Shown one piece after another: positions 1 to 64,000 of a stretch of DNA of 64,000 nucleotides. The stretch comes from Portibacter sp. (GTDB taxonomy: Bacteria; Bacteroidota; Bacteroidia; Chitinophagales; Saprospiraceae), in assembly GCA_040391315.1 (NCBI GenBank), contig JBEBYC010000011.1, forward strand, positions 46,962-110,961, given 5' to 3'. Position numbers and translations under genes: made by a program. Each line of letters starts with the position of its first letter. The first letter of the stretch is position 1. The notes under the pieces were generated by a model. That model was not told the origin of the DNA. It did not search any database and saw only the letters and a program-made list of their open reading frames with translations.

Positions 1-823
1 CGTTCTCACTATGCTTTAGCATTCTCAAGTAAAGGGTTTTCATCCCATTATTGATCAACCATGCATCCCAAGGATTAGATGTTGCGCCAATTAGTTTTAG
101 ACTGCAGGCAATTTGGTTTTTTACTTTTTCATGATACGAAATAATAATACCTGCGATCGAATTACCATGGCCATTAATGTATTTTGTTGTAGAATGGATG
201 ACAAAGTCCACACCCAAACCAAGAGGTTGCTGGATTATTGGCGTACAAAATGTATTGTCAACACTAGACCAAACCCCATATTTTTTTGCTATTTTAGCTA
301 CAGCATAAATATCAATACAACTTAATACAGGGTTTGCTGGCGTTTCAAAATATATCATTTTAATATCCCGATTGGATTGTATCATATGTTCGACAACTTC
401 CAAATCATCAAACGTACAATACTTCACTTTAATGCCTAGGTTGGAAAGTACTTTTTGAAAAAGCTCTGTAGTTCCACCATACAAATCCGACTGCGTCAAG
501 ATCGTATCTCCCGATTTAAGTAAAGACATTATCAACACAGAAATTGCAGACATGCCCGAACTTGTCATAAAGCCATACGCATTTAATCCGGTACCATAAG
601 CTTCCAGATCAGCTATTTTTTGCGCTACTGTATCAACGGTTGGATTGCCATACCTACTATATACGTAGCCCTCAATGTCTCCATTAAATATTTGAACGCT
701 CTCTTCTACATTTTCAAATTCAAATGAGGAAGTTGCAAAAATCGGTAACTGATGAGGGATAATCTTTTTATCAACTTTATGATCTTTTACACAAAGTGAC
801 TGAATACTTATCTTTTTGGCCAT
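1..823 (-). CDS. Cys/Met-metabolism PLP-dependent enzyme (O-acetylhomoserine sulfhydrylase / cystathionine gamma-synthase-like); C-terminal part runs off the left window edge
   Basis: Absent from the ORF track because no stop codon lies in the window. My translation of the minus strand from the ATG at 823-821 reads MAKKISIQSLCVKDHKVDKKIIPHQLPIFATSSFEFENVEESVQIFNGDIEGYVYSRYGNPTVDTVAQKIADLEAYG...FVIHSTTKYINGHGNSIAG. The S-x-TK-x-x-GH PLP-lysine block and the YSRxGNPT block are hallmarks of this family. Confidence 0.85.
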   Translation of the reverse strand, partial: MAKKISIQSLCVKDHKVDKKIIPHQLPIFATSSFEFENVEESVQIFNGDIEGYVYSRYGNPTVDTVAQKIADLEAYGTGLNAYGFMTSSGMSAISVLIMSLLKSGDTILTQSDLYGGTTELFQKVLSNLGIKVKYCTFDDLEVVEHMIQSNRDIKMIYFETPANPVLSCIDIYAVAKIAKKYGVWSSVDNTFCTPIIQQPLGLGVDFVIHSTTKYINGHGNSIAGIIISYHEKVKNQIACSLKLIGATSNPWDAWLINNGMKTLYLRMLKHSEN

Positions 824-865
824 AATTTAATACGAATCGGAATCGATATTATTTATTATAAAATG

Positions 866-873
866 CAAAAATA
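866..873 (-). promoter_or_regulatory. Candidate Bacteroidota -7 promoter box (TATTTTTG) for the PLP-enzyme gene
   Basis: Exact match to TAnnTTTG on the minus strand, about 43 nt upstream of the ATG at 823. Confidence 0.45.
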
Positions 874-1083
874 GTGTTTTATACGATTATCATCAATTTA
901 ATTTCTTATTTTGAGGTACACCTTGCTCTAACATAGCTCGCTGCTTGTACTTTTCCAACCAAACATGAAGTTCGAAGCTCTATTGCGGATTGTATGCTTA
1001 TTTTTCTTAAATTCGATACACTTTTTAGAGACCCAAACACTCATTAAGTTGAAACAATACCAATCCACAGATGCAAAAAATGG

Positions 1084-3603
1084 TTAAAAATCTACTCTTA
1101 ATTTAACATTAATTCGTCTTCCTGTAAGGTTATTAGGCAAGGCGTATTCTTCATTAAGGAGCGTTTTAACCCAATTGACAGAGGCTTGATTTGCAATCCC
1201 CAATAAATTGAATGCCTCAATACTCAACCAGCTATTTTCTGCGAAAGCAAGCAAGTGATTAGGTTTGGTTTGTTTCCAGTCAGATTTCCACAATTGAAAT
1301 GAAAATCCGACATCTACCCTTTTATACGCCTTAAGTCTAAAAAAATTTCTAAATTCTGTATTATTTTCTCTCGGTCCATAAGGCAGTCCTGTTCCAACTG
1401 AAAAATTAAGATTTACTTTTACATTTTCATTTTTGGGGAGATAATCCTGAAAAAACATATTTAGCGTCATCAATTGGTCAGTCGGACGTGGAACATCTTT
1501 TACCACATAAGGTACACGCATCGAATCTACCACAGTATATCTAAGGTGATCCACGCCATTCAAGGCCTCTCTTGCACGCAAAAAGGATAAGTTAATCCAA
1601 GATTCTGCTCCAGGTACAAATTCACCATTAATCCTAAAGTCCAAACCCGTTATATATCCGGTTGAATTGTTTTCACCGGCATATCGGATTCTGACATTAT
1701 CTACTTCGTAAGAAACCATATCGTCCAGCTTCTTATAGTAAATTTCACTAATTATACGGAAAGGTTTGTTACTGATTGAAGGCCAATCAAAATCATATGA
1801 TAAACCACCAACCGCATGTAAAGATTTTTGAGATTTCAAATCTAAATTGACCGTACCATCCGGACGCCTCATTTCTCTGTAAACAGGTGCCTGATTATAT
1901 ACTCCACCTGATATTTTGAACGATATATTTTTATTCCAAGCTATGGGGCGATAATACAATTGAACTCTAGGACTGAATAACAATTCGTCGCTAATACTTC
2001 TATAGGTTGCACGTACTCCTGCAATGACTTTAAATTCATTTTTTTCACCTCTGATACTAATTCCATCTTGTACATAACCTTGCCATTTATCATTATTAAT
2101 TTGATTTTGGGTTTTCAGTACTTTAGACAGTAGGATATCTTGTCCATTATAAGGCACTGAATATCCCGCAGAATCCAACCTTTCCCACTCATTGAGCTTG
2201 TCATCAAAAAATTCATGTTGATATTTTGCACTCCATTGCACGAAATGGACGAGTCCATCTTTTTTAGATGATTGCAATTCGAGGCCACCTTTATATTCAA
2301 TATTGTAAATCTGATTAAAAAGGTAATTACGCGTATAGGTATGTTGCGTACCTGTACCTAGTACGGCAATTTCTTTCCCTGTGTTTTCGCCAATGGCAGA
2401 TTCGATTTGTGACAAGCGGTAGTAACCCAAAATGTCATACTTTTCCTCTTCAGCGGCTCTATAACCAGATACGAGCAACTTCATCACCAAGGGGTTTTTA
2501 TCGCGTTCGGGAACGTAAATCAAAGACATTCCGGTCATTGCATATTTAAAATTATCATTTTCCTGTCCTTCAAATATGGTGTTAAGTTCAAGTTGATAAT
2601 CAATGGTACCTTTTTTGCTTTTTCCAGATGCTGGAGTAAAATTATAATTACTCGAATTGTAATTAGAAAGCAGGCTAACCTGAAATTCTTTGGTTAATTC
2701 ATAACTTACAAAGGTCTGCAAATCCATAAATGTTGGAACATATTCGCCTTTGATATCTAATGAACTTAGCAAATTAGCATTTGATTTATACCTAAAACCG
2801 AGTAAATACCTTAGTTTATTGTAAGCATTTTTACCCAATCTTTTACTTCCTTCCAAATGTAGTGATGTACCTAATAAGCTAGCTGTTGCACTTCCTTTAA
2901 ACGCCGTTGGTACTTTATAACGTATATCCAATACAGACGACATTTTATCTCCATACTTACTTTCAAAACCACCGGATGAAAACTCTAGATCACGAATTAA
3001 ATCAATATTAGGAAAGCTTAATCCTTCTTGTTGCCCACTTCGAATCAGCTGAGGTCGGAAGATTTCAAAATCATTGACATAGATTAGGTTTTCATCATAA
3101 TTACCGCCGCGTACACTGTATTGTGATGTTAATTCACCACCTGCACCTGCATTTAAACCGAGTGCAATATGTGGCAAGATACTTTCAAAATTCCCGGAAG
3201 CGGAAGGCAGTATTTTTAATTCAGTCACTTCTTCCCTTACCATTCCAACATCTTCTATCTTTCCAGCACGCACATATATCTCTAAATTGGTTGATTTAGG
3301 TGCCATTTCGATATTGATATTTCTTTTTTGACCAGATTTCATTGGGTTGATATTTAATATCATGTCTTCATACCCTACTCTTACAACCTTAAGACTTACA
3401 TTTTCATTTTCAGGTATGGTTATTTTATAAATACCGTTATGGTCAGACTCTACACTATTATTAGTACCGATTAAAACGATAGCGGCATAATCAATAGTTT
3501 CACCACTATCTAAATCCTTGACAATGCCAAAAACGATAGGTGATTGCGCATTAATTATAAAAACATTTATAAAAAGTAATAAAAACCAGGTAAATCTATT
3601 CAC
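1084..3603 (-). CDS. TonB-dependent outer-membrane receptor with N-terminal carboxypeptidase-regulatory-like domain
   Basis: 839-aa ORF with a GTG start. It has a signal peptide (MNRFTWFLLLFINVFIINAQS) and a CarboxypepD_reg-like beta-sandwich (FGIVKDLDSGETIDYAAIVLIG...NGIYKITIPENENVSLKVVRVGYE). A plug-like region and a long alternating beta-barrel follow, ending in a C-terminal aromatic residue (...NVKLRVDF). Confidence 0.8.
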   Translation of the reverse strand: MNRFTWFLLLFINVFIINAQSPIVFGIVKDLDSGETIDYAAIVLIGTNNSVESDHNGIYKITIPENENVSLKVVRVGYEDMILNINPMKSGQKRNINIEMAPKSTNLEIYVRAGKIEDVGMVREEVTELKILPSASGNFESILPHIALGLNAGAGGELTSQYSVRGGNYDENLIYVNDFEIFRPQLIRSGQQEGLSFPNIDLIRDLEFSSGGFESKYGDKMSSVLDIRYKVPTAFKGSATASLLGTSLHLEGSKRLGKNAYNKLRYLLGFRYKSNANLLSSLDIKGEYVPTFMDLQTFVSYELTKEFQVSLLSNYNSSNYNFTPASGKSKKGTIDYQLELNTIFEGQENDNFKYAMTGMSLIYVPERDKNPLVMKLLVSGYRAAEEEKYDILGYYRLSQIESAIGENTGKEIAVLGTGTQHTYTRNYLFNQIYNIEYKGGLELQSSKKDGLVHFVQWSAKYQHEFFDDKLNEWERLDSAGYSVPYNGQDILLSKVLKTQNQINNDKWQGYVQDGISIRGEKNEFKVIAGVRATYRSISDELLFSPRVQLYYRPIAWNKNISFKISGGVYNQAPVYREMRRPDGTVNLDLKSQKSLHAVGGLSYDFDWPSISNKPFRIISEIYYKKLDDMVSYEVDNVRIRYAGENNSTGYITGLDFRINGEFVPGAESWINLSFLRAREALNGVDHLRYTVVDSMRVPYVVKDVPRPTDQLMTLNMFFQDYLPKNENVKVNLNFSVGTGLPYGPRENNTEFRNFFRLKAYKRVDVGFSFQLWKSDWKQTKPNHLLAFAENSWLSIEAFNLLGIANQASVNWVKTLLNEEYALPNNLTGRRINVKLRVDF

Positions 3604-3715
3604 TATGTAATTTCAATTTTAACCCATAAGTAACGGATAAAAAAGGTATATATTTTATGGTACGCTATCCTATTGCTACGGAAAAACACGATAAGATAAT
3701 GCTTATTTTTAATTT

Positions 3716-3723
3716 CAAATATA
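3716..3723 (-). promoter_or_regulatory. Candidate -7 promoter box (TATATTTG) upstream of the TonB-dependent receptor gene
   Basis: Exact TAnnTTTG on the minus strand, about 113 nt upstream of the GTG start at 3603 and 12 nt downstream of the rpe stop. Confidence 0.35.
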
Positions 3724-3734
3724 TAATTCTACGA

Positions 3735-4409
3735 TTAAGCATAATATCCTCTGATGCCAATATTTTTTAGTGCATAAACTGCCAAATTAGGATTTTCTGC
3801 GCTAAATACACTATTTCCAGCAACAAGAACATCTGCACCTGCTTGTAGAATTGCTTCTGCATTTTGAAGTCCTACTCCCCCATCAACTTCAATCAATGCT
3901 TGTGCATTTCTAGTCGCAATCATATCTTTAAGTGTTTTGATTTTATTAATGGTTTGGTAGATAAACTTCTGACCGCCAAATCCTGGATTAACACTCATTA
4001 ATATTACAAGATCAATATCTTCTATGATTTCTTCCAGATGTTGTACGGAAGTATGTGGATTGATCGCAACTCCGGCTTTAGCACCCGTATTTTTAATCTG
4101 TTGAATTACACGATGTAAATGTGGACAAGCCTCTAAATGTACCGAAATATTATCGGCACCGGCATCTCTAAATATTTCAATATATCGCTCGGGTTTTTCA
4201 ATCATCAAATGCACATCTAAAGGCAACTTACTGGATTTTTTAGCGACTTTTACGATTTCAGGTCCAAAGGAAATATTGGGAACAAACATACCATCCATAA
4301 TGTCCACATGAAGCCAATCTGCTTCTGTTTGATTAATCATTTCGATATCACTTACGAGATTTCCGAAGTCTGCAGCCAGTAATGAAGGCGCAATTAAGTG
4401 TTTAACCAT
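3735..4409 (-). CDS. rpe: Ribulose-phosphate 3-epimerase
   Basis: 224 aa. Blocks APSLLAADFGNL, HVDIMDGMFVPNISFG, DVHLMIEKPE, MSVNPGFGGQKF and EVDGGV are canonical Rpe motifs. Confidence 0.95.
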   Translation of the reverse strand: MVKHLIAPSLLAADFGNLVSDIEMINQTEADWLHVDIMDGMFVPNISFGPEIVKVAKKSSKLPLDVHLMIEKPERYIEIFRDAGADNISVHLEACPHLHRVIQQIKNTGAKAGVAINPHTSVQHLEEIIEDIDLVILMSVNPGFGGQKFIYQTINKIKTLKDMIATRNAQALIEVDGGVGLQNAEAILQAGADVLVAGNSVFSAENPNLAVYALKNIGIRGYYA

Positions 4410-4419
4410 ATTTCAAAAA

Positions 4420-4463
4420 TAAAAAAACTCAATATTGGACACAAAGGTCACAATATTGAGTTT
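4420..4463 (-). terminator. Rho-independent terminator after the metalloprotease gene
   Basis: Perfect 11-bp stem (ACTCAATATTG at 4427-4437, CAATATTGAGT at 4451-4461) with a 13-nt loop. On the minus strand it is followed by TTTTTTTATTTTT. It lies between the stop at 4487 and the rpe start at 4409. Confidence 0.75.
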
Positions 4464-4486
4464 AATATTCAACTATTTTATAGATA

Positions 4487-7400
4487 TTATCTAAATATAG
4501 TGATTTTATTAGGAATAATTACGTTATCCGTTTTCAAATTTAGAATATACATGCCATTAGGTACATCAGTTATATCTAAAGAAACATTTTGCTTTTCACC
4601 GATAAACATGGTTTGTTCTAAAATACTTTGACCTGTTGTACTTACAAGTTGTAATGTACACTCAGAAGACAACTGTTTTTCTATCTGTACATTTATGAAA
4701 TCTTTAGCCGGATTTGGATAAATATTAATTCCATACACAGCATGTAAGTCGGATACTCCTACTGTAATAGCCAAATTTTTTGTAATCGTATCTGAGCCAC
4801 AGCCATTTCCTGTAACTAAAGTTACTGTATATTGACCACTTGAAGTATAAGTATGTTCAGGGCTTAGTTCAGTACTTGAAAATCCATCGCCAAATTCCCA
4901 ATTTTGATAAGCTTGACCAGAACCTGTCAATAAAAACTTCACGTTCTCAGCATTTATGTTATATTCAAAATCTGCATGTGGTTTTGTATTAATAGTAACA
5001 AATGATCGCAAAGTATCCGTACCATAACTATTGGTAGCAATTAAAACAACTAAGTAAGTACCCGTAGCATTATAAGTAACATTTACAATTTGCTCCTCAG
5101 ATGTAGCGGGAGTTCCACCTTCAAATTCCCAAACAAAACTATTGCCACCATTAGCTACAAAGTTTACTTCCTGATTTTCACATAAAATACCTCCACCATT
5201 TGCCGTGAATGATGCTTCGGGATAACCTGTAATATTAATCGATATAGTATCCGAAACAGCAGTTCCACATTTATTTGAATTAGTTAAAATAACATTATAA
5301 ATTCCATTTGAAGGCACTGTAACGACTACATATTCTCCTGTTTCAGTTGTTGAAAATTCATCGTTGAATATTTCCCATGAAGATGAGGAACTATTAATAT
5401 CTGTATTGGTCAATTCAATCTGATTATTGATTGCTTCCCCGACAAATGATGCAGTCACAGGTGCAAGCACGCTAATAAAGGCTGTTTTTGTAACTGTAGC
5501 TTGACCAGAAGCATTCGTAACCGTAAGCGAAACATTAAATTCTCCTGATGCACTATATACGACTGTCGGATTTTCTTCATTTGAAGTAGCAGGAATACCA
5601 CCTTCAAATTCCCATGTCCAACTTGTAGCAGAAGGTGATGATAGATTTTCAAACTGAACTGTTTCACCTGGACAAACCACATTGTCAACAGCGTCAAAAT
5701 CAGCTGTCGGTAAAAGTACAACGTTTATTATTTTAGTAAATTCAGTAACACCACAATCGTTTTCAGCACTTAGCATTACAGTATAAGTACCTTCACCAGC
5801 ATAGGTATGCGAAGGATTTGTATCGGTAGAAGTAGATCCATCACCAAAGTCCCAACTATGATTAGTAGCGCCAATAATATTTTGAGTAAAATCAACTTTT
5901 AATCCATCTGCCCTTTCGGTAAATGCCACTACAGGTTTAGGCTCAACAACAATATAATTATTGAATTCAATTTGATTCGTACCGTAATCATTGGTAACCG
6001 AAAGTGTCACTTTAAACGAGCCACTATTATTATATTGAACTATTGGATTTTCATCTGTTGAAGTACTTGGTATTCCTCCTTCAAATTCCCAAACAAAAGA
6101 AGTCGGACCATAAGTTGAAGTACTAGTAAACTGTACTGTTTCTTCAACACAAATCGGACCTGAATAATCAGAAGTAAAAGAAGGAATCGGTGCAATAGCT
6201 ATCGTAATTGTCGAAGTTTGCGTTTTAGTTGAACATCCATTTGTTACAGACTGTATAACTGTATAAACACCATTATCTTTATAAATATGAATTGGATTTT
6301 GATCTATGCTTGTTTCACCATCACCAAAATCCCAACTATAGCTTGTTCCATAACTTGAATTATCTATAAATGTTATTGTATTTCCAGATGTTGAATAACT
6401 AAACCCAGCTATTGGTGATTGGTCAACAACAATAAAATTATTAACCGTTTTTGAATGCGTACCTGCAAAATTAGACACTTCCAATGTAACGTCATAAGCA
6501 CCGGCATCATTATATACAACAACCGGATTTTCATCTGTTGAAGTTGAAGGTGTTCCACCGGGGAATGACCAGAAAAAGCTTTCAGCATCCTTTGACTGAT
6601 TCAAAAAATTAACCGTCAAAGGGTTACAACCGTTTGTAATATTTGAATCAAAATCAGCAGATGGAGGAACTAATATTTCAATTGTTTCCCAAGTTGAATT
6701 CGTACCACATTCATTACTAACTTGTAAAGTAACTTGATAATACCCATTATTAGCATAGGTGTGTACAGGATTTTGAACGAAAGAATTCGGTGAGCCGTCA
6801 CCAAAATCCCATTCCCAGTTTGTAGCTCCGATACTTTCATCCTGGAATAAAACTTCATAACCATTGACCGTGTAGCTAAAAAGTGGTACCGGTACTTCTT
6901 TACCAATAACGGTAATACTTATTGTCTTCGTGTTAGAAAGTGAACCATTTGAAGCTGTAAGCGTCACATTAAATGTTCCGGATGCATAATATAAAATCAA
7001 AGGATCTTTTTGCGTTGAAGTTGCCGGATATCCTCCTTCAAATGTCCAGCTATACGAAGTTGCGAAAGTAGAAGTATTTGTAAATTGAATTTGTACTGGT
7101 GTACATTGCTCGATAACAAGGTATGTAAAATCAGCAACTGGTGGATTATTAGGCGTACATGTTGAAAGACAATTCAAACCACTATAAAAGTTTTCAATCT
7201 GAGTTTTTGAAAGCGGATCCCAAAAATTATCATAGCTCACAGAAGGCTGCATTATACCAGTGTTGCTATGGACTGCATCAAAATTGTGACCAATTTCATG
7301 TGCTTGCAAACATCTTTTCAAATCTGCATCACTTGAAAAATCTTGCAACACATTATACTTATAATTGGAACAAACTGTTCCAACCCAAGCAAGACCAATT

Positions 7401-8308
7401 GTACTACCATTAAAATTTCGATTTGACCATAATGAAGCTACATCATGTGAAGTGCTGAAACCACCCGGGCCCCAACTTGTAAAGCTATTGAGTAAAACAC
7501 CGGAGTCCGTATTTGAAGACCATGGATCACAACTTGAACATGATGAAATCCACTGCTCATTTAATTTTAACTGTAATTCATCTGCAAAGCCACTATCATA
7601 ATTGGTTTTCACATTATTAAGCACACCCAAATTATGATTTTCAACAGCTGATACAGATCCATACTTTTGAACCATAGAATAGTCAGCAGCTAAATTTATC
7701 TCTACTTCCTTACACTCATTAGCTCTTGTACTTCCATGATCATGACGATGGTTGTCTGAGTCAGTTCTGTGCTTATCCATTTCGTGTTTATACTGATCGT
7801 AACCACATTGTAAGTTTCTACTACTCAAAACATCTTTCGTGTTATACACGATAAATTCGTTAGTGGAAGCAGACGATTGATAATGTCTAAGTGGTTCAAT
7901 AAACAACATCGTAGCACCTGTACTGATAAAACCATATATAAAATCATCATTAAAAGTAAGACTTACCTGACTATCAGAATGATTTAGTACATAACCTGAC
8001 ATTGCGAGTGCATTGGTTCCATAAGTCGTTTTAATGCCCTCTTCAGTTGCTACATTCAAAACATAGTTTTCACTAATTAAACCTGAATTTTTAAGCACTA
8101 AATCCCAAGTGTATTGCTCATTTAGGCTTAATGTCAGACTGCCATTATATCGCTTAGACTGTAACTCCTGATATACGTTTCTCACATCCAATTTAACAAT
8201 GTCGTACTTTTTAAACTTTTCATTTAAAACCACATTGTGTTGTGCAGACAATTGAATGGAAACCGTACTGATTAGGAAAAACAGTGCTACCTTTAAAAAT
8301 TTTGTCAT
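4487..8308 (-). CDS. Secreted metzincin-like zinc metalloprotease with ten PKD domains and a type-A T9SS C-terminal sorting domain
   Basis: 1,273 aa. Signal peptide MTKFLKVALFFLISTVSIQLSAQ and zinc motif AHEIGHNFDAVHS (HExxHxxxxxH, reprolysin/M12B-like). Ten PKD-like repeats carry WxFEGGxPxTS or WDFGDGS cores. The C-terminal tail is INIYPNPAKDFINVQ...MYILNLKTDNVIIPNKITIFR. Confidence 0.85.
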   Translation of the reverse strand: MTKFLKVALFFLISTVSIQLSAQHNVVLNEKFKKYDIVKLDVRNVYQELQSKRYNGSLTLSLNEQYTWDLVLKNSGLISENYVLNVATEEGIKTTYGTNALAMSGYVLNHSDSQVSLTFNDDFIYGFISTGATMLFIEPLRHYQSSASTNEFIVYNTKDVLSSRNLQCGYDQYKHEMDKHRTDSDNHRHDHGSTRANECKEVEINLAADYSMVQKYGSVSAVENHNLGVLNNVKTNYDSGFADELQLKLNEQWISSCSSCDPWSSNTDSGVLLNSFTSWGPGGFSTSHDVASLWSNRNFNGSTIGLAWVGTVCSNYKYNVLQDFSSDADLKRCLQAHEIGHNFDAVHSNTGIMQPSVSYDNFWDPLSKTQIENFYSGLNCLSTCTPNNPPVADFTYLVIEQCTPVQIQFTNTSTFATSYSWTFEGGYPATSTQKDPLILYYASGTFNVTLTASNGSLSNTKTISITVIGKEVPVPLFSYTVNGYEVLFQDESIGATNWEWDFGDGSPNSFVQNPVHTYANNGYYQVTLQVSNECGTNSTWETIEILVPPSADFDSNITNGCNPLTVNFLNQSKDAESFFWSFPGGTPSTSTDENPVVVYNDAGAYDVTLEVSNFAGTHSKTVNNFIVVDQSPIAGFSYSTSGNTITFIDNSSYGTSYSWDFGDGETSIDQNPIHIYKDNGVYTVIQSVTNGCSTKTQTSTITIAIAPIPSFTSDYSGPICVEETVQFTSTSTYGPTSFVWEFEGGIPSTSTDENPIVQYNNSGSFKVTLSVTNDYGTNQIEFNNYIVVEPKPVVAFTERADGLKVDFTQNIIGATNHSWDFGDGSTSTDTNPSHTYAGEGTYTVMLSAENDCGVTEFTKIINVVLLPTADFDAVDNVVCPGETVQFENLSSPSATSWTWEFEGGIPATSNEENPTVVYSASGEFNVSLTVTNASGQATVTKTAFISVLAPVTASFVGEAINNQIELTNTDINSSSSSWEIFNDEFSTTETGEYVVVTVPSNGIYNVILTNSNKCGTAVSDTISINITGYPEASFTANGGGILCENQEVNFVANGGNSFVWEFEGGTPATSEEQIVNVTYNATGTYLVVLIATNSYGTDTLRSFVTINTKPHADFEYNINAENVKFLLTGSGQAYQNWEFGDGFSSTELSPEHTYTSSGQYTVTLVTGNGCGSDTITKNLAITVGVSDLHAVYGINIYPNPAKDFINVQIEKQLSSECTLQLVSTTGQSILEQTMFIGEKQNVSLDITDVPNGMYILNLKTDNVIIPNKITIFR
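4760..7146 (-). repeat. Tandem array of ten PKD-domain coding repeats organised as five A-B di-domain units
   Basis: Alternating subtypes. A has a WxFEGG(I/T/Y)P(A/S)TS core (WTFEGGYPATS, WSFPGGTPSTS, WEFEGGIPSTS, WEFEGGIPATS, WEFEGGTPATS). B has a W(D/E)FGDG core (WDFGDGSP, WDFGDGET, WDFGDGST, one degenerate copy, WEFGDGFS). DNA-level echoes are visible, for example CCTTCAAATTCCCAAACAAA near 5114 and 6079. Confidence 0.8.
7269..7301 (-). other. Zinc-binding catalytic motif HEIGHNFDAVH of the metalloprotease
   Basis: The reverse complement of 7269-7301 encodes H-E-I-G-H-N-F-D-A-V-H. It follows the metzincin HExxHxxGxxH pattern, but Asp replaces the usually invariant Gly. Confidence 0.8.
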
Positions 8309-8376
8309 AAAATTATTGTAAATGTGTTGTTAGAATAAAAATATCAATGCAAATTAAATACTTTATCAAGGAATAT

Positions 8377-8384
8377 CAAAAGTA
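8377..8384 (-). promoter_or_regulatory. Candidate -7 promoter box (TACTTTTG) for the metalloprotease gene
   Basis: Exact TAnnTTTG on the minus strand, about 69 nt upstream of the ATG at 8308. Confidence 0.4.
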
Positions 8385-8574
8385 TTTATAAAAAAATTTT
8401 ATTTCAGTGGGAAAAGAATAGTACTAATATAATATTATTAAAAAAGAACGGTAAATCAATATCTATTTTAGGTAATTAATTCGGTCTTTTCGTACGAGCT
8501 ATAAAATGTATTTATAGTAAACAAAGTCGAATAAAATTGTTTCAAAAAATGTTCAGATTATACCTTCAAAATGA

Positions 8575-9660
8575 CTAATTGCTAGCGACAAAATCTAAAC
8601 CGAGACTAAAAATATGAGAGACGAGTACACCACTGACACTTCCGATATTTGCTAAAGCATAATCTATTTTTAATCGACCTAATTTCAAACCTAATCCTAC
8701 ATTGGGTTGAAATTCAAAACTACGATGAGCGGTATTGACAGGATTGATCACTGACTGCAAATTTCCAATTCCGGCGCGCAAAAAGACCTTATCAACATAT
8801 CCAACTTCTAATCCCAAACTAGGGTCTAAACTAAATCTATTCGTAGAAATTACAGCTGCTTTTGTACCGTTAGTTGACAAGTTCATATCCAACTCTCCTA
8901 GAAATGAAAATTGTCCTTTTGTAAAGTGATATGCACCACCAAGTACGATTCTAGGTAAAGTTAACTCAGTACTACTTACTGGTATATCGTTGTCCGTTGC
9001 TTGAAATATTTGTTTTTCCTTTTCGGTAAGGTTAAATGTCCATGCATTAAACGTAGTAGTTATATCCCTTCCTGCAATACCAAAAGTCAGAGATGAACTT
9101 GCTTTAAACAAGGCACTAAAATCCGCCCCAAAACCCCAAGCTTTACCAAAAGACCCTATAGATCTGTGAATAACTTTAATATTGCCACCAAGTGCCCACT
9201 TCCCTTCCAAATCTAAAGCGCGCGCATACGAAAATATTGCAGCAAAATCTGCGGCAGAAAAATTTGTAACCCGATCATAGTCAACGGTTCCGTCAGGTCC
9301 GATGAGATTTAATGTATTTGGAATATTATCAACTCCGAGACGTACAAATGAAAATGCAGCCACATGATTGATTTCGCCCGACATTTTTTTAGCAATAGAA
9401 GCAAAATCGTAATTAGCAATGCCGCCAAACCAATTTGCATGCATTCCATTGATTTGTAAATCACTCGTTATATTAATTAACGCGGCCGGATTCCAATATC
9501 CTGCTGTACCATCTTGTACGGATGCAACGACAGATCCAGACATACCATGCGCCCGTGCACCTACACCAATATTCAAAAATTCATTGACAAACTTCTGTGC
9601 GTTTGCATTAATAATACCACTAAAAAAAATAAATATAATGATCCAACGCTTATTTGTCAT
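8575..9660 (-). CDS. PorV/PorQ-family outer-membrane beta-barrel protein (T9SS-associated)
   Basis: 361 aa with signal peptide ...FFSGIINANAQ. The N-terminal block FLNIGVGARAHGMSGSVVASVQDGTAGYWNPAAL resembles the FLxIxxxARxxGMGxxxxA...NPA signature of PorV/PorQ-type barrels. The rest shows an alternating beta-strand pattern, with the last strand LGLDFVASN. Confidence 0.55.
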   Translation of the reverse strand: MTNKRWIIIFIFFSGIINANAQKFVNEFLNIGVGARAHGMSGSVVASVQDGTAGYWNPAALINITSDLQINGMHANWFGGIANYDFASIAKKMSGEINHVAAFSFVRLGVDNIPNTLNLIGPDGTVDYDRVTNFSAADFAAIFSYARALDLEGKWALGGNIKVIHRSIGSFGKAWGFGADFSALFKASSSLTFGIAGRDITTTFNAWTFNLTEKEKQIFQATDNDIPVSSTELTLPRIVLGGAYHFTKGQFSFLGELDMNLSTNGTKAAVISTNRFSLDPSLGLEVGYVDKVFLRAGIGNLQSVINPVNTAHRSFEFQPNVGLGLKLGRLKIDYALANIGSVSGVLVSHIFSLGLDFVASN

Positions 9661-9732
9661 TTATCAGATAAATTTTATTTTAAAGATTGTCAACAAATTT
9701 TGTAAAAGTAATTATCTTGCATAAATATATCA

Positions 9733-9740
9733 CAAAAGTA
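9733..9740 (-). promoter_or_regulatory. Candidate -7 promoter box (TACTTTTG) for the PorV/PorQ-like gene
   Basis: Exact TAnnTTTG on the minus strand, about 73 nt upstream of the ATG at 9660. Confidence 0.4.
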
Positions 9741-9790
9741 ACGCCAAATATTAAATATTATTATATCCTTAACAAAAATAATATATTTTA

Positions 9791-11509
9791 ATGCAAAGTA
9801 AAACATCCAATATGACAAGAACAAATATATTATATATTTTTATAATGCTTATTTTCATATCCTGTAATTTTGAAACAACTGTCCCTTTGCCTTATTCCTC
9901 AACTAAATTTGCCGAAGCAGATAGTGCTATGGTCGTTACGGCACATCCGATAGCTAGTGACATAGGTATGGACGTACTAAAAACTGGTGGAAATGCGATT
10001 GATGCAGCTATTGCAGTTCAATTTGCATTAGCTGTTTGTTATCCTGGTGCGGGAAATATTGGCGGTGGTGGTTTTATGGTATATCTTGATGCGAATGGAC
10101 ATGCAATTACACTTGATTACCGTGAAAAAGCACCTGCCAAAGCTTTTGCGGATATGTATCTGGATCCTAACAGAAACCCAATAGACAGCTTAAGCAAATA
10201 TGGTCCTCTTGCCGCTGGTGTACCGGGAACAGTAGATGGAATGTACGAGGCATTTAATAAGTACAGCAAAATAAAGGATTGGAAGAAACTTATCCAACCA
10301 GCCATAGATTTAGCAGAATACGGCTTCCCAATCACACAGGCAGAAGCAGACAATCTGAATAAAAACCAATCCAACTTCAAAAAAAATAACCGAGCAAATA
10401 CACCATTCCAAAAAACTACATGGAAACAAGGTGACATGCTTATTCAAAAAGACCTAGCTGAGACTTTAACTCATATAGCTAATCAAGGAAGAGATGGATT
10501 TTACAGTGGGAAAACAGCGCAAAGAATTGTTGACGAAATGAAAGCAAACGGTGGTATTATGTCATTAGAGGATTTAGCGTCCTATAAATCTGTTTGGCGT
10601 GAGCCTATTAACTTTAAATATCGCAATTATCAAATTATTTCTATGCCACCACCTTCATCAGGTGGAATTGCTTTGGGTCAATTATTCAAGATGATAGAAC
10701 CCTATGATGTCAGTTCGCTACATTTTCAATCTGCGGCTGCTGTTCACCTTATGGTTGAAGCAGAAAGACGTGTTTATGCAGATCGTGCGCATTATCTAGG
10801 AGATCCCGACTTTGTCCACATACCTAAAGCGTTACTTTTAGATAGTATGTATATTGAAAATCGGATGTCCGATTTTAACCCTAGGCTAGCAAGCAAAAGT
10901 AAACATATCACACACGGAGCACAAGAAAGCGAAGAAACGACCCATTATTGTATCGTTGATCACGAAGGAAATGCTGTTTCTATGACAACAACACTCAATG
11001 GAAGTTACGGTTCGTTTACCGTAGTAAGTGGTGCAGGGTTTTTACTCAACAACGAAATGGATGATTTTTCAGTTAAACCAGGTACACCCAATATGTATGG
11101 CCTTGTAGGTGCCGAAGCGAATAAAATTGAACCAGGGAAACGCATGCTTTCATCTATGACACCAACGATAATTACAGAAAATAACAAACTAAAAATGGTC
11201 CTTGGCACACCCGGAGGCTCTACAATAATAACATCTGTTTTCCAGACGATCGTCAATGTACTTGATTTTAATATGGATATCAACGAAGCTGTTCAATCCC
11301 CACGATTCCATCATCAGTGGCTACCCGACGTGATTATGTGTGAAAAAGATGCCATTAATCCAAAAGAGCGAAAAATATTAGAAAGCATTGGTCACCATAT
11401 TCAAGATAGAACACAAATCGGACGTGTTGAGGGTATTCTTATCACACCATCTGGTAAGTTACATGGAGCAGCGGATAGAAGGGGCGATGATAGTGTTCGT
11501 GGTTATTAA
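9791..11509 (+). CDS. ggt: Gamma-glutamyltransferase (lipoprotein-type signal)
   Basis: 572 aa. It has GNIGGGGFMVY, the autoprocessing/nucleophile Thr context ESEETTHYCIVD, GTPGGSTIITSVFQ, and a lipobox-like LIFISC. The start could instead be Met8 (9812). Confidence 0.92.
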   Translation: MQSKTSNMTRTNILYIFIMLIFISCNFETTVPLPYSSTKFAEADSAMVVTAHPIASDIGMDVLKTGGNAIDAAIAVQFALAVCYPGAGNIGGGGFMVYLDANGHAITLDYREKAPAKAFADMYLDPNRNPIDSLSKYGPLAAGVPGTVDGMYEAFNKYSKIKDWKKLIQPAIDLAEYGFPITQAEADNLNKNQSNFKKNNRANTPFQKTTWKQGDMLIQKDLAETLTHIANQGRDGFYSGKTAQRIVDEMKANGGIMSLEDLASYKSVWREPINFKYRNYQIISMPPPSSGGIALGQLFKMIEPYDVSSLHFQSAAAVHLMVEAERRVYADRAHYLGDPDFVHIPKALLLDSMYIENRMSDFNPRLASKSKHITHGAQESEETTHYCIVDHEGNAVSMTTTLNGSYGSFTVVSGAGFLLNNEMDDFSVKPGTPNMYGLVGAEANKIEPGKRMLSSMTPTIITENNKLKMVLGTPGGSTIITSVFQTIVNVLDFNMDINEAVQSPRFHHQWLPDVIMCEKDAINPKERKILESIGHHIQDRTQIGRVEGILITPSGKLHGAADRRGDDSVRGY

Positions 11510-11569
11510 GTCATACTTAATTTTAGTATTAATATTAAAATAGACTCTTAAATATGACATTTATAAATT

Positions 11570-11606
11570 AAAAAAGAGGCTAAATCCGTATGATCGCCTC
11601 TTTTTT
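11570..11606. terminator. Bidirectional rho-independent terminator between convergent ggt and dodecin genes
   Basis: AAAAAGAGGC (11571-11580) pairs with GCCTCTTTTT (11596-11605) around a 15-nt loop. The A-tract on one side and T-tract on the other give a U-tail in both orientations. Confidence 0.7.
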
Positions 11607-11621
11607 ACTGCTTATGATAGT

Positions 11622-11822
11622 TTATTCAACTTCAAAACTTAATTTCATAGTCACTCTATATTCAGCAACATCACCATTTTTTATAGAAACACTCTGATCT
11701 TTAACCCATGCTGATTTTACATTTTTAATTGTTTTTGATGCCTTTTGGATACCTTTAGCAGCTGCATCTTCCCAACTTTTTTCCGAGCTAGACATAATTT
11801 CAATAACTTTTAATACAGACAT
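11622..11822 (-). CDS. Dodecin-family flavin-binding protein
   Basis: 66 aa. MSVLKVIEIMSSSEKSWEDAAAKGIQKASKTIKNVKSAWVKDQSVSIKNGDVAEYRVTMKLSFEVE matches the dodecin pattern (VxKVIEIxGSSxxSxEDAxxxAxxxAxKTxxNxxxxxVxxxxxxxxxGxxxxYxVxxKVxFxxE). Confidence 0.8.
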   Translation of the reverse strand: MSVLKVIEIMSSSEKSWEDAAAKGIQKASKTIKNVKSAWVKDQSVSIKNGDVAEYRVTMKLSFEVE

Positions 11823-11957
11823 AATCCTTTATTTTTTAAAATATTAACAATATATATATATATTTATTTAAATCCAATTACGAATAAAAAAGTTTCACAA
11901 TTGTATTAAATTTTAAATTAGTTTAAACCTAGCCTTATAAAATAGAAAAGGATAAAT

Positions 11958-14900
11958 CTATTTAATATAGATAAACTTTAAGGTAGCGTTTAGCTTTTGG
12001 TTATGAATATTGATAAAATAAATGCCAGGTGAAACGCCTTCGGGTAAATCAATTGGATATTCCATTGACCATTCAGTACAATGTATATTTCCAGAATGAC
12101 TCAAACGCCCATCTACATTGATGATTTCAAAATTTAGGATTTCACCAGTCAAATTATGCATAGCTAAAACCAATTGGTTTGAAACCGGATTATTAAGGAT
12201 TTTAATTTCCCCTTTATGAGGTGCCTCATCAATTTGTGTTAATACGACTGAACGCATTTTACTATTTTCATACAACTCAGAACGGAAATTAGCATCAAGT
12301 ATAAATCCAGAGGAAGCTTGATATGCATCAGCATGTAATTCAAACAACACATCACCTTTATTTATTGTAACAGGCGCTGCTTGATACATCATGATTTTCG
12401 CTCCATTTTCATGGACAATTTCGTCATGTTCAAAGTATAGATTTCGATTCCAATCAATTTTTGAAATTATTCCATGGTCTTGAAAATTCAATCCCAACTG
12501 TAATGCATCTAAATCTATATCTTCTGAAGCTTTAAAAATCCATTTAACACCTAAATTCGTTATTTCTTTTTCATATTGTATCACAAATGGATTAAGCGGA
12601 TTAGTTCTAGTAGCAATTTGTCCATTTCTAAAATCATCTCCCGATACTGAATAATTAACATCACCTATTTTCACGGCTACAAAATCCGCGTCAGTAATAT
12701 CATTTAATAACGATTCAGTTTTATATTCTGTATCAAAATAAAGCGGTGAATCGGGATTCTTAATACCATTTTTTGGAATCATCACCCATGAAGGTCTATT
12801 ATTGGGAAATTTATCAGTAGCCCCTAAAATCAATTTGCGAATACGAGTAAGATCAGATGCCGTAATGCTTTTAGAATCATCAATATCTGCAGCTATCATT
12901 TGATAAGGACTGGTAAATTTTTCCAATCCTAAAATATGCCTTTGAATAAAAACGATATCCATAGTCGATACTCCATCCAACGGATCTCCATCACGATATC
13001 CATCAATGCTATATGCTTTACCACGTTCTAAATTATCAAATCCGTAATTACCAACTTTGTCTACTATCACCGAACCATCTTTTTCGCTAGTTTTGTAGCG
13101 TACTTCAACACCTTTTACAACTTTATTATCTTCTGTAATAATTTTACCACCTACAAAATGCCTTGTAACAACATCCTGACATACATCGGCATTATCCTGT
13201 AGGATTAATTCCGTCGTACAATAATCCGAAAATCCATTTTGATCCGTCACAGACATTCTTAAATATACAGTATCGGCAATTCCATTTTTGAGATCATTAC
13301 AGTCAAATAGAAGCTTACTACTTTTTTTAACCGGGTCCCATTTTTGCGCTTCGCCTGATAAAAATTCATCTTCAACAGTTTCAACTCCTTCACCTTTGAA
13401 GTAATGCACTTGATTTATTTTGGATATTACAGGATTTGCACGGTCAAAAGTAAATATCAAAGCATTATAATCCGTACAATTATCATAACTGCCATTATCA
13501 AAATCTTTAGCATAAATTTCTATAGCACCGGTTACAGCATCTAGTGATTTTGTCAATGAACTGATACAATAAGGAGTTGGCTTTTTACAATCTTGAACTT
13601 TAAAAATTCTTGTACACACTGTGACATTACCACATTGATCCGATACATTCCATTTAATAGCGTGTATGCCTATTGGCACTTGACCTTCAAAACGATCTGA
13701 GTTGCCCATAAGATCAATCGATCCGTCATGATTAAGATCAACAGTGAATGACCAGATTAAATCCGATTTAGCTGTACATTCGTCATCTGCATCAGCTGTA
13801 AGAACAATTGTAGTCAAACCACAATCCTGAACATACGAACAAAAAACTGTATCCTGACATGAGGTCAGAATAACCGGGCTTTCATAATTACTTAATTTAA
13901 TCGTTTGAATATATTCATAAATACCAGCTTTGGGATTTTTTTCATCAAATTGACACCAATCCATTACTGACCAAGTTCTGAATATCTTTACGCATGCACT
14001 ATCACCTAAATAAAAATTCTGGTCCGTATATGTTGCAGCGACATTGCCACAAGCCGTATTGACGAAAGTAGGTTTTCCTGTAATATCCGGATTTGCATCC
14101 AATATTTTACAACCTTCGCCAGAATAACTAGCAGGCCAATCTATGTCATTAGCTGTAAATGGATTCGGATTTAAAATCGTAATAATCTGTCGACAGGAAT
14201 CTTTATTATTATTGCCATCAATTGCTATAAAAGTACGGTAAATATATCCGGTATGACAATGTAAATCCACCTCATAATGCGACTCAACTATCACGGTACA
14301 ATTATCCTGAGCAAGTCCATCCTTACCAACGAAACCATTATGATAAAAATTATTTATCACGATATCTTTTCTCAATAATGGATTCGTAACCACTGTACCA
14401 AAAGGCGACAAATCCGTCGGATCGAAGTTATCAGAACATTCGAGTGTGATATCAGGAGGACAGATGATCGTAGGTTTTATTTTATCCTCGACATTTACTT
14501 CTACCATACAGGTATTTTTATTTCCAGATTTATCAGTAATTTCAAAAACGACCATTTGAGTAGTTCCGATATCTTCACAGCAAAAATCAATAAAATCTCC
14601 CCATTCAGTGGATTTACCACAGGCAGCGTTCATCCTTCTGACTTTGAAATAATCGATTTCACAATTGTCAGAACTGCCATTATCAAATGAGTATGCAAAT
14701 ACTCGACCTCTACCGGTATTGTCCAATGCGACCTTAGTATGTGCACGACAAACAGGATAAGGAAGCGTTTTATCTTCAACAATTACAGTACTTGAACATT
14801 GGCTGCTATTGCCGCATTCATCCGTAGCAATGTACAATAGAGAATATTTACCTAAAGGCAATTCTTTAAAAAAGAAATTGCCTTGGATATTTATGATTTT

Positions 14901-16301
14901 ATCACTATAATTTAATCCATTTTTATCTTGTAACTGAAAGCTAAGTCCTATATTATTGCAATCAGTAACTTGAATTAAATCAGGTATTAAAATCTGGCCG
15001 GTATTACAAGTATACGGATTTGTTTCCAAACGAATTGTATCGCGACATACTAATTCAGGACCTTTCGTATCTTTAATGTAAATCAGTTGATTATTCGTTC
15101 TACTTTCCGAAGAGCACCAGTCAATGACAAACCAATTTCTAGCTATTTTAAAAGTATTTCCACATTCCTGAAATACGATATCACTATATTGATATTGTAA
15201 GTGTCCACAGTACCCTACTCCCGGAATTCCTGAAGTATCTGGTGATGGATAGCCATTGGCCAAAGTAGGAAACGTATCACCACACTCAAAAAATGGACGT
15301 TCTTTACCATCAAAATTAGCCGGAAAAGTTACCACATTCAGAGGCATACGTTTTACTATAATGGTTTGAATACAATTCGATGTATTGCCACGTTCATCTT
15401 TAGCTTTCCAATTTCGAGTTATGATTTTATCTGCAAGCCCCGTACATTCACCTTTCGTTTCTTTATCCGTAAATTCAAGCGTCACATCAGAGCATTTATC
15501 CCAATCTTTAACAATGTATTTTTGATTTACAACAGTATCCACCCATGCCCCTTTAGGAAACGGAAATCCCACACTATCTGGCAATATAGATGCGTCACAA
15601 AATATAGTATCATTTTTGCAAGCAAATATAGGCGGAAGATAATCTTCTACTAAAAAAGAACCATAACAAAAGTTTGAAGTACATTTATGGCCTAATTTAA
15701 ATGAAATTTCTTTACCTATATGTTTGTTTGTCAATGTATTATCTGGAATAAGTTTGCCATCATTCGTATAAAGTTCAATTGTATAATTAGTAAATGGTGG
15801 CATTGGATTAGACTGAATCATCGTAGCATCCACTTTTTGAGTACAAGATTCATTGAGTGCTATGGTAAAATTACTAGCGCAAAATAAAGGTGGTGCTGTC
15901 TGAAAAGTTACTTTTATTTCATCACTACCCCTTTCTTGTGGCTTTCCAACTGGAACATCAGAAAGTAACATTAAACGATAAAAGCCAAGTGCTATATCAT
16001 TGGATCCAGGAACATATTCAATTTGTTGAGTTTGGGCAGTACTATAGCGAACTGTCTGTAAATTTCCGGGCTGAAAACGACCATCACCAAAAGATATCCA
16101 GTCACCGTCGCTCACGTCACCATTAATTGTAGCTTGCAAATCTTGGATTAATAAGCTACTTCCCAAGCAATCTGTCCTGTCATTTCCAGCAAAAACATAA
16201 ATAGCAGACGGACTCGCTACCATAGTTTGCTCTAGCTGCCTTGCCCAAATGAAGCAGGCCACACTCACAAGCATTAAAAATGGAAAAATAACGTGTCTCA
16301 A
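11958..16301 (-). CDS. Giant T9SS cargo paralogue 1 (1,447 aa): short unique head, Cys-rich HYR-like chassis, dockerin-like and cohesin-like modules, T9SS CTD
   Basis: Uninterrupted 4.3-kb ORF with a TTG start at 16301 and an alternative ATG at 16274. Chassis landmarks include CYGSFLVEDYLPP, ITRNWKAKDERGNTSNCIQTIIV, IARNWFVIDWC, YIATDECGNSSQCSSTVIVEDK, IDFCCEDIG, CVKIFRTWSVMDWC, CKKPTPYC...YAKDFDNGSYDNC and VTDQNGFSDYCTTELILQDN. The tail has DGVSTMDIVFIQRHILG...AADIDDSKSITASDLTRIRKLILG and ends ...ILNNPVSNQLVLAM...GIYFINIHNQKLNATLKFIYIK. Confidence 0.85.
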   Translation of the reverse strand: MRHVIFPFLMLVSVACFIWARQLEQTMVASPSAIYVFAGNDRTDCLGSSLLIQDLQATINGDVSDGDWISFGDGRFQPGNLQTVRYSTAQTQQIEYVPGSNDIALGFYRLMLLSDVPVGKPQERGSDEIKVTFQTAPPLFCASNFTIALNESCTQKVDATMIQSNPMPPFTNYTIELYTNDGKLIPDNTLTNKHIGKEISFKLGHKCTSNFCYGSFLVEDYLPPIFACKNDTIFCDASILPDSVGFPFPKGAWVDTVVNQKYIVKDWDKCSDVTLEFTDKETKGECTGLADKIITRNWKAKDERGNTSNCIQTIIVKRMPLNVVTFPANFDGKERPFFECGDTFPTLANGYPSPDTSGIPGVGYCGHLQYQYSDIVFQECGNTFKIARNWFVIDWCSSESRTNNQLIYIKDTKGPELVCRDTIRLETNPYTCNTGQILIPDLIQVTDCNNIGLSFQLQDKNGLNYSDKIINIQGNFFFKELPLGKYSLLYIATDECGNSSQCSSTVIVEDKTLPYPVCRAHTKVALDNTGRGRVFAYSFDNGSSDNCEIDYFKVRRMNAACGKSTEWGDFIDFCCEDIGTTQMVVFEITDKSGNKNTCMVEVNVEDKIKPTIICPPDITLECSDNFDPTDLSPFGTVVTNPLLRKDIVINNFYHNGFVGKDGLAQDNCTVIVESHYEVDLHCHTGYIYRTFIAIDGNNNKDSCRQIITILNPNPFTANDIDWPASYSGEGCKILDANPDITGKPTFVNTACGNVAATYTDQNFYLGDSACVKIFRTWSVMDWCQFDEKNPKAGIYEYIQTIKLSNYESPVILTSCQDTVFCSYVQDCGLTTIVLTADADDECTAKSDLIWSFTVDLNHDGSIDLMGNSDRFEGQVPIGIHAIKWNVSDQCGNVTVCTRIFKVQDCKKPTPYCISSLTKSLDAVTGAIEIYAKDFDNGSYDNCTDYNALIFTFDRANPVISKINQVHYFKGEGVETVEDEFLSGEAQKWDPVKKSSKLLFDCNDLKNGIADTVYLRMSVTDQNGFSDYCTTELILQDNADVCQDVVTRHFVGGKIITEDNKVVKGVEVRYKTSEKDGSVIVDKVGNYGFDNLERGKAYSIDGYRDGDPLDGVSTMDIVFIQRHILGLEKFTSPYQMIAADIDDSKSITASDLTRIRKLILGATDKFPNNRPSWVMIPKNGIKNPDSPLYFDTEYKTESLLNDITDADFVAVKIGDVNYSVSGDDFRNGQIATRTNPLNPFVIQYEKEITNLGVKWIFKASEDIDLDALQLGLNFQDHGIISKIDWNRNLYFEHDEIVHENGAKIMMYQAAPVTINKGDVLFELHADAYQASSGFILDANFRSELYENSKMRSVVLTQIDEAPHKGEIKILNNPVSNQLVLAMHNLTGEILNFEIINVDGRLSHSGNIHCTEWSMEYPIDLPEGVSPGIYFINIHNQKLNATLKFIYIK
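11961..13181 (-). other. Conserved C-terminal tail cassette of paralogue 1 (CarboxypepD-reg-like, dockerin-like at about 12819-12977, cohesin-like, T9SS CTD)
   Basis: The last 407 aa starting at CQDVVTRHFVGGKIITEDNKVVKGVEV. It is collinear with the tails of the other three paralogues. Confidence 0.7.
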
Positions 16302-16469
16302 CTAAAAATGATTTAATAAATTCTAAAGATATTTCCGGAATCCCACCGTAAAACATATTATAAATTGATATAATACAATAATTATACCAAAATGGGTAAA
16401 TTAATAATAGCATTCGTTGTTAACCTATGATCAGAGACTAGCAACATTGACAATGGATAATAGTTAAAC

Positions 16470-16502
16470 AAAAAAAGCCTGACATCAAAAATGATATCAG
16501 GC
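16470..16502 (-). terminator. Rho-independent terminator after pnp
   Basis: 10-bp stem (GCCTGACATC at 16477-16486, GATATCAGGC at 16493-16502, with one G-U pair) and a 6-nt loop. On the minus strand it is followed by seven U (A-run 16470-16476 on the plus strand). Confidence 0.75.
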
Positions 16503-16530
16503 TTCTAAATTTTATACTAATATAAAGGAA

Positions 16531-18669
16531 TTAGTTTTGATCCATTGGATTGTCTAACAAAGCTTTACGAGAAAGTCTCAACTTACCAGTTTTAGGGTCA
16601 GTACCAATTATTTTGATTTTAACTTTATCACCCACTTTAAATACAGTACTCACATCTTCAATACGCTTATGGTCCACCTCAGAAACGTGAAGTAATCCAC
16701 TTTGTCCAAAGAACTTAACGAAAGCACCATAAGGCATCAATGATTCAACTTCTGCTTCATATACATCTCCGATTGAAGGCGTGAAGGCGATTCTTGCAAT
16801 AGCTTCTCTTGCCTCTTTAAGTCCATCCGCATTGGTACTTGAAATAGTTACAACACCTTTATCGCCGACTTCTTCTATATTGATAACCGTATTTGTACGC
16901 GCCTGAATTTCTTGAATAATCTTACCACCAGGTCCGATAACAGCACCAATAAATGATTTATCTATCGTCATCTCAACCATGCGAGGTGCATGTGGTTTAA
17001 GATCGTCAGCAGGTTTGCTAATTGTTTTATTCATTTCGCCGAGAATATGTAAACGGCCGGCTTTTGCCTGCATGAGTGCAGCTTCTAAAGTCTCATAGGA
17101 CAAACCATCGACTTTAATATCCATTTGACAGCCCGTAATCCCTTTTTCTGTTCCGGTTACTTTAAAATCCATATCGCCGATTGCATCTTCATCACCTAAT
17201 ATATCAGATAGAATAGCTGCTCTTGTGCCATCTGCAATCATACCCATTGCAATACCTGAAACTGGTGCTTTTATCTTGATACCACCGTCCATCAATGCCA
17301 GAGATCCTGCACAAACAGTAGCCATAGACGAACTACCATTTGACTCAAGGATATCAGATACCAATCTCACGGTATATGGTAAACCTTCCGGCATTACTTT
17401 TTTAAGAGACCTTCCGGCAAGGTTAGCGTGTCCGACCTCTCTTCTACCCGGCCCTCTATTGGGTTTTACCTCACCAACAGAAAGTCCAGGGAAATTATAA
17501 TGTAGAATAAATTTTTCATCATAATGATCCAATGCATTGTCAATCATCATTTGGTCAAGTTTCGTACCTAAAGTCAGAGAAGTTAAAGATTGTGTTTCAC
17601 CTCTATTAAAGATTGCACTACCATGTGCCGAAGGCAAGTAATCCACTTCACACCAAATAGGTCGAATATCAGTCGTTTTGCGGCCATCTAAACGGATACT
17701 AGTATCTAATACCATTTTTCGAATAATATCCTTCTTAAGCTTTTCGAATATTTTACCTATTGTACCACTATTTTCAGTCCAATACTCTCCACCAAATTGT
17801 TCAATGGCTGTAGCCTTGATATTTTCGAGGATTTCCTTAAATCCATTTTTTCTAGCAACTTTATCAAGTGCAGATGAAGCTACTTTTAACAATGGTGCAG
17901 ATGCGAGCGAAGTTACAAAAGCTTTAATTTCTGGATCAAATTCTACTTTGACTACTTCTCTTTTAATCAAAGCTTTATCACCTACTTGATTTGCAAGAGC
18001 CAGCTGAGCTTCACACTGAACTTTGATAGCTTCGTGCGCCACTTTAATTGCTTCAATAATTTCTGATTCCTGACATTCATTGGCTTCGCCTTCCACCATC
18101 ATAACATTATCAATAGTAGCTGCAACAATCAAGTCCAATGTTGCTTCTTTTAATAAGCTCCTTTCCGGATTTACTACGTATTGACGGTTGATTTTTGCTA
18201 CGCGCACTTCTGATATTGGCCCATCAAAAGGAATATCTGAGACCGCTAATGCTGCGGATGCTGCCAAAGCTGCATAACAGTCAGGCATATTGTTTTGGTC
18301 ACCTGATATTAAGTAAAGTATAATTTGTGTTTCATTTAAAAAGTCGTCCGGAAACAATGGTCTCACCGCTCTGTCAACCAATCTCGATATCAAAATTTCA
18401 TAATCTGACAATCTCGATTCTCTTCTAAAGAAGTTACCAGGGATACGACCACCCGCTGCAAATTTTTCCTGATAATCTACTGACAATGGAAAAAAGGATT
18501 GGTCAGGCTTTGCCTCCGCACTAGCTACAACCGTAGCAAGTATCATAGTGTTTTCCACTCTAACTACAACCGAACCATGTGCTTGAGTAGCTAATTTACC
18601 AGTCTCTATCGTTACTTCTTTTCCATCTGGAAGTGAAAAAGAGACTGTTGTAGGAACTATATTTCCCAT
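16531..18669 (-). CDS. pnp: Polyribonucleotide nucleotidyltransferase (PNPase)
   Basis: 712 aa with two RNase PH domains (GRIPGNFFRRE...; NGSSSMATVCAGSLALMDGG). A KH domain (IGAVIGPGGKIIQEIQ) and an S1 domain (GDVYEAEVESLMPYGAFVKF...GLLHVSE) follow. Confidence 0.97.
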   Translation of the reverse strand: MGNIVPTTVSFSLPDGKEVTIETGKLATQAHGSVVVRVENTMILATVVASAEAKPDQSFFPLSVDYQEKFAAGGRIPGNFFRRESRLSDYEILISRLVDRAVRPLFPDDFLNETQIILYLISGDQNNMPDCYAALAASAALAVSDIPFDGPISEVRVAKINRQYVVNPERSLLKEATLDLIVAATIDNVMMVEGEANECQESEIIEAIKVAHEAIKVQCEAQLALANQVGDKALIKREVVKVEFDPEIKAFVTSLASAPLLKVASSALDKVARKNGFKEILENIKATAIEQFGGEYWTENSGTIGKIFEKLKKDIIRKMVLDTSIRLDGRKTTDIRPIWCEVDYLPSAHGSAIFNRGETQSLTSLTLGTKLDQMMIDNALDHYDEKFILHYNFPGLSVGEVKPNRGPGRREVGHANLAGRSLKKVMPEGLPYTVRLVSDILESNGSSSMATVCAGSLALMDGGIKIKAPVSGIAMGMIADGTRAAILSDILGDEDAIGDMDFKVTGTEKGITGCQMDIKVDGLSYETLEAALMQAKAGRLHILGEMNKTISKPADDLKPHAPRMVEMTIDKSFIGAVIGPGGKIIQEIQARTNTVINIEEVGDKGVVTISSTNADGLKEAREAIARIAFTPSIGDVYEAEVESLMPYGAFVKFFGQSGLLHVSEVDHKRIEDVSTVFKVGDKVKIKIIGTDPKTGKLRLSRKALLDNPMDQN

Positions 18670-18821
18670 AAAATTAAAATTTAATTAAGTGTATAAAAGA
18701 TTTAACATCAAAAAGTTAATTGAGGAATTATGTGTAAAAACGTCCACAACATACATTCCAAAACATTGTCATTCAGCAATATAGAATTTGGAGGCGTAAC
18801 CCTTAATTACTAAACTTCGTG

Positions 18822-18829
18822 CAAAATTA
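18822..18829 (-). promoter_or_regulatory. Candidate -7 promoter box (TAATTTTG) for pnp, implying a leader of about 145 nt
   Basis: Exact TAnnTTTG on the minus strand, 153 nt upstream of the pnp ATG (18669) and downstream of the rpsO terminator. Confidence 0.35.
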
Positions 18830-19013
18830 AATAAAATATTCATTTAATGATGCTTTATCTATAAAAAAATATATTATAAAAAATAATAAAGTATGCAGCT
18901 AGGTTGAATTCATAAATTATAAAAAAAACGATATGAGATGTCTTCAATTATTTTTCAATATGTACAATAGCTTTTAGTTTTAGAGTATTAGAATACAAAC
19001 GCACTTTTTTAAT

Positions 19014-19043
19014 AAAAAAAAGAGGGACAGAAATCTGTCCCTC
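19014..19043 (-). terminator. Rho-independent terminator after rpsO
   Basis: Minus strand reads GAGGGACAG-AUUU-CUGUCCCUC followed by eight U. It is a perfect 9-bp GC-rich stem lying 8 nt after the rpsO stop. Confidence 0.85.
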
Positions 19044-19050
19044 TTTTGTC

Positions 19051-19326
19051 TTATTTTCTAATTCCTAATTTTTCGATTAATGCTCTATAGCCCTCGATAT
19101 TTCTATTTTGGAAGTATTTCAACAATTTTTTTCTTTTTCCTACCATTGTTAAAAGGCTTCTTTTAGAAGAATTGTCTTTTTTGTTAAGTTTTAAGTGGTC
19201 AGACAATGACTTAATTCTATGTGTAAAAATAGCGATCTGTACTTCTACAGAACCAGTGTTTGACGGTGAACCACCAAATTCAGTGATGATTTCTCTTAAT
19301 TTTTCATCTGATAAATAAACAGGCAT
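19051..19326 (-). CDS. rpsO: 30S ribosomal protein S15
   Basis: 91 aa. GSVEVQIAIFTHRIKSLSDHLKLNKKDNSSKRSLLTMVGKRKKLLKYF...YRALIEKLGIRK is canonical S15. Confidence 0.97.
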   Translation of the reverse strand: MPVYLSDEKLREIITEFGGSPSNTGSVEVQIAIFTHRIKSLSDHLKLNKKDNSSKRSLLTMVGKRKKLLKYFQNRNIEGYRALIEKLGIRK

Positions 19327-19385
19327 TTTTTAATTTTTTAATGATTACCAATGATACAAATTACTAAAATCTGTAAATAGCAGCG

Positions 19386-19393
19386 CAAAAGTA
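19386..19393 (-). promoter_or_regulatory. Candidate -7 promoter box (TACTTTTG) for rpsO
   Basis: Exact TAnnTTTG on the minus strand, 60 nt upstream of the rpsO ATG (19326). Confidence 0.45.
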
Positions 19394-19876
19394 CGTATAA
19401 AATTTATATCCGTGTAATTATTTTTACTTTTGTTTGATATTTATTTTTGGGATTAACATAAAAATAAGTAGATTATCCAAATTTTAATCCAATTTTTTCA
19501 AAATAAATTCATCAGCAAGGTTTTCGGAAATAAATTGTTTATTATATTTTTGTGTTCGTGACTACGTACTCTGTAGATAAACAATTAAAAGTAATTAGCG
19601 GTTTATTTACTTTAGTGATTTTAAACTTGTAATAACTTATGAATAATTAATTAAGATCAAAAATTGATATATTGATTTCTATTCGCAATCCTAAGTTGTA
19701 AATAAATATAAACCAATCTGACAATTGTTTTTACGATGCTTTTAGTTTCAGATTGAATTAGTACAATGACAGAAAAATTCAAGTGGGTTTTTACATCTAA
19801 GGTCTTATTTTAACAATGATCAAGGAAAGTTATTTTGAAATTTTGTATATGAAAATCAAAATAGGATTAAGACGAT

Positions 19877-21271
19877 TTGTACATTATGCACTCAATGGCA
19901 GAAGGCACCAGACGCGAGTTGTATAAAGCCCAGTCCTTTTTACAGTCTTATGTAAAGTCCAATTCTAAAAGCGATTTGAAATCCTATGTAGGTTCGCTTC
20001 AAAAATTGACTGAGCAAATCTACGCAATACGTCAATATGAAAGCGAAAATCTAGCTGTTTTTGATTCGACTAATTTAGTTGAAAGTGAAATTAAACAATT
20101 GGATCATTTTGAAAAATTGATCGATTCTATATTTATGGAATCCAAAAAAATATCCATTGATGTCGCTCCTTATATGATTCATAAAATGGAAATTGAACAA
20201 ATTCCTAACCATGTTAAAGTAGAAATACACCATTTGGAAGACAGCTTGAAAAAAAAAGGATTTTTTAACCGGCTGAAAGATGCGATAACCGGTAAAGTGG
20301 AAGTAAAAACGGATACTATTATCATTAAAACTACCCATGATAGTTAGGTGGATACGACTAAATTAAATTCCGCTATCGATAATTCAATTGAGGCCTTACA
20401 ACAATATTATCTAGACGAACTTCGTAACTTTCAAACGCGTCTCGACTCGCACAATAATCGTATTTATCAAATTTACGACGGACTGATGAATACCGGAAAT
20501 AACCTGCTTGATGTCTATAATACTTCCATTTCTGACTTCAAGGAACGGCTCCAAAATCAATACTCTGAGCAAATTTCTATCAACAACAAGATTCGTAGAA
20601 ATACTATTTTAGGCTTGCTCTTTCTAACTTTCCTAGTACTTATTGTACTGATGTATTATACCCGATTGGCTTTTGATTATTAAAATGACCTTAAAGAAGC
20701 CAATGACAGAATTAACCAACATTTAAATTTTAAAACGAGGGTACTTGGCATGTTGAGCCATGAAATAAGAGCACCTTTAAAAATCATTACTTTATTTATT
20801 AAAAATATTGACAGCCGGACTACCGACAGCAAAATACGTGAATTTCTAAAAACGATAAAATTTACTATTAATTCTATGCTTATTCAAGCGAATCAAATCT
20901 TAGAAATCAGTTCAATAAAGAAATCTGAATTTCAGCTCACTAATTTTAACTTGAAAAACGAGATCGTTTCATTGCTGAAAGCTTTTGAGCCATATATTGA
21001 ATCCGGCAACAATAATTTTCTTTATAATATTCAAATATCGGATGAAATTATCGTTTATTCTGATAGTACAAAAATTCATCAAATATTGACTAATTTATTA
21101 GACAATGCCAATAAGTTTACAGAAAATGGTATCATTGAATTAAAAGCAATCGCATTTGAAACAACATCGAATGAGGTACAACTTAAAGTTTCTATTTTTA
21201 ACGGTCAGAAATGGCGGTTGGTTGACAAGATAGTAATATATAAAATAAGCAAATATGCGCAAGAAGATTGA
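19877..21271 (+). pseudogene. Decayed sensor histidine kinase (two in-frame stops, truncated ATPase domain)
   Basis: The three track ORFs (19877-20347, 20348-20683, 20750-21271) are all in the same frame. They are separated only by TAG (20345-20347) and TAA (20681-20683). Reading through 20684-20749 gives NDLKEANDRINQHLNFKTRVLGMLSHEIRAPL, a perfect DHp H-box context. A TM helix (ILGLLFLTFLVLIVLMYY) precedes it and the N-box (LTNLLDNANKFTENG) follows. After VSIFN the G1/G2 boxes are missing. Confidence 0.7.
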
Positions 21272-21371
21272 ATTGGTTTAATGTTTTCGGGTTTAGTAAG
21301 CATTTAGTAGCGATCACATTAATAAAACCGATTTCATCTATGCCTGTTTACATTTTCCGATAAAAGAATAC

Positions 21372-21935
21372 CTATACGTGCTTACTTCCACGCGGTATCC
21401 AAGCTACTTCTTCTGCCCCATGGATATAAACAATATATCTCGACAACATAAAAAAATAGTCGGAAAGCCTATTTAGATATTGAATGATTAAAGGGTCAAT
21501 GGCTGATTCTCTGTCAAGAGAAATAACACTACGCTCAGCCCGTCTGCATACGGTACGACAAACATGCGCCAATGCAGCTGCATGATGCCCACCGGGTAGC
21601 ACAAAATTTTTCAATGGAGGTAAATCCGTTTCCATATTATCCATAGCATGTTCTAATTCGGTGATATCCTCCGGAAAAATATCCGGCGTAATCATGTTTT
21701 TATCCGGATCTGAGGCCAAATTAGAACCGATGGTAAAGAGTCTTTTTTGAATCTCGGCCAACAAATTATTTTGTATTTCATGATCAAAGGCTGTATTAAG
21801 TACACCTACAAACGCATTGAGTTCATCGACCGTACCGTAGGTTTCAATTCTAAGATCATCTTTGGGAAGTCTCTTCCCGCCAAATAACCCGGTCATACCT
21901 TTATCACCAGTCTTGGTGTATATTTTCATGCTCAT
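21372..21935 (-). CDS. PduO-type ATP:cob(I)alamin adenosyltransferase
   Basis: 187 aa. MKIYTKTGDKGMTGLFGGKRLPKDDLRIETYGTVDELNAFVG and LPGGHHAAALAHVCRTVCRRAER are typical of the PduO/MMAB family. The real start is probably Met3 (21929). Confidence 0.9.
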   Translation of the reverse strand: MSMKIYTKTGDKGMTGLFGGKRLPKDDLRIETYGTVDELNAFVGVLNTAFDHEIQNNLLAEIQKRLFTIGSNLASDPDKNMITPDIFPEDITELEHAMDNMETDLPPLKNFVLPGGHHAAALAHVCRTVCRRAERSVISLDRESAIDPLIIQYLNRLSDYFFMLSRYIVYIHGAEEVAWIPRGSKHV

Positions 21936-22039
21936 GATTCAATTTTTTTGAATATATATCCTATGATAACAAAAGCTATTCCGAACTGTTTTTTCTATTA
22001 CGTTAAAATTGCCACAACCGGCATATAATTCAGGAATAT

Positions 22040-23008
22040 TTATTGATGGTCAAAAACAATTTTTCCCATTTGATGTCCCTGTTCCATAATCTGAAAACCT
22101 GAGATGATTTCATCAAAACCTATAACATGGCTAATAACCGGTTTAATCTTATATTGATTAATAAAATCCAGCATTTCTTTAAAATCAGCATCAGAGCCCA
22201 TCGTTGACCCCAAAATTGAAAGTTGTTTCCAAAAAACCTGTTGAGGATTAATGTTGTCAATATTTCCTTTAGTTCCACCATAAAAAACAATTCGACCGCC
22301 AGGATTTGCAATACGGATAAAGTTATTAAAACCAGCACCACCAGCACTGTCAACAACAACATCGACTCCACCCATATCTTGCTGTAATTGTTTAGCCCAT
22401 CCATCATCTTTGTAGGAATATGCAAACTTAGCCCCTAAAGTTAAGGCATGCTCAAGTTTTTCATTAGTACCAGACGTAACTGCAACTTCACATCCTAAAG
22501 CCAACGCAAATTGCATTGCAAATAAAGCTACACCACCACCAATACCTGAGATTAAAACCTTATCTCCTTTATTGAGATTAGCTCTTTTAAATACACTTCT
22601 GTAAGCTGTCAGACCACCTAAAGGCAAAGCAGCAGCTTCAATAAATGACAGATGAGCCGGTTTCGGATGAATATTCTGTTTATCAATTATAATGTAATCG
22701 GCAAAAGTACCATCTTCAGGAACACCTAAAACCCTGAATGACTTAGCTTGAAATGCCTGATTGCTACCCCACGCTAATCCGGGATTTATAATTACTGCGT
22801 TACCACTACTATCCAGACCGCAACCATCTGCACCCATAGTTGACCCTATTCGAATACCCGGATACAAGCCCTTTGTAATATAAATATCTCTATGATTAAG
22901 TGCTGAGGCTTTTAAATTGACTAGATCCTGATTTTCTGATGGTTGAGGGACATCCTTATGGATTAATTTTGGTAACTGATGGATCGATTCAATGATACAA
23001 GCTTTCAT
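22040..23008 (-). CDS. Zinc-type alcohol dehydrogenase / NADPH:quinone oxidoreductase family protein (MDR superfamily)
   Basis: MKACIIES...LNHRDIYITKGLYPG... plus a Rossmann motif ISGIGGGVALFAMQFALALG. I prefer the ATG at 23008, because the track start at 23041 is TTG and overlaps the upstream terminator hairpin. Confidence 0.85.
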   Translation of the reverse strand: MKACIIESIHQLPKLIHKDVPQPSENQDLVNLKASALNHRDIYITKGLYPGIRIGSTMGADGCGLDSSGNAVIINPGLAWGSNQAFQAKSFRVLGVPEDGTFADYIIIDKQNIHPKPAHLSFIEAAALPLGGLTAYRSVFKRANLNKGDKVLISGIGGGVALFAMQFALALGCEVAVTSGTNEKLEHALTLGAKFAYSYKDDGWAKQLQQDMGGVDVVVDSAGGAGFNNFIRIANPGGRIVFYGGTKGNIDNINPQQVFWKQLSILGSTMGSDADFKEMLDFINQYKIKPVISHVIGFDEIISGFQIMEQGHQMGKIVFDHQ

Positions 23009-23035
23009 AATGGAGTATTTATATATTTGGTATAT

Positions 23036-23073
23036 AAACAAACAAAAACAGGTTGTGTTGCCACAACCTGTTT
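23036..23073 (-). terminator. Rho-independent terminator after giant paralogue 2
   Basis: Perfect 12-bp stem (AAACAGGTTGTG at 23046-23057, CACAACCTGTTT at 23062-23073) with a 4-nt loop. On the minus strand it is followed by TTGTTTGTTT. Confidence 0.7.
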
Positions 23074-23110
23074 GAAAAACCCAGAATCATTTTTATAAAA
23101 ACACATTACA

Positions 23111-26100
23111 TTACTCAATTAAAATCAACTTCTTCGTTGCAGAGAAGCTATCTGTATCAATCTGATAGTAATAGATACCTGCTCCATTCAACTGATTATG
23201 ATCAATTTGGATCGTATTATAACCTTTAGTGAAAATGTTTTGAACACTATATACCATTTTTCCGGTTACATCCATAATCTTAAGGGTACCAGAACTAGCA
23301 TTAGCTAATTCAAAAGAAATCGAAGTATAATCCTTGAATGGGTTTGGTTGGTTTTGGTACAAATAATTTTGTACTGTACCCACTTCGCCATTTCTAACTT
23401 GTATATCTAACTTTCTAACATTATAATAAAAATCATAAACTTCAGGTGCAAGTCCATCTTGCATGACACTAATCTTTTCGGTACTTCCAGTTGCTTTTGT
23501 TACAAAATCAAGACTAAACAATACGTCATTTGGATTCAATCTGATACCATTTGCAATATCAATTGAGAATGTTAAGATACCATTAGAAGCCTGATTAAAA
23601 TTCACATTGTAATCATTAACTTTTACTATGCCACTGTTCACTGTTGAATATTCCAAAGCATCCGCATCAAATTTTAGTGTAAATTGCGTACCCATGATAT
23701 CCATCCATTCACCGGCTTTGATCTCAACTTTCAATAATTTACCTGCATCAAATTGCTTTTCATCAATAACAAACAGTGCATTGCTAGTTCTTGTCTGTGA
23801 CTTATTGCTATGAAGATTTACCGTTGCCGTATTATTAACGTCTCCTACTTTTACAGCTAAAAAATTCAAATCATTTACATCTTCGTAGATAGAATCCAAA
23901 AATATCTTTTCTTGATAATCGAATGGATATAAAGGATCTTGGAAAACATAACTCTCAGGAACGAATCTCCAAGAAGTGTTGTTTTCAAATTCGTTATTGA
24001 TACCGAGAATAAGTTTTCTCAATGCCGTCAAGTCGCTTGAAGATATTGTCTTAGAATTATTGATATCCGCAGCCAAAATCTTATACGGTGAATCCAAATT
24101 CTCCAATCCTAAGATATGTCTTTGTATCTGTACGATGTCTAGTGTACTTACTCCATTTATCGCATCATCGCTCATATTTGCTGCGATCTCTTTATAATCA
24201 AATACATTTAACCCTGTAAATTTATATTTACCATCTTCTTTAGACTTGTTCATTACTTCAGTATTTGAAGTAACTAAATCCAAGTATACTTCTACACCTT
24301 CTACCGGTTCTTTTGTTTCAGTAGTAATAATACCAGAAACAGATGGAAGAAGCGTAGCGACATCAGGGCATGAATTTGTCAATGGTGAATCCTGTAAATT
24401 AAGGACGACTTCACAAAATTCATAGTTACCACTTGCATCAAAAACATACATTCTTAACGGTATTTTAGCTGCCTGACCATTTGGAATATCTGCACATGTA
24501 AAACGTTTACCGCTATCTTTTCCTGCCTGATCAAATGCAAAAGTTAAGTCACCGGTTGAACAATTTGCATAACTCTTCAAGTCAAAATCACTAGCCCAAA
24601 CCTCTGTAGATCCACTAGGATCCATAACCCAAACAATCTCTTTGTAGCATATCGGTGTTGGTTTTTTAGAACCTGTAATTGTCACATCATATGAACATTT
24701 AGTAGGTACTCCACAAAAATTGACAGCTGTAAATGTAACACGGTGCGTGCCCACAGGGAAGACTCTTGTGAAAGTTTTACCAATTCCGGACATATCCGAA
24801 TCACCATCTTTATCTAAATCAACCGTCCAGCTAAATTTCAAATCATTCGGTTTAGTACAATCGTCCTCAGCCTCAGCTGTCAAAGTTAATTCAATATCAC
24901 ATTTATCAGAATCGGTTTCAAAAGTTTGATTTCTACAATTTTTAAAAACCGCACCACCAGAACCTGTAAGTTTAATCAGCTGTGTTCTTTCAGCTATCAC
25001 TTCATTTTGATTGTATGAACACCAATCAATTACACTCCATTTTCTCAATATTTTGATACAAACATTATCTACATTATAGAAGAGTTGATCAGTATATGAA
25101 ATTCCTAGATCACGACAACCAACGTTGACTACAACAGGACGACTATTTAATGCTTCTGGTGTTGCATCATTCAAATTACAAGAAGCTATTGTTCTTTCAC
25201 CAGGGAAAGTTACATTACTTTCAGAAAATACCGGAGAGATAATTGTTAATCGTTGGGTACATTTTACTGTTGGGTCAGCGACTAAATACCATTCCCTAGT
25301 TACAACACCGGTTTTACATTTATTATCTAATGTATTACTTATAATTCTACTTGCAAAAACATCAGAACCGCAGATACCACTGATTGTCGGCTTACCAAAG
25401 AATAAGGTATCAAAAGCTGCTGTTCCACTAACCCATGCATTAATTTTGCTATCACTACAAGTTAGCGTTTTATTTGAAGGGCAAGTTATCACCGGTGGTC
25501 TCTTATTCTGAACTTTAACTTGAGTTTCACAATCATTATAATTACCAGCAGTGTCATAAACTCTTAATATAACAGAAACATATGAATCCGGTTTAGTTAT
25601 ATCTTCACAACAGAAAGTAACTTTAGGTCCAAAGTTTAAATCAGACGCATTTCCTGCACAAGTTGTTGTCTTACGTCTCACTTCATATTTAACAATTGGC
25701 CCACAGTTATCAATACTATGATCATCTAAAGAAGTAGCATATAATTCAGCATAACCAGATTCGTCAATAGAAATCACCGTGTGACCTTCACATATTGCAG
25801 TTGGAGGAATTAAATCCACTACATCTACTTCCGTAAAACATTCTGTAGTATTTCCACATTCGTCAGTTACAGTATATCTTAACCAAGTACGGCCCACTGG
25901 AAGTCCAACAATTGTAAATGGCCTAGCTGTTTGAGAAATAGTAGCTGCATACGCAGGACTTGTTCCTTGTATTCGTGTTTCACCTTCCACTTTAACCCAT
26001 ATTCCATCTACTGGAGGATTACCATTTTTATCAGCCTTTTTGAATGCAATATCCCAAGTGACACCAGAACATTCAGAAATAACAGTCGGTGGTTTAACAG

Positions 26101-27562
26101 CCCATGTTGCAGTACAGCTATTTGCTAATACAGGAACAACATCAACTGGGCCATTTGGATTACCCGTTAAATCAGCCGGACATGTAATGATTGGTGCAAT
26201 ATTGTCTTCGATCTTAATTGTTTGATCACAAATCTTATCCTCACCAGTACACCAGTCAATAATCGTCCACTTTCTTAGTACTTTAACACCCGCACCACAT
26301 AAATCAAATACGACATCCTCATAATAAAGTTGGATATTGTTACAATTTATATTCTGAGGGAAACCGCTTACTTCAGGTACAGGTGCACCATTAGGAAGTT
26401 TAGTAAATGAGGTATTACAGTCTCTTATCCAGTTTGCAGGACAAACGATATCTGCTAGAGATGGTCTTTTAAAGTATATGTACTGAACTGTTTCCACTGT
26501 ATTACCACTTAAATCCTTTGCCGTCCATGTTCTTTGAATAATTCTACTAAATCTATCACTACATGAAAGATTCGTAACCTCATCTTTTTTAGTTAACGTA
26601 ACTGCTGAACATGCATCTTCAAATATTGGAAGATTTGAAGCATTAGCAACCGTTTCGTTTAGAATTCGGGTTTCGTCATTACAGTTTAACGAACAGATCG
26701 TTGCGTCAACTGAAGATTTAATGTTTCCAACACGGCTATCTAATAATAAACTATAATTAATACCCCCAGGAGGTACTGTTCCTACTACTGTACTAATTAC
26801 TAAAACATAGTTAATTCCTGTATTTATAGACCCTGAATATGTATTCACATCCGTTGAAACCAAATTATCACATGGACTAGATGGATCAAAAACACCCGCA
26901 TAAAGAGACATTCTCAAATTAGCATTTAATAAGTTAATGTCTACGGTTCCTGTTTGATCAACTGCAAACACATGTGTTTCATAATATACATCATCAGACG
27001 AAACACCAGGACAATCTACAACAGATAATGGTCTGTTATATCTCGCATCAATATCGCTAACGTTACCTGAAAATTCTGTAATTCGAGCTTCACATGGAGT
27101 ACTTAAAACAACAGGTGGTAATTTGTCTTCTATATTAGCGTAACCCCAACATCTGTTTCCACAACCACGTAGAGATACGGTAACTTCAAGTTTTTTATTT
27201 ATATGTTCTAAAGTTGCTACAACACGCTTAATAGGTCTACCCATTAAATCATTACCGATAATTTCAATTGGAAGTTCTACACCATTAACTAATTTTGCTG
27301 TAACATCATAAGCATCCTCGCTATAAGCCAGAGCTTCCATCACCATATCTGGATGAATCGTTACAGAACAATTGTCCTCGAGCGATATCTGTACGCCATT
27401 GCTACATGAAAGGATTACATTACAATCTACCTGAGCAGAAAGAGAAAATGAACTAATAAGAGTTAAGGTTATTAAAATTGAGAATGCCCTTGTTTTTGCG
27501 CCTAAAAAGTCTAAACCACTAATCAGACTTTTATTGAAATGTGTAAAATTGGGTCTTTTCAT
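23111..27562 (-). CDS. Giant T9SS cargo paralogue 2 (about 1,483 aa)
   Basis: The start is set at the ATG at 27562 (MKRPNFTHFNKSLISGLDFLGAKTRAFSILITLTLISSFSLSAQ is a signal peptide). The track's 35-codon N-terminal extension runs through a GC-rich hairpin. Chassis landmarks are CWGYANIEDKLPP, IIQRTWTAKDLSGNTVETVQYIYF, VLRKWTIIDWC, YTVTDECGNTTECFTEVDVVD, VTFCCEDI, CIKILRKWSVIDWC, KKPTPIC...WASDFDLKSYANC and VFDASGNYEFCEVVLNLQD. The tail has a dockerin-like module (about 24002-24166), a cohesin-like module (about 23381-23785) and a CTD (LYQNQPNPFKDYTSISFEL...ATKKLILIE). Confidence 0.85.
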   Translation of the reverse strand: MKRPNFTHFNKSLISGLDFLGAKTRAFSILITLTLISSFSLSAQVDCNVILSCSNGVQISLEDNCSVTIHPDMVMEALAYSEDAYDVTAKLVNGVELPIEIIGNDLMGRPIKRVVATLEHINKKLEVTVSLRGCGNRCWGYANIEDKLPPVVLSTPCEARITEFSGNVSDIDARYNRPLSVVDCPGVSSDDVYYETHVFAVDQTGTVDINLLNANLRMSLYAGVFDPSSPCDNLVSTDVNTYSGSINTGINYVLVISTVVGTVPPGGINYSLLLDSRVGNIKSSVDATICSLNCNDETRILNETVANASNLPIFEDACSAVTLTKKDEVTNLSCSDRFSRIIQRTWTAKDLSGNTVETVQYIYFKRPSLADIVCPANWIRDCNTSFTKLPNGAPVPEVSGFPQNINCNNIQLYYEDVVFDLCGAGVKVLRKWTIIDWCTGEDKICDQTIKIEDNIAPIITCPADLTGNPNGPVDVVPVLANSCTATWAVKPPTVISECSGVTWDIAFKKADKNGNPPVDGIWVKVEGETRIQGTSPAYAATISQTARPFTIVGLPVGRTWLRYTVTDECGNTTECFTEVDVVDLIPPTAICEGHTVISIDESGYAELYATSLDDHSIDNCGPIVKYEVRRKTTTCAGNASDLNFGPKVTFCCEDITKPDSYVSVILRVYDTAGNYNDCETQVKVQNKRPPVITCPSNKTLTCSDSKINAWVSGTAAFDTLFFGKPTISGICGSDVFASRIISNTLDNKCKTGVVTREWYLVADPTVKCTQRLTIISPVFSESNVTFPGERTIASCNLNDATPEALNSRPVVVNVGCRDLGISYTDQLFYNVDNVCIKILRKWSVIDWCSYNQNEVIAERTQLIKLTGSGGAVFKNCRNQTFETDSDKCDIELTLTAEAEDDCTKPNDLKFSWTVDLDKDGDSDMSGIGKTFTRVFPVGTHRVTFTAVNFCGVPTKCSYDVTITGSKKPTPICYKEIVWVMDPSGSTEVWASDFDLKSYANCSTGDLTFAFDQAGKDSGKRFTCADIPNGQAAKIPLRMYVFDASGNYEFCEVVLNLQDSPLTNSCPDVATLLPSVSGIITTETKEPVEGVEVYLDLVTSNTEVMNKSKEDGKYKFTGLNVFDYKEIAANMSDDAINGVSTLDIVQIQRHILGLENLDSPYKILAADINNSKTISSSDLTALRKLILGINNEFENNTSWRFVPESYVFQDPLYPFDYQEKIFLDSIYEDVNDLNFLAVKVGDVNNTATVNLHSNKSQTRTSNALFVIDEKQFDAGKLLKVEIKAGEWMDIMGTQFTLKFDADALEYSTVNSGIVKVNDYNVNFNQASNGILTFSIDIANGIRLNPNDVLFSLDFVTKATGSTEKISVMQDGLAPEVYDFYYNVRKLDIQVRNGEVGTVQNYLYQNQPNPFKDYTSISFELANASSGTLKIMDVTGKMVYSVQNIFTKGYNTIQIDHNQLNGAGIYYYQIDTDSFSATKKLILIE
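23114..24370 (-). other. Conserved C-terminal tail cassette of paralogue 2
   Basis: The last 419 aa from CPDVATLLPSVSGIITTETKEPVEGVEV. Dockerin-like: INGVSTLDIVQIQRHILGLENLDSPYKILAADINNSKTISSSDLTALRKLILG. Cohesin-like: LFVIDEKQFDAGKLLKVEIKAGEWMDIMGTQFTLKFDADALEY...NDVLFSLDFVTKATG. A T9SS CTD follows. Confidence 0.7.
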
Positions 27563-27617
27563 TGTATGAAAATTTAATTTTGTAAAAAAATTATGTGTTT
27601 TTATATGAGAAAATTGT

Positions 27618-27658
27618 GGCACGAAGTCAGAGGCTTCGTCTTTTTCTGACTTCGTGCC
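27618..27658 (-). terminator. GC-rich perfect 14-bp hairpin between the two tandem giant genes (intercistronic terminator, attenuator or RNA-stability element)
   Basis: GGCACGAAGTCAGA (27618-27631) and TCTGACTTCGTGCC (27645-27658) flank a 13-nt loop. On the minus strand the stem is followed by ACAAUUUUCUC. It lies 9 nt after the stop of paralogue 3 and 56 nt before the ATG of paralogue 2. Confidence 0.5.
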
Positions 27659-27666
27659 GGCATTCA

Positions 27667-30600
27667 TTATTTTATTATTATCATTTTACGGGTTGCTGAG
27701 TATTTGTTGGTTTCAATGACGTAGTAAAGCACTCCGGTACTGCTTACTGTTCCAGCATCAAAATTGATTGTATTATATCCTTTTTTGAAAGGATTTTGCT
27801 GTTGTAACAATACTTTACCAGTAACATCATAAACTTTAAAGGTTACGTCACTTGCCTCAGGAAGATTAAATCCTATGACAGTTAATGCATTGAAAGGGTT
27901 TGGTATATTTTGGAAAACTTCAAACAAATCAGTATTTTGGTTACCATCCTGTGATCTTGAATTCAATTTGATTTTGTTAACTACAAATTCATTACCTTCT
28001 AATGTGTACAATTCCGGTTGAATTCCCTGAGAAGCGAATTTTAATATTTCATGAGCACCTACTGCTTCATTCAATTTAAATCTCAATTTCATCAGTTCAC
28101 CTGACATCATGATTGGCTCAAAATTATTCCAACTAAAGTGTAAGATACCATCGCTAATATTTCTATAACCAAAGTTTTCATCACTAATATGCATGCCTAT
28201 AGCGTTTACATCCATTAGTTCTGCTATATTCGGATCAAAAGCTAATGAAAATTGAGTTCCGGCTATTTCGGTTGCATTTGGTAATGCTAAATAAACATCT
28301 ACGAAATCACCTGCGTTACCATTGACTAGATTTTGGTGGAGCATTATCGTTCCTCTAGTTGAAGCCTGTGTGTTATCCAGTGTATTTGCCTGAACAGTAC
28401 CGTTCACATCACCTATTTTCACAGCGATAAAGTCTTTACCACCAATATTCTGACTCAAATTATCAATATCAAGAATTTCGTTATAAGGGAATGGATCTTT
28501 AGGATCATAGAATTTGTAGCTTGCATCCACAAATCTCCAGCTCTTATTATTGGTAAACACATCTTTAACCCCTAGTATTACTTTTCTCAAATCAGTCAAA
28601 TCTGATGCCGTAATATTATATGAATTATTGATATCTGCTGCAATAATTTTATATGGTGAACTTAATGTTTCAAGTCCTAATATGTGCCTTTGAATAATTA
28701 CAATATCTAAGGTAGAAACACCATTTAGCGCATCATCATCTTTCGTCGGATTGATAGAATATGTATTGTCAGTTAAAAGATTGCTAAACAAGAAGCCACC
28801 TTCTTTATTCGTTTTTTCTGACTTTGGAAACTCAGGTTGTAAACTCATTAAATCAACCTGTACATTTTCAACCGGTTGAGATGCTTCAGTGTAAATATTA
28901 CCTTTAACTGAGGCTCTAGTTTGAGGTTTTGCACACATCCCATCATTATCTTGTACAAATAATGATACCGTACAGAATTCACTATTTCCTGCTTCGTCAA
29001 TAAAATATACATCAAAAGTAAATTGCTTGATGGTATCACCATCCATATCTGCACAAGTAATTGTACGAGATTTATCATTTCGGTTGGTTGGTGAAAATGA
29101 TGCAACGATTTTATCTGGAGAAGTACAGTTGTCTGTACTACCTCTGTTAAAGTCTGATGCCCAGATAGATACTTCTTTAGCCGTCGGCATGATAACGGTT
29201 CCTAACTCAGTAATACAATACGGGCTAGGTTTTTTATCATCTGATATCGTAAATATATTAGAACATCTCGTCTCATTCTTACAACCATCTTTGACAACCC
29301 AAGTAATTTTATGCGTACCATATGGGAAAACTCTGTTAATTTTTCTACCTACACCATTTGAAACTTCAACTGTTCCATCATTATTTTCATCGATAATATA
29401 TGACCATTCTAGTCGATCTTCAGGTGTACAATCATCTTCAGCTACTGCAGAAACAGTAACATTAGCCTGACATTGTCCTACTTGTGTATAGCTTATATCA
29501 GCAGGACTACAACCACTTAATATTTTCGGACCAACAGTATTATTCACCATGATAAGTTGTGTGTACGTCCATTCACCGATACCCGGTGCAAAAGGATTGT
29601 GTTGACACCAGTCAATGACAGTCCATTTTCTCAGTACTTTTACACATACATTATCTGCAAAGTTAAATACGATATCTTCATAATTTGCTAGAAGTTTAGA
29701 ACAATCCGTATTACGTAAATATCTTGGTTTACTAAATTGTGCTGGTAATTTATCCGGGTCTATATCGGCAATACATCCACTTGAAATCGTATATGTATCC
29801 GGCCAGTCAATGTCATTACCAGAGAATGGTTTATTATTTCTTACTGTAATTGTCTGTGATTTTACTGTTTTATTTCCAAATCCATCCGTAGCAGTAAACG
29901 TTCTTACGATGGATCCTAAACCACATTCATTGATATTATCGGTTCTCGATTCAACAATAGATACTGTACAGTTATCTGAAGCCACAGCTGTTCCGAATCT
30001 AGTCAAAGATGTGAAATCTTCACTACAATTTGCTGTTACATCCGCCGGAACATTTAAAACCGGGAAGATATTGTCCTGAACTCTTGCTTCTACCATACAT
30101 GAATTAAACAATCCTGCCTCATCCCAAACGCCTAATTCAACCTGTATAACTTTACCGATATCACTACAAGTAAATTTAATTTGATTATTACATGGTAAAG
30201 AATTCCAAGAAACAAGATTATCCATTCTTCTAACTTTCATACATGCTAGTCCACAGTTATCATGGCTTCCATCATCAAAAGTTAATACACCAGCTAATCC
30301 TTCTCCATTAGCACCAATGGCTATAATGGTATGTTTGTCACAAACAGCTACAGGTGCTTCATTGTCTACAACATCAATTTCTGTAAAGCAATATGAATAA
30401 TTACCACAAAGGTCTGTAACTGTATATCTAATCCAGGTTCTTCCTTTTGGTAAGTTGGTAATTATATAATTTGGATAGTTACCTTTAACTTCAGTCGCAC
30501 CATCCTTTGTAGTAAAGTCTGATTCTACCGGGTTACCTTTGCTGTCAGCAAGTTTAAACTCCACAGACCATGTTGTAGGCATACAATCATATATGGATAC

Positions 30601-32703
30601 AGGCGGTAACACATTCCAGTCGCCTACACACTTATTATAATTTGTGTGAACGATTGCTGCCGGTTGTATCGTTCCACCTGACTGCGTTGTAAGGTCAGCA
30701 GGACAAGTCACAATAGGGGCTTTGGTATCCATTACTGTAATCAACTGATTCAATTCCAAAATATTATTTGCAGGATCCGCACAATAATCAATAATGACCC
30801 ACTTTCTTACAAGTTTATATGCATTTGGATTAGTTCCACAAAGTAATATTTTCTTATCTGTATAAGATACAGAAGCATTCATACACAATGTACCAAATGG
30901 ATATCCTGTAAAAGCAGGATCTGGGACTGAATCCACCTTTGTAATTCCATTTTCAATATAAGTCTGTTTGCTACCATTAACAAAATAAGCAACTTTAGGA
31001 AAATTATCACACGCTTCGAGTGAAGCATATGGTCCCGTCGCATCATCCCAGTTAAAAGGCATGATTACATCAGCTAACGATGCTCTTTCTACACTTATGG
31101 TATGTGCACATGAAGATTCATTACCAGTATCATCTTTAATTTTCCATGTTCTTGTAATCACAGATGAATAAGGACCAGAACATTCATTATTAACGACTAC
31201 ATCTGTATAAGTCAAAATGACATTACTACATTTATCATAACCACTTACAATCCATGTATTAGATTTTCCTACAACCGGAGTATAAACTGCTTCGTCTGGA
31301 AGAACCGGGAAACCAGTAACAGATAAGTTATTTAACTGATCACAGGTTATAATTGCATCATCTGGGCAAATCATGTCTTGAATAGATTTATCTTCAATAT
31401 TCGCATAACTCCAACAAGAATTACCAGAACATTCATGAATTATTTTAACTTCTAAAACCTTACCTACATAATGAAACCCTAAAGTACCATTAGGAATGAT
31501 CGTATCCGCTTCAACATCTCTTAGCATTATATCATAAGATGTATTAGGAAATTGTTGATCTAACAAAAACTGATCTGGAGAGAATAACAACTCACAGTTA
31601 GGATTCATAGATACATTCACTAAATCTTTACATGACATTGCTCTCAAAGGTTCGTTTACAATATCAACCCTTTGGATTGTTGTAAATGAACAATAGTCAG
31701 CAGAAGGACTTATTCTAAATTCACCACTAACGCCGATATAATATACACCCACATGATTAGGCCATTGTATCGTTCGCGATTTTAATGACCCACTAGGGTT
31801 AGTGATTACCACATCTTGTGCTATATTGGTTGCAGTTGAATCCGTATATACTCCCCATGTTAGAGAAGTCGGATTTATCTGATTGTTATTTGCTGCAAGT
31901 GAATATACTTCAATAGCACCAATACAATTACCAAAATCACCTATTAACCTTGTATAAGGAGTCGGGTCAATAACAGAAACCTGATAACTTGTGGTAAAAT
32001 CACATCCTTGAGGTTGACCAGCATAAATGATTTGATTTCCCGAAACGTTTAACCTATAAGTACCTGGAGTTGGTCCCCAGTCAACAACAACATTATTGTT
32101 ATTATTAGGTCCTGAGATAGTTCCACCATTTACAAGAGACCAAACAACATTAATATAATTGCTGTTGGGTTGAATAGGGTTAAGAAAATAATTTTCACCA
32201 ATAGCATTTTGACATACTAAAGGATCACCAATAATACTCGTAGCTATTGGATGTGTTGGGTACTTACAATTCTGAATAGAATGCACCTCAACGCGTTCAC
32301 CCGTATTTTTATTCCGGATAAATACACTCCATGGCTGTCCGGATACCCTTTTGCCTTCTATTTCAAAAACACCCGCTGAAATTTCTGGAATTGGTGTATC
32401 TTTTAAGTATAAAATTGGTGCTGCTGGCGGTGGTAAAGAAGCCGGATGATAAAAACCCGAAATCGGATCATCCAGTAACCATACCTGACCAGATACGCTG
32501 TTAAATGTAAAACGGTCAAGATACTGACCATTAGTATCTGTAGTAGCATTATTGAGACAAAGACACTCTGTTTTATTAACAGCAACAGCCTGTCCATGCA
32601 CAATATTTGCAAACATAACTAATGTCATTAAAATGACGTTTAGTGTTCTTAATCCCAATCGACTGATTCGGATAAAATTGTGTTTAAGTAATGGGTTCTT
32701 CAT
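27667..32703 (-). CDS. Giant T9SS cargo paralogue 3 (about 1,678 aa)
   Basis: The start is set at ATG 32703 (MKNPLLKHNFIRISRLGLRTLNVILMTLVMFANIVHGQ). The head of about 350 aa has PKD-like modules (IGDPLVCQNAIGENYFLNP...VVWSLVNGGTISGP...VVVDWGPTPGTYRLNV). Chassis landmarks are CWSYANIEDK, VITRTWKIKDDTGNESSCAHTISV, LVRKWVIIDYC, YTVTDLCGNYSYCFTEIDVVD, IKFTCSDIG, CVKVLRKWTVIDWC, KKPSPYC...WASDFNRGSTDNC and FIDEAGNSEFCTVSLFVQDN. The tail has a dockerin-like module (about 28570-28734), a cohesin-like module and a CTD (FQNIPNPFNALTVIGFNL...ATRKMIIIK). Confidence 0.85.
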   Translation of the reverse strand: MKNPLLKHNFIRISRLGLRTLNVILMTLVMFANIVHGQAVAVNKTECLCLNNATTDTNGQYLDRFTFNSVSGQVWLLDDPISGFYHPASLPPPAAPILYLKDTPIPEISAGVFEIEGKRVSGQPWSVFIRNKNTGERVEVHSIQNCKYPTHPIATSIIGDPLVCQNAIGENYFLNPIQPNSNYINVVWSLVNGGTISGPNNNNNVVVDWGPTPGTYRLNVSGNQIIYAGQPQGCDFTTSYQVSVIDPTPYTRLIGDFGNCIGAIEVYSLAANNNQINPTSLTWGVYTDSTATNIAQDVVITNPSGSLKSRTIQWPNHVGVYYIGVSGEFRISPSADYCSFTTIQRVDIVNEPLRAMSCKDLVNVSMNPNCELLFSPDQFLLDQQFPNTSYDIMLRDVEADTIIPNGTLGFHYVGKVLEVKIIHECSGNSCWSYANIEDKSIQDMICPDDAIITCDQLNNLSVTGFPVLPDEAVYTPVVGKSNTWIVSGYDKCSNVILTYTDVVVNNECSGPYSSVITRTWKIKDDTGNESSCAHTISVERASLADVIMPFNWDDATGPYASLEACDNFPKVAYFVNGSKQTYIENGITKVDSVPDPAFTGYPFGTLCMNASVSYTDKKILLCGTNPNAYKLVRKWVIIDYCADPANNILELNQLITVMDTKAPIVTCPADLTTQSGGTIQPAAIVHTNYNKCVGDWNVLPPVSIYDCMPTTWSVEFKLADSKGNPVESDFTTKDGATEVKGNYPNYIITNLPKGRTWIRYTVTDLCGNYSYCFTEIDVVDNEAPVAVCDKHTIIAIGANGEGLAGVLTFDDGSHDNCGLACMKVRRMDNLVSWNSLPCNNQIKFTCSDIGKVIQVELGVWDEAGLFNSCMVEARVQDNIFPVLNVPADVTANCSEDFTSLTRFGTAVASDNCTVSIVESRTDNINECGLGSIVRTFTATDGFGNKTVKSQTITVRNNKPFSGNDIDWPDTYTISSGCIADIDPDKLPAQFSKPRYLRNTDCSKLLANYEDIVFNFADNVCVKVLRKWTVIDWCQHNPFAPGIGEWTYTQLIMVNNTVGPKILSGCSPADISYTQVGQCQANVTVSAVAEDDCTPEDRLEWSYIIDENNDGTVEVSNGVGRKINRVFPYGTHKITWVVKDGCKNETRCSNIFTISDDKKPSPYCITELGTVIMPTAKEVSIWASDFNRGSTDNCTSPDKIVASFSPTNRNDKSRTITCADMDGDTIKQFTFDVYFIDEAGNSEFCTVSLFVQDNDGMCAKPQTRASVKGNIYTEASQPVENVQVDLMSLQPEFPKSEKTNKEGGFLFSNLLTDNTYSINPTKDDDALNGVSTLDIVIIQRHILGLETLSSPYKIIAADINNSYNITASDLTDLRKVILGVKDVFTNNKSWRFVDASYKFYDPKDPFPYNEILDIDNLSQNIGGKDFIAVKIGDVNGTVQANTLDNTQASTRGTIMLHQNLVNGNAGDFVDVYLALPNATEIAGTQFSLAFDPNIAELMDVNAIGMHISDENFGYRNISDGILHFSWNNFEPIMMSGELMKLRFKLNEAVGAHEILKFASQGIQPELYTLEGNEFVVNKIKLNSRSQDGNQNTDLFEVFQNIPNPFNALTVIGFNLPEASDVTFKVYDVTGKVLLQQQNPFKKGYNTINFDAGTVSSTGVLYYVIETNKYSATRKMIIIK
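27670..28935 (-). other. Conserved C-terminal tail cassette of paralogue 3
   Basis: The last 422 aa from CAKPQTRASVKGNIYTEASQPVENVQV. Dockerin-like: LNGVSTLDIVIIQRHILGLETLSSPYKIIAADINNSYNITASDLTDLRKVILG. Cohesin-like: FVDVYLALPNATEIAGTQFSLAFDPNIAELMDV...GELMKLRFKL. Confidence 0.7.
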
Positions 32704-32751
32704 CGGTTGATGGATTTTTGTAAAAATTCGTAATTGCATAAATCGTTCAAT

Positions 32752-32780
32752 ATTTTGTACCAATACACCACGTACAAAAT
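32752..32780. promoter_or_regulatory. 9-bp inverted repeat upstream of giant paralogue 3
   Basis: ATTTTGTAC (32752-32760) and GTACAAAAT (32772-32780) are separated by 11 nt. The repeat lies 49-77 nt upstream of the ATG at 32703. Confidence 0.3.
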
Positions 32781-33276
32781 TTGCACATGAAATATTTGTG
32801 TAAATATTCAGTTATTACCCGGAAGTACGCATTCGTAAAAAATCATGGATTTCCCCGAATATTTTCTTCCTATCCTCAATCAAATCCAAATTTCAGACCA
32901 ATATTAATTTCACATTATGCAGTTTTTTAATGTGTTTTTTGTATTATAATTTATCGTAATGTTTAATTAATTTCATTTCAACAGTATGATTAAAAACATC
33001 GTATCAGAAAAAAATTTAAATAATTTTTATTTTTTTTCTGAAGATGCCACCAACGAATCCATGGCCAAACATGTATCGCTCTAAACCTACCCTGTCGAAT
33101 CAAAAAAATACATAAAAAATCAAAAAAATATTAACACACCTTATTTATGTACATTACATTGATAGCCAATCATCCATATATTCAATTCGCAATTTGAATA
33201 GCTATAAATTTTTTCAAATTTAAATGCCTTAAAAAAATTTGTCGCCCTTTGTTTTATTTAGACTAAATCTTAATTG

Positions 33277-33284
33277 TATCTTTG
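33277..33284 (+). promoter_or_regulatory. Candidate -7 promoter box (TATCTTTG) for the 311-aa membrane protein gene
   Basis: Exact TAnnTTTG, 27 nt upstream of the ATG at 33311. Confidence 0.45.
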
Positions 33285-33310
33285 CCCTAAATCAAACAAA
33301 GTAGCATATA

Positions 33311-34246
33311 ATGAATTCAAATTCTTTAAAAAGTGGGATAATATCATTTATGATAGTATTATTACTGATGCCAATAGGCCACACATTGATGATATTAAAT
33401 GAAAAAATCTTAGAAGGTCACAAATTGACCGGAGCTTTTATTATTGGAGTTTTAGGGCTTATATTATTAATAGTAGGCATACTTAATAATCATAAAGCGG
33501 CCTTAGCAACTATACTTGGATTATTAGGTGGTATTTTAGTCTGGACAGGATGGATAGAATTTTCATTTGTTTGGATTGCTGAAAAACTTAAAGTTCCTCC
33601 TTTAATGGAAGATGGTGAAATTGCAACTAAGCCTGAGTATCTTGTCATGCTCTCTTCGTTAGGTTTATTAATTACATTTATTGTAATGTTTATATTCTCA
33701 AGAACGAAGTGTACATTATTTATTTGGTTTCAGAAAGTATTCAAATTTAGAAAACATATCAAAGCATCTGAAGTAAATTTCAGACCATTAGCCTTAACTA
33801 CCTTTGTTGAGGTTATCATGATAATATGGACATTTTATATCCTTTTACTCGTGGTTTATGACAATGATATAGCTGGTGATCGCCATCCTGCAACATATAT
33901 TGTAGCCGGAGGATCGTTGATATGGTCAGCATATCTCATAGCTAAGTTATTAAAAATCAATAAATTTGACTATGCCATCCGATATGCTGTACCTACTGTC
34001 GTTATATTTTGGAATGTTATCGAGATCTTAGGTCGTTGGGATTATTTTGAAGAAGTATGGGTACTCCCAATGGAACATAAATTTGAAAATGCAATGATCA
34101 GTCTTGCTTTAATCTGTTTTATTGTATTCTTTTTTTATGGAAGCAAGGCAAATGAAAAGAAAATGAGTAAACGTCGACAAAAGTATTTGGAAAACAAACA
34201 AAATCTTATAAATAAAAAAGATTTACAAAACTCATTTGAGGAATAG
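33311..34246 (+). CDS. Polytopic membrane protein of unknown function (about 8 TM helices, Lys-rich C-terminal tail)
   Basis: 311-aa ORF with repeated 20-residue hydrophobic stretches (IISFMIVLLLMPIG, AFIIGVLGLILLIVGIL, LATILGLLGGILVWTGWIEF and others). I recognise no family motif. Confidence 0.6.
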   Translation: MNSNSLKSGIISFMIVLLLMPIGHTLMILNEKILEGHKLTGAFIIGVLGLILLIVGILNNHKAALATILGLLGGILVWTGWIEFSFVWIAEKLKVPPLMEDGEIATKPEYLVMLSSLGLLITFIVMFIFSRTKCTLFIWFQKVFKFRKHIKASEVNFRPLALTTFVEVIMIIWTFYILLLVVYDNDIAGDRHPATYIVAGGSLIWSAYLIAKLLKINKFDYAIRYAVPTVVIFWNVIEILGRWDYFEEVWVLPMEHKFENAMISLALICFIVFFFYGSKANEKKMSKRRQKYLENKQNLINKKDLQNSFEE

Positions 34247-34416
34247 TTAAGCATTTTTGTACGAAGCCAACTTTGAAAAGGCATATGTTTTCCAACTTAT
34301 TTATTTTACTTTTAGATATTTAATAGCTAAAATATCGGATTATCTTTCTGATACAAATATTTAATAAATATTAATATAAATCAATCATCAGTATGCATAA
34401 AATCATCAGATTTTTT

Positions 34417-34434
34417 ATTTTTATCTAAAATTAT
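34417..34434. promoter_or_regulatory. Candidate Rrf2/NsrR operator, copy 1 (ATTTTTA-TC-TAAAATT), overlapping the -33 region of the Rrf2 promoter
   Basis: It contains the 16-mer TTTTATCTAAAATTAT (34419-34434), which recurs exactly at 34985-35000. It sits 20 bp upstream of the TATTTTTG box at 34454. Confidence 0.35.
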
Positions 34435-34453
34435 ATATAAAGTTTAAAAAGTA

Positions 34454-34461
34454 TATTTTTG
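34454..34461 (+). promoter_or_regulatory. Candidate -7 promoter box (TATTTTTG) for the Rrf2 regulator gene
   Basis: Exact TAnnTTTG, 28 nt upstream of the ATG at 34489. Confidence 0.45.
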
Positions 34462-34488
34462 CCGGTTGAAATTTAAAAAATATCATTT

Positions 34489-34926
34489 ATGTTCTCAAAA
34501 GCTTGTGAATACGGCATCAAAGCTATAACCTATATTGCAAAAGAGTCTCTAAAAGAAAAAAGAGTCAAAATCGGGGAAATTTCAGAAAATACCGAATTAC
34601 CTGAACCTTTTACAGCAAAGATTTTAGGAGTACTTAATAAACATGGAATCGTCCATTCTCAAACGGGTCCCAATGGCGGATTTCTAATTGAGAAAGATAA
34701 AATGAAAGATATAAAAATCAGTGAAATTGTCAATGCGATAGATGGCGATGCGATTTACAATGGCTGTGGATTGGGCTTTGAAGCTTGTAATGCTGATAAG
34801 CCCTGTCCTATGCACCATAAATTTGTAAAAGTTCGGTCAGAAATGAAAAAAATGTTGACTTCAACAAGCATATATGATTTGGCCATCGGGTTCAAATCTG
34901 GAAAAACCGTTCTAAAAAGAGAATAA
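34489..34926 (+). CDS. Rrf2-family transcriptional regulator (NsrR/IscR-like, three-Cys cluster)
   Basis: 145 aa. N-terminal winged-helix block MFSKACEYGIKAITYIA...IGEISENTELPEPFTAKILGVLNKHGIVHSQTGPNGGF. Cys93-x6-Cys100-x5-Cys106 (NGCGLGFEACNADKPCPMHH) sits where Rrf2 Fe-S ligands lie. Confidence 0.9.
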   Translation: MFSKACEYGIKAITYIAKESLKEKRVKIGEISENTELPEPFTAKILGVLNKHGIVHSQTGPNGGFLIEKDKMKDIKISEIVNAIDGDAIYNGCGLGFEACNADKPCPMHHKFVKVRSEMKKMLTSTSIYDLAIGFKSGKTVLKRE

Positions 34927-34982
34927 TGTATATGCTTATTTTTACCTAAATAAACTTGGAATGAAAAAAACACATTTTATAC

Positions 34983-35000
34983 AATTTTATCTAAAATTAT
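34983..35000. promoter_or_regulatory. Candidate Rrf2/NsrR operator, copy 2 (perfect AATTTTA-TC-TAAAATT palindrome)
   Basis: Perfect 7-2-7 inverted repeat at 34983-34998, 57 nt after the Rrf2 stop and about 290 nt before the globin ATG. ACAATTTT-led relatives occur just upstream of the RIC gene (35750) and of the azurin gene (about 36541). Confidence 0.35.
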
Positions 35001-35288
35001 TGCAATTTTTATAAACATATTCCGTTATTCTATTGTTAATATTTTATCAATATTCATGTCATATGAGGATATATAGACAATTAAAATATCATCACATATC
35101 TCATGTTAACTTCTAATGGCAACCTATTGGTATGTTAATCATATTCATGCTTATAGACCGCTATTGTAGAAGATATAATTTCATAAAGACTTAACTATTT
35201 TTTAATTGATTATTATTTAAAACCATAACAACACCATAAATAAAGACTTATAAATCTTAATTAGTTACATCCAAAATAAAATTAAAAT

Positions 35289-35687
35289 ATGCCACAGGAA
35301 AAAAGAGACATTCAAAACATCGATGACATTAAACTTTTTGTTGACACGTTCTATGAACAAATTCAAAAAGATGATATATTAGGTCATATTTTCAATGACA
35401 AAATACAAGACAGATGGCCTGAGCATCTTAACAAAATGTATCGTTTTTGGCAAACGGTGTTGTTAGACGAACATACTTACTATGGTAGTCCATTTGTTCC
35501 ACATGCATATTTGCCAGTAGAGAGAGTACATTTTGAACGGTGGGTTCAAATATTTGAAAAAACGATCAACACTCATTTTGAAGGTAGTAAAGCTGAAAAA
35601 GCTAAATGGCAAGGGCAAAGAATGGCTGAAATGTTCCAAGTGAAAATTCAATACATTCGCGATAATGATGTCATTCCATTAAAATAA
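35289..35687 (+). CDS. Group III truncated haemoglobin (globin-family protein)
   Basis: 132 aa. IKLFVDTFYEQIQKDDILGHIF...WPEHLNKMYRFWQTVLLDEHTYYGSPFVPHAYLPVERVHFERWVQIFEKTI matches the trHb III (Ctb-like) pattern, with the proximal His in the PH block. Confidence 0.8.
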   Translation: MPQEKRDIQNIDDIKLFVDTFYEQIQKDDILGHIFNDKIQDRWPEHLNKMYRFWQTVLLDEHTYYGSPFVPHAYLPVERVHFERWVQIFEKTINTHFEGSKAEKAKWQGQRMAEMFQVKIQYIRDNDVIPLK

Positions 35688-35781
35688 TTGACAAATATAT
35701 TTAAAACAATTATTATTAAATTATGCTAATTCATGCTCAAATGAAAATTACAATTTTGTATAAATTTTAAATTTTTAAACA

Positions 35782-36507
35782 ATGAATATTTCAAAAGACA
35801 CAATTATTGGTGATATCGTATCACATGATTACAGAACTGCTTCCGTCTTCAAAAAAAACAGAATTGATTTTTGTTGTAATGGAAATCGAACTTTAGAAGA
35901 TGCTAGTACCAAATTGAGGATTGATCCATATCAAATTATAAATGAGCTCAATGAAGTTATGCAAGCTAAAAGCGACAATAATACTGATTTTACTTCATGG
36001 CCTTTAGATTTACTTACTGATTATGTTGAAAAGAAACATCATCGTTATGTTAAAGAAAAAACGCAAGAAATTACACCATTTTTGGCAAAAATTGCGCGAG
36101 TACACGGTGACAGGCATCCTGAACTACATGAAGTATTGAGTTTATTTACAGATTCTGCTGATGAGTTGGCAAGTCATATGGATAAAGAAGAGCAAATACT
36201 TTTTCCTCATATCCGAAGTATGATTGATGCTAAAAGTAAAGGAAAAGTCGTTTCAGCACCATTTGGTACGATTCAAAATCCGATCAAAGTTATGATGCAA
36301 GAACACGATAATGAAGGCGATAGATTTAGAAAAATCGAAGCATTAACCAATGGCTATACTGTTCCTGATGATGGATGTACAACTTATAGTGTGACTTTAG
36401 CCATGCTTAAGGAGTTTGAAGATGATCTTCATCATCATATTCATTTAGAGAATAACATTTTGTTTCCTAAATCAGTTATATTAGAAGCGCAATTTGAAAT
36501 TGCATAA
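35782..36507 (+). CDS. ric: Iron-sulfur cluster repair di-iron protein (RIC; ScdA/YtfE family)
   Basis: 241 aa. ScdA_N block IGDIVSHDYRTASVFKKNRIDFCCNG. Hemerythrin-like His/Glu blocks: KKHHRYVKE, HPELHEV, EEQILFPH, MMQEHDNEGD and HHHIHLENNILFP. Confidence 0.9.
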   Translation: MNISKDTIIGDIVSHDYRTASVFKKNRIDFCCNGNRTLEDASTKLRIDPYQIINELNEVMQAKSDNNTDFTSWPLDLLTDYVEKKHHRYVKEKTQEITPFLAKIARVHGDRHPELHEVLSLFTDSADELASHMDKEEQILFPHIRSMIDAKSKGKVVSAPFGTIQNPIKVMMQEHDNEGDRFRKIEALTNGYTVPDDGCTTYSVTLAMLKEFEDDLHHHIHLENNILFPKSVILEAQFEIA

Positions 36508-36559
36508 CAATTTTTTATATTATTATTTTTATTACTTATTTTAAACAATTTTCTACAAA

Positions 36560-37069
36560 ATGAAAAAGTTAATTTATTCTTTATTTGTCGTTGCTGTATT
36601 TTTAGCATCATGTAAAAACAATACTACTTCTTCCACTGAAGCTACAGATTCAAGTTCTGCAGTAACAGAAGAAGTTTCAGCTGTTGTGGATAATGTAGCT
36701 CAAATAACCATAAATGGTGATGACAAGATGAAATTTGACACAGATGAAATCAAAGTTAAAGCTGGACAAATGGTTAAACTTACTTTAGTTCACGTAGGTA
36801 AATTACCTAAAGAAGCGATGGGACACAACTGGGTATTATTGAAAGCAGGTGTTGATTTAAGTGGATTTGCAGCAGATGCGATGAAAGCAAAAGAGTCGGA
36901 TTATATTCCTACATCCAAAGAAGTTGATGTTATTGCTCATACTAAATTAATCGGTGGTGGCGAATCAACTACTATTGAGTTTGAAGCTCCTGCACCGGGT
37001 ACATACGAATTCCTTTGTAGTTTCCCCGGACACTCTGGTATGATGAAAGGGCACTTTATCGTAGAATAA
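36560..37069 (+). CDS. azu: Azurin (type-1 blue copper protein), lipoprotein form
   Basis: 169 aa with lipobox FLASC. Copper ligands appear in canonical context: MGHNWVLL (His) and CSFPGHSGMMKG (Cys-x4-His-x3-Met). Confidence 0.9.
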   Translation: MKKLIYSLFVVAVFLASCKNNTTSSTEATDSSSAVTEEVSAVVDNVAQITINGDDKMKFDTDEIKVKAGQMVKLTLVHVGKLPKEAMGHNWVLLKAGVDLSGFAADAMKAKESDYIPTSKEVDVIAHTKLIGGGESTTIEFEAPAPGTYEFLCSFPGHSGMMKGHFIVE

Positions 37070-37172
37070 TCATTTCTAATATTCCTTATATAAAATGAAA
37101 ACATGAATATAGGAAAAGTGACTTAAAAAGTGATTTTGCCTATTTTTTTGCATTTTTACGACATCTAAAATT

Positions 37173-37526
37173 ATGACATTGCAAATAAAACGCATTTTTG
37201 AAACGGCTACTTCTGAGGACGGTATGCGTATCCTAGTGGACAGAATATGGCCTAGAGGCGTTAGTAAATTGCAAGCATCCATAGATGAATGGATTAAAGA
37301 TATTGCCCCTTCAAAAGAATTACGGATGTGGTTTAATCATATTCCTGATCGTTTCGAAGTGTTTAAAACAAGATACAAAATAGAACTAAAAGATAAAAAT
37401 GATATCTTATATAGAATCTATACAATATCGCAAAATCAAAATGTAACATTATTATATAGTGCAAAAGATGAAATTCATAATCATGCGATCGTTTTAGTCG
37501 AAATTATTGAAAATCTAAAAAAATAA
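37173..37526 (+). CDS. DUF488-family protein
   Basis: 117 aa. MRILVDRIWPRGVSKLQASIDEWIKDIAPSKELRMWFNH...TLLYSAKDEIHNHA is the characteristic DUF488 pattern. Confidence 0.8.
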   Translation: MTLQIKRIFETATSEDGMRILVDRIWPRGVSKLQASIDEWIKDIAPSKELRMWFNHIPDRFEVFKTRYKIELKDKNDILYRIYTISQNQNVTLLYSAKDEIHNHAIVLVEIIENLKK

Positions 37527-37529
37527 ATC

Positions 37530-38000
37530 ATGGATAAACCTATAAAACGTCACAATGCACTTATTCCGATTAGTAGAGAACATCACTTTGGTCTTTTACT
37601 TTCATGGAAAATCAGAGTAGGGCTAAAAAAAGACATTGACCCTGAACGTATCATTAAATACTGTAAATGGTTTTATGAAAACAATCTTTTGCATCATTTT
37701 AAGATAGAGGAGCAATATATTTATCCGATTTTAGGCAATTCACATCCATTGATTATACAGGCTTTATCAGAACATAGGGCTATTGAGTATTTAATCAAGC
37801 ATGCGCATTCGGATCTAAAAGATGCCCTTAAAACACTAGAAAAAACATTAGATGCACATATACGGCTAGAAGAGCGAAACATATTTAATATCATACAAGA
37901 CATAGCCACCGAAGCACAATTAAAATTAATTGAAGCACACCACAATACACCATTTGATGATAGTTGGGAAGATGAATTTTGGGCAAAGAAAACTTCCTAA
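37530..38000 (+). CDS. Hemerythrin (HHE cation-binding) domain protein
   Basis: 156 aa with spaced His/Glu pairs (REHHFGL, HHFKIEEQYIYP, SEHRAIEYL, AHIRLEERNIF). It starts 4 nt after the DUF488 stop. Confidence 0.7.
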   Translation: MDKPIKRHNALIPISREHHFGLLLSWKIRVGLKKDIDPERIIKYCKWFYENNLLHHFKIEEQYIYPILGNSHPLIIQALSEHRAIEYLIKHAHSDLKDALKTLEKTLDAHIRLEERNIFNIIQDIATEAQLKLIEAHHNTPFDDSWEDEFWAKKTS

Positions 38001-38151
38001 ATGTAAAGGCATATATAACATATTGATCTTAATAAACTTGAATCGGGTATTAAGTTATTATTCATTCTAACTATAGGAATTACACCCTTTCAATTAACCA
38101 GCGTTAAAGATTTATTTATTAAATAGAAGGCAAAACCTCAACCTTTATGTA

Positions 38152-38159
38152 TATATTTG
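38152..38159 (+). promoter_or_regulatory. Candidate -7 promoter box (TATATTTG) for the aminotransferase gene
   Basis: Exact TAnnTTTG, 26 nt upstream of the ATG at 38185. Confidence 0.45.
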
Positions 38160-38184
38160 CACTTTAAAAATTGAATATATAATC

Positions 38185-39384
38185 ATGCCTAAATTATCGC
38201 AAAAAGCCATTAATGTTCCTGCTTCACCAATTCGAAAGTTGACTCCTTATGCCAATCAAGCTAAAAAAAGTGGTAAAAAAGTCTATCATCTAAATATTGG
38301 CCAGCCGGATATAGAAATGCCTCAGGTCGTTTTAGATGCTATAAAGCAGTTCAATCATAAAGTATTGGAATACAGTCCATCAGAAGGTTTTGAATCCTAT
38401 CGCAAAAAACTTGCAGCTTATTATCAATCAAAAGATATCCCAGTAAATGCTGAGGATATTATTACAACGGTAGGTGGTTCAGAAGCATTGGTTTTTGGTT
38501 TTATGTCTACATGTAATCCCGGAGACGAAATCATTATTCCTGAGCCTTTTTATGCAAATTACAATGGATTTGCGACCTTTGCAGACATTAAAGTAGTGCC
38601 TGTAACCGCTACAATCGAAGACGGTTTTGCTTTGCCACCGATTGCAGAATTTGAAAAGAAAATCACAGATAAAACAAAAGCAATCCTAATCTGTAATCCA
38701 GGCAACCCGACCGGATATCTGTATTCAAAAAGCGAACTAGAGCAGCTCCGAGATCTTGTTATTAAACACGATTTATTCTTATTTGCCGACGAAGTTTACC
38801 GTGAGTTTTGCTATGGAGACGCACACCCCTACTCTGTCCTCAATTTAGAAGGATTAGAAAATCATGCAATTTTGATAGACTCGGTATCTAAAAGATACTC
38901 GATGTGTGGGGCAAGGATTGGTGCGCTTATCACTAAAAACAATGAAGTAATCCAATCAGCTTTAAAATTTGCACAAGCGAGACTTTCACCGCCTACAATT
39001 GAACAGATAGCAGCAGAAGCAGCATTAGAAACTCCTGCCTCTTATTTTGAAAATGTTAATAAAGAATACGTTCATCGCAGAGATATTCTAATTGATGGCT
39101 TGAACCAAATACCTGGTGTAAAATGTCCTAAGCCAGATGGTGCTTTCTATGCCGTAGCCGAATTTCCTATTGATGATGCCGACAAATTCTGTCAGTGGCT
39201 TTTAGAATCTTTTGAATATCAAGGACAAACAGTCATGATGGCACCTGCAACCGGTTTTTATGCCACACCTGGAATTGGTACAAATCAGGTTCGTCTGGCA
39301 TATGTTTTAAATCAGGATGCTCTTAAAAATGCTGTAAAATGTCTTGAAGAGGCGCTTAAGGTTTACCCAGGAAGAACATTATAA
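38185..39384 (+). CDS. Class I/II PLP-dependent aminotransferase (aspartate/aromatic aminotransferase-like)
   Basis: 399 aa. LNIGQPD, NPGNPTG, FADEVYREF and the PLP-lysine block DSVSKRYSMCGARIG. Confidence 0.9.
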   Translation: MPKLSQKAINVPASPIRKLTPYANQAKKSGKKVYHLNIGQPDIEMPQVVLDAIKQFNHKVLEYSPSEGFESYRKKLAAYYQSKDIPVNAEDIITTVGGSEALVFGFMSTCNPGDEIIIPEPFYANYNGFATFADIKVVPVTATIEDGFALPPIAEFEKKITDKTKAILICNPGNPTGYLYSKSELEQLRDLVIKHDLFLFADEVYREFCYGDAHPYSVLNLEGLENHAILIDSVSKRYSMCGARIGALITKNNEVIQSALKFAQARLSPPTIEQIAAEAALETPASYFENVNKEYVHRRDILIDGLNQIPGVKCPKPDGAFYAVAEFPIDDADKFCQWLLESFEYQGQTVMMAPATGFYATPGIGTNQVRLAYVLNQDALKNAVKCLEEALKVYPGRTL

Positions 39385-39407
39385 TTTAAAATTAATCAAG
39401 TTTTTGT

Positions 39408-39462
39408 GACGATTCTACATCAAACCGAAAGATTTATGATCTGGTGTAGAATTGTCATTTTT
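39408..39462 (+). terminator. Probable rho-independent terminator after the aminotransferase gene
   Basis: 12-bp stem (GACGATTCTACA at 39408-39419, TGTAGAATTGTC at 39445-39456, one G-U pair) followed by ATTTTTA. The 25-nt loop is long. Confidence 0.5.
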
Positions 39463-39644
39463 AATTATTTATGGACGAATTATCTCCATTAAAAATACAT
39501 TCATATTCAAAACCTGTATTGATAAAATAGTAATCGTACAAAAAATCTAAGTAAAATCGACATCCGAGCAAATCATATCTACAATATTATCATTATATTT
39601 AGATATTTATTGGTAAAATTCAATTGCCATTTTTGTCATTATCG

Positions 39645-39652
39645 TATATTTG
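39645..39652 (+). promoter_or_regulatory. Candidate -7 promoter box (TATATTTG) for corA, with TTG at 39624-39626 as the -33 element
   Basis: Exact TAnnTTTG, 50 nt upstream of the ATG at 39702. An upstream TTG sits at 18-bp spacing. Confidence 0.45.
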
Positions 39653-39701
39653 CGTTCCTTAGTGGCAAGACTAAGTTAATAAGCTTAGTAAGCGCAGAAT
39701 T

Positions 39702-40649
39702 ATGATACGTTATTTAAAAAAAGTACATGGCGATATTCAGGATACAAACAGCATTGAAGATTGCTGTTGGATAAACATTTATCCGCCATATGATCATGGT
39801 TCATTAGATACGCTCGCGCACGAATTGGACATACCGCTAGATTTCCTTACGGACTCTTTGGACGTTGACGAAAGATCGAGATATGAGCGTGATGAAAATT
39901 CCATTTTAATCCTCGTTAATAGCCCTGTACTAAATGACGAAGGCAAAGAAAGTGAAGCAATTTATATAACGATACCTGTGGGTATAATCCTTACTCCAAG
40001 CCATATAATAACCATCTGCTCTTATGAAAATCCGGTAATAGATAAATTTCTTGAAAATAAAGTTAAGAATTTTGATCCTACTGATAAGCAAATGTTTGTT
40101 TTGCAGATTTTCGAACAAAACGTTTACAGATTCCTAGATTGTCTTAAAAAATTAAACTTAAAACGAAATCTCATAGAGCAGGAATTGTATCATTCAAGCC
40201 GTAGTTCAGAGCTACAGCAATTGCTTAGAATAGAGAAGTCCTTAGTTTACTTTGTAAGCTCATTAAGTACAAATGAGTTATTGAAAATGAAGATTAAAAG
40301 GACAGATTTGCTAAAAATTGGTTCAGAAAATGATTATTCAGAATTATTTGAAGATGTGATTATTGACAATTCACAAGCTTTAGAAATGTCTAACGTTTAT
40401 ACCCACATACTTAGTAGTACGATGGAAGCATACGCATCCATCATTTCTAATAATTTGAATATCATCATTCATCGACTCACAATTGTGACGATTATATTAT
40501 TGGTGCCATCCATGATTGCCGGATTTTATGGTATGAACTTGGATTTTATGCCTTTCACCCAGTATAAATATTCTTTTTTGTTTATAATTATCATATCCGT
40601 ATTATCCGGGTTTGCTTTGGTTTATTATTTTGCTAAAGACAAAAAATAA
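39702..40649 (+). CDS. corA: CorA-family magnesium/cobalt transporter
   Basis: 315 aa with two C-terminal TM helices and the signature GFYGMN motif (IAGFYGMNLDFMP). Confidence 0.85.
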   Translation: MIRYLKKVHGDIQDTNSIEDCCWINIYPPYDHGSLDTLAHELDIPLDFLTDSLDVDERSRYERDENSILILVNSPVLNDEGKESEAIYITIPVGIILTPSHIITICSYENPVIDKFLENKVKNFDPTDKQMFVLQIFEQNVYRFLDCLKKLNLKRNLIEQELYHSSRSSELQQLLRIEKSLVYFVSSLSTNELLKMKIKRTDLLKIGSENDYSELFEDVIIDNSQALEMSNVYTHILSSTMEAYASIISNNLNIIIHRLTIVTIILLVPSMIAGFYGMNLDFMPFTQYKYSFLFIIIISVLSGFALVYYFAKDKK

Positions 40650-40749
40650 TCAAATCATACTTTACAAAATACACACCTATTTTTGCAGGTAATTAGCTTT
40701 CAAAAAAATTATGCATGCAACGTACATAAATATGATATCAAAAAACGAC

Positions 40750-42027
40750 CTAATATCCGTATTTATCTTTCCAAACTTCGCGTAAATATTCCTGATGTTT
40801 TTTTTCAGAAACATTATTGCCAGGTTGATAAAACCGTTTACCTTTTATAGCAATTGGAAGGCATTCCATATCAGATTCCCCTACCCTATAATTATGAGCA
40901 TATTGATAACCAGCACCATACCCTAATTCTTTCATAAGTTTCGTAGGTGCATTACGAAGATTCAAAGGGATTGGAAGTGTACCTTCTCTTCGTACTAAAT
41001 CAAGTGCTTCATCAATTGCCATATAGGTACTGTTACTCTTAGGTGAACAAGCAAGATATACAGCAGTTTGAGACATAATAATTCGACCTTCCGGCATTCC
41101 AACCTGATGAACAGCCTGAAAACAATTATTGGCCATTAGTAACGCATTTGGGTTAGCAAGCCCAATATCTTCAGAAGCGAGAATAATCATTCTTCTACAA
41201 ATAAAAAGCGGATCTTCACCACCTTCTATCATCACAGCTAGATAATATACTGATGCATTCGGGTCAGAAGCACGCATCGACTTTATAAATGCTGAAATAT
41301 AATCATAGTGCTGCTCACCAGATTTATCATATTTAACGATATTATCTTGGATTATTTTACCGACCGTTTCGTCAGTGATAACCATTTGCTCCCCTTTTGG
41401 AGTATGATTAACGACTAGTTCCAATGCATTATACAATTTACGACCGTCACCTCCGGAAATGGCAATAAGCGCATCATACGAATCAAAACGTACAGGATAT
41501 TGCTTTAAATAATCGTCTTCTTTAAGTGCTTTCTCTACCATTGCGACAAGATGCTTTTTCTCTAAAGCTTTGAGAACAAAAATCTGACATCTGGACAGTA
41601 ACGCCGGTATAACTTCAAAGGATGGATTTTCAGTTGTAGCTCCAATCAAGGTAACAATCCCTTTTTCCACTGCTCCCAATAAAGAATCCTGCTGTGATTT
41701 ACTAAACCTATGAATTTCATCAATAAACAAAACTGGATTTGGACGCGAAAAAAAATGCTGAGCTTTGGCCTTTTCTATGACATCTCTGATATCTTTCACA
41801 CCGCTATTTATTGCAGAAAGGCTAAAAAATGGTCTATCTTGAGCGGCGGCTATAATAGAAGCCAATGTAGTTTTACCTACTCCGGGTGGCCCCCAAAGAA
41901 TAAAAGAGGGTAATTTCCCTGTTTCAATGATTCTCTGAAGGATTGCACCTTTGCCAACAAGATGTTCCTGGCCTATATAATCTTCCAGTTTTACCGGACG
42001 CATTCGCTCTGCTAACGGCTGATTCAT
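40750..42027 (-). CDS. rarA: Replication-associated recombination protein A (AAA+ ATPase)
   Basis: The start is set at ATG 42027 (MNQPLAERMRPVKLEDYIGQEHLVG). Walker A is GPPGVGKTT, Walker B is LFIDEIHRF, and the C-terminal MgsA blocks are HYDYISAFIKSMRASDPNA and YQYAHNY. Confidence 0.93.
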   Translation of the reverse strand: MNQPLAERMRPVKLEDYIGQEHLVGKGAILQRIIETGKLPSFILWGPPGVGKTTLASIIAAAQDRPFFSLSAINSGVKDIRDVIEKAKAQHFFSRPNPVLFIDEIHRFSKSQQDSLLGAVEKGIVTLIGATTENPSFEVIPALLSRCQIFVLKALEKKHLVAMVEKALKEDDYLKQYPVRFDSYDALIAISGGDGRKLYNALELVVNHTPKGEQMVITDETVGKIIQDNIVKYDKSGEQHYDYISAFIKSMRASDPNASVYYLAVMIEGGEDPLFICRRMIILASEDIGLANPNALLMANNCFQAVHQVGMPEGRIIMSQTAVYLACSPKSNSTYMAIDEALDLVRREGTLPIPLNLRNAPTKLMKELGYGAGYQYAHNYRVGESDMECLPIAIKGKRFYQPGNNVSEKKHQEYLREVWKDKYGY

Positions 42028-42322
42028 ACATTGAAAAATTTTCGTGTTTCTAAAATAATCATTATCAATAAACAAAAGTAACAAATGTTTATAAAAATAT
42101 GATTAGAAAACAATCTACCGATACGTTCAAATATTCCTTTGACTTCAAATTAGCACTATTTTTAATGATAATTAAGCATATATTATATGAAGTATATTGT
42201 TTTAACTTTTCGTTAAATGATTTTTCTTTAATGAAATTTCAGAATAAATGTATTTTTGTACTTTAAGTTAAAGAGCAAATTATCTGTTCAATAATTATCG
42301 TACGTATTAAATTTTATTTTTT

Positions 42323-42544
42323 ATGCATATTATTGAAAATAAAGTCCAGCCCATAATAGAGAAATACACTTTTGGTGTATGTCGTTATTTTGCCGAAAAG
42401 TGGCAGCTAAACGAATCAAAAGTACGTATGTATTTTATTTACAGCAGTTTTCTAACCTTTGGTTCACCTGTCATATTTTATTTGATTACGGCTTTTTGGC
42501 TAAATATTAAGAAGTATATTAGAAGTGGCAACACTCTAAAATAA
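42323..42544 (+). CDS. Small PspC-domain-like membrane protein
   Basis: 73 aa. FGVCRYFAEKWQLNESKVRMYFIYSSFLTFGSPVIFYLITAFWL resembles the PspC domain pattern (GVCxGLAxYFxxxxxxVRxxF...). Confidence 0.5.
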   Translation: MHIIENKVQPIIEKYTFGVCRYFAEKWQLNESKVRMYFIYSSFLTFGSPVIFYLITAFWLNIKKYIRSGNTLK

Positions 42545-42549
42545 TTACT

Positions 42550-43449
42550 TTGGAAAAATTAATCCTTCCTTCCTTTAAAAGTATATTGACCACAAATAGC
42601 AAAATTAGTAAAGTCTTAAATTATTTAATTAATAAGTATATATTTTTAGGGCTTTGTACCAGTGGTTTAACAGCATTTAGTTATTATTCATTAGGATTAC
42701 AAATAGACTGGGTTTATTTAATTTTTGTATGTTTTTCAACTGCATTTTTATATAATAACCATGACTTATTATCACTTCGTATATTTGATTCTATTCGAAT
42801 TCTAATTAAACGGCCACTTAAATTATTATCATTTCTGAGCATCCTATTATTGTTTTTCCTTTCAATATCCAAGGTGCATATTTGGGTATATGGTTTAGCT
42901 GGCTTAATTATAATGGGCTATTATAGTTGCGGCATACTAAAAGGAATTACATTTCGAAAAGATTGGCTAAAACCATTGAGTATTGGTATGGTATATGCGC
43001 TAATCACGATAACCTACCCAGCTGTTTCGAATAAGCTGCCTATAATTTTAATACTCGTACTTAGCTCAGAAAGGATAATTTTTATAGCTTCACTTGCTTT
43101 GATATTTGATGTAGGTGATGCTGTTATAGATAAATATACAAATCCCCCTACGATTCCATCAATGATAGGTGTACAAAATTCAGTGTTTATAGCTATGGGG
43201 TTAATCGTATTAGCAAGTATGATTAATCTATATGCATATTACGAAATGTGGATCAATGATGTCAATTTTTTTGCGTTAACCATGACATATCTACTTTCAT
43301 CAATCTTATTTAAAAAAGCTTCGCCTCAGAAAGAGAAAAATCGGTTTTATTTAACCTATATCGATGGAATGATAGGATTTCCTTTCTTTATACTAATGTT
43401 AGCTCAATTGGGATATCAAATTTGTTTAATTGTTATTTCTCATATTTAA
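42550..43449 (+). CDS. Polytopic membrane protein, possibly UbiA-like prenyltransferase
   Basis: 299 aa with a TTG start and about 8 hydrophobic helices. An Asp-rich stretch, IFDVGDAVIDKY, is reminiscent of the second UbiA motif, but the assignment is weak. Confidence 0.45.
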   Translation: MEKLILPSFKSILTTNSKISKVLNYLINKYIFLGLCTSGLTAFSYYSLGLQIDWVYLIFVCFSTAFLYNNHDLLSLRIFDSIRILIKRPLKLLSFLSILLLFFLSISKVHIWVYGLAGLIIMGYYSCGILKGITFRKDWLKPLSIGMVYALITITYPAVSNKLPIILILVLSSERIIFIASLALIFDVGDAVIDKYTNPPTIPSMIGVQNSVFIAMGLIVLASMINLYAYYEMWINDVNFFALTMTYLLSSILFKKASPQKEKNRFYLTYIDGMIGFPFFILMLAQLGYQICLIVISHI

Positions 43450-44296
43450 TATTAACCTTAAATCGAGCATCAAAGATACCTAATTCCTTAGCTATCGAAG
43501 GGCTGATAATAATATTTACATCATGCTTATAGGTATTTGGTGGTATTTTGCCAATTACTTTAGCTTTTACGTGCCTTCTTAACATAGGATTGTATATATC
43601 TATAGCACTACCAGGCCTAGCATCGTTGAACAAAACATAATAATTTTTAGATTCTGCAGCCGATTTATCATAGAATCCTATGACATCAGAAAGATAGTAT
43701 TTAGTAATAGAATCAGCATCCTTGACGGAGCTGTCCACTTCATCTTTTTTATCATTCGTAGCATTTGAAACAATGTCTATTGGCTTACGCGTTGAATTTA
43801 TATGACCACTGTTTAAGTACGGCATATAGTATCCAACAATTAAATCTTCATCAACTTGAATTTCAAAGGTTGATTTATTGTTAATTGACTTTAAAATCGC
43901 AACGCTTGTATTAAATTTTCTGGAAATGCTATAAAAGGTTTCTGAAGGTTTAACCTTATATAATAAAACATAGTATTTTTCTTTTTTAGGTTTTATTGTG
44001 GTTATCCGTTCTTTACTCAAACGTACTTTTACAATCTTGCCGGCATTTATCGGCTTATTGGGATCTATATTGCTATCTTTCCACAATATTTCTTTCGAGA
44101 CCTGAAAAAATTCGGCAAGACTGTAAATCGTAACATTGTTGTCATATACATGACTATAAAAAAAATCATTCTCAGGCAGATTGTCAACGACAATCTCGGT
44201 TCCTGTAACAAAATATCGGTTGCTTTCACTTTGTGCTAATACAAATACATTCATTAATATTAGCAAAAAAATCGTAAATTTGTATTTTTTGGACAT
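43433..44296 (-). CDS. Secreted LysM-domain protein
   Basis: The start is set at ATG 44296 (MSKKYKFTIFLLILMNVFVLAQS). Two LysM-like repeats are present (VTIYSLAEFFQVSKEILWKDSNIDPNKPINAGKIVKV; YKVKPSETFYSISRKFNTSVAILKSINN...DEDLIVGY). Confidence 0.6.
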   Translation of the reverse strand: MSKKYKFTIFLLILMNVFVLAQSESNRYFVTGTEIVVDNLPENDFFYSHVYDNNVTIYSLAEFFQVSKEILWKDSNIDPNKPINAGKIVKVRLSKERITTIKPKKEKYYVLLYKVKPSETFYSISRKFNTSVAILKSINNKSTFEIQVDEDLIVGYYMPYLNSGHINSTRKPIDIVSNATNDKKDEVDSSVKDADSITKYYLSDVIGFYDKSAAESKNYYVLFNDARPGSAIDIYNPMLRRHVKAKVIGKIPPNTYKHDVNIIISPSIAKELGIFDARFKVNIKYEK

Positions 44297-44399
44297 GCGC
44301 TTTATGTAAAACCAGACCATCATTATCTAAAACATTCTAAATATAGCGCAAATATATTATGTATTTTTATAATGTGTATGTTTTTTTGAGAATATTTTT

Positions 44400-45146
44400 A
44401 TGAAAATTTCAATTATTATTCCAGCTAGGATGGCTTCAACGCGTTTACCTAAAAAACCGCTTGCCGACATTATGGGCAAAAGCCTTATCGAACATGTATA
44501 CCTCAAAGCAACGCAAGTCAAAGAAGCAGAAGTCATTATAGCGACAGATGACCAGCTAATTTTTGACCATGTACAACAATTTGGCGGTCGTGCAATGATG
44601 ACTTCACCTAATCATCCATCTGGAACAGATCGTATAGCAGAAGTAGCTCAAAATATTGAAAGCGACATTATAATCAACTTACAAGGTGACGAGCCCTTGA
44701 TAAATCCAAAGCAAATTGAAGCTTTAATCGAGCTCATGAAAAATCCTTTGGTTAAAATAGGTACACAATGTGCTAAAATTAAGGACGTGGAAACTTTATT
44801 TGATTATAACATTGTAAAAGTAGTGAGGGATATAAATGACAAGGCTCTATATTTCTCAAGACAAGCGATTCCGGCAATTAGAGATCAGAAATTTGAAAAA
44901 TGGATAGCGTATGCAGATTATTATAAACACATTGGTATCTACGGATTCAAGCGAATGACGCTGCTTGAATTATGTACATTACCACAGACAACATTTGAAA
45001 AAAGCGAAAGCTTAGAGCAACTGCGTTGGTTGCAGCACGGCTACGATGTATATTGTCAAGAAACCTTATATACATCAATTGGTGTTGATACACCCGAAGA
45101 TTTGGATCGTGTACGCGATTATATTCTTAAAGAAATGTTCCATTGA
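44400..45146 (+). CDS. kdsB: 3-deoxy-manno-octulosonate cytidylyltransferase (CMP-KDO synthetase)
   Basis: 248 aa. IIIPARMASTRLPKKPLADIMGK, SGTDRIAEV, NLQGDEPLI, IGIYGF and LEQLRWLQHG. Confidence 0.93.
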   Translation: MKISIIIPARMASTRLPKKPLADIMGKSLIEHVYLKATQVKEAEVIIATDDQLIFDHVQQFGGRAMMTSPNHPSGTDRIAEVAQNIESDIIINLQGDEPLINPKQIEALIELMKNPLVKIGTQCAKIKDVETLFDYNIVKVVRDINDKALYFSRQAIPAIRDQKFEKWIAYADYYKHIGIYGFKRMTLLELCTLPQTTFEKSESLEQLRWLQHGYDVYCQETLYTSIGVDTPEDLDRVRDYILKEMFH

Positions 45147-45609
45147 AACTAAGTGGAAGGATATCCTCAATGCTATCAATTTCGTAGATTGTATCGCTAT
45201 CAGCCTTTAAAAGAATACGGATTTTCTGTTGATGACGTTGTGCATACTCTGCAATAACCTGACGACATCCACCACATGGTGATGCTGGCTTTGTTATTTT
45301 AATTTTTTGATTTTGAATTGTAATGGCAAGTGTTACAGGTGCGACATCTGGTTTATTAGCCGCAGCATTATACAAGGCGATACGTTCGCCACACATACAT
45401 AATGGATAAGAGGCATTTTCCTGATTTGATCCGACATATACAGAGTTATCTTTAAGTCTTACAGCTGCACCAACATGAAAGTTAGAATATGGTGCGTAAG
45501 CTTTTGCTATCTGTGCGATGGCCACGTTAACTAAATCCCTATCTTCCAGAGATAATTCATCAAGTCCATTATAAACTTTATATTCAAATTCATTTTTTAC
45601 AACTTCCAT
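45127..45609 (-). CDS. cdd: Cytidine deaminase
   Basis: 160 aa with zinc-binding motifs CGERIALYNA (C-x-E) and PCGGCRQVIAEY (PCxxC). Confidence 0.93.
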   Translation of the reverse strand: MEVVKNEFEYKVYNGLDELSLEDRDLVNVAIAQIAKAYAPYSNFHVGAAVRLKDNSVYVGSNQENASYPLCMCGERIALYNAAANKPDVAPVTLAITIQNQKIKITKPASPCGGCRQVIAEYAQRHQQKIRILLKADSDTIYEIDSIEDILPLSFNGTFL

Positions 45610-46154
45610 AATATTTAACCTTTAAGGTTTACAATAACTACTAAAACACATACTTGTATTGCTATTTTTTGTGGTTCAATAGATTCAATTTCAATCATTC
45701 AAATAAACTAACTTATAAAGCAGCATAATATAATATTTATGGAATTTATTCAGCTAAATATTTGATGTCTATTAAAAAATGTACAAAAACTATGCAAAAC
45801 TACCTATATAACATTAAATATATGAATTTAATTATGCATTCATTACATTAAACATTATAAAAATAAAAACAAAAAAACATTCATTAATCAAACACAACAT
45901 TTGTATTCAATTAAATTTCAATACATTACAGGAAGTTTTGGCATAAATCAAGGCTTTGAATTCAATAAAGATCAATTATACAAATTATAAATTTAACAAC
46001 GAAAGCTTATGAATAATCCATGCTAACTTTCAATAGTTAAAAAAGTAAGCTTTCTAATAATACGTATTTAATTAAATAAGGACAAAGAAATATGAAACAT
46101 TTGACGACTTCTAAGGACTAAACATATAAATTTAAATCACGCTCAATAATAAAT

Positions 46155-46194
46155 TAAAAATGGCACATCTAAGGGTATACCTCAAATGTGCCAT
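46155..46194 (-). terminator. Rho-independent terminator after the 3,716-aa gene
   Basis: ATGGCACAT (46160-46168) pairs with ATGTGCCAT (46186-46194), with an inner GGTATACC palindrome. On the minus strand it is followed by TTTTTAATTTATT, 25 nt after the stop. Confidence 0.65.
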
Positions 46195-46218
46195 AACTCA
46201 CTACATAAACACTTTCAA

Positions 46219-49200
46219 TTACTCTACTACAATCATTTTCTTTGTAGCTGTAAAGTCACCGGATTTTAATGTATAATACATTACACCGGAAACCCCCAAT
46301 TCTTGCTTACTAATTAGTATCGTATTTAAACCTTTATGTCCATTCAATTGGAATTGCTTAATTTGCTTACCTAAAACATCATGAATTGACAAGGTAGCGT
46401 CTGCCGCTGCTGGTAAATAATAAGAAATTACAGTCTGAGCAATAAATGGATTCGGTTCATTTTGATAAAGAACAACTGCTTCATTATTTGCATTAGTAAA
46501 TCTCAGATCGACTTTACCAACTTTGAACGCTGCATCATAAGATTCTGACTTCGTTATTTCAGAGTTTAATGACAAGGCTTCTTCTAAGTTTCCAAAAGAT
46601 TTTGCTTTAAATTGCAATGTAAATAATACATCTCCCGCATTGAGTTCGACAGGACTCTTAGCAGCATAACTCATTGTAATTTTACCTTTTTCGTTAAATA
46701 CTCCAACCTGGCTCATATCTAAATTAAATACACCACGGTCAATACTAACCAATTCGAGGTTTTCTATATTCATTGTCAACTGATAACCTATAATACTTTG
46801 ATTGCCTTCACTCGTAAATGGAATTGAAATAAGTTCATCCTTTTCAAATGATTGAGATGCTACATTCATAACAAAAGCATTTGAAGTTCTGGCTTCAGTA
46901 GTAGGCTGTCTTAAATCTAATTCTACACTAGAGTTAACGTCTCCAATCTTAACAGCTACAAAGTCTTGCTTAGACATATTATCATTAATGCGAATATAAT
47001 CATATTGTTCTTTATAAGGCATTACATTAGGCATGCTCATCGATTGATGTTTCACTGGGAATCTCCAGCTATCATTTTTAAATTCATTTTTAACACCTAA
47101 GATGACCCTTCTGATTTCTGTCAAGTCTGATGCAGAAATATTGCCGTCATTATTAGCATCAGAAGCGATAAGTTGGTATGGATCTACAAAAGTCTCTAAG
47201 CCTAAGATATGACGTTGGATCATAACGATATCGATAGTACTTACACCATTTAGATAATCGTCATTTTTGATTACATGAACGTTATAATCAGCTTCTGACT
47301 GAACTTCCATACTGTAATCACCTGCCTTATCTGTAATAAACTGCTTAGGATATTCAGGTAAATTACTTTCGAAAACCACGATAGCATCACTTACGTTATT
47401 TCCGGTAGCTGTGGCCACATGACCTGAAACAATACGATTACCACCACAGCCAATAACTTTAAGTTCTGATTCGCAATAATCTGTATTCCATGCCTCATCC
47501 CATACATTAACGCGTACTGAGAATTCACCACAAGTAGTCCAAACCTTGCCAGAACTTCTCAATCCTGGAATCCACTTTTGTGCTCTTCCTTGATTGTATT
47601 CAGCAAGCGTTGCGTCTACACCTTCCAGCTGACCAGTTCTAGCCTTGAAGTAGTGTTCTACATTCAACTTACTCAAGACAGGATGAATCTCATCAAAAGT
47701 AAAGTACAATTTATTCTGAGGTGAACAATTATCATAAGCACCTCTATCAAAATCTTTAGCCCAGATTTCTACCATCTTAGGATTTGTTTGCATAATTGCA
47801 GTACTCAATTGTACACAATAAGGTGTCGGCGCCTTTTTGTCAACCACCATAACAGTGCTTTCACATTGATCAACATTTCCGCATCCATCCGTAATCTTCC
47901 ACAATATTTTGTGTTGGATATTTTCTGCAGGCAAAGTAAACGCAGGTAATTTAACACTTTCACCGCTTGCTTTTGTTGGTCTAACATAAGATACATAAAC
48001 AATATCATCTAAGATTACACCCTGGTGTTGAGCCTGTAACTGTGCCCATATAGGGTTTGGTTGCCCATTAATAAGCTTAGGTTGTGCGACCCACTGATTA
48101 GCCCATGCTTTATTTACAAAGCTAGAACCTAATCTGTCAACCGTTCCATTAGACCAACCGTCAAAGAATACCTGCCACTTAACCCAACTTTCTTCAGCAC
48201 AGATTAATGAATCTTTAGCATAAGCCTCAAGCACTACGTTTCCTTCACATCCACCATTTGGATTAGCTGGATTCACTACAGCAGGAAACATTTGATCAGC
48301 ACAAGCAACCTCAGGAGAAACTTCATCTTTGAAAGCATAATAATGTACAAACGGGCCTAATTCATCTCCAGAACACCAGCTCTTATATGTATAGGAAACT
48401 TTCCATTTCTTACAAGCGCCATCTTCAAAGAAGAATGTATCAATCTTAAATGTTTCACCTACGATATCACATTGACCATAGTTGACAATTGGTCGTTTTA
48501 TCCTTGAATTACTAGCGTCTCTTACATCATCCGCATTAAATGAACACTTATCCCATTCAGTTACTCCATTATTTTGAGCGAAGGTAACCGTAAATGGAAC
48601 TTTAATATCATTTACTGAAATCTTTTGAGTACATGTGGATTCAACGTTTCCTTTTTTCACTTTGAATGTTCTCGTGATCACACCACTTCCACATGCATCA
48701 AGACTGCCCTGATCAACATAAGAGATCGCAAGATTGCCACATAAGTCTATACTACTTGGGGTACCTGTCATACTCATGTCAACACTGTCTATAGATACCT
48801 CTTTACCGATACTTAAGTTTATGTCCATATCACAAGTTACTGTAACATCTACTGGACAAACGATAACAGGTGCAATTTTATTTTCAACTTGTACTGTTGC
48901 CCACGTTGTATTAAAGTTATCTTTCAGACCATTGATAATCTGATTATCCCCGATGATACCATTCATGTTACCATCATCCCAAACACGAAGTTCTACTACA
49001 TGTTCGCCAAAAACGTCACCAGCTGGAATATCTTCACAACAGAAAGTTACATATTCACCTCCATCCGTATCATTTGCATGGTCGTCAGGATGTAACCAAC
49101 TTACCCCTGGTGAAGCAGATGTCAATCCATTGTGATTGTTGTAAGTGGAGTTATTATTATGGTTATTTGATCCGACATTATAACAAGAACCGCCATCTAA

Positions 49201-52200
49201 ACGTCTCAATTCAAGCTTAACTCTTGTACATTGGTCATAAGAACCATTATCCACTTGCCATGCAAACAATTTAGCGTAACCATTTCCTGTTCCATCGTTG
49301 GAAAGTCCTAAAACAATATTTTGTTTCGCTATTGCGATAGGTGCCGTTGCGTCCACAACAGTTACTTTAAAACTGCATACGGACTCATTAGCACATTCAT
49401 CTTTATAGAAGTACTTGATTGTATGTACACCTTTATAGAAATAGTTACCATAAACATGTAATACTCCTGTTGAATCCTTCTCAGTTATAATTTCACCACC
49501 ACCATAAATCAGATATTTAAATTGCACTTTGTCAGAACAAGCATCAAATATCTGTCCAGGTTGAGGTAATTCAAGATCAACTCTACAAGTCCATGGATCT
49601 ACTGAAACTGTGATATCAGCAGGACAATCAATGACCTTAGGCCCTGATTTGTCTAATACCTTAATAACTTGAATATGTGTTCGTGGATTATCTGCAGATA
49701 TAGGATAACACATATTTCTAACTTTCCAATATCTTAGGATTTCATAACTTCCATTACAAATGTCGTATATCTCGTCTGTGTAATTTAAACTAACCATACA
49801 TAATCCACCGGATTTGTTAACCTGAATACCATTCAATAAAGGCCAGCCAGTATGGTTAGGATGCGTTAACTCAGGATTATTGATGACATCAGCACAATTG
49901 ATCGCCTGGTCAAATTCTATATCCGAAGGATAAACTACATCATCCAGATTTAAAGGTCTGATTGTAATATTTTGAATACACTCTGATTTTCGACCTTCAT
50001 CATCGATAACAGACCATATTCTCTTCACTGTCGCTCTAGGATTATCACAATTTCCAAATGTCGTCCATTCATCTTGATAAGCAATTTTTGCATTTTCTGC
50101 GCAAGATATAAGAACAGCCTCACCTAATAATAGGTGGCCGAGTGTATCTACAGCTTCTATGTCAAAATTACAAGCTACGACAGTATCTCTAGGACATTCC
50201 AAAATTGGAGTTAATTTTTCTTCGATATTAATATATCCCCAACATGAAACAAGGTTACCAGAAAGACAATCACTAATACTTACTTTAAATGTCTTGCCTT
50301 CATCTTCTAATGTAAACAGATTATCATGTGGGAAACCAAATAAATCTTCAATTGTGATACAATAATTATCATAACATCTGTAATTGTTTCCTTCAAGTAT
50401 CATATCAGCATTAACTATGGCCTGACAATCTGACCCTAATGATATATTCAATGCATCATTACAAGCTAACGTCGGATTTTGAGGAATGAATTCATTAACA
50501 GTTACGTTAAAGATACATGTACCAACATTTCCATAAATATCGAATACTTTCATTACGATGTTGTATGAGCCGATTGGCAATCTACTGATATCCGCCAATG
50601 TTCCATCTTCAAAATAATATCTGGTACTGTCAATACCACAATTATCCGTTGCAGGAGGAGTATATAAATCCAAGCTTCCTAAACATTCACCCGGACTAAG
50701 ATTAATAACTCTGTCAGGGCACCCAATTGTAAACATAGGTTCTTCTGTATCAAGTACCGTTACAGTAAATCCACAAGTATTGATATTGCCATATTGGTCA
50801 ATAAGTGTGTATTCAATAACAGTAACACCGACTTTAAAGATTCTCGTTTCTCTTAAACCTTGTAAGTTGATAGTTCCATTTGAATTTAGAATCACTTGAG
50901 TTTCATGTTCAAATTCACCTGTAACATCATTTGTAAATGTATAATCAACCGACACTGTACCAAAACAACAATTGTCTTTTAATATTGGATGTATCCAGCT
51001 GAAAGTAGTATCACATCTACCTGGTGCATTTTGTAATACTACATCACCTTGATCATAAGGTAATTGGTAGAGTATCTGAAGCTCCCAATTTACAAGAACA
51101 CCAGGTACGATACCAGTAGAATATATTTCCAATATCCATTCTCCCTCACCTTCTTCGCCATGGAATGCTTTAAAGGACTCAAGTGGTCTATAAGTGCCAC
51201 CCTGCCCCATTGGATTACATAATGCATTCGTAACACTTGGAGCTGGTACCCAAACAATTGTTTCATCTAGATTAATATCAATATTTGGTTGGTTATTACA
51301 TATACCACTAAACAATTCAATTCTTGTACCAGAAGGGCTACTCAAATAAGCGGTTACTGATCCTGCATTAGGAATTGTAATTTGTAGATTATGAATATTT
51401 ACATCATTTACAATACCTGCAGGCATTGTTATCGTAGACACCAAACAAGAATTAATATCAATATTTGAAGGTACCAATGTATTAATCACTTCAATTGAAT
51501 CGTGTTTGATACAATAAGGTGATTCTAAATCTTTGATTGTGATATTAAAAGTACATTCATCAACGGAAGGTGCATAATTTTGCAAACCTCTTGTTGTACC
51601 ATTTGGTGTCATAGTAGGCAAGCCAGGATTTAAAAACCCAAAACTTCCCGGATCACATGGTGTAGCAGCAATAAAATCAGACTGTAGGTCATGATCGCAT
51701 ACATTTTTACGTAAGATAACATTACCTTTTACTAAATCATTAATTGTTGCTTCGTCAATAACTCGATTTAAGAACGTAAAGCAATATTTGGCAATCTGCC
51801 CTGCAGGAATAGAAGTATTAAACGTATGGGTAAATGTACCTCCTACCGGTATTACGTTCGGATTAGGAATTACCCACATGATTGGATCTGGTGGATAAAT
51901 CGGTGTTGTCCCATATGTAGATTTATTATTTGCAGTTGGCACCATATAGGATTCAATTACGTTGCCATTCTCATCCTTTAATACAAAATTACTACAAGTA
52001 ATATCCATATTAGCAGGGCCAAAATTGGTCACCTCCATACCTGTAATGACACCATCCTGAACGATTTCTGTTATGAGGATCAACGGTTGATCTTCAATCC
52101 GATATTTAACTTGAGAAGTACCTACTGGGAAGAAATCTCCACTTGCATCCTCAAAACCGCATGCGATAACCTTACCATCAGGATCTTTCGTTTCGTATAG

Positions 52201-55200
52201 AATAGTTATATTATCTGGACAATTATCTTCAAATTTTACAGGAGCAATATTATTAACGATTGCACCACATTTTTCAGGATCATTTACCTGAGTCACATCA
52301 TTTGGACAAACAATTGAAGGTGGTGTATGGAAATCATTTACGATAATTTTTAATTCACAATAACTTTGATTACCAACAGTATCAGTTGCTAGATATGATA
52401 AAATAGTCAAACCAACCGGGAACAAGTCTCCAGAATTAAGCCCTGTGGAATCTGCTCTTTCAAGTCTTGAATATAAGCCCATACAATTATCATAAGCCCA
52501 TGGCAATTCAAAATTAACGAACGATGAACACCATCCTTGAGGGGCATCCACTACGATTGGGTCTCTAGGACAATTTTGGAAATCAGGTGCAATCAAATCT
52601 TCTACAGTTATGGTATAACAGAAGACATCCGCACAACCAAAAGGAGTAACCTGGAACGTTGTAACACAAATTTCATAAGCTTTACTTCTTATTGCAGGTG
52701 CAAAGAAGCCAGGAATAACCACTCTACCATCTCTTATGACTACAGAATCTAAATCTTGAACTGGAATTCCGTTGCCATAATGACCACCATCTGCACCAAT
52801 CTCATCAAATCCTGTCGTTGACACAACTAAATCTTTATCATCTAAATTAACCAATACCTGCTTTTCATCTACCCAATTGGCAGGGCAAACCGTGTAATCG
52901 CTAATATCAATATGCAGATCTTGACATGTAACCAAAATCTCTTGTGTATATTTAAATTCACATGGTTCATCACCTATGATGTATGTAAGTGAATATGAAC
53001 CGTCCAACCCATTCGGATCAAACATAAAGAATTCATCTCCTGTAAATGGAATACCGTCAGGGTCAACAAAGGACACACCTTGTCCGATCCACTCTCCGTA
53101 AACATCACCAGGATAAGCTCCTCGTATATCCGTAAGGCTCAACATACCTGCTGGAATCGGTGGATCACCTGTGCCATCCCATGCTGCTCCACCCAACCAT
53201 ACTGGTAACTGGTCACAACACATATATCCCGCACTCCAAACTGGATCTAACTTTTCTACTCTAAATACATCGTGTACCATTCTAAAACAACCGACTAAAG
53301 GACTATCTTCATCATATTGGTTCACCTGTCCATCAATAGACAATACATATGATATTGTAATCCAACCTGTTCCCGTTCCAAGTGTATATACACCATCTTC
53401 TGTTATAGTACCCGGATCATTAGTTGACCCTACATCTGGTAAGAATGCGGATATACCGAATCTTCCTTCAATTCTCGAACCCAAAGTTCCAACATCCTGA
53501 TGCCTGATATTCGTACCATCTGGCTGGGCGATGACTATATAAGGAGAGAAATCATACTGATTCTGGAATGGCTCAAAACATACCTCTGGCACATCCAAAT
53601 CCAGCTTATATCCCTCAAAATAATCCAATACCTGAACTACGCCTTTACAGAAACTCACATTTCCACTTGCGTCGGTCACTCTAAGACGCACAATATGCTG
53701 TCCTTTATCATCACAGTCAAAATCTAATGAAGGTGCATAATCAATACCATTTCTTGATATCTCCAATAGAAGATCTCCAAAACAATTGTCCGTACTTCCT
53801 CCATCTATATATATTGAATCCTGTATGTCCGAAGCATATACAGTTCCTGCGCCTTCGTTATTTAGGTGCAATTGGACAGTCAGACATATCGCGTTGGGTG
53901 CCTGATTATCTTCAACCGTTATTGAGAAATTACAAATTTGCGTTTCAGAATCATCATCATAATCACCGTCACCGTTGATGTCCACCTGCATTGTATAGGT
54001 AATCACAGTCGTTCCAAGCTCAAAAGCATATCCATCTGGAATATTGTGTGTTCCTATATCCGTATCATTGGTTTCCACAACTGTACCAGATACAGGATTT
54101 GTAAATCTGTAATTGATAATACTTGAACAGCCTATTCCCTGATAAGGTGCAAGACCATTGACTACTCTCGAACAGAGATCTACATCTGTTGATATTGTCA
54201 AATCACGCGGACATTCCAATATCGGGTCGCCGGAAGTAACTTCTACGTTAAATGCGCATACTGACGGGATACCATTACAAGATACGGCTTGGTAAGAAAC
54301 AAGATATGTACCTGGTGTAAGGATAGACCCTGGTAGTGGTCCACTTATCTGGTAAATACCAGGCTCAGTAATAGCTGTAAAGCTCGGCGGTAACGTTGTT
54401 CCTGCGAATAATGTCACATCCGTAGTTGGATTTTCTAAATATCCTCTATATGGAATAGCTTGACTGCCTCCACATCCTTCTAACGCAACGGGTATTGACC
54501 AACCCACTGGAATATTACATTCTAATGTCTGCGCAAATATGTACCCGCTCTCATTACAATTAACATAAATAGCAGGTTCGTCATTTATAACTTGAATTTT
54601 TTCTGTCGCATCTACAGAAAATGCTATATTAACATTACAACCAGCAGCGGCAAGAATATCTTCAATAACAGCTCCAACGATAGGAATCGCACCGATAGGT
54701 AATAAGTCAAGCAAGTTTATTCCCTCTATACCCAAATCACCACATACATCAGAAGGAGAATTTACCCATCCACCTACGGCTCTAACTGTAATTGCACCAA
54801 CTCCGCGTACCCGATTAGGTATAGAAAAACTTGTAAATCCGTTACTCGGGAATGGACCATCATCAACCAAATAGTCAAAGGCTCCATCGCCATCTGTATC
54901 TGCCATCACTAAATATCCACCTCCATCACCACCGGCAAGTTGAGATATCAGCCCTAAAACGAATTGCGCTATTGTCTTTTCGCATCCTAAAAGTTTATAT
55001 AAAGCACCTAACGGACGCCAACCAAAAATTTTAAATCCAAAAATCGAACAAATCACATTCATTCCTGGGAATGATTTCAATTTTTTCCCACCCGCTACTT
55101 GACTTGCATCTATTCCAAAAAGTGATACATTAAAATTACCAGTTATCTCGTCCTGATTACACCCTGCAACTCCACCATCAAAATTGATAACTGAGGTTAA

Positions 55201-57369
55201 AACATTGGGTCCTTGAATAGTAAAGAAGCTACATCCAAAATCAAGACTTGGTTGGGTTGAGATTTCACAAACATCCGGATCAAAAGTGTCACATTGAGAT
55301 GGGAATAAATTATCAGCTCCACAATTATACCTATCTCTATAAATAATGTAAGTTCTGCAGAAAGTTTCAGCACAAGGTTCCGTTGGTGGTGCAATCGTTC
55401 CACATGAAGGTGGTGCATTATTTGTTTCTTCTAAGCATATTGTATATCTTACACTTGTAGTTACTTCATCAATATGCGGAATCGCCGGAAATTCAATGAT
55501 AACATTATCTGTGCCATTTCCTGAAATAGAAGTATGAGGATATGTTGGATTATTGGTTGTAACGGAATAAAGGGGATTAGTCCCTGTACTCGTTCTTGTA
55601 ATTGTTAATGTTGTTGGTGATGTAGCACACAGCGGAGAGGCAGGCTGTCCAGCATCAAAATTAAACTGCGGTGCAGGTCTTACTGTAACTTGAAGATTTT
55701 TTGTATCCGTCAACACATTACCACAACTGTCTATAACAGTATATGTCACCTGATGACAAAAACCGTTATTTACAGGTACTTTATTATTAACTATCGTAAC
55801 TCCCGAAATATTAAATGTTCCACCGCCACTATTGTCAGGACCTAACATAATATCCAAGCTAATAGAATCATTTAATCTCGGTGCCCTACAAAATATAGGC
55901 AAATCAACCAATTCAGCAGACAAGGAATTGAACACCTTAAATTGCTTTGAAGAGGACACCCTACACATATTGGAAGCCTGTCTGATCAAATAAAGCTGCA
56001 TAAAAGGGTCATTATCCGCTTCGTTTACTTCACCATCCACGATTCTCAGGTCTCCGCCTGTATTTCCTGTAACATCCTGATAGAAACCATCTGGCAATGT
56101 AACTCCTACCAAAGAGTTGACTTCAGAAAATATTGCATTTGAACCGTTAGTAAATACATTTTCTCCTGGTACAAGACAATTCCTATCTAAGAGCTGAGCT
56201 GGAAAAACTGGAATAGCTGGATACAAAGCTGGCGTTCCACAAGAAGTATTTAAACCAAAATCACCAATGATATCCGGGTCAGGCCCGTCAACATCTACTG
56301 TAAAAGCCGCACTATTTTCGACATAAACTCTTAAATAATATTCACCTGGATCTACTCCTGATGGACACCCTAATCCGTCACAATAAATAAATGAAGGATT
56401 ACCTAAAGTTCCATTGGAAGTATTGCGAAGTGAAGTGGATGATGCTATCCTATAACTTTCTCCTGCTCCCATGGCGGATCCATCTGCATTACCGATGATC
56501 AATGTGACAGCATACGTTCCGTCATTCAAATTGGGTGTTTGGTCGTTATTACATACGCATTCCGTTGAAGTTAAAACCGGATTGATAGCGAAAGCATTAC
56601 TTACTGCAGAATTGGAAGGTGTATTGGTTGAACGAATCCGCAATCTGTAGCCTGCACCACTTGGTACTGACGGTATATTACCTGTTAAAGTTCCATTACT
56701 AACACCTGACAGCGTAGCAACTGTACGAGGATATCCCGAAGCACTAAAATTACCAGTCCTATCACTCAATTCTAAAATAAAATTATTACCAGATATATAA
56801 TTGCAATTCACGGTAAACGGAACAGAAACCGATGAACCGACATTAAGATTAGTTAGCGCAGGATAGGTAGGTGTAATCGTCCTTGATAATACAGTAATAT
56901 TGTTACCATTATCATCAAACGGGATGAAATGGTTCATAGGTGGACTAGTCGATACTACACGTACCCTATAAGTAGTACTTGGAGGTGTTGTCGGAGGTAT
57001 AGTAGCATTTATTGTTCCTGATAGTGCTATTGACTCCAAGGTACCGATAATATTACTGGAATTATTATTGTTAATAAAGTTACCTGACGCATCGCTCAAC
57101 TGTACCCTGAATTCATTTCCCGTTAACATAGGTCCACCACTAGTTACTGTATAACTTACCGTGAAACCAGTACCTGGACAATAACTTACTGGGCCAAAAT
57201 CATGAGTCGTAATCTGAGCCGAAGATTGCTGTACAGATACTGTCAGCATCAGAATAGCCAAAAAAGCCCAACTGAAACCACGATAATTCGTAACGCTTCC
57301 TATTAAACGCCCAATAATGGCTGTGGACTTCTTCGCTGATTTTTCTAAGAGTTTTGTTCTGTTGCTCAT
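46219..57369 (-). CDS. Giant T9SS cargo paralogue 4 (3,716 aa): unique head of about 2,300 aa plus the shared chassis and tail
   Basis: Uninterrupted 11.15-kb ORF with signal peptide ...FSWAFLAILMLTVSVQQSSAQ. The head contains two Ig-like repeats with an (R/I)(V/L)(Q/E)LSDxxGNF core, HYR-like modules (YLATDTVGNQSYCELKIIVND..PP.IVCP), a lamin-tail-like segment and a proprotein-convertase P-domain-like segment. The chassis starts near 50475 with CWGYINIEEKLTP, VKRIWSVIDDEGRKSECIQNITI, ILRYWKVRNMC, YKDECANESVCSFKVTVVD, VTFCCEDI, ITRTFKVKKGNVESTCTQKISV, KKAPTPYC...WAKDFDRGAYDNC and VWDEAWNTDYCESELKVIGC. The tail has a dockerin-like module (about 47095-47262), a cohesin-like module and a CTD (LYQNEPNPFIAQTVISYYL...ATKKMIVVE). 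Confidence 0.85.
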   Translation of the reverse strand: MSNRTKLLEKSAKKSTAIIGRLIGSVTNYRGFSWAFLAILMLTVSVQQSSAQITTHDFGPVSYCPGTGFTVSYTVTSGGPMLTGNEFRVQLSDASGNFINNNNSSNIIGTLESIALSGTINATIPPTTPPSTTYRVRVVSTSPPMNHFIPFDDNGNNITVLSRTITPTYPALTNLNVGSSVSVPFTVNCNYISGNNFILELSDRTGNFSASGYPRTVATLSGVSNGTLTGNIPSVPSGAGYRLRIRSTNTPSNSAVSNAFAINPVLTSTECVCNNDQTPNLNDGTYAVTLIIGNADGSAMGAGESYRIASSTSLRNTSNGTLGNPSFIYCDGLGCPSGVDPGEYYLRVYVENSAAFTVDVDGPDPDIIGDFGLNTSCGTPALYPAIPVFPAQLLDRNCLVPGENVFTNGSNAIFSEVNSLVGVTLPDGFYQDVTGNTGGDLRIVDGEVNEADNDPFMQLYLIRQASNMCRVSSSKQFKVFNSLSAELVDLPIFCRAPRLNDSISLDIMLGPDNSGGGTFNISGVTIVNNKVPVNNGFCHQVTYTVIDSCGNVLTDTKNLQVTVRPAPQFNFDAGQPASPLCATSPTTLTITRTSTGTNPLYSVTTNNPTYPHTSISGNGTDNVIIEFPAIPHIDEVTTSVRYTICLEETNNAPPSCGTIAPPTEPCAETFCRTYIIYRDRYNCGADNLFPSQCDTFDPDVCEISTQPSLDFGCSFFTIQGPNVLTSVINFDGGVAGCNQDEITGNFNVSLFGIDASQVAGGKKLKSFPGMNVICSIFGFKIFGWRPLGALYKLLGCEKTIAQFVLGLISQLAGGDGGGYLVMADTDGDGAFDYLVDDGPFPSNGFTSFSIPNRVRGVGAITVRAVGGWVNSPSDVCGDLGIEGINLLDLLPIGAIPIVGAVIEDILAAAGCNVNIAFSVDATEKIQVINDEPAIYVNCNESGYIFAQTLECNIPVGWSIPVALEGCGGSQAIPYRGYLENPTTDVTLFAGTTLPPSFTAITEPGIYQISGPLPGSILTPGTYLVSYQAVSCNGIPSVCAFNVEVTSGDPILECPRDLTISTDVDLCSRVVNGLAPYQGIGCSSIINYRFTNPVSGTVVETNDTDIGTHNIPDGYAFELGTTVITYTMQVDINGDGDYDDDSETQICNFSITVEDNQAPNAICLTVQLHLNNEGAGTVYASDIQDSIYIDGGSTDNCFGDLLLEISRNGIDYAPSLDFDCDDKGQHIVRLRVTDASGNVSFCKGVVQVLDYFEGYKLDLDVPEVCFEPFQNQYDFSPYIVIAQPDGTNIRHQDVGTLGSRIEGRFGISAFLPDVGSTNDPGTITEDGVYTLGTGTGWITISYVLSIDGQVNQYDEDSPLVGCFRMVHDVFRVEKLDPVWSAGYMCCDQLPVWLGGAAWDGTGDPPIPAGMLSLTDIRGAYPGDVYGEWIGQGVSFVDPDGIPFTGDEFFMFDPNGLDGSYSLTYIIGDEPCEFKYTQEILVTCQDLHIDISDYTVCPANWVDEKQVLVNLDDKDLVVSTTGFDEIGADGGHYGNGIPVQDLDSVVIRDGRVVIPGFFAPAIRSKAYEICVTTFQVTPFGCADVFCYTITVEDLIAPDFQNCPRDPIVVDAPQGWCSSFVNFELPWAYDNCMGLYSRLERADSTGLNSGDLFPVGLTILSYLATDTVGNQSYCELKIIVNDFHTPPSIVCPNDVTQVNDPEKCGAIVNNIAPVKFEDNCPDNITILYETKDPDGKVIACGFEDASGDFFPVGTSQVKYRIEDQPLILITEIVQDGVITGMEVTNFGPANMDITCSNFVLKDENGNVIESYMVPTANNKSTYGTTPIYPPDPIMWVIPNPNVIPVGGTFTHTFNTSIPAGQIAKYCFTFLNRVIDEATINDLVKGNVILRKNVCDHDLQSDFIAATPCDPGSFGFLNPGLPTMTPNGTTRGLQNYAPSVDECTFNITIKDLESPYCIKHDSIEVINTLVPSNIDINSCLVSTITMPAGIVNDVNIHNLQITIPNAGSVTAYLSSPSGTRIELFSGICNNQPNIDINLDETIVWVPAPSVTNALCNPMGQGGTYRPLESFKAFHGEEGEGEWILEIYSTGIVPGVLVNWELQILYQLPYDQGDVVLQNAPGRCDTTFSWIHPILKDNCCFGTVSVDYTFTNDVTGEFEHETQVILNSNGTINLQGLRETRIFKVGVTVIEYTLIDQYGNINTCGFTVTVLDTEEPMFTIGCPDRVINLSPGECLGSLDLYTPPATDNCGIDSTRYYFEDGTLADISRLPIGSYNIVMKVFDIYGNVGTCIFNVTVNEFIPQNPTLACNDALNISLGSDCQAIVNADMILEGNNYRCYDNYCITIEDLFGFPHDNLFTLEDEGKTFKVSISDCLSGNLVSCWGYINIEEKLTPILECPRDTVVACNFDIEAVDTLGHLLLGEAVLISCAENAKIAYQDEWTTFGNCDNPRATVKRIWSVIDDEGRKSECIQNITIRPLNLDDVVYPSDIEFDQAINCADVINNPELTHPNHTGWPLLNGIQVNKSGGLCMVSLNYTDEIYDICNGSYEILRYWKVRNMCYPISADNPRTHIQVIKVLDKSGPKVIDCPADITVSVDPWTCRVDLELPQPGQIFDACSDKVQFKYLIYGGGEIITEKDSTGVLHVYGNYFYKGVHTIKYFYKDECANESVCSFKVTVVDATAPIAIAKQNIVLGLSNDGTGNGYAKLFAWQVDNGSYDQCTRVKLELRRLDGGSCYNVGSNNHNNNSTYNNHNGLTSASPGVSWLHPDDHANDTDGGEYVTFCCEDIPAGDVFGEHVVELRVWDDGNMNGIIGDNQIINGLKDNFNTTWATVQVENKIAPVIVCPVDVTVTCDMDINLSIGKEVSIDSVDMSMTGTPSSIDLCGNLAISYVDQGSLDACGSGVITRTFKVKKGNVESTCTQKISVNDIKVPFTVTFAQNNGVTEWDKCSFNADDVRDASNSRIKRPIVNYGQCDIVGETFKIDTFFFEDGACKKWKVSYTYKSWCSGDELGPFVHYYAFKDEVSPEVACADQMFPAVVNPANPNGGCEGNVVLEAYAKDSLICAEESWVKWQVFFDGWSNGTVDRLGSSFVNKAWANQWVAQPKLINGQPNPIWAQLQAQHQGVILDDIVYVSYVRPTKASGESVKLPAFTLPAENIQHKILWKITDGCGNVDQCESTVMVVDKKAPTPYCVQLSTAIMQTNPKMVEIWAKDFDRGAYDNCSPQNKLYFTFDEIHPVLSKLNVEHYFKARTGQLEGVDATLAEYNQGRAQKWIPGLRSSGKVWTTCGEFSVRVNVWDEAWNTDYCESELKVIGCGGNRIVSGHVATATGNNVSDAIVVFESNLPEYPKQFITDKAGDYSMEVQSEADYNVHVIKNDDYLNGVSTIDIVMIQRHILGLETFVDPYQLIASDANNDGNISASDLTEIRRVILGVKNEFKNDSWRFPVKHQSMSMPNVMPYKEQYDYIRINDNMSKQDFVAVKIGDVNSSVELDLRQPTTEARTSNAFVMNVASQSFEKDELISIPFTSEGNQSIIGYQLTMNIENLELVSIDRGVFNLDMSQVGVFNEKGKITMSYAAKSPVELNAGDVLFTLQFKAKSFGNLEEALSLNSEITKSESYDAAFKVGKVDLRFTNANNEAVVLYQNEPNPFIAQTVISYYLPAAADATLSIHDVLGKQIKQFQLNGHKGLNTILISKQELGVSGVMYYTLKSGDFTATKKMIVVE
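46222..47448 (-). other. Conserved C-terminal tail cassette of paralogue 4
   Basis: The last 409 aa from CGGNRIVSGHVATATGNNVSDAIVVF. Dockerin-like: LNGVSTIDIVMIQRHILGLETFVDPYQLIASDANNDGNISASDLTEIRRVILG. Cohesin-like: FEKDELISIPFTSEGNQSIIGYQLTMNIENLELVSI...GDVLFTLQFKAK. Confidence 0.7.
51068..51447 (-). other. Proprotein-convertase P-domain-like module inside the head of the 3,716-aa protein
   Basis: CLVSTITMPAGIVNDVNIHNLQITIPNAGSVTAYLSSPSGTRIELFSG...GTYRPLESFKAFHGEEGEGEWILEIYS...VNWELQILY. This fits the P-domain pattern (V.v.I.H....DL.i.L.SP.GT...L...........G.y.P...L..f.G....G.W.L.v.D......G.l..W.L.i). Confidence 0.6.
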
Positions 57370-57411
57370 TGTGTAAATTTTGAGGTTATAATTACTAAAT
57401 TTCTGAGGTTA

Positions 57412-58365
57412 TTAAATTTTTATATTTGGGTTTAATGCTGGGTAATATTTTTCTATTCTTGACCTATCCATACCGGACAGATTTATATAATGCCATGAAT
57501 GCCCACCATCTTCGGAGACAGCGAGCACTTTTTGATGTTCAATTGATTCATTCATCTCTTTAACTATAGTCACATCTTGATTGACAACGGCCTGGATATT
57601 TTTGCCTTTTCTCTCGACCTGTTCTACATCTTGAAATTGTATCTTGCTATAATCGCCCACATTATCTCTGAATGTTCGCATGGCTTCGTTTAGCAAATGT
57701 TTCATTTCGCTCTTGCTTCCGTAGCTCTGGACGATCATCGGGTGATTGTAATCAATGAAGCAATCATAATCTCCTGTTATGAGACACTTTCCCATCGCTT
57801 CAACATCTTTTTTGAAGATAGCCGACAATGCTTCTTCAGAAGGTGCACTTCCTGTAAAAATTTTGTCTCTTAAGAAAATACCTATGACAAGTACGATGAT
57901 ACTAAGCGGTATTACTATGTTTAATTTTTTACTTTGAGTTGTTTCTTTGTTAGATCTGCATTTTAAATATCCAAATAAACTAAAAAGGAAAACACCCAAT
58001 CCTCCAATGCCCAATACATATAAGCCAATGCCTTGAGTAAACCCGGCAAAAGCAGCACCTATAAAAGGATTATCTGTTTCAAAGTTTGACTTTTGATATT
58101 CGATTTCGAAAATATTATTAACAGCCAGAATAAGCATCAACAAACCTATAATACCGCTGATAATTTTATTTAACTGTAAATCTCTTTTCTTATAAAGTTC
58201 GTAAAACGAAAAGACGGTGACCAAAACAAATAAAAAACCAGTGATGAGACCATCACCTACATATCCATACAGATTAGTATTCCCTTTTGGATAATACACC
58301 CAAGGGAGAAAAGTTGCTATGTTGCCTATGGCAGCAAAAAAAAGTGTAAAGTAGGTCAGACGCAC
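57412..58365 (-). CDS. Membrane protein of unknown function (4-5 N-terminal TM helices plus a soluble domain of about 145 aa); apparent first gene of the operon with the 3,716-aa gene
   Basis: 317-aa ORF with a GTG start. It is on the same strand as the giant gene and ends 42 nt before its ATG, with no hairpin between them. No family motif recognised. Confidence 0.6.
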   Translation of the reverse strand: MRLTYFTLFFAAIGNIATFLPWVYYPKGNTNLYGYVGDGLITGFLFVLVTVFSFYELYKKRDLQLNKIISGIIGLLMLILAVNNIFEIEYQKSNFETDNPFIGAAFAGFTQGIGLYVLGIGGLGVFLFSLFGYLKCRSNKETTQSKKLNIVIPLSIIVLVIGIFLRDKIFTGSAPSEEALSAIFKKDVEAMGKCLITGDYDCFIDYNHPMIVQSYGSKSEMKHLLNEAMRTFRDNVGDYSKIQFQDVEQVERKGKNIQAVVNQDVTIVKEMNESIEHQKVLAVSEDGGHSWHYINLSGMDRSRIEKYYPALNPNIKI

Positions 58366-58404
58366 TACAAATCTAAATTTTGGTCATAAAAGTAAATTAC
58401 CTTA

Positions 58405-58412
58405 CAAAGGTA
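58405..58412 (-). promoter_or_regulatory. Candidate -7 promoter box (TACCTTTG) for the membrane-protein / giant-gene operon
   Basis: Exact TAnnTTTG on the minus strand, 40 nt upstream of the GTG at 58365. Confidence 0.4.
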
Positions 58413-58649
58413 TAATAATATCTAAAAAAAATGTAGTAGAATCCTTAAAAGTTATAAACAACTTATTTTAATATTAATCCGTCAATTAATAATTTTCATT
58501 TAAGTTTAATCTAAGCAATTTTTAAATTTTGCTATAACTTTATTCAGAACGCTCATACAATCTTTCAATATTCAATCTCTATTTTGCATCAACAATTATA
58601 AAACTATCGCAAAAATCACCATAATTATGTTTTTATTCTAAACTTATAT

Positions 58650-58705
58650 GGGTAGTGTTTTAGGTAGTTTTAACATTTTAATTGACTACCCGGAGGGTAG
58701 TCAAT
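58650..58705. promoter_or_regulatory. GGTAGT hexamer cluster ending in a perfect 11-3-11 palindrome (ATTGACTACCC-GGA-GGGTAGTCAAT)
   Basis: GGTAGT occurs at 58651-58656, 58663-58668 and 58696-58701, and inverted as ACTACC at 58685-58690. The perfect palindrome spans 58681-58705. This is the only GC-rich island in a 779-bp AT-rich divergent intergenic region. Neither side has a U-tract, so it does not look like a terminator. Confidence 0.4.
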
Positions 58706-59124
58706 AATAACATTTTGATTATCTATGATTTATTCAAATAAATAAAATAACATATATGACATGACGCATGCCTATAAATAGATAAATTTAAGTCCTAATC
58801 ATTGAAAAAAAACACCAAAAACATGAAGAAAATATATTGGTTTTAAGATTTTTACTATATGTTATATGACGTCAATGCATTAAGTTAACGATTAGAATGC
58901 ATATTTACTAAATATGATGTTACTTTAAAATGCACCTGCAAATATGCTCAAAACAACCAAGAACAAACCACAATAGATTCTAATATTTTATAGCCATAAA
59001 GCAAATCCAAGCAAAATGAAACACAAAAAAATGTCAAAATTTAATTTTATTATAGCTAAATTTTACAATCACACAAAATAATGAAAAATACACAAGTATA
59101 TTTCTTTTAGTGTTAAGCTTTTAT

Positions 59125-59132
59125 TATATTTG
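59125..59132 (+). promoter_or_regulatory. Candidate -7 promoter box (TATATTTG) for the LuxR-type regulator gene
   Basis: Exact TAnnTTTG, 13 nt upstream of the ATG at 59145, which implies a very short leader. Confidence 0.4.
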
Positions 59133-59144
59133 CGATAAAAAAAC

Positions 59145-60359
59145 ATGCGCTTTTATTTAACATTTACAATTTTCATATTTCTAACGTTAATTAAAATTTC
59201 CGCACAACCGCCAAGATTAGAATCTATAAAAAAGCAGGTAAATTCATATAATGATTCATTAAAATACGAAAAATCAATAAAACTACTTTATGAATTTATA
59301 ACCTCAACGAAGACTACAAATCTCGAAAAAAGTTATGCCTATATATATAAAGCCCATACTTACAAATATCTCTTAAACTATGCTAAAACTTTATACTATT
59401 TAGATTTAGCTTTAGAAGAAGGCATAAAAAGCAAGGAAAAAGATAAATTAATACAAATCATTAAAGCAGAGAAAGCACTCGTATATTTTGATATACGTGA
59501 GATTTCAAAGGCTGACACGCTCATGAAAGAAATTGCAGCTACACAATACAAAGATATTCCTGAAAATATAAAAGTATGGCTATTTACACAAGAAGGTTAC
59601 ATACTAATGAATGAAAAGAAATTTGATCTTGCTGCAAACCGAATAGATGAAGCAATAAAACTATCATCTAAAAATTCTCCCGAGCATTTACCAGTTATCT
59701 ATGGAAAAAAATTAACTTTATTAAATGAAATGGGTGAATACGATAAACGAGATTCTATGTTTGACGTTGCCTTAGATATGGCAATATCCTCAAACCAAAT
59801 TAAATATCAGATTTATCTTTACCAAACCATGCATCAGATCTACGAAAAGAATAAGGATTACTATAAAGCATATATTACATATCGAATATTTGATTCTTTA
59901 AATCATTATCAATTCAAACCACATTTTCGAAGTAGTAACCTAGATTTACTTGAAAAAAAATTAGAAGAAAAAAAGAAAGAAAACAGCTTAAGAAAGGGGA
60001 ATTTACTTATTCTATTGCTGCTTTTAGTTATAGCAGGTCTCTTAGTGCAAACTTATTTTTTATCCAGATTATATAAAACGTATAAACGCGAACGCGATCT
60101 AATTGAAAAAGAAAATCAATTAATATCATCCGAAGTCAAATCGCTAACAAAAAAACTTGAAGAAAATAAAAATGAAGCCCTGGATTTATCCCAATTTAAT
60201 CTTACTGAAAGACAAATTCAAATTATCGAATTAATCAGACAAGGTAAAACAAATAAAGAAATTGCTGAAACATTATTCATTTCTGAAAATACAGTAAAAT
60301 ACCATATCAAATCAATATTTGAAATTCTTAACATAAAAAACAGATTAGAAATTAAATAA
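59145..60359 (+). CDS. Membrane-spanning one-component regulator: extracytoplasmic TPR-like domain, one TM helix, coiled coil, C-terminal LuxR-type HTH
   Basis: 404 aa. Signal/anchor MRFYLTFTIFIFLTLIKISAQ, repeated helical Tyr/Leu-rich TPR-like units, and TM helix LLILLLLLVIAGLLVQTYFL. The HTH is LTERQIQIIELIRQGKTNKEIAETLFISENTVKYHIKSIFEILNIKNRLE. Confidence 0.8.
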   Translation: MRFYLTFTIFIFLTLIKISAQPPRLESIKKQVNSYNDSLKYEKSIKLLYEFITSTKTTNLEKSYAYIYKAHTYKYLLNYAKTLYYLDLALEEGIKSKEKDKLIQIIKAEKALVYFDIREISKADTLMKEIAATQYKDIPENIKVWLFTQEGYILMNEKKFDLAANRIDEAIKLSSKNSPEHLPVIYGKKLTLLNEMGEYDKRDSMFDVALDMAISSNQIKYQIYLYQTMHQIYEKNKDYYKAYITYRIFDSLNHYQFKPHFRSSNLDLLEKKLEEKKKENSLRKGNLLILLLLLVIAGLLVQTYFLSRLYKTYKRERDLIEKENQLISSEVKSLTKKLEENKNEALDLSQFNLTERQIQIIELIRQGKTNKEIAETLFISENTVKYHIKSIFEILNIKNRLEIK

Positions 60360-60502
60360 TAAAGTTGAACGTAAACTTTGATAATTGCATTCAAATACGT
60401 TTTAATTTAAAGGCTGTTTTCACATGCATTTCCTTTAAAAATAGATTTTTTGGATAGGCTATATTAACATCAATAAAGTGATTTTTCTCTATACATTGAG
60501 AT

Positions 60503-61717
60503 TTATAAATACGTATAATCTGAATTATCTTGGTAACTATTCCAAAAATCAAAGAAATCAAATACAACAGAATTACTGTAATTACAAAGAGAATTAAATA
60601 AAACAACAATACCCGTTTTTGACTTTTTGTCAAAAGCTATCTCTGCTCTAAATCCATTTACCAATCCGCCATGATAAACCAAATCATTGTTTTTCATATT
60701 TATCAAGCGCCAACCAAGACCATAATACGTATTTAAAACATCTGGTTTTTTATTCCAAAATTTTCTATCCTGCGAAGTATAGGCGTATTGGCTAAAAGCC
60801 GTTTTGAGAACTTGAGGCGACAACACATCAGGCTTGTTCCCCATTATTGCACTCAACCATTTTTCCATATCGGCGAGTGGCGCATTTACACCACCTGCTG
60901 ATGGAATATTATAATAGTGCTTCCCTAATTCTACGGGTCTATACCCTTTCTTTGTATAACCATGGCCTACACAATGATTTGAATTAATCGTTATTTCTTC
61001 ATACGTACAACTCGAACTACACATATCTAACGGTGCAAATATGTAATAATCCAAAGCTTGGGCATAATTCATACCCGTTGTATTTTCTATGATTTTTTCA
61101 ATCAGACTAAACGCAACGTTTTGATATGCATACGCTTTACCTGTAGAATCCCGAGGTATCAATCTTTCCAAACTTTTATATAGAATTTCTCTACTTATAT
61201 TTTTATCTACTAAATTAGAATAAGCATGTTCGGTATATCCTGAAGTATGTGATAATACATGTTTAATTCTTAAAACTCCATCCGTAGACTTTGCTCTTAA
61301 ATTTAAATCAGAAATATAATTTGATACCGGATCTTCAAGTGAAAAAAAACCTTTTTCAATCAATATTGAAGCTAAAACTCCTGCGAATCCTTTGGATACA
61401 CTGCCAATTCTAAATATTGTATTGCGATTAATCGTATCTCTTTTATGGATGGAACGTACTCCATATTGCTTTTCAAAAATAACGCGATTTCCTTTAATCA
61501 CTGCGACAGCTAATCCCGGACATCCATATTTATCTATATTTGCTTGAATCTGATTGTCTAATGAATTATATAACACCGTATCCACGGGGATAAATTTATC
61601 CATATCAACTGAAGCTTCAAAACCGTATCCTTTTGCCTCATGACATGAGTTAAATAAAAACATCACACCAAATAAAAACAGCAAATAAAAGAAAATATAA
61701 AAACTATGGAATTTCAC
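60503..61717 (-). CDS. Serine hydrolase of the beta-lactamase / class C PBP family
   Basis: 404 aa with a signal peptide. The active-site SxxK block is FRIGSVSKGFAG. A YxN-like block (AYQNVAF) and a late HGG block (VYHGGLVNG) are also present. Confidence 0.85.
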   Translation of the reverse strand: MKFHSFYIFFYLLFLFGVMFLFNSCHEAKGYGFEASVDMDKFIPVDTVLYNSLDNQIQANIDKYGCPGLAVAVIKGNRVIFEKQYGVRSIHKRDTINRNTIFRIGSVSKGFAGVLASILIEKGFFSLEDPVSNYISDLNLRAKSTDGVLRIKHVLSHTSGYTEHAYSNLVDKNISREILYKSLERLIPRDSTGKAYAYQNVAFSLIEKIIENTTGMNYAQALDYYIFAPLDMCSSSCTYEEITINSNHCVGHGYTKKGYRPVELGKHYYNIPSAGGVNAPLADMEKWLSAIMGNKPDVLSPQVLKTAFSQYAYTSQDRKFWNKKPDVLNTYYGLGWRLINMKNNDLVYHGGLVNGFRAEIAFDKKSKTGIVVLFNSLCNYSNSVVFDFFDFWNSYQDNSDYTYL

Positions 61718-61928
61718 ACTAATAAAACTTTGATATTGGGGGGATTAAATATATTAAAATATTCATTATGTATAATCAAGATGATTGACAAACGCAAATA
61801 TAAAAGTAATTTATTATTTACAAGAGATATTTGTGATTTAAATTCAAAATAATACGAAAGTTATCTTAAAATTACATGAATTTTGTATAAATATTATATG
61901 TAACTTCACCGTTTTAAATAATAAAAAC

Positions 61929-62840
61929 ATGACTTCATTAGACGAGATTCATATCAATTTTAGCGAAGGAAATATTCTGATTTTAAACATTTGTCTTGGT
62001 TTTTTAATGTTTGGGGTTGCCTTAGATATGAAATGGGCTGACTTTAAATATGTATTCGTTTCGCCTAAGTCACTTCTTGCTGGTATGGCTTCTCAATTGA
62101 TACTTTTACCCCTATTAACGATAGGATTTATTTGGGCTATTAAACCTGAATATACACTAACTTTAGGTCTTGCACTAATCGCTGCATGTCCCGGCGGAAA
62201 TGTATCAAATTATGCAGTTCATCTTTCAAAAGCCAATACCGCCTTATCCATTATACTGACGAGTATAACTACATTGGCTTGTGTCGTAACGACTCCCATT
62301 ATCTTTCAAATCATTCAAAAGATACTTCCTGCATCTATGATTTCGAATCAACAATTTGAAATCCCATTTATTAGCATGGCCAGTACCATTTTTCAATTAA
62401 TTATTATACCGTTGATTTTTGGTTTTGCGCTCAATCATTATATGCCAACATGGGTTGATAAAATCAAAGGTTTCGTCAAAAAATTGAGTTTTATTATTTT
62501 CTTTGGTTTTATTGTAGTTGCTGTAGCTAACAACATGGAAAATTTAGTAAATTACATCCAAATTGTATTTTTTTTAGTAATCATACATAATTCACTTGCT
62601 CTCCTGATGGGCTATTGGTGGGCAAAAGGCATTGTAAAATTACCTGTAAGCGATTGTCGTGCTATAAGTATTGAAACGGGTATACAAAATTCAGGATTAG
62701 CACTAATCTTAGTTTTTAATTTTTTTGATGGCAATGGTGGTATGGCACTCATAGCAGCATGGTGGAGTATCTGGCACCTTATAAGTGCTGGAAGTATTGC
62801 CCTTTGGTGGCGAAAACAAGGATTGAAAATGACCGTTTAA
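61929..62840 (+). CDS. Bile acid:sodium symporter (BASS) family transporter
   Basis: 303 aa and polytopic. The signature is ACPGGNVSNYAVHLSKAN plus a second-repeat block ISIETGIQNSGLAL. Confidence 0.85.
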   Translation: MTSLDEIHINFSEGNILILNICLGFLMFGVALDMKWADFKYVFVSPKSLLAGMASQLILLPLLTIGFIWAIKPEYTLTLGLALIAACPGGNVSNYAVHLSKANTALSIILTSITTLACVVTTPIIFQIIQKILPASMISNQQFEIPFISMASTIFQLIIIPLIFGFALNHYMPTWVDKIKGFVKKLSFIIFFGFIVVAVANNMENLVNYIQIVFFLVIIHNSLALLMGYWWAKGIVKLPVSDCRAISIETGIQNSGLALILVFNFFDGNGGMALIAAWWSIWHLISAGSIALWWRKQGLKMTV

Positions 62841-62961
62841 ATCTATTTTTTCAAGGAAAATATTTAATTTATATGGGGGGATTGTGCCTATTGGCGACAT
62901 CATTTAAATGAATATTTTTAACCCCTTTTTAAAGGTATTTGGACAATTCATTTACATTGAC

Positions 62962-62969
62962 TATTTTTG
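62962..62969 (+). promoter_or_regulatory. Candidate -7 promoter box (TATTTTTG) with TTTG at 62938-62941 for the CoA-transferase B gene
   Basis: Exact TAnnTTTG, 28 nt upstream of the ATG at 62997. An upstream TTTG sits at 20-bp spacing. Confidence 0.45.
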
Positions 62970-62996
62970 CGTAAATAATATTTTTAATTTTCAATC

Positions 62997-63653
62997 ATGG
63001 CATTAGATAAGACAGGCATTGCAAAAAGAATAGCAAAAGAGCTAAAAGATGGATACTATGTTAATCTTGGTATTGGTATTCCAACACTTGTTGCAAATTA
63101 TATTCCAGAAGGCTTAAATATTGAAATTCAAAGTGAAAATGGGGTACTTGGTATGGGACCATTTCCTTTTGATGGAGAAGAAGATCCTGATTATATCAAT
63201 GCTGGCAAGCAAACAATCACCACACTTTCGGGTGCCAGTTTTTTTGATTCGTCTATGAGCTTTGGAATGATCCGTGGAAAGCATGTCGATCTTACCGTAC
63301 TAGGTGCCATGGAAGTATCAGAAAATGGTGATATTGCCAACTGGAAAATTCCTGGTAAAATGGTTAAAGGAATGGGTGGTGCCATGGATTTAGTAGCTTC
63401 TGCTGAAAATATCATCGTCGCTATGATGCACGTAAATAAGGCCGGTGAATCTAAATTGCTAAAAGCATGTACGCTGCCGCTTACGGGGGTACGATGCGTT
63501 AAAAAAATCGTAACAGAATTAGCTGTTTTAGACGTAACTGAAGACGGGTTTAAATTATTGGAACGTGCACCAGGTGTAAGTGTTGAATATATTCAATCTG
63601 TCACTCAAGGTAAACTCATTGTAGAAGGCGAAATTCCTGAAATGCAGATATAA
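62997..63653 (+). CDS. 3-oxoacid CoA-transferase, subunit B
   Basis: 218 aa. VNLGIGIPT, the catalytic-Glu block [11 protein letters not shown], and GMGGAMDLV. Confidence 0.92.
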
Positions 63654-63667
63654 ATTTTCTACTTGTT

Positions 63668-63880
63668 ATGAAAAAAAGTGCCTTATCAAATGAACAGTTA
63701 AAATCACTGCTAATCGTCTTTATTATAAGTGGTCTATTTATGGCTGGTTTACAAGCTATATTTAATTATAAAGACGGGAAAACCTTCGAGTTGTATCCGT
63801 TTGTATTCCATTTTTTTGGTTATGGATATGTTTTTTCACTTATCAATTATTTTACATACAGTACGAAATTCAAAAAATGA
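63668..63880 (+). CDS. Small two-TM membrane protein, hypothetical
   Basis: 70-aa ORF starting 15 nt after the CoA-transferase stop, with two hydrophobic segments. No recognisable motif, so it could be spurious. Confidence 0.35.
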   Translation: MKKSALSNEQLKSLLIVFIISGLFMAGLQAIFNYKDGKTFELYPFVFHFFGYGYVFSLINYFTYSTKFKK

Positions 63881-64000
63881 TTGTTCATTTTCACAAAGCA
63901 TTTTTTCGATACATACTTTTACTAATACCTTAATTTTCACAAGGTTAAATCTGTAATACTTTTTCTTTCCATATAATATTTAATATTTTTTCAAAGAATC

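Follow-up and report, generated by a model that had tools for sequence, protein, structure and literature searches.

The four giant proteins A–D, encoded on the minus strand of the window (the whole analysed stretch of 64,000 nucleotides of a Portibacter sp. contig), can be read from their sequences, at a probability of about 0.6, as stalks that the T9SS exports to the cell surface, where they present exchangeable adhesive tips, and as members of a large undescribed family of Saprospiraceae. At the base of such a stalk, a compact module would run from a beta-sandwich through a Ca-type dockerin and a linker to a cohesin fold; on it would stand a rod of approximately 35–40 nm formed by nine Ig-like domains, namely, D1 and a duplicated four-domain unit. 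The N-terminus would be the distal end, either bare, with D1 as the tip (as in B), or carrying a head of adhesin-type beta-modules. The presumptive function would be adhesion to, or contact with, other cells and particles, and the dockerin would act as a Ca-dependent docking element tying the stalks to cohesins of neighbouring family members or of PorP-anchored multi-cohesin proteins; both the adhesion and the cohesin–dockerin pairing are put forward here as inferred properties.

Activated sludge, freshwater and marine surfaces harbour abundant Saprospiraceae, some of which attach to or prey on bacteria; to our knowledge, the mechanism of contact is largely unknown outside Aureispira. An epiphytic lifestyle on other bacteria has been described for some Saprospiraceae (PMC9304909). 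The family to which A–D belong is one of the largest secreted-protein sets of Saprospiraceae and is without a name, a model or a structure; the architecture defined below provides a usable family definition for annotation.

Four collinear paralogues and their modules

The ORFs of A–D were located on the minus strand at the same positions as in a preceding sequence-only reading of this DNA. The full ORFs of B and C extend over 23111-27667 and 27667-32763 (minus strand), and the starts used in that reading, 27562 and 32703, are the internal codons Met36 and Met21, respectively. These are the more plausible start codons, and Met21 is preferred for C because the resulting product of 1,678 aa is identical to the database protein P0001. 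The features are as follows:

8575..9660, minus strand: PorV2-type T9SS outer-membrane protein (NF052325, 418.8 bits, cut-off 325)
11958..16301, minus strand: paralogue A, 1,447 aa, signal peptide, 137-aa head and chassis (ORF and alignments)
15891..16301, minus strand: A head, aa 1-137 including the signal peptide, without Pfam match
13185..15890, minus strand: A Ig-like region D1-D9, aa 138-1039 (map transferred from the C AF2 model via alignment)
12801..12980, minus strand: A dockerin-like module, aa 1108-1167 (sub-HMM E 7e-32; Pfam Dockerin_1 20.3 bits)
12252..12605, minus strand: A cohesin-like module, aa 1233-1350, the most divergent of the four (sub-HMM E 9e-11)
11961..12227, minus strand: A type A T9SS C-terminal domain, aa 1359-1447 (TIGR04183 27.2 bits)
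23111..27562, minus strand: paralogue B, probable start Met36, 1,483 aa, signal peptide and chassis, without head
26618..27103, minus strand: B insertion of ~165 aa between D1 and the D2 core (alignment), without Pfam match
24380..27415, minus strand: B Ig-like region D1-D9, aa 85-1096 in ORF numbering (alignment)
23981..24160, minus strand: B dockerin-like module (sub-HMM E 6e-37)
23378..23785, minus strand: B cohesin module (Pfam Cohesin 26.1 bits, cut-off 24.1)
23114..23347, minus strand: B type A T9SS C-terminal domain (TIGR04183 42.1 bits)
27667..32703, minus strand: paralogue C, start Met21, 1,678 aa, ~350-aa head and chassis
31642..32703, minus strand: C head, PKD-like modules (weak PKD_6 match)
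28939..31641, minus strand: C Ig-like region D1-D9, aa 375-1275, D1 followed by the duplicated unit D2-D5 / D6-D9 (AF2)
28729-28917, minus strand: C CarboxypepD_reg-like beta-sandwich directly before the dockerin
28549..28728, minus strand: C dockerin-like module, aa 1346-1405 (three helices in AF2; ScaB dockerin profile matches, E 3e-4)
27934..28353, minus strand: C cohesin module, aa 1471-1610 (Pfam Cohesin 32.1 bits; Foldseek cohesins, TM 0.56-0.68)
27670..27903, minus strand: C type A T9SS C-terminal domain (TIGR04183 31.7 bits)
46219..57369, minus strand: paralogue D, 3,716 aa, ~2,300-aa head and chassis
52975..57369, minus strand: D distal head, aa 1 to ~1465, hypervariable between strains
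50473..52974, minus strand: D proximal head, three HYR domains, a proprotein-convertase P-domain-like module and further Ig-like domains (Pfam)
47440..50472, minus strand: D Ig-like region D1-D9, aa 2300-3310 (alignment)
47074..47253, minus strand: D dockerin module (Pfam Dockerin_1 25.1 bits, cut-off 22.9)
46480..46884, minus strand: D cohesin-like module (sub-HMM E 2e-29)
46222..46455, minus strand: D type A T9SS C-terminal domain (TIGR04183 33.5 bits)

The C-terminal part of approximately 1,300 aa was common to A–D and collinear, with 25–37% identity and E-values between 1e-47 and 0 in pairwise BLASTP. A single main collinear diagonal was obtained for A/B (1,263 columns, 31% identity, E = 4e-155), A/C (1,160 columns, 34%, E = 5e-179) and B/C (1,227 columns, 37%, E = 0), and the comparisons of A, B and C with D each gave two collinear blocks (25% and 33% identity, E = 1e-33 to 8e-77). 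The landmark motifs from which the sequence-only reading had deduced a shared chassis were all present, and in the same order, in the MAFFT alignment of the four proteins, so that the claimed collinearity was borne out by diagonals and motif order alike; the chassis boundaries proposed there (15890, 27430, 31648 and 50475) agreed within a few codons with the starts derived here (aa 138 in A, 85 in B, 375 in C and 2300 in D). Thirty-one Cys residues were invariant in A–D, and about 30 were still invariant across 72 family members; they probably staple the rod by disulfide bonds.

The order of elements in the chassis was D1, the duplicated four-Ig unit, the beta-sandwich, the dockerin, the cohesin fold and the type A T9SS C-terminal domain. 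Segment D2–D5 matched D6–D9 (hhalign probability 100%, E = 2e-51), with D2 corresponding to D6, D3 to D7, D4 to D8 and D5 to D9, which indicates that the four-Ig unit was duplicated once, anciently; the off-diagonal BLAST signal results from this single event. Neither the internal duplication nor the basal dockerin–cohesin pair had appeared in the sequence-only reading.

Several chassis domains, as well as three domains of the D head, are of the HYR type (PF02494 / PF23237), ending in D..GN...C...V.V.D. With PF02494, D scored 83.4 bits, with three clear domains, all in the head, A and B reached 27.6 and 30.8 bits over the whole protein without any single stretch passing, and in C only HYR_4C was matched (21.8 bits, below the cut-off of 27). 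The chassis domains are, by these scores, HYR-like and divergent, and their weak PF02494 and PF23237 matches, like the off-diagonal BLAST matches, would suit a generic resemblance produced by HYR repeats scattered in unrelated T9SS proteins. The probability of this is practically nil, however, and it was ruled out by the collinear diagonals in BLASTP, the collinear motifs in MAFFT, the single four-domain duplication and the position-specific homology, the chassis always covering HMM positions 231–1522 in hundreds of genomes. HYR is a single-domain definition, which misses the nine-domain order, the duplication and the tail of the chassis.

In the AF2 model of the Ig region of C (pLDDT 85), the fold was all-beta and consisted of nine beta-sandwich domains. 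The top Foldseek matches were elongated surface proteins with multiple Ig domains, GhpA, cadherins and RTX adhesin extenders among them, and the S-layer proteins Sap and EA1 were matched as well; any string of Ig domains would give a similarly generic list. Compared with shuffles, no enrichment was seen for the Bacteroidota O-glycosylation motif D[ST][AILVMT], which counts against the stalk reading.

A loose resemblance to SprB-type gliding adhesins and to the grappling hooks of Aureispira had been suggested in the sequence-only reading, and it holds as an analogy only. GhpA, a heptamer-forming protein of 5,898 aa, contains 52 similar Ig-like repeats, and homologues of PorP/PorE are encoded downstream of it (bioRxiv 10.1101/2024.01.29.577165). 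Like A–D, GhpA (PDB 9flp, 9fly, 9flw) is T9SS cargo of the same bacterial class with a run of disulfide-linked Ig-like domains, and it carries an N-terminal distal adhesive module; its neck and base were among the top Foldseek matches (9flp, E = 1e-15; 9fly), and one family member (L038) occurs in a MAG labelled 'uncultured Aureispira'. However, the GhpA chain in the PDB was not found by the chassis profile at E<=1, the TM-scores to GhpA (0.15–0.28) were as unspecific as the scores obtained with cadherins or contactins, and A–D differ in that nine non-equivalent Ig domains, always in one order, are combined with a dockerin, a cohesin and a type A C-terminal domain, and in that no PorP/PorE gene lies beside them in the window or its 10-kb flanks. 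SprB of Flavobacterium johnsoniae is likewise large and T9SS-dependent, with beta-rich repeats and presumed distal binding, and is characterised by SprB repeats (PF13573), a type B C-terminal domain and a SprF/PorP partner. Neither SprB repeats (PF13573) nor the type B domain (TIGR04131 / CHU_C) was found in A–D; these are features of the multi-cohesin neighbours at some related loci. It is thus very improbable that A–D are grappling hooks or gliding adhesins of these kinds. The RTX/Bap-type adhesins of Aeromonas and Marinomonas (PDB 6xi1, 6xi3) would share with A–D the logic of a cell-proximal anchor, a rigid Ig-like stalk and distal ligand-binding modules that are strain-variable. These adhesins leave the cell by the T1SS and are anchored through the N-terminus, and Ca2+ stabilises their nearly identical tandem extender repeats, whereas in A–D the polarity is reversed and the domains are non-identical and Cys-rich.

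Predicted export and the basal dockerin and cohesin

The N-termini of A–D, as read from the sequence, contained a basic n-region, a hydrophobic h-region and A/G-x-A/G followed by Q, and TIGR04183 scored above its cut-off of 23 in all four proteins, always in the last 75–90 residues, which supports the type A C-terminal domains assumed in the sequence-only reading; a beta-sandwich domain lies directly before this sorting domain. Given the signal peptide and the type A C-terminal domain, Sec would carry the proteins over the inner membrane and the T9SS over the outer one, after which the C-terminal end would hold them at or near the surface; we infer their surface location and N-terminus-distal orientation from these features. 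T9SS components are also encoded nearby, PorV2 in the window and a GldC-like gene just outside it. The signal peptide and TIGR04183 domain are those of described type A cargo such as the gingipains of Porphyromonas gingivalis (TIGR04183 / PF18962), but A–D are without a catalytic domain, and a 1,300-aa stalk occurs in no described cargo family. In P. gingivalis, type A cargo is attached to A-LPS by PorU, and covalent anchoring of A–D would follow by analogy; type A cargo is not always anchored, and several such proteins are released in Flavobacterium.

The tail was modelled compactly by AF2 (pLDDT 92, pTM 0.75). The dockerin, folded as three helices in the model, was 66% identical between the paralogues, compared with 22–37% for other parts of the chassis, so that the four belong to one module type, and it had the lowest column entropy across the family. 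Pfam Dockerin_1 (PF00404, cut-off 22.9) was exceeded by D (25.1 bits), with A (20.3), B (18.8) and C (17.3) below; in the alignment, Ca loop 2 was canonical (D-I-N-N-S-x-x-I-[ST]-x-S-D), and loop 1 was without the position-5 ligand. Gene conversion was rejected as the source of this conservation, since codon identity at identical residues was 46% in the dockerin versus 54% elsewhere and the longest exact nucleotide match between paralogues did not exceed 20 nt (<=20 nt); conservation at the amino-acid and not the codon level points to selection. The same dockerin variant was found on no other protein type in the window or in ~1.3 Mb of DNA flanking related loci, which gives no sign of a wider dockerin-bearing proteome. 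Pfam Cohesin (PF00963, cut-off 24.1) was exceeded by C (32.1 bits) and B (26.1 bits), A and D matching the family-specific sub-HMM only; by Foldseek, the nine-stranded jelly-roll fold matched many type I and II cohesins (TM 0.56–0.68, 17–21% identity), and profile searches of the PDB retrieved both the ScaB cohesin and the ScaB dockerin. The own cohesin of A–D was the least conserved module, which fits poorly with all paralogue cohesins binding one conserved dockerin.

The closest parallels to this base are found in cellulosomes: the cohesin fold and the canonical second Ca loop D-x-N-x-S-x-x-x-[ST]-x-x-D in scaffoldins such as Acetivibrio cellulolyticus ScaB, the beta-sandwich directly before the dockerin in the X-Doc of C. 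thermocellum CipA, and cohesin plus dockerin in one polypeptide in adaptor scaffoldins. In contrast to cellulosomes, A–D belong to another phylum, use another secretion route and have neither carbohydrate-active enzymes nor carbohydrate-binding modules; a single dockerin precedes a single cohesin in the chain, the first of the two Ca loops departs from the canonical form, and the pairing is predicted.

In a neighbourhood survey, 745 flanking ORFs from 80 loci were clustered, and no universal accessory gene was found among them. Only two neighbours recurred: a quinone oxidoreductase was encoded downstream of B-type genes at 7 loci, and a PorP/scaffoldin pair was present at 8–9 loci. In the latter, a multi-cohesin protein with a type B C-terminal domain and a PorP gene lie directly downstream of members of several subfamilies (L020, L022, L024, L033, L044, L060, L063 and L066); these scaffoldins contain 3–7 Pfam-significant cohesins, SprB repeats and a CHU_C type B domain and have an adjacent PorP/SprF gene. 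A word-indexed search for further homologues of the multi-cohesin scaffoldins gave one weak match. Small proteins consisting of a cohesin and the C-terminal domain only were also present (L063:294-1079; P0121), and the tail unit occurred as tandem repeats in P0127 and P0122.

These neighbours bear on a cellulosome-like display, in which PorU would remove the type A C-terminal domain and the released protein would be recaptured non-covalently through its beta-sandwich–dockerin dyad by multi-cohesin scaffoldins anchored via the type B C-terminal domain and PorP, its own cohesin recruiting a further dockerin to give chains or a lattice. The status of the dockerin as the most conserved module, the eight loci named above, the cohesin-only proteins and the tandem tail units all speak for it. 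Nevertheless, a scaffoldin neighbour was present in only ~10% of the sampled loci, and no PorP, PorE or multi-cohesin scaffold gene was found in the window or its 10-kb flanks; the scaffoldin cohesins were ~35% identical between loci, intermediate between 57% (dockerins) and 27%, a value that on its own favours neither side; and the compact tail model could mean that the dockerin is occupied in cis. Such recapture is possible but rather unlikely. In the stalks as read here, the base may connect them with one another or with multi-cohesin scaffolds.

A more far-reaching proposal, unlikely and offered tentatively, is a non-cellulosomal cohesin–dockerin assembly on the T9SS, in which thousands of stalks with one strongly conserved X-Doc-like dockerin would bring exchangeable adhesive heads to a re-configurable surface, the cohesins being supplied by PorP-anchored scaffoldins, by small cohesin-only surface proteins or by the stalks themselves. 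Some heads, such as the D tip, would then be ancient recombining alleles, maintained within species by frequency-dependent selection that prey, hosts or phages exert. The hypothesis that cohesin–dockerin pairing organises the cell surface of Bacteroidota would broaden the range of a mechanism for which the cellulosomes of Gram-positive bacteria are almost the only known case.

Heads, strain variation and distribution of the family

The heads measure ~137 aa in A, 0 in B, ~350 in C and ~2,300 in D. As the sequence-only reading had held, they are unrelated, no significant mutual similarity being detected by BLASTP; the sole exception to this dissimilarity is the weak resemblance of the HYR-type domains of the D head to chassis domains. 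The description of B as having essentially no head also stands, with the qualification that ~165 aa are inserted after its first chassis domain. No toxin, enzyme, lectin or recognisable ligand-binding family was found in any head by Pfam search, and no immunity-like gene lies beside A–D, the neighbours of which are housekeeping genes. The polymorphic-toxin logic suggested earlier therefore fails; moreover, the variable part is N-terminal and not C-terminal.

The notion of a variable tip on a conserved stalk applies to D and to the family over longer distances, but not to A and C, the heads of which are conserved in orthologues. The A head is 48% and 39% identical to the heads of the orthologues at L026 and L008, orthologues of C retain its head at 10 or more loci, and B has orthologues at L001 and L026 (53–59% identity); strain polymorphism was absent from A, B and the C-terminus of C (99.76–100% identity between strains; 99.8% for A and for B), a point against the main reading. 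The distal ~1,460 aa of D, however, were 71% identical in nucleotide and 69.5% in amino acid sequence to the allele of SRR23005547, with flanks and chassis at 99.7%. Synonymous sites were saturated in this distal head between strains (pS 0.65–0.75), and dN dropped from 0.57 to 0.10 away from the N-terminus, whereas dS was 0.018 between conspecific strains for aa 1610–3716, the proximal head being conserved at least from aa 1610. Other T9SS cargo matched the first 1,150 aa of D piecemeal only (5–37% coverage). The pattern of the D tip alleles is, on this sequence comparison, that of a tip exposed to targets or enemies; it offers a natural case of deeply diverged alleles within a species and points to a surface under selection.

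Family loci numbered more than 444 in Saprospiraceae genomes, often in tandem arrays and with several copies per genome; more than 30 subfamilies lie below 38% identity, and the tail alone matched 4,424 clusters at 50% identity. In this DNA no further paralogue was found within 10 kb beyond either end of the window, where only housekeeping genes occurred. No curated full-length family was found, and the public names were 'T9SS type A sorting domain-containing protein' or 'hypothetical', so that the chassis family is undescribed and annotated only generically, in agreement with the sequence-only reading.

Approximately 45% of the complete members have the signal peptide alone before D1, and the chassis must, for this reason, work on its own. 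Together with the high copy number and the common tandem arrays, this would suit a structural surface coat or sheath in which the mostly headless chassis is the functional unit and heads are incidental additions; dockerin and cohesin in one chain could drive self-assembly, and Sap and EA1 are among the Foldseek matches. That list is a generic one, though, and the more than 30 subfamilies and the hypervariable D tip fit recognition better than a uniform lattice, which makes a coat improbable. For the stalks with exchangeable tips, it is proposed that heads have been gained, lost and exchanged over evolutionary time: head lengths in the family range from 0 to more than 3,000 aa, and in one pair with 60% identical chassis, one member is without a head and the other carries a head of 1,116 aa. 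With its N-terminus free, the conserved stalk could in addition be used as a scaffold for display by the T9SS.

Four paralogues and their Ig-like stalk

The four large T9SS-cargo paralogues, designated A–D, are encoded in the window, the G+C content of which is low (~35%), by the following ORFs:

11958–16301, minus strand: A, ORF of 1,447 aa
23111–27667, minus strand: B, ORF of 1,518 aa
27667–32763, minus strand: C, ORF of 1,698 aa
46219–57369, minus strand: D, ORF of 3,716 aa

Translation of C from Met21 (start at 32703, as chosen in the sequence-only reading) gave 1,678 aa, identical to database protein P0001, and for B the start chosen there, Met36 at 27562, is the more plausible one. In B (27562–27667), in C (32703 downstream) and in D (57369 downstream), an unusually long basic stretch of 25–40 aa lies before the hydrophobic core of the signal peptide, reminiscent of the extended signal peptides found in other giant secreted proteins.

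Pairwise BLASTP analysis revealed a single dominant collinear diagonal in every pair, namely, A and B (31% identity, 1,263 columns, E-value = 4e-155), A and C (34%, 1,160 columns, E-value = 5e-179) and B and C (37%, 1,227 columns, E-value = 0), while each of these three matched D in two collinear blocks (E-values from 1e-33 to 8e-77). Thus, the collinear C-terminal chassis that had been proposed from the sequence alone is confirmed, far beyond chance. All of the landmark motifs listed for it were recovered in the same order in the four-way alignment, in which 31 invariant cysteines were common to A–D, and its boundaries matched independently derived ones to within a few codons. The heads, i.e., the N-terminal parts upstream of the chassis, had likewise been described as unrelated, and no match was found among those of A (~137 aa), C (~350 aa) and D (~2,300 aa), B being headless.

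A total of 72 family members were aligned, and two structures were predicted, both from C. The model of the Ig region (C aa 366–1290; pLDDT 85, pTM 0.42) was all-beta, with nine beta-sandwich domains, D1–D9. The Foldseek search against the PDB returned generic Ig strings only (TM 0.1–0.28), including gp210, the neck of the Aureispira grappling-hook protein GhpA, contactins, cadherins, RTX extenders and S-layer proteins. In the profile–profile comparison, D2–D5 were aligned with D6–D9 (hhalign probability 100%, E-value = 2e-51), the paired domains D2~D6, D3~D7, D4~D8 and D5~D9 having probabilities of 98–99% each. These profile matches show that a four-domain unit was duplicated in ancient times, which explains the weaker off-diagonal BLAST matches and shows that the chassis has a fixed nine-domain order. 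Matches of the chassis to the HYR and HYR_4C models of the curated libraries were weak, and the chassis is not a variable series of HYR repeats. The cysteines of the chassis were all within the Ig region, and the tail, from the beta-sandwich to the C-terminal domain, had none. An insertion of ~165 aa follows D1 in B (26618–27103), and an insertion of ~40 aa in D9 is common to A (~13,190–13,580) and D (~47,440–47,830) and absent from B and C, pointing to a sister relationship of A and D.

Dockerin and cohesin modules of the tail

The chassis was recognised by curated libraries in pieces only. Model TIGR04183 of the type A T9SS C-terminal domain matched all four proteins (27–42 bits versus a cut-off of 23), and a CarboxypepD_reg match was also found, whereas among A–D the Dockerin_1 match was over the cut-off in D only and the Cohesin match in B and C. 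In the features tested, A–D corresponded to type A T9SS cargo, and it is highly probable (about 85%) that they are T9SS-exported surface or extracellular multi-Ig proteins. The tail model (C aa 1268–1698; pLDDT 92, pTM 0.75) consisted of the beta-sandwich, three helices, a short beta linker, a large jelly-roll and the C-terminal domain. The jelly-roll matched many solved cohesins (Foldseek TM 0.56–0.68, 17–21% identity), and at the sequence level the family profile matched the ScaB cohesin (E-value = 4e-5) and the ScaB dockerin (E-value = 3e-4). The second dockerin loop was canonical, D-x-N-x-S-x-x-x-[ST]-x-x-D, and the first was atypical.

The identity of the dockerin module among A–D was 66%, whereas that of all other modules was 22–37%, the cohesin being the least identical (22.5%); similarly, column entropy across the 72 members was lowest in the dockerin (1.15 bits) and highest in the cohesin (2.69). 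Gene conversion as the source of the dockerin conservation was ruled out, since in A–D identical codons for identical residues were no commoner in the dockerin than elsewhere and the longest exact nucleotide match between paralogues was ≤20 nt. This pattern indicates that the paralogues are old and that the dockerin has been kept by purifying selection.

In 8–9 related loci from several chassis subfamilies, the chassis gene was followed directly by the gene of a scaffoldin (a multi-cohesin protein) and then by a PorP/SprF gene. The scaffoldins ended in a type B (CHU_C) C-terminal domain and carried SprB repeats together with 3–7 Pfam-significant cohesins. The following were located directly downstream of chassis genes:

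L020:14199–18345: scaffoldin-like protein
L063:1123–7635: scaffoldin-like protein
L066:14039–18637: scaffoldin-like protein
L022, L024, L033, L044, L060: scaffoldin-like equivalents

Neither a PorP/PorE pair nor a scaffoldin nor an immunity-like gene was found in the window or 10 kb beyond. The dockerin would act as a Ca-dependent docking element for cohesins; a functional cohesin–dockerin interaction in trans is less probable than not. Against it stand the cohesin of the same chain, which is the least conserved module, and the scaffoldin neighbour, which occurs in a minority of loci only; the compact AF2 tail could also reflect a dockerin engaged in cis. Two proteins of ~260 aa (L063:294–1079 and P0121) were reduced to a single cohesin between a signal peptide and a type A T9SS C-terminal domain; such minimal proteins are possible candidates for surface docking sites.

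Distribution of the family and variation of the heads

The search with the C chassis revealed 395 proteins among word-indexed candidates, all of them from Saprospiraceae, Lewinellaceae or Chitinophagales MAGs and with generic names only, and at least 444 relatives were found when a single genome of each species was scanned. In the best 80 loci of these relatives, nearly all from Saprospiraceae, 157 ORFs matched the chassis profile, the chassis being C-terminal in every case (profile positions 231–1522); protein length ranged from 1,253 to 4,588 aa, and tandem arrays of 2–4 same-strand copies were common. The gene order of the window (C-type, B-type, quinone oxidoreductase) was syntenic in seven loci. 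Clustering of 118 complete members yielded more than 30 subfamilies below ~38% identity, in which A, B and C were closer to their orthologues in other genomes than to each other and D was a singleton. The tail alone matched 4,424 representatives of 50%-identity clusters (E-value ≤ 1e-30), at the extreme C-terminus every time. Some of the tail-matching proteins lacked the Ig chassis and had tandem [sandwich-dockerin-linker(-cohesin)] units, e.g., P0127 and P0122; together with P0147, P0148 and P0154, which are built likewise from such tandem units and in which the Ig chassis is small or absent, they point to the tail as an independent, repeatable supermodule. The literature search found no paper on this chassis family, nor one tying cohesin–dockerin pairs to Saprospiraceae T9SS cargo. 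The chassis proteins are a real, large, undescribed family of well-defined architecture and would belong to an already known type, the T9SS-secreted multi-Ig surface adhesin.

In ~45% of 104 complete members, D1 was preceded by ≤65 aa, i.e., by a signal peptide only, and in the remainder the length before D1 extended beyond 1,775 aa. Orthologues of A and C had conserved heads, so heads are not hypervariable in general. Comparison of the headless L032 protein with that of L036, with a head of 1,116 aa and a chassis 60% identical, indicates that a head may be gained or lost between close relatives. No enzymatic, toxin or lectin family was found in the heads of A–D by the domain-family search. 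Over its first 1,150 aa, D had piecemeal matches only to other T9SS cargo; its head therefore combines shared beta modules in a mosaic. In strains from SRR23005545 and SRR23005543 (L101/L104), the predicted C protein has 1,653 aa versus 1,678 aa in the window, perhaps through a difference in head length or start site.

Contigs from public assemblies of the same species had 99.66–100% identity with the window over positions 1–52,544 and 57,750–64,000, a span covering A and B entirely, C at its C-terminus and D from aa 1610 onward. In strain SRR23005547, by contrast, identity at ~53,000–57,700 was ~71% for DNA and 69.5% for protein; the diverged stretch comprised D aa 1 to ~1,460 and, in the 317-aa ORF upstream, the final ~95 codons. 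Between the two alleles, synonymous sites were saturated across D aa 1–1465 (pS 0.65–0.75).

Substitution rates along D between two strain alleles
D aa 1–260: synonymous saturated, dN 0.57
D aa 261–700: synonymous saturated, dN 0.28
D aa 701–1100: synonymous saturated, dN 0.19
D aa 1101–1465: synonymous saturated, dN 0.10
D aa 1610–3716: dS 0.018, dN 0.0018

Each allele is an intact ORF, of 3,716 aa in one and 3,720 aa in the other, and the assemblies are independent; the breakpoint lies between aa 1465 and 1610. The D tip is an allele of ancient divergence swapped by recombination, and the rise of divergence toward the N-terminus is expected if the latter is an exposed, selected tip and the chassis a conserved stalk. 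The low-identity block (52,550–57,700) runs beyond the D start codon into the co-oriented upstream ORF 57412–58365, encoding a 317-aa membrane protein with no family match, which may be tied functionally to the D tip.

Proposed role, known systems and gene neighbourhood

Export would proceed through Sec first and T9SS second, after which the C-terminal end would be kept at the cell surface covalently, following cleavage of the C-terminal domain, or non-covalently. Covalent surface attachment after such cleavage is known for P. gingivalis only. The nine Ig domains would form a disulfide-stapled rod of ~35–40 nm, with D1 or an added head as the distal interacting end; the predicted fibre length is ~45 nm for B and more than 100 nm for D, and a stalk bearing a distal adhesive tip is a fairly probable description of A–D. 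The presumed role in contact or adhesion is in keeping with an epiphytic life, as led by some Saprospiraceae (PMC9304909).

GhpA, SprB and RTX-type giant adhesins have the same working plan, a stalk with a distal head; however, A–D belong to none of these families. The profile search of PDB chains revealed no sequence relationship of GhpA to the chassis, and A–D have no PorP/PorE neighbour, SprB repeats or type B C-terminal domain; the loose resemblance to GhpA or SprB noted from the sequence alone is an analogy only. The polarity of RTX adhesins is opposite. Cellulosomal adaptor scaffoldins share with A–D a true cohesin fold and a module of the dockerin type, but their secretion route differs, and the context of A–D is unlinked to carbohydrate breakdown. 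Non-cellulosomal cohesin- and dockerin-like modules were reportedly catalogued by Peer et al. in 2009. The chassis family is distinguished by its fixed, duplicated nine-domain stalk, by an exceptionally conserved dockerin in one chain with a cohesin, with occasional multi-cohesin and PorP neighbours, and by tip alleles of D deeply diverged within a species.

The neighbours of A–D in the window and 10 kb beyond were housekeeping genes, including rpe and those of gamma-glutamyltransferase, PNPase, S15, cobalamin adenosyltransferase, RarA, CorA and an aminotransferase, along with a hemerythrin/cupredoxin cluster. This cluster (35782–38000: ScdA/hemerythrin, cupredoxin, DUF488 and a second hemerythrin, with a globin and an Rrf2 regulator nearby in the L089 annotation) resembles a nitrosative or oxidative stress island and is unconnected with the chassis family. 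A PorV2-type outer-membrane protein (8575–9660) adjoins a 1,273-aa T9SS cargo (4487–8308) with a reprolysin-like M12B metalloprotease domain and nine PKD domains and no kinship to the chassis family. Short ORFs at 19877–21271, including a HisKA fragment, were present in all strains of the species; as the related contig L097 has an intact histidine kinase, a response regulator and a GT2 glycosyltransferase at the same position, they look like a decayed two-component system. LuxR/GerE-type regulators recurred near chassis genes (L020, L022, L033, L054, L066 and L074), and in the window a 404-aa GerE-domain protein (59145–60359) is encoded divergently upstream of the D operon.

Follow-up and report, generated by a model that had tools for sequence, protein, structure and literature searches.

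A Widespread Dockerin-Cohesin Cassette at the C Termini of Giant T9SS-Exported Proteins of Saprospirales, a Candidate Device for Docking between Surface Fibers

RESULTS

Four giant ORFs with a common C-terminal cassette

The window, that is, the whole 64,000-nucleotide stretch of Portibacter sp. DNA analyzed here, carries four giant ORFs, all of them on the reverse strand. The focal gene, ORF 1 (positions 23111 to 27667), encodes 1518 aa, with a signal-peptide-like N terminus, HYR-type repeats, and a tail cassette (23114 to 24370) that is followed by the stop codon. ORF 3 (27667 to 32763; 1698 aa; tail at 27670 to 28935) lies directly upstream of ORF 1 and in tandem with it, an order that is kept at loci L001, L002, L004, and L026. 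ORF 2 (11958 to 16301) and ORF 4 (46219 to 57369), of 1447 and 3716 aa, have their tails at 11961 to 13181 and 46222 to 47448, respectively. The closest relative found for this member of the Saprospiraceae was an uncultured "Aureispira" MAG.

The C-terminal ∼410 to 420 aa of the four ORFs aligned colinearly and contained the motifs quoted in an earlier note on this DNA, which bears out its claim that the module order is the same in all four tails. In each of them, a CarboxypepD_reg-like sandwich is followed by a dockerin, a beta segment of ∼59 aa (ending in DFxAVKxGDVN), a cohesin, and a T9SS type A CTD. Pfam analysis of the four full-length proteins revealed HYR repeats, a proprotein-convertase P domain, and Ig-like domains. 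Neither a glycoside hydrolase nor a CBM was found by Pfam in these full-length proteins, and by the same analysis they do not fit the definition of a cellulosome, whose dockerins are carried on carbohydrate-active enzymes. The metalloprotease encoded at 4487 to 8308 is a T9SS cargo without the dockerin-cohesin cassette.

All four tails scored above the cut-off of 23 bits for the T9SS type A CTD (TIGR04183; 42.3, 24.8, 34.3, and 38.9 bits), with matches ending 1 to 3 residues before the stop codon. The CTD of tail 1 (23114 to 23359; 42.3 bits) was also matched by PF18962 (42.6 bits), and those of ORF 3 and ORF 4 lie at 27670 to 27915 and 46222 to 46467. For its part, the CTD of ORF 2 (11961 to 12194) is divergent and gave a degenerate match of 8.2 bits with the family HMM, which, like all the family HMMs used here, was made from database homologues only. 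The sandwich stayed below the Pfam gathering score for CarboxypepD_reg in all four tails (14.5 to 27.1 bits against 32.3), and the match covers only positions 1 to ∼50 of the 82 in the profile (1 to 51 in tail 1). In tail 1 (24182 to 24349; residues 8 to 63) it scored 27.1 bits with Pfam and 33.6 bits with the family HMM, and five strands were predicted by AlphaFold2 (AF2); its counterparts are found at 13002 to 13163 (ORF 2), 28750 to 28917 (ORF 3), and 47275 to 47439 (ORF 4).

The dockerin and its calcium loops

The dockerins are encoded at 23993 to 24184 (tail 1, residues 63 to 126), 12813 to 13001 (ORF 2), 28561 to 28749 (ORF 3), and 47086 to 47274 (ORF 4). With Pfam Dockerin_1 (PF00404) they reached 21.0, 20.2, 19.5, and 30.4 bits, with E values of 4.5e-7 to 1.1e-3, and only the ORF 4 tail (30.4 bits) exceeded the gathering score of 22.9. 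The family HMM, many of whose source homologues have a precomputed PF00404 match, gave 99 to 110 bits in the four tails (104.5 in tail 1 and 98.8 in ORF 2). When the profile was compared with PDB sequences, the solved dockerin 4uyp_B was matched (E value of 8.8e-4).

The AF2 model of the focal tail has the three-helix dockerin fold (residues 76 to 87, 95 to 101, and 111 to 122), with two F-hand segments, and the packing of helix 1 against helix 3 was recovered by co-evolution. The best nine Foldseek matches of the dockerin piece in the PDB were all dockerins, with E values (0.09 to 0.6) that are weak because the module is small; 4uyp_B was matched with an rmsd of 1.8 Å over 55 columns (probability 0.98) and 4fl4_A with a target-normalized TM score of 0.73.

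The second F-hand consists of a 12-residue calcium loop plus helix, and the canonical loop that had been noticed in this segment was confirmed in all four tails. Among 123 sequences, D102 and D113 are conserved at 100%, N104 at 85%, and D/S106 at 90%. The first segment, in contrast to the suggestion that it had lost part of its calcium loop, has the full canonical length of 12 residues when aligned to 4uyp_B. Oxygen-bearing residues are kept in the 123 sequences at positions 1 (N/D, 83%), 3 (D/N, 87%), 9 (S, 95%), and 12 (D, 100%); the sole hydrophobic position is position 5, and 96% of the sequences have N at position 6. The Pfam Dockerin_1 match does not set in until profile position 10. Across the family, this loop is a conserved variant and not a truncated one. 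No other module of the cassette comes close to the dockerin in conservation; its mean column entropy is 1.23 bits (cohesin, 2.50; sandwich, 2.66), and it is nearly identical across the four paralogues.

A three-strand segment braces the dockerin

The stretch that follows the dockerin, previously described as a linker, is really a conserved, structured three-strand segment within a compact unit made up of the CarboxypepD_reg-like sandwich, the dockerin, and the beta segment itself. It spans 23816 to 23992 in tail 1 (residues 127 to 185; SWRFV ... FLAVKVGDVN), 12636 to 12812 in ORF 2, 28384 to 28560 in ORF 3, and 46915 to 47085 in ORF 4. Scores with the family HMM were 51 to 88 bits in the four tails (50.8 bits in ORF 2), and W134, K174, G176, and D177 are invariant in the 123 sequences. 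A 131-aa piece with the dockerin and the beta segment, taken on its own, was modeled by AF2 with a pLDDT of 91 and a pTM of 0.84. Strong co-evolutionary couplings tie sandwich, dockerin, and segment together, pairs 77-179 and 119-179 joining the dockerin to the beta segment. A possible insertion of the dockerin into the CarboxypepD_reg-like sandwich gained little from splicing the dockerin out, which raised the Pfam score of tail 1 only from 27.1 to 31.4 bits and hardly changed those of the other tails; it is still suggested by co-evolution of residues 23 and 172 and by the compactness of the 131-aa model.

The burial of the dockerin between the sandwich and the beta segment, which may cover part of the usual binding surface (77-179 and 119-179), fits a purely structural or secretory role in which cohesin and dockerin do not bind each other, the modules serving as calcium-dependent folding or stiffening elements or as spacers through which the CTD is offered to the T9SS or its attachment machinery. 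The constant position of the cassette next to the CTD points the same way, and many homologues of the two modules outside cellulosomes are not known to have a partner. We nevertheless consider this role improbable. A conserved partner is suggested both by the very strong conservation of polar, surface-type residues in the two modules and by the linkage of cassette genes to multi-cohesin genes (see below), and most T9SS cargoes, such as the metalloprotease mentioned above, do without the cassette.

The cohesin

Pfam Cohesin (PF00963; gathering score, 24.1) matched the tails of ORF 1 (28.7 bits) and ORF 3 (34.6 bits) and gave no listing for those of ORF 2 and ORF 4. With the family HMM, sourced exclusively from Pfam-positive homologues, 132, 125, and 89 bits were obtained in three tails, including 132 bits in tail 1 (23375 to 23797; residues 192 to 332) and 124.8 bits in the ORF 4 tail (46477 to 46896); the cohesin of ORF 3 lies at 27937 to 28368. 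The cohesin-like region of ORF 2 (12222 to 12614) is degenerate, with about 13 to 14 bits (13.3; i-E value of 1e-5), an hhalign E value of 6e-6 (probability 85%), and a BLASTP match to tail 4 with an E value of 1.5e-5. The claim that every giant paralogue carries both modules is borne out, with a degenerate cohesin in ORF 2.

In the focal tail, to which the fold comparison was confined, the module is predicted to form a nine-strand jelly-roll. Its best Foldseek match was 2w1n (E value of 9e-11), and 5nrk_A, 2jh2, 4dh2_C, 2vn5_C, 6kgf, and 1aoh were matched with target-normalized TM scores of 0.60 to 0.68. The comparison of the profile with PDB sequences rendered only a marginal match (3l8q_A; E value of 0.04), and it is Pfam and the predicted fold that identify the module as a cohesin. 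The resemblance of jelly-rolls to carbohydrate-binding modules and the adhesin-like character of the proteins, with their HYR repeats, agree, if only indirectly, with the binding of a non-protein ligand by the dockerin-like or the cohesin-like module, for example LPS, a glycan, or the surface of a prey or substrate. Such binding seems very improbable to us, given that the top structural matches are cohesins and dockerins rather than carbohydrate-binding modules and that the modules would be located at the cell-proximal end, beside the sorting domain.

A polar set formed by G227, Q229, S269, E310, and Y312 is kept at 94 to 100% in cassette cohesins. Co-evolution couples the strands that hold residues 227 to 231, 266 to 270, and 304 to 312, which we read as matching the 8-3-6 sheet of cohesins, and the near-invariant polar residues fall on these three coupled strands. 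The profile and structure searches for a cohesin jelly-roll and a dockerin, proposed in the earlier note as a check, found both (Pfam, AF2, and Foldseek); profile, predicted fold, and co-evolution pattern support true homology of the two modules with their cellulosomal counterparts.

Whole-tail model and co-evolution

The 419-aa focal tail was modeled by AF2 with a mean pLDDT of 94.3 and a pTM of 0.81. This pTM means that, in the model, dockerin and cohesin are fixed relative to each other in one molecule, and the pair could already be satisfied intramolecularly. The dockerin would then sit permanently on the cohesin of its own chain, forming a rigid, calcium-stabilized base or stalk before the sorting domain or an auto-inhibited state, rather than a connector between molecules. 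Such a fold-back would agree with the constancy of module order and spacing (110 of 134 representatives, and 110 ORFs across 79 genome loci), with a few weak dockerin-cohesin couplings (109-203, 115-198, and 115-202), and with the G-x-Q, S-W, and E-x-Y invariants of the cohesin, which are strict where a dockerin is present on the same chain and looser in multi-cohesin proteins, a strictness that fits intramolecular and intermolecular interaction alike. The weakly coupled residues belong to cohesin strand 1, which we take to be off the dockerin-binding face of solved complexes, and this counts against fold-back.

In a mean-field DCA of 405 sequences, a method that is blind to invariant interfaces, dockerin-cohesin pairs were depleted among the top 200 co-evolving pairs (14 versus 31.8 expected), while the couplings among sandwich, dockerin, and segment were strong. 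The depletion is compatible with an intramolecular interface, since invariant residues cannot co-vary, but we count it in favor of docking between molecules, as we do the retention of the dockerin in ORF 2 (98.8 bits) next to a decaying cohesin (13.3 bits). Dockerin units without cohesin and cohesins without dockerin also speak against permanent fold-back, as does the linkage of multi-cohesin genes to cassette genes, and we regard it as rather unlikely.

Distribution and gene neighborhood

The cassette family comprises 11,318, 8,919, and 4,573 representative proteins (50%-identity clusters) at E values of ≤1e-3, ≤1e-10, and ≤1e-30, respectively. The cassette is positioned ∼90 to 100 aa before the C terminus, and all the named matches are from Saprospirales, in which this tail is widespread. 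Cargo proteins with a dockerin but no cohesin, as is usual in cellulosomes, are rare in the family. Other arrangements include dockerin-plus-segment units without a cohesin (P0200, P0201, and P0152), N-terminal cohesin arrays combined with a C-terminal cassette (P0140 and P0184), proteins with a single cohesin and a CTD, and a 12-cohesin protein.

At 8 of the 79 genome loci, a gene for 2 to 5 tandem cohesins lies directly downstream of the cassette gene. The encoded proteins score 53 to 132 bits with Pfam Cohesin and contain SprB repeats and CHU_C, and a PorP/SprF gene comes next. Conversely, among the 52 multi-cohesin genes with enough upstream DNA, 32 have a dockerin-bearing cassette gene 84 to 1565 nt upstream on the same strand. 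The database search with the multi-cohesin alignment returned at least 7 proteins. The multi-cohesin partners in relatives combine 2 to 11 cohesins in tandem with SprB repeats and a type B CTD; a CHU_C-like CTD terminates 67 of the 73 complete ORFs, and a PorP/SprF gene is located downstream of 33. Neither a multi-cohesin nor a PorP/SprF gene was found in the window or in the 10 kb beyond each end, extensions (taken from identical contigs) that carry housekeeping genes only, and a scaffold partner is hypothetical for the Portibacter genome for lack of a multi-cohesin gene in this region.

DISCUSSION

The four giant genes would encode Sec- and T9SS-exported, adhesin-like proteins with HYR repeats, whose tails appear to consist of two units: a dockerin F-hand pair braced by the CarboxypepD_reg-like sandwich before it and the three-strand segment after it, and a divergent but constrained cohesin jelly-roll. 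After export, the cassette would lie at the cell-proximal end and may join molecules in the manner of a plug and socket. The highly conserved dockerin would bind cohesins on other surface proteins: those in the cassettes of sister fibers and, if there is one, the tandem array of a "scaffold" that carries SprB repeats and a type B CTD and is anchored by PorP/SprF. An extra docking site would be provided by the cohesin within the cassette itself. We favor an intermolecular docking device over obligate fold-back, with a probability of about 0.5, because cassette genes adjoin multi-cohesin genes in relatives and the modules also occur separately. The idea of docking between surface proteins, already put forward from the sequence, thus gains indirect support from the relatives, while the window and its 10-kb flanks offer no multi-cohesin gene. 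The rarity of dockerin-only cargoes and the scores of three dockerins and two cohesins below the Pfam gathering values also weigh against intermolecular docking.

A tentative extension, which we consider less likely than not, is a T9SS-based, cellulosome-like assembly of giant adhesins in Saprospirales. Multi-cohesin SprB-repeat scaffolds, anchored through their type B CTDs and PorP/SprF, would receive type A CTD cargoes, the four window proteins among them, by means of the braced dockerin. As each cargo has a cohesin of its own, fibers joined near the cell could form daisy chains or bundles.

The cellulosomal type I pairs and scaffoldins of Clostridia (PDB 1ohz, 2vn5, 4uyp, 5nrk, and 4dh2) share both folds with the cassette, including a duplicated F-hand dockerin with a canonical second loop. 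As in adaptor scaffoldins, cohesin and dockerin are found on one protein, and, as in cellulosome gene clusters, a cell-anchored multi-cohesin protein is paired with dockerin-bearing partners, here in relatives. However, the hosts are diderm Bacteroidota using T9SS type A and type B CTDs and PorP/SprF instead of SLH or sortase, and the cargoes are HYR-repeat adhesin-like fibers in which no carbohydrate-active enzyme was found. The fixed cassette gives each cargo a single dockerin and a single cohesin, its first calcium loop departs from the canonical sequence, and beta elements brace the dockerin on both sides. The bracing may be analogous to that of X-module-dockerin dyads of types II and III (PDB 3kcp and 4fl4), in which an Ig-like module stabilizes the dockerin, a part that the sandwich and the three-strand segment would play here; no sequence or fold match between the X module and the cassette was found, and, unlike in the dyads, part of the bracing element comes after the dockerin.

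Docking of proteins to one another is a known or proposed function of non-cellulosomal cohesin and dockerin homologues (PMC9705933). The pair of Archaeoglobus fulgidus and the cohesins of Clostridium perfringens glycoside hydrolases (PDB 2w1n, the best Foldseek match, and 2jh2) are likewise non-cellulosomal but belong to other phyla and differ in how they are secreted, in the proteins that contain them, and in module subtype. Within the FCB group, such proteins have been proposed in two cases. In "Ca. Stygibacter" (Cloacimonadota), a scaffoldin-like protein combines a CTD with tandem cohesins (PMC8542988), and in the Chlorochromatium epibiont the giant Ig-repeat surface proteins Cag_2037 and Cag_2038 are joined by a predicted cohesin-dockerin pair (bioRxiv 10.64898/2026.03.19.712371). 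Features in common with the cassette system are the tandem-cohesin protein, which bears a T9SS-type CTD and has dockerin-bearing partners, and the joining of giant Ig-repeat surface proteins. Dockerin and cohesin are on separate proteins there, and the Cloacimonadota case involves enzymes. Neither report describes a fixed dockerin-cohesin cassette per cargo or a scaffold with type B CTD, SprB repeats, and PorP/SprF.

The SprB and GhpA filaments of Flavobacterium and Aureispira are also giant, T9SS-exported repeat proteins, and GhpA multimerizes outside the cell, anchored via PorP/PorE homologues (bioRxiv 10.1101/2024.01.29.577165). The multi-cohesin scaffolds resemble these systems in their SprB repeats, type B CTD, and PorP/SprF neighbor, whereas the window proteins have type A CTDs. 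Identity of the giant proteins with the Aureispira grappling-hook protein GhpA was considered and rejected, as the GhpA paper reports type B-like anchoring and Ig repeats and makes no mention of cohesin or dockerin. Non-cellulosomal cohesin-dockerin pairs are already known; our literature search found no paper on a cohesin-dockerin system of Saprospiraceae.

The retention and organization of T9SS cargo at the cell surface are incompletely understood. By the known routes, type A CTD cargoes are held by A-LPS and type B CTD cargoes by PorP-type anchors, and non-covalent cohesin-dockerin docking of the plug-and-socket kind would, if true, add a third route. The large family, the small size of the modules, and the high-confidence predictions could also make it a source of orthogonal cohesin-dockerin pairs for protein engineering. 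The presence of the cassette beside surface-anchored multi-cohesin proteins in relatives suggests an undescribed mode of surface-fiber assembly. If this holds, it would explain how dozens of giant adhesin-like proteins are arranged in a lineage abundant in marine habitats and activated sludge, and it would extend the assembly principle of the cellulosome to diderm bacteria and to non-enzymatic cargo.

Dockerin and cohesin modules in the C-terminal tails

The window contains four giant ORFs, all on the minus strand: ORF 1 (23111-27667, 1518 aa), whose final 419 codons form tail 1 (23114-24370), ORF 2 (11958-16301, 1447 aa), ORF 3 (27667-32763, 1698 aa) and ORF 4 (46219-57369, 3716 aa). The tails of the last three were colinear with tail 1 and 31 to 41% identical to it when aligned. 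Full-length Pfam searches found HYR-type repeats in the bodies of the ORFs, and all four translations have signal-peptide-like hydrophobic N termini.

The earlier note had proposed that each tail carries a dockerin and a cohesin ahead of its T9SS sorting domain (CTD). The arrangement was confirmed by Pfam and NCBIfam, family HMMs, AlphaFold2 models and Foldseek matches to both modules. With Pfam itself, Dockerin_1 scored 19.5 to 30.4 bits in the four tails (cut-off, 22.9), exceeding the threshold in one of them, and Cohesin exceeded its cut-off of 24.1 bits in two (28.7 and 34.6 bits), being unlisted in the other two. CarboxypepD_reg stayed below threshold in every tail, matching the first ∼50 of 82 profile positions, and the NCBIfam type A sorting domain TIGR04183 was above its cut-off in all of them. 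A profile built from the four dockerin-to-cohesin regions matched the solved dockerin 4uyp_B (E, 8.8e-4). Family HMMs trained on database homologues only gave 99 to 110 bits for the dockerin and 51 to 88 bits for the post-dockerin segment in all tails, and 89 to 132 bits for the cohesin in three.

The presence of a cohesin in every paralogue thus held strongly for those three tails, but the module is degenerate in that of ORF 2 (11961-13181), with 13.3 bits against the family HMM (hhalign probability, 85%; E, 6e-6). The dockerin (98.8 bits) and post-dockerin segment (50.8 bits) of this paralogue are both well conserved by the same HMMs, and its CTD is divergent (8.2 bits, with an insertion of ∼12 aa). 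The degenerate cohesin and divergent CTD together span 11961-12614. Judged from the sequence, paralogue 2 may be losing its socket and perhaps also normal sorting.

An AlphaFold2 model of tail 1, obtained from 123 aligned sequences, reached a pLDDT of 94.3. Foldseek against the PDB returned cohesins, including 2w1n (E, 9e-11) and 2jh2 from C. perfringens, and type I cohesins with target-normalised TM scores of 0.60 to 0.68. When residues 60 to 190, comprising the dockerin and the stretch that follows it (tail 1 numbering, as throughout), were modelled alone (pLDDT, 91.1; pTM, 0.84), the nine best PDB matches were all dockerins, 4uyp_B superposing with an rmsd of 1.8 Å over 55 columns. 

A braced dockerin

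The stretch between dockerin and cohesin, previously described as a linker, proved to be a segment of three strands with four invariant residues (W134, K174, G176 and D177) that folds as one piece with the dockerin. When 405 non-identical cassette sequences (Meff, 380) were analysed by mean-field DCA, this segment was coupled to the dockerin (pairs 70-128, 117-128, 77-179 and 119-179) and to the preceding CarboxypepD_reg-like sandwich (23-172), and the sandwich to the dockerin (18-94 and 15-115). With sandwich and segment coupled to it, the dockerin is braced on both sides, in functional resemblance to X-module-dockerin dyads.

The first calcium loop, which the earlier note took to be partly lost, has the usual length, and its positions 1, 3, 9 and 12 are kept; it has a hydrophobic residue at position 5 only, followed by N72, a variant conserved in about 120 homologues. 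The invariant GDVN motif after the last strand of the segment (23834-23845, G176-N179) resembles the beginning of a calcium loop in a dockerin. Its co-evolving partners are L77 (loop 1, position 11) and K119 (helix 3, position 18), and the motif may serve to complete the variant first site or to cap it. The couplings 77-179 and 119-179 suggested, tentatively, that the GDVN loop rests on the surface where helix 1 starts and helix 3 ends. Only one of the dockerin's two symmetric faces might then be free, giving a single binding mode because the loop would cover the other, a reason different from the loss of calcium-loop residues invoked before.

Conservation and co-evolution

Conservation is highest in the dockerin, with a mean column entropy of 1.23 bits, followed by the segment (1.98), CTD (2.02), cohesin (2.50) and sandwich (2.66). 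Within the cassette cohesin, G227, Q229, S269, E310 and Y312 are kept at 94 to 100%, and DCA placed the three strands that carry these residues side by side (pairs 227-269, 269-310, 227-310 and 231-307). Going by known cohesin structure, these three would correspond to strands 8-3-6 of the sheet that binds dockerins.

Docking between molecules is the reading that we favour, with a probability of about one half. The observations weighed for the mechanism are conservation, gene neighbourhood in relatives, the separate occurrence of the modules, the conserved dockerin beside a decayed cohesin in paralogue 2, and co-evolution. Its main rival is that the tail folds back intramolecularly, dockerin onto its own cohesin. 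The pTM of 0.81 over the whole tail speaks for fold-back, as does the specificity of the strict invariants for cohesins sharing a chain with a dockerin. Dockerin-cohesin pairs were depleted among the top 200 co-evolving pairs (14 versus 31.8 expected; best rank, 60), but DCA leaves room for fold-back because invariant residues do not co-vary; we regard it as rather doubtful. That the modules bind a non-protein ligand is highly improbable.

Genomic surroundings

Housekeeping genes surround the giant ORFs, along with one further T9SS cargo gene: 4487-8308 (minus strand) encodes a reprolysin-like M12B metalloprotease carrying nine PKD domains and a type A CTD. This protein has neither dockerin nor cohesin, so the cassette is not general to the T9SS substrates of this organism. 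A purely structural or secretion-related role for the cassette is unlikely in our estimate.

ORF 3 ends in a stop codon that overlaps, at 27667, the start codon of ORF 1, and this tandem (23111-32763) is kept in the same order, as orthologous pairs with 54 to 85% identity, in four related loci (L001, L002, L004 and L026). ORF 4 contains a proprotein-convertase P domain (PF01483; 51076-51390, residues 1994 to 2098 of 3716; 24.4 bits, cut-off 21), beside which no peptidase domain was detectable. Directly upstream of ORF 4 lies the gene for a predicted 317-aa membrane protein without a family match (57412-58365, minus strand), next to a divergently oriented gene for a 404-aa GerE/LuxR-type regulator (59145-60359, plus strand). 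The three genes remain together in independent assemblies (L159-L161), and LuxR-type regulators also lie upstream of cassette genes in loci L030, L050 and L063.

Distribution and a scaffold-like cluster in relatives

A profile search of 1.84 billion 50%-identity representatives yielded 11,318, 8,919 and 4,573 cassette proteins at E values of ≤1e-3, ≤1e-10 and ≤1e-30, respectively. The match lies ∼90 to 100 aa before the C terminus of proteins of 1000 to 4900 aa. All named matches belong to Saprospiraceae, Lewinellaceae, 'Aureispira' or other Saprospirales-like MAGs, the closest being from an uncultured Aureispira sp. (84% identity), and automated annotation already labels homologues of the tails 'dockerin type I domain-containing', 'cohesin domain-containing' or 'T9SS type A sorting domain-containing' proteins. 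The five-part order was found in 110 of 134 representatives. Variants include dockerin-segment units without a cohesin, N-terminal cohesin arrays with a C-terminal cassette, single cohesins with a type A CTD (∼260 aa) and a 12-cohesin CHU_C protein. Four database proteins (P0128, P0131, P0200 and P0201) carry two to four dockerin-segment units per chain with few or no cohesins; judged by their modules, these would be multi-plug proteins that mirror the multi-cohesin scaffolds.

Among 79 related genome loci, 8 have, immediately downstream of the cassette gene, a gene for a protein with two to five tandem cohesins (Pfam Cohesin, 53 to 132 bits), SprB repeats and a CHU_C type B CTD. PorP/SprF comes next, and several of these clusters are preceded by a LuxR-type response regulator. 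Conversely, a metagenome search started from a multi-cohesin protein gave 52 loci in which 3.5 kb or more of upstream sequence was available; in 32 of these, a cassette gene with a dockerin lies 84 to 1565 nt upstream, on the same strand. Among 73 complete multi-cohesin ORFs, with 2 to 11 cohesins each, 67 terminate in a CHU_C-like CTD, and PorP/SprF lies downstream of 33. The cluster, conserved in other Saprospirales (for example, L030, 2368-11526; L050, 2366-11492; L063, 2071-11907; L142, 1017-14696), has the order (LuxR-type response regulator), HYR-cassette-type A CTD gene, (small single-cohesin type A CTD gene), multi-cohesin gene (2 to 11 tandem cohesins, SprB repeats, CHU_C type B CTD) and PorP/SprF. 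This order resembles a scaffoldin gene cluster, here wired to the T9SS. No multi-cohesin, CHU_C or PorP/SprF gene was found in the window or within 10 kb past each end, and the scaffold-adjacent cassette genes, ∼36 to 37% identical in body to the tandem pair of the window, are not its orthologues.

Non-cellulosomal cohesin-dockerin pairs are already known, established or inferred, elsewhere: surface display has made use of a pair from A. fulgidus (PMC9705933), and the C. perfringens cohesins matched by Foldseek are further examples. Elsewhere in the FCB group, Cloacimonadota are inferred to have a CTD-bearing protein with tandem cohesins (PMC8542988), and in a Chlorobiota epibiont giant proteins are inferred to be joined by a cohesin-dockerin pair (bioRxiv 10.64898/2026.03.19.712371). 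In the literature that could be searched, we found no paper that describes the fixed cassette together with how abundant it is in Saprospirales and how its genes are syntenic with those for type B CTD multi-cohesin proteins and PorP/SprF. Under docking between molecules, the cohesins receiving the braced dockerin would belong to other T9SS surface proteins, namely sister cassettes and, where encoded, PorP/SprF-anchored multi-cohesin scaffolds, and the cassette's own cohesin would offer a further socket, an idea that is directly testable.
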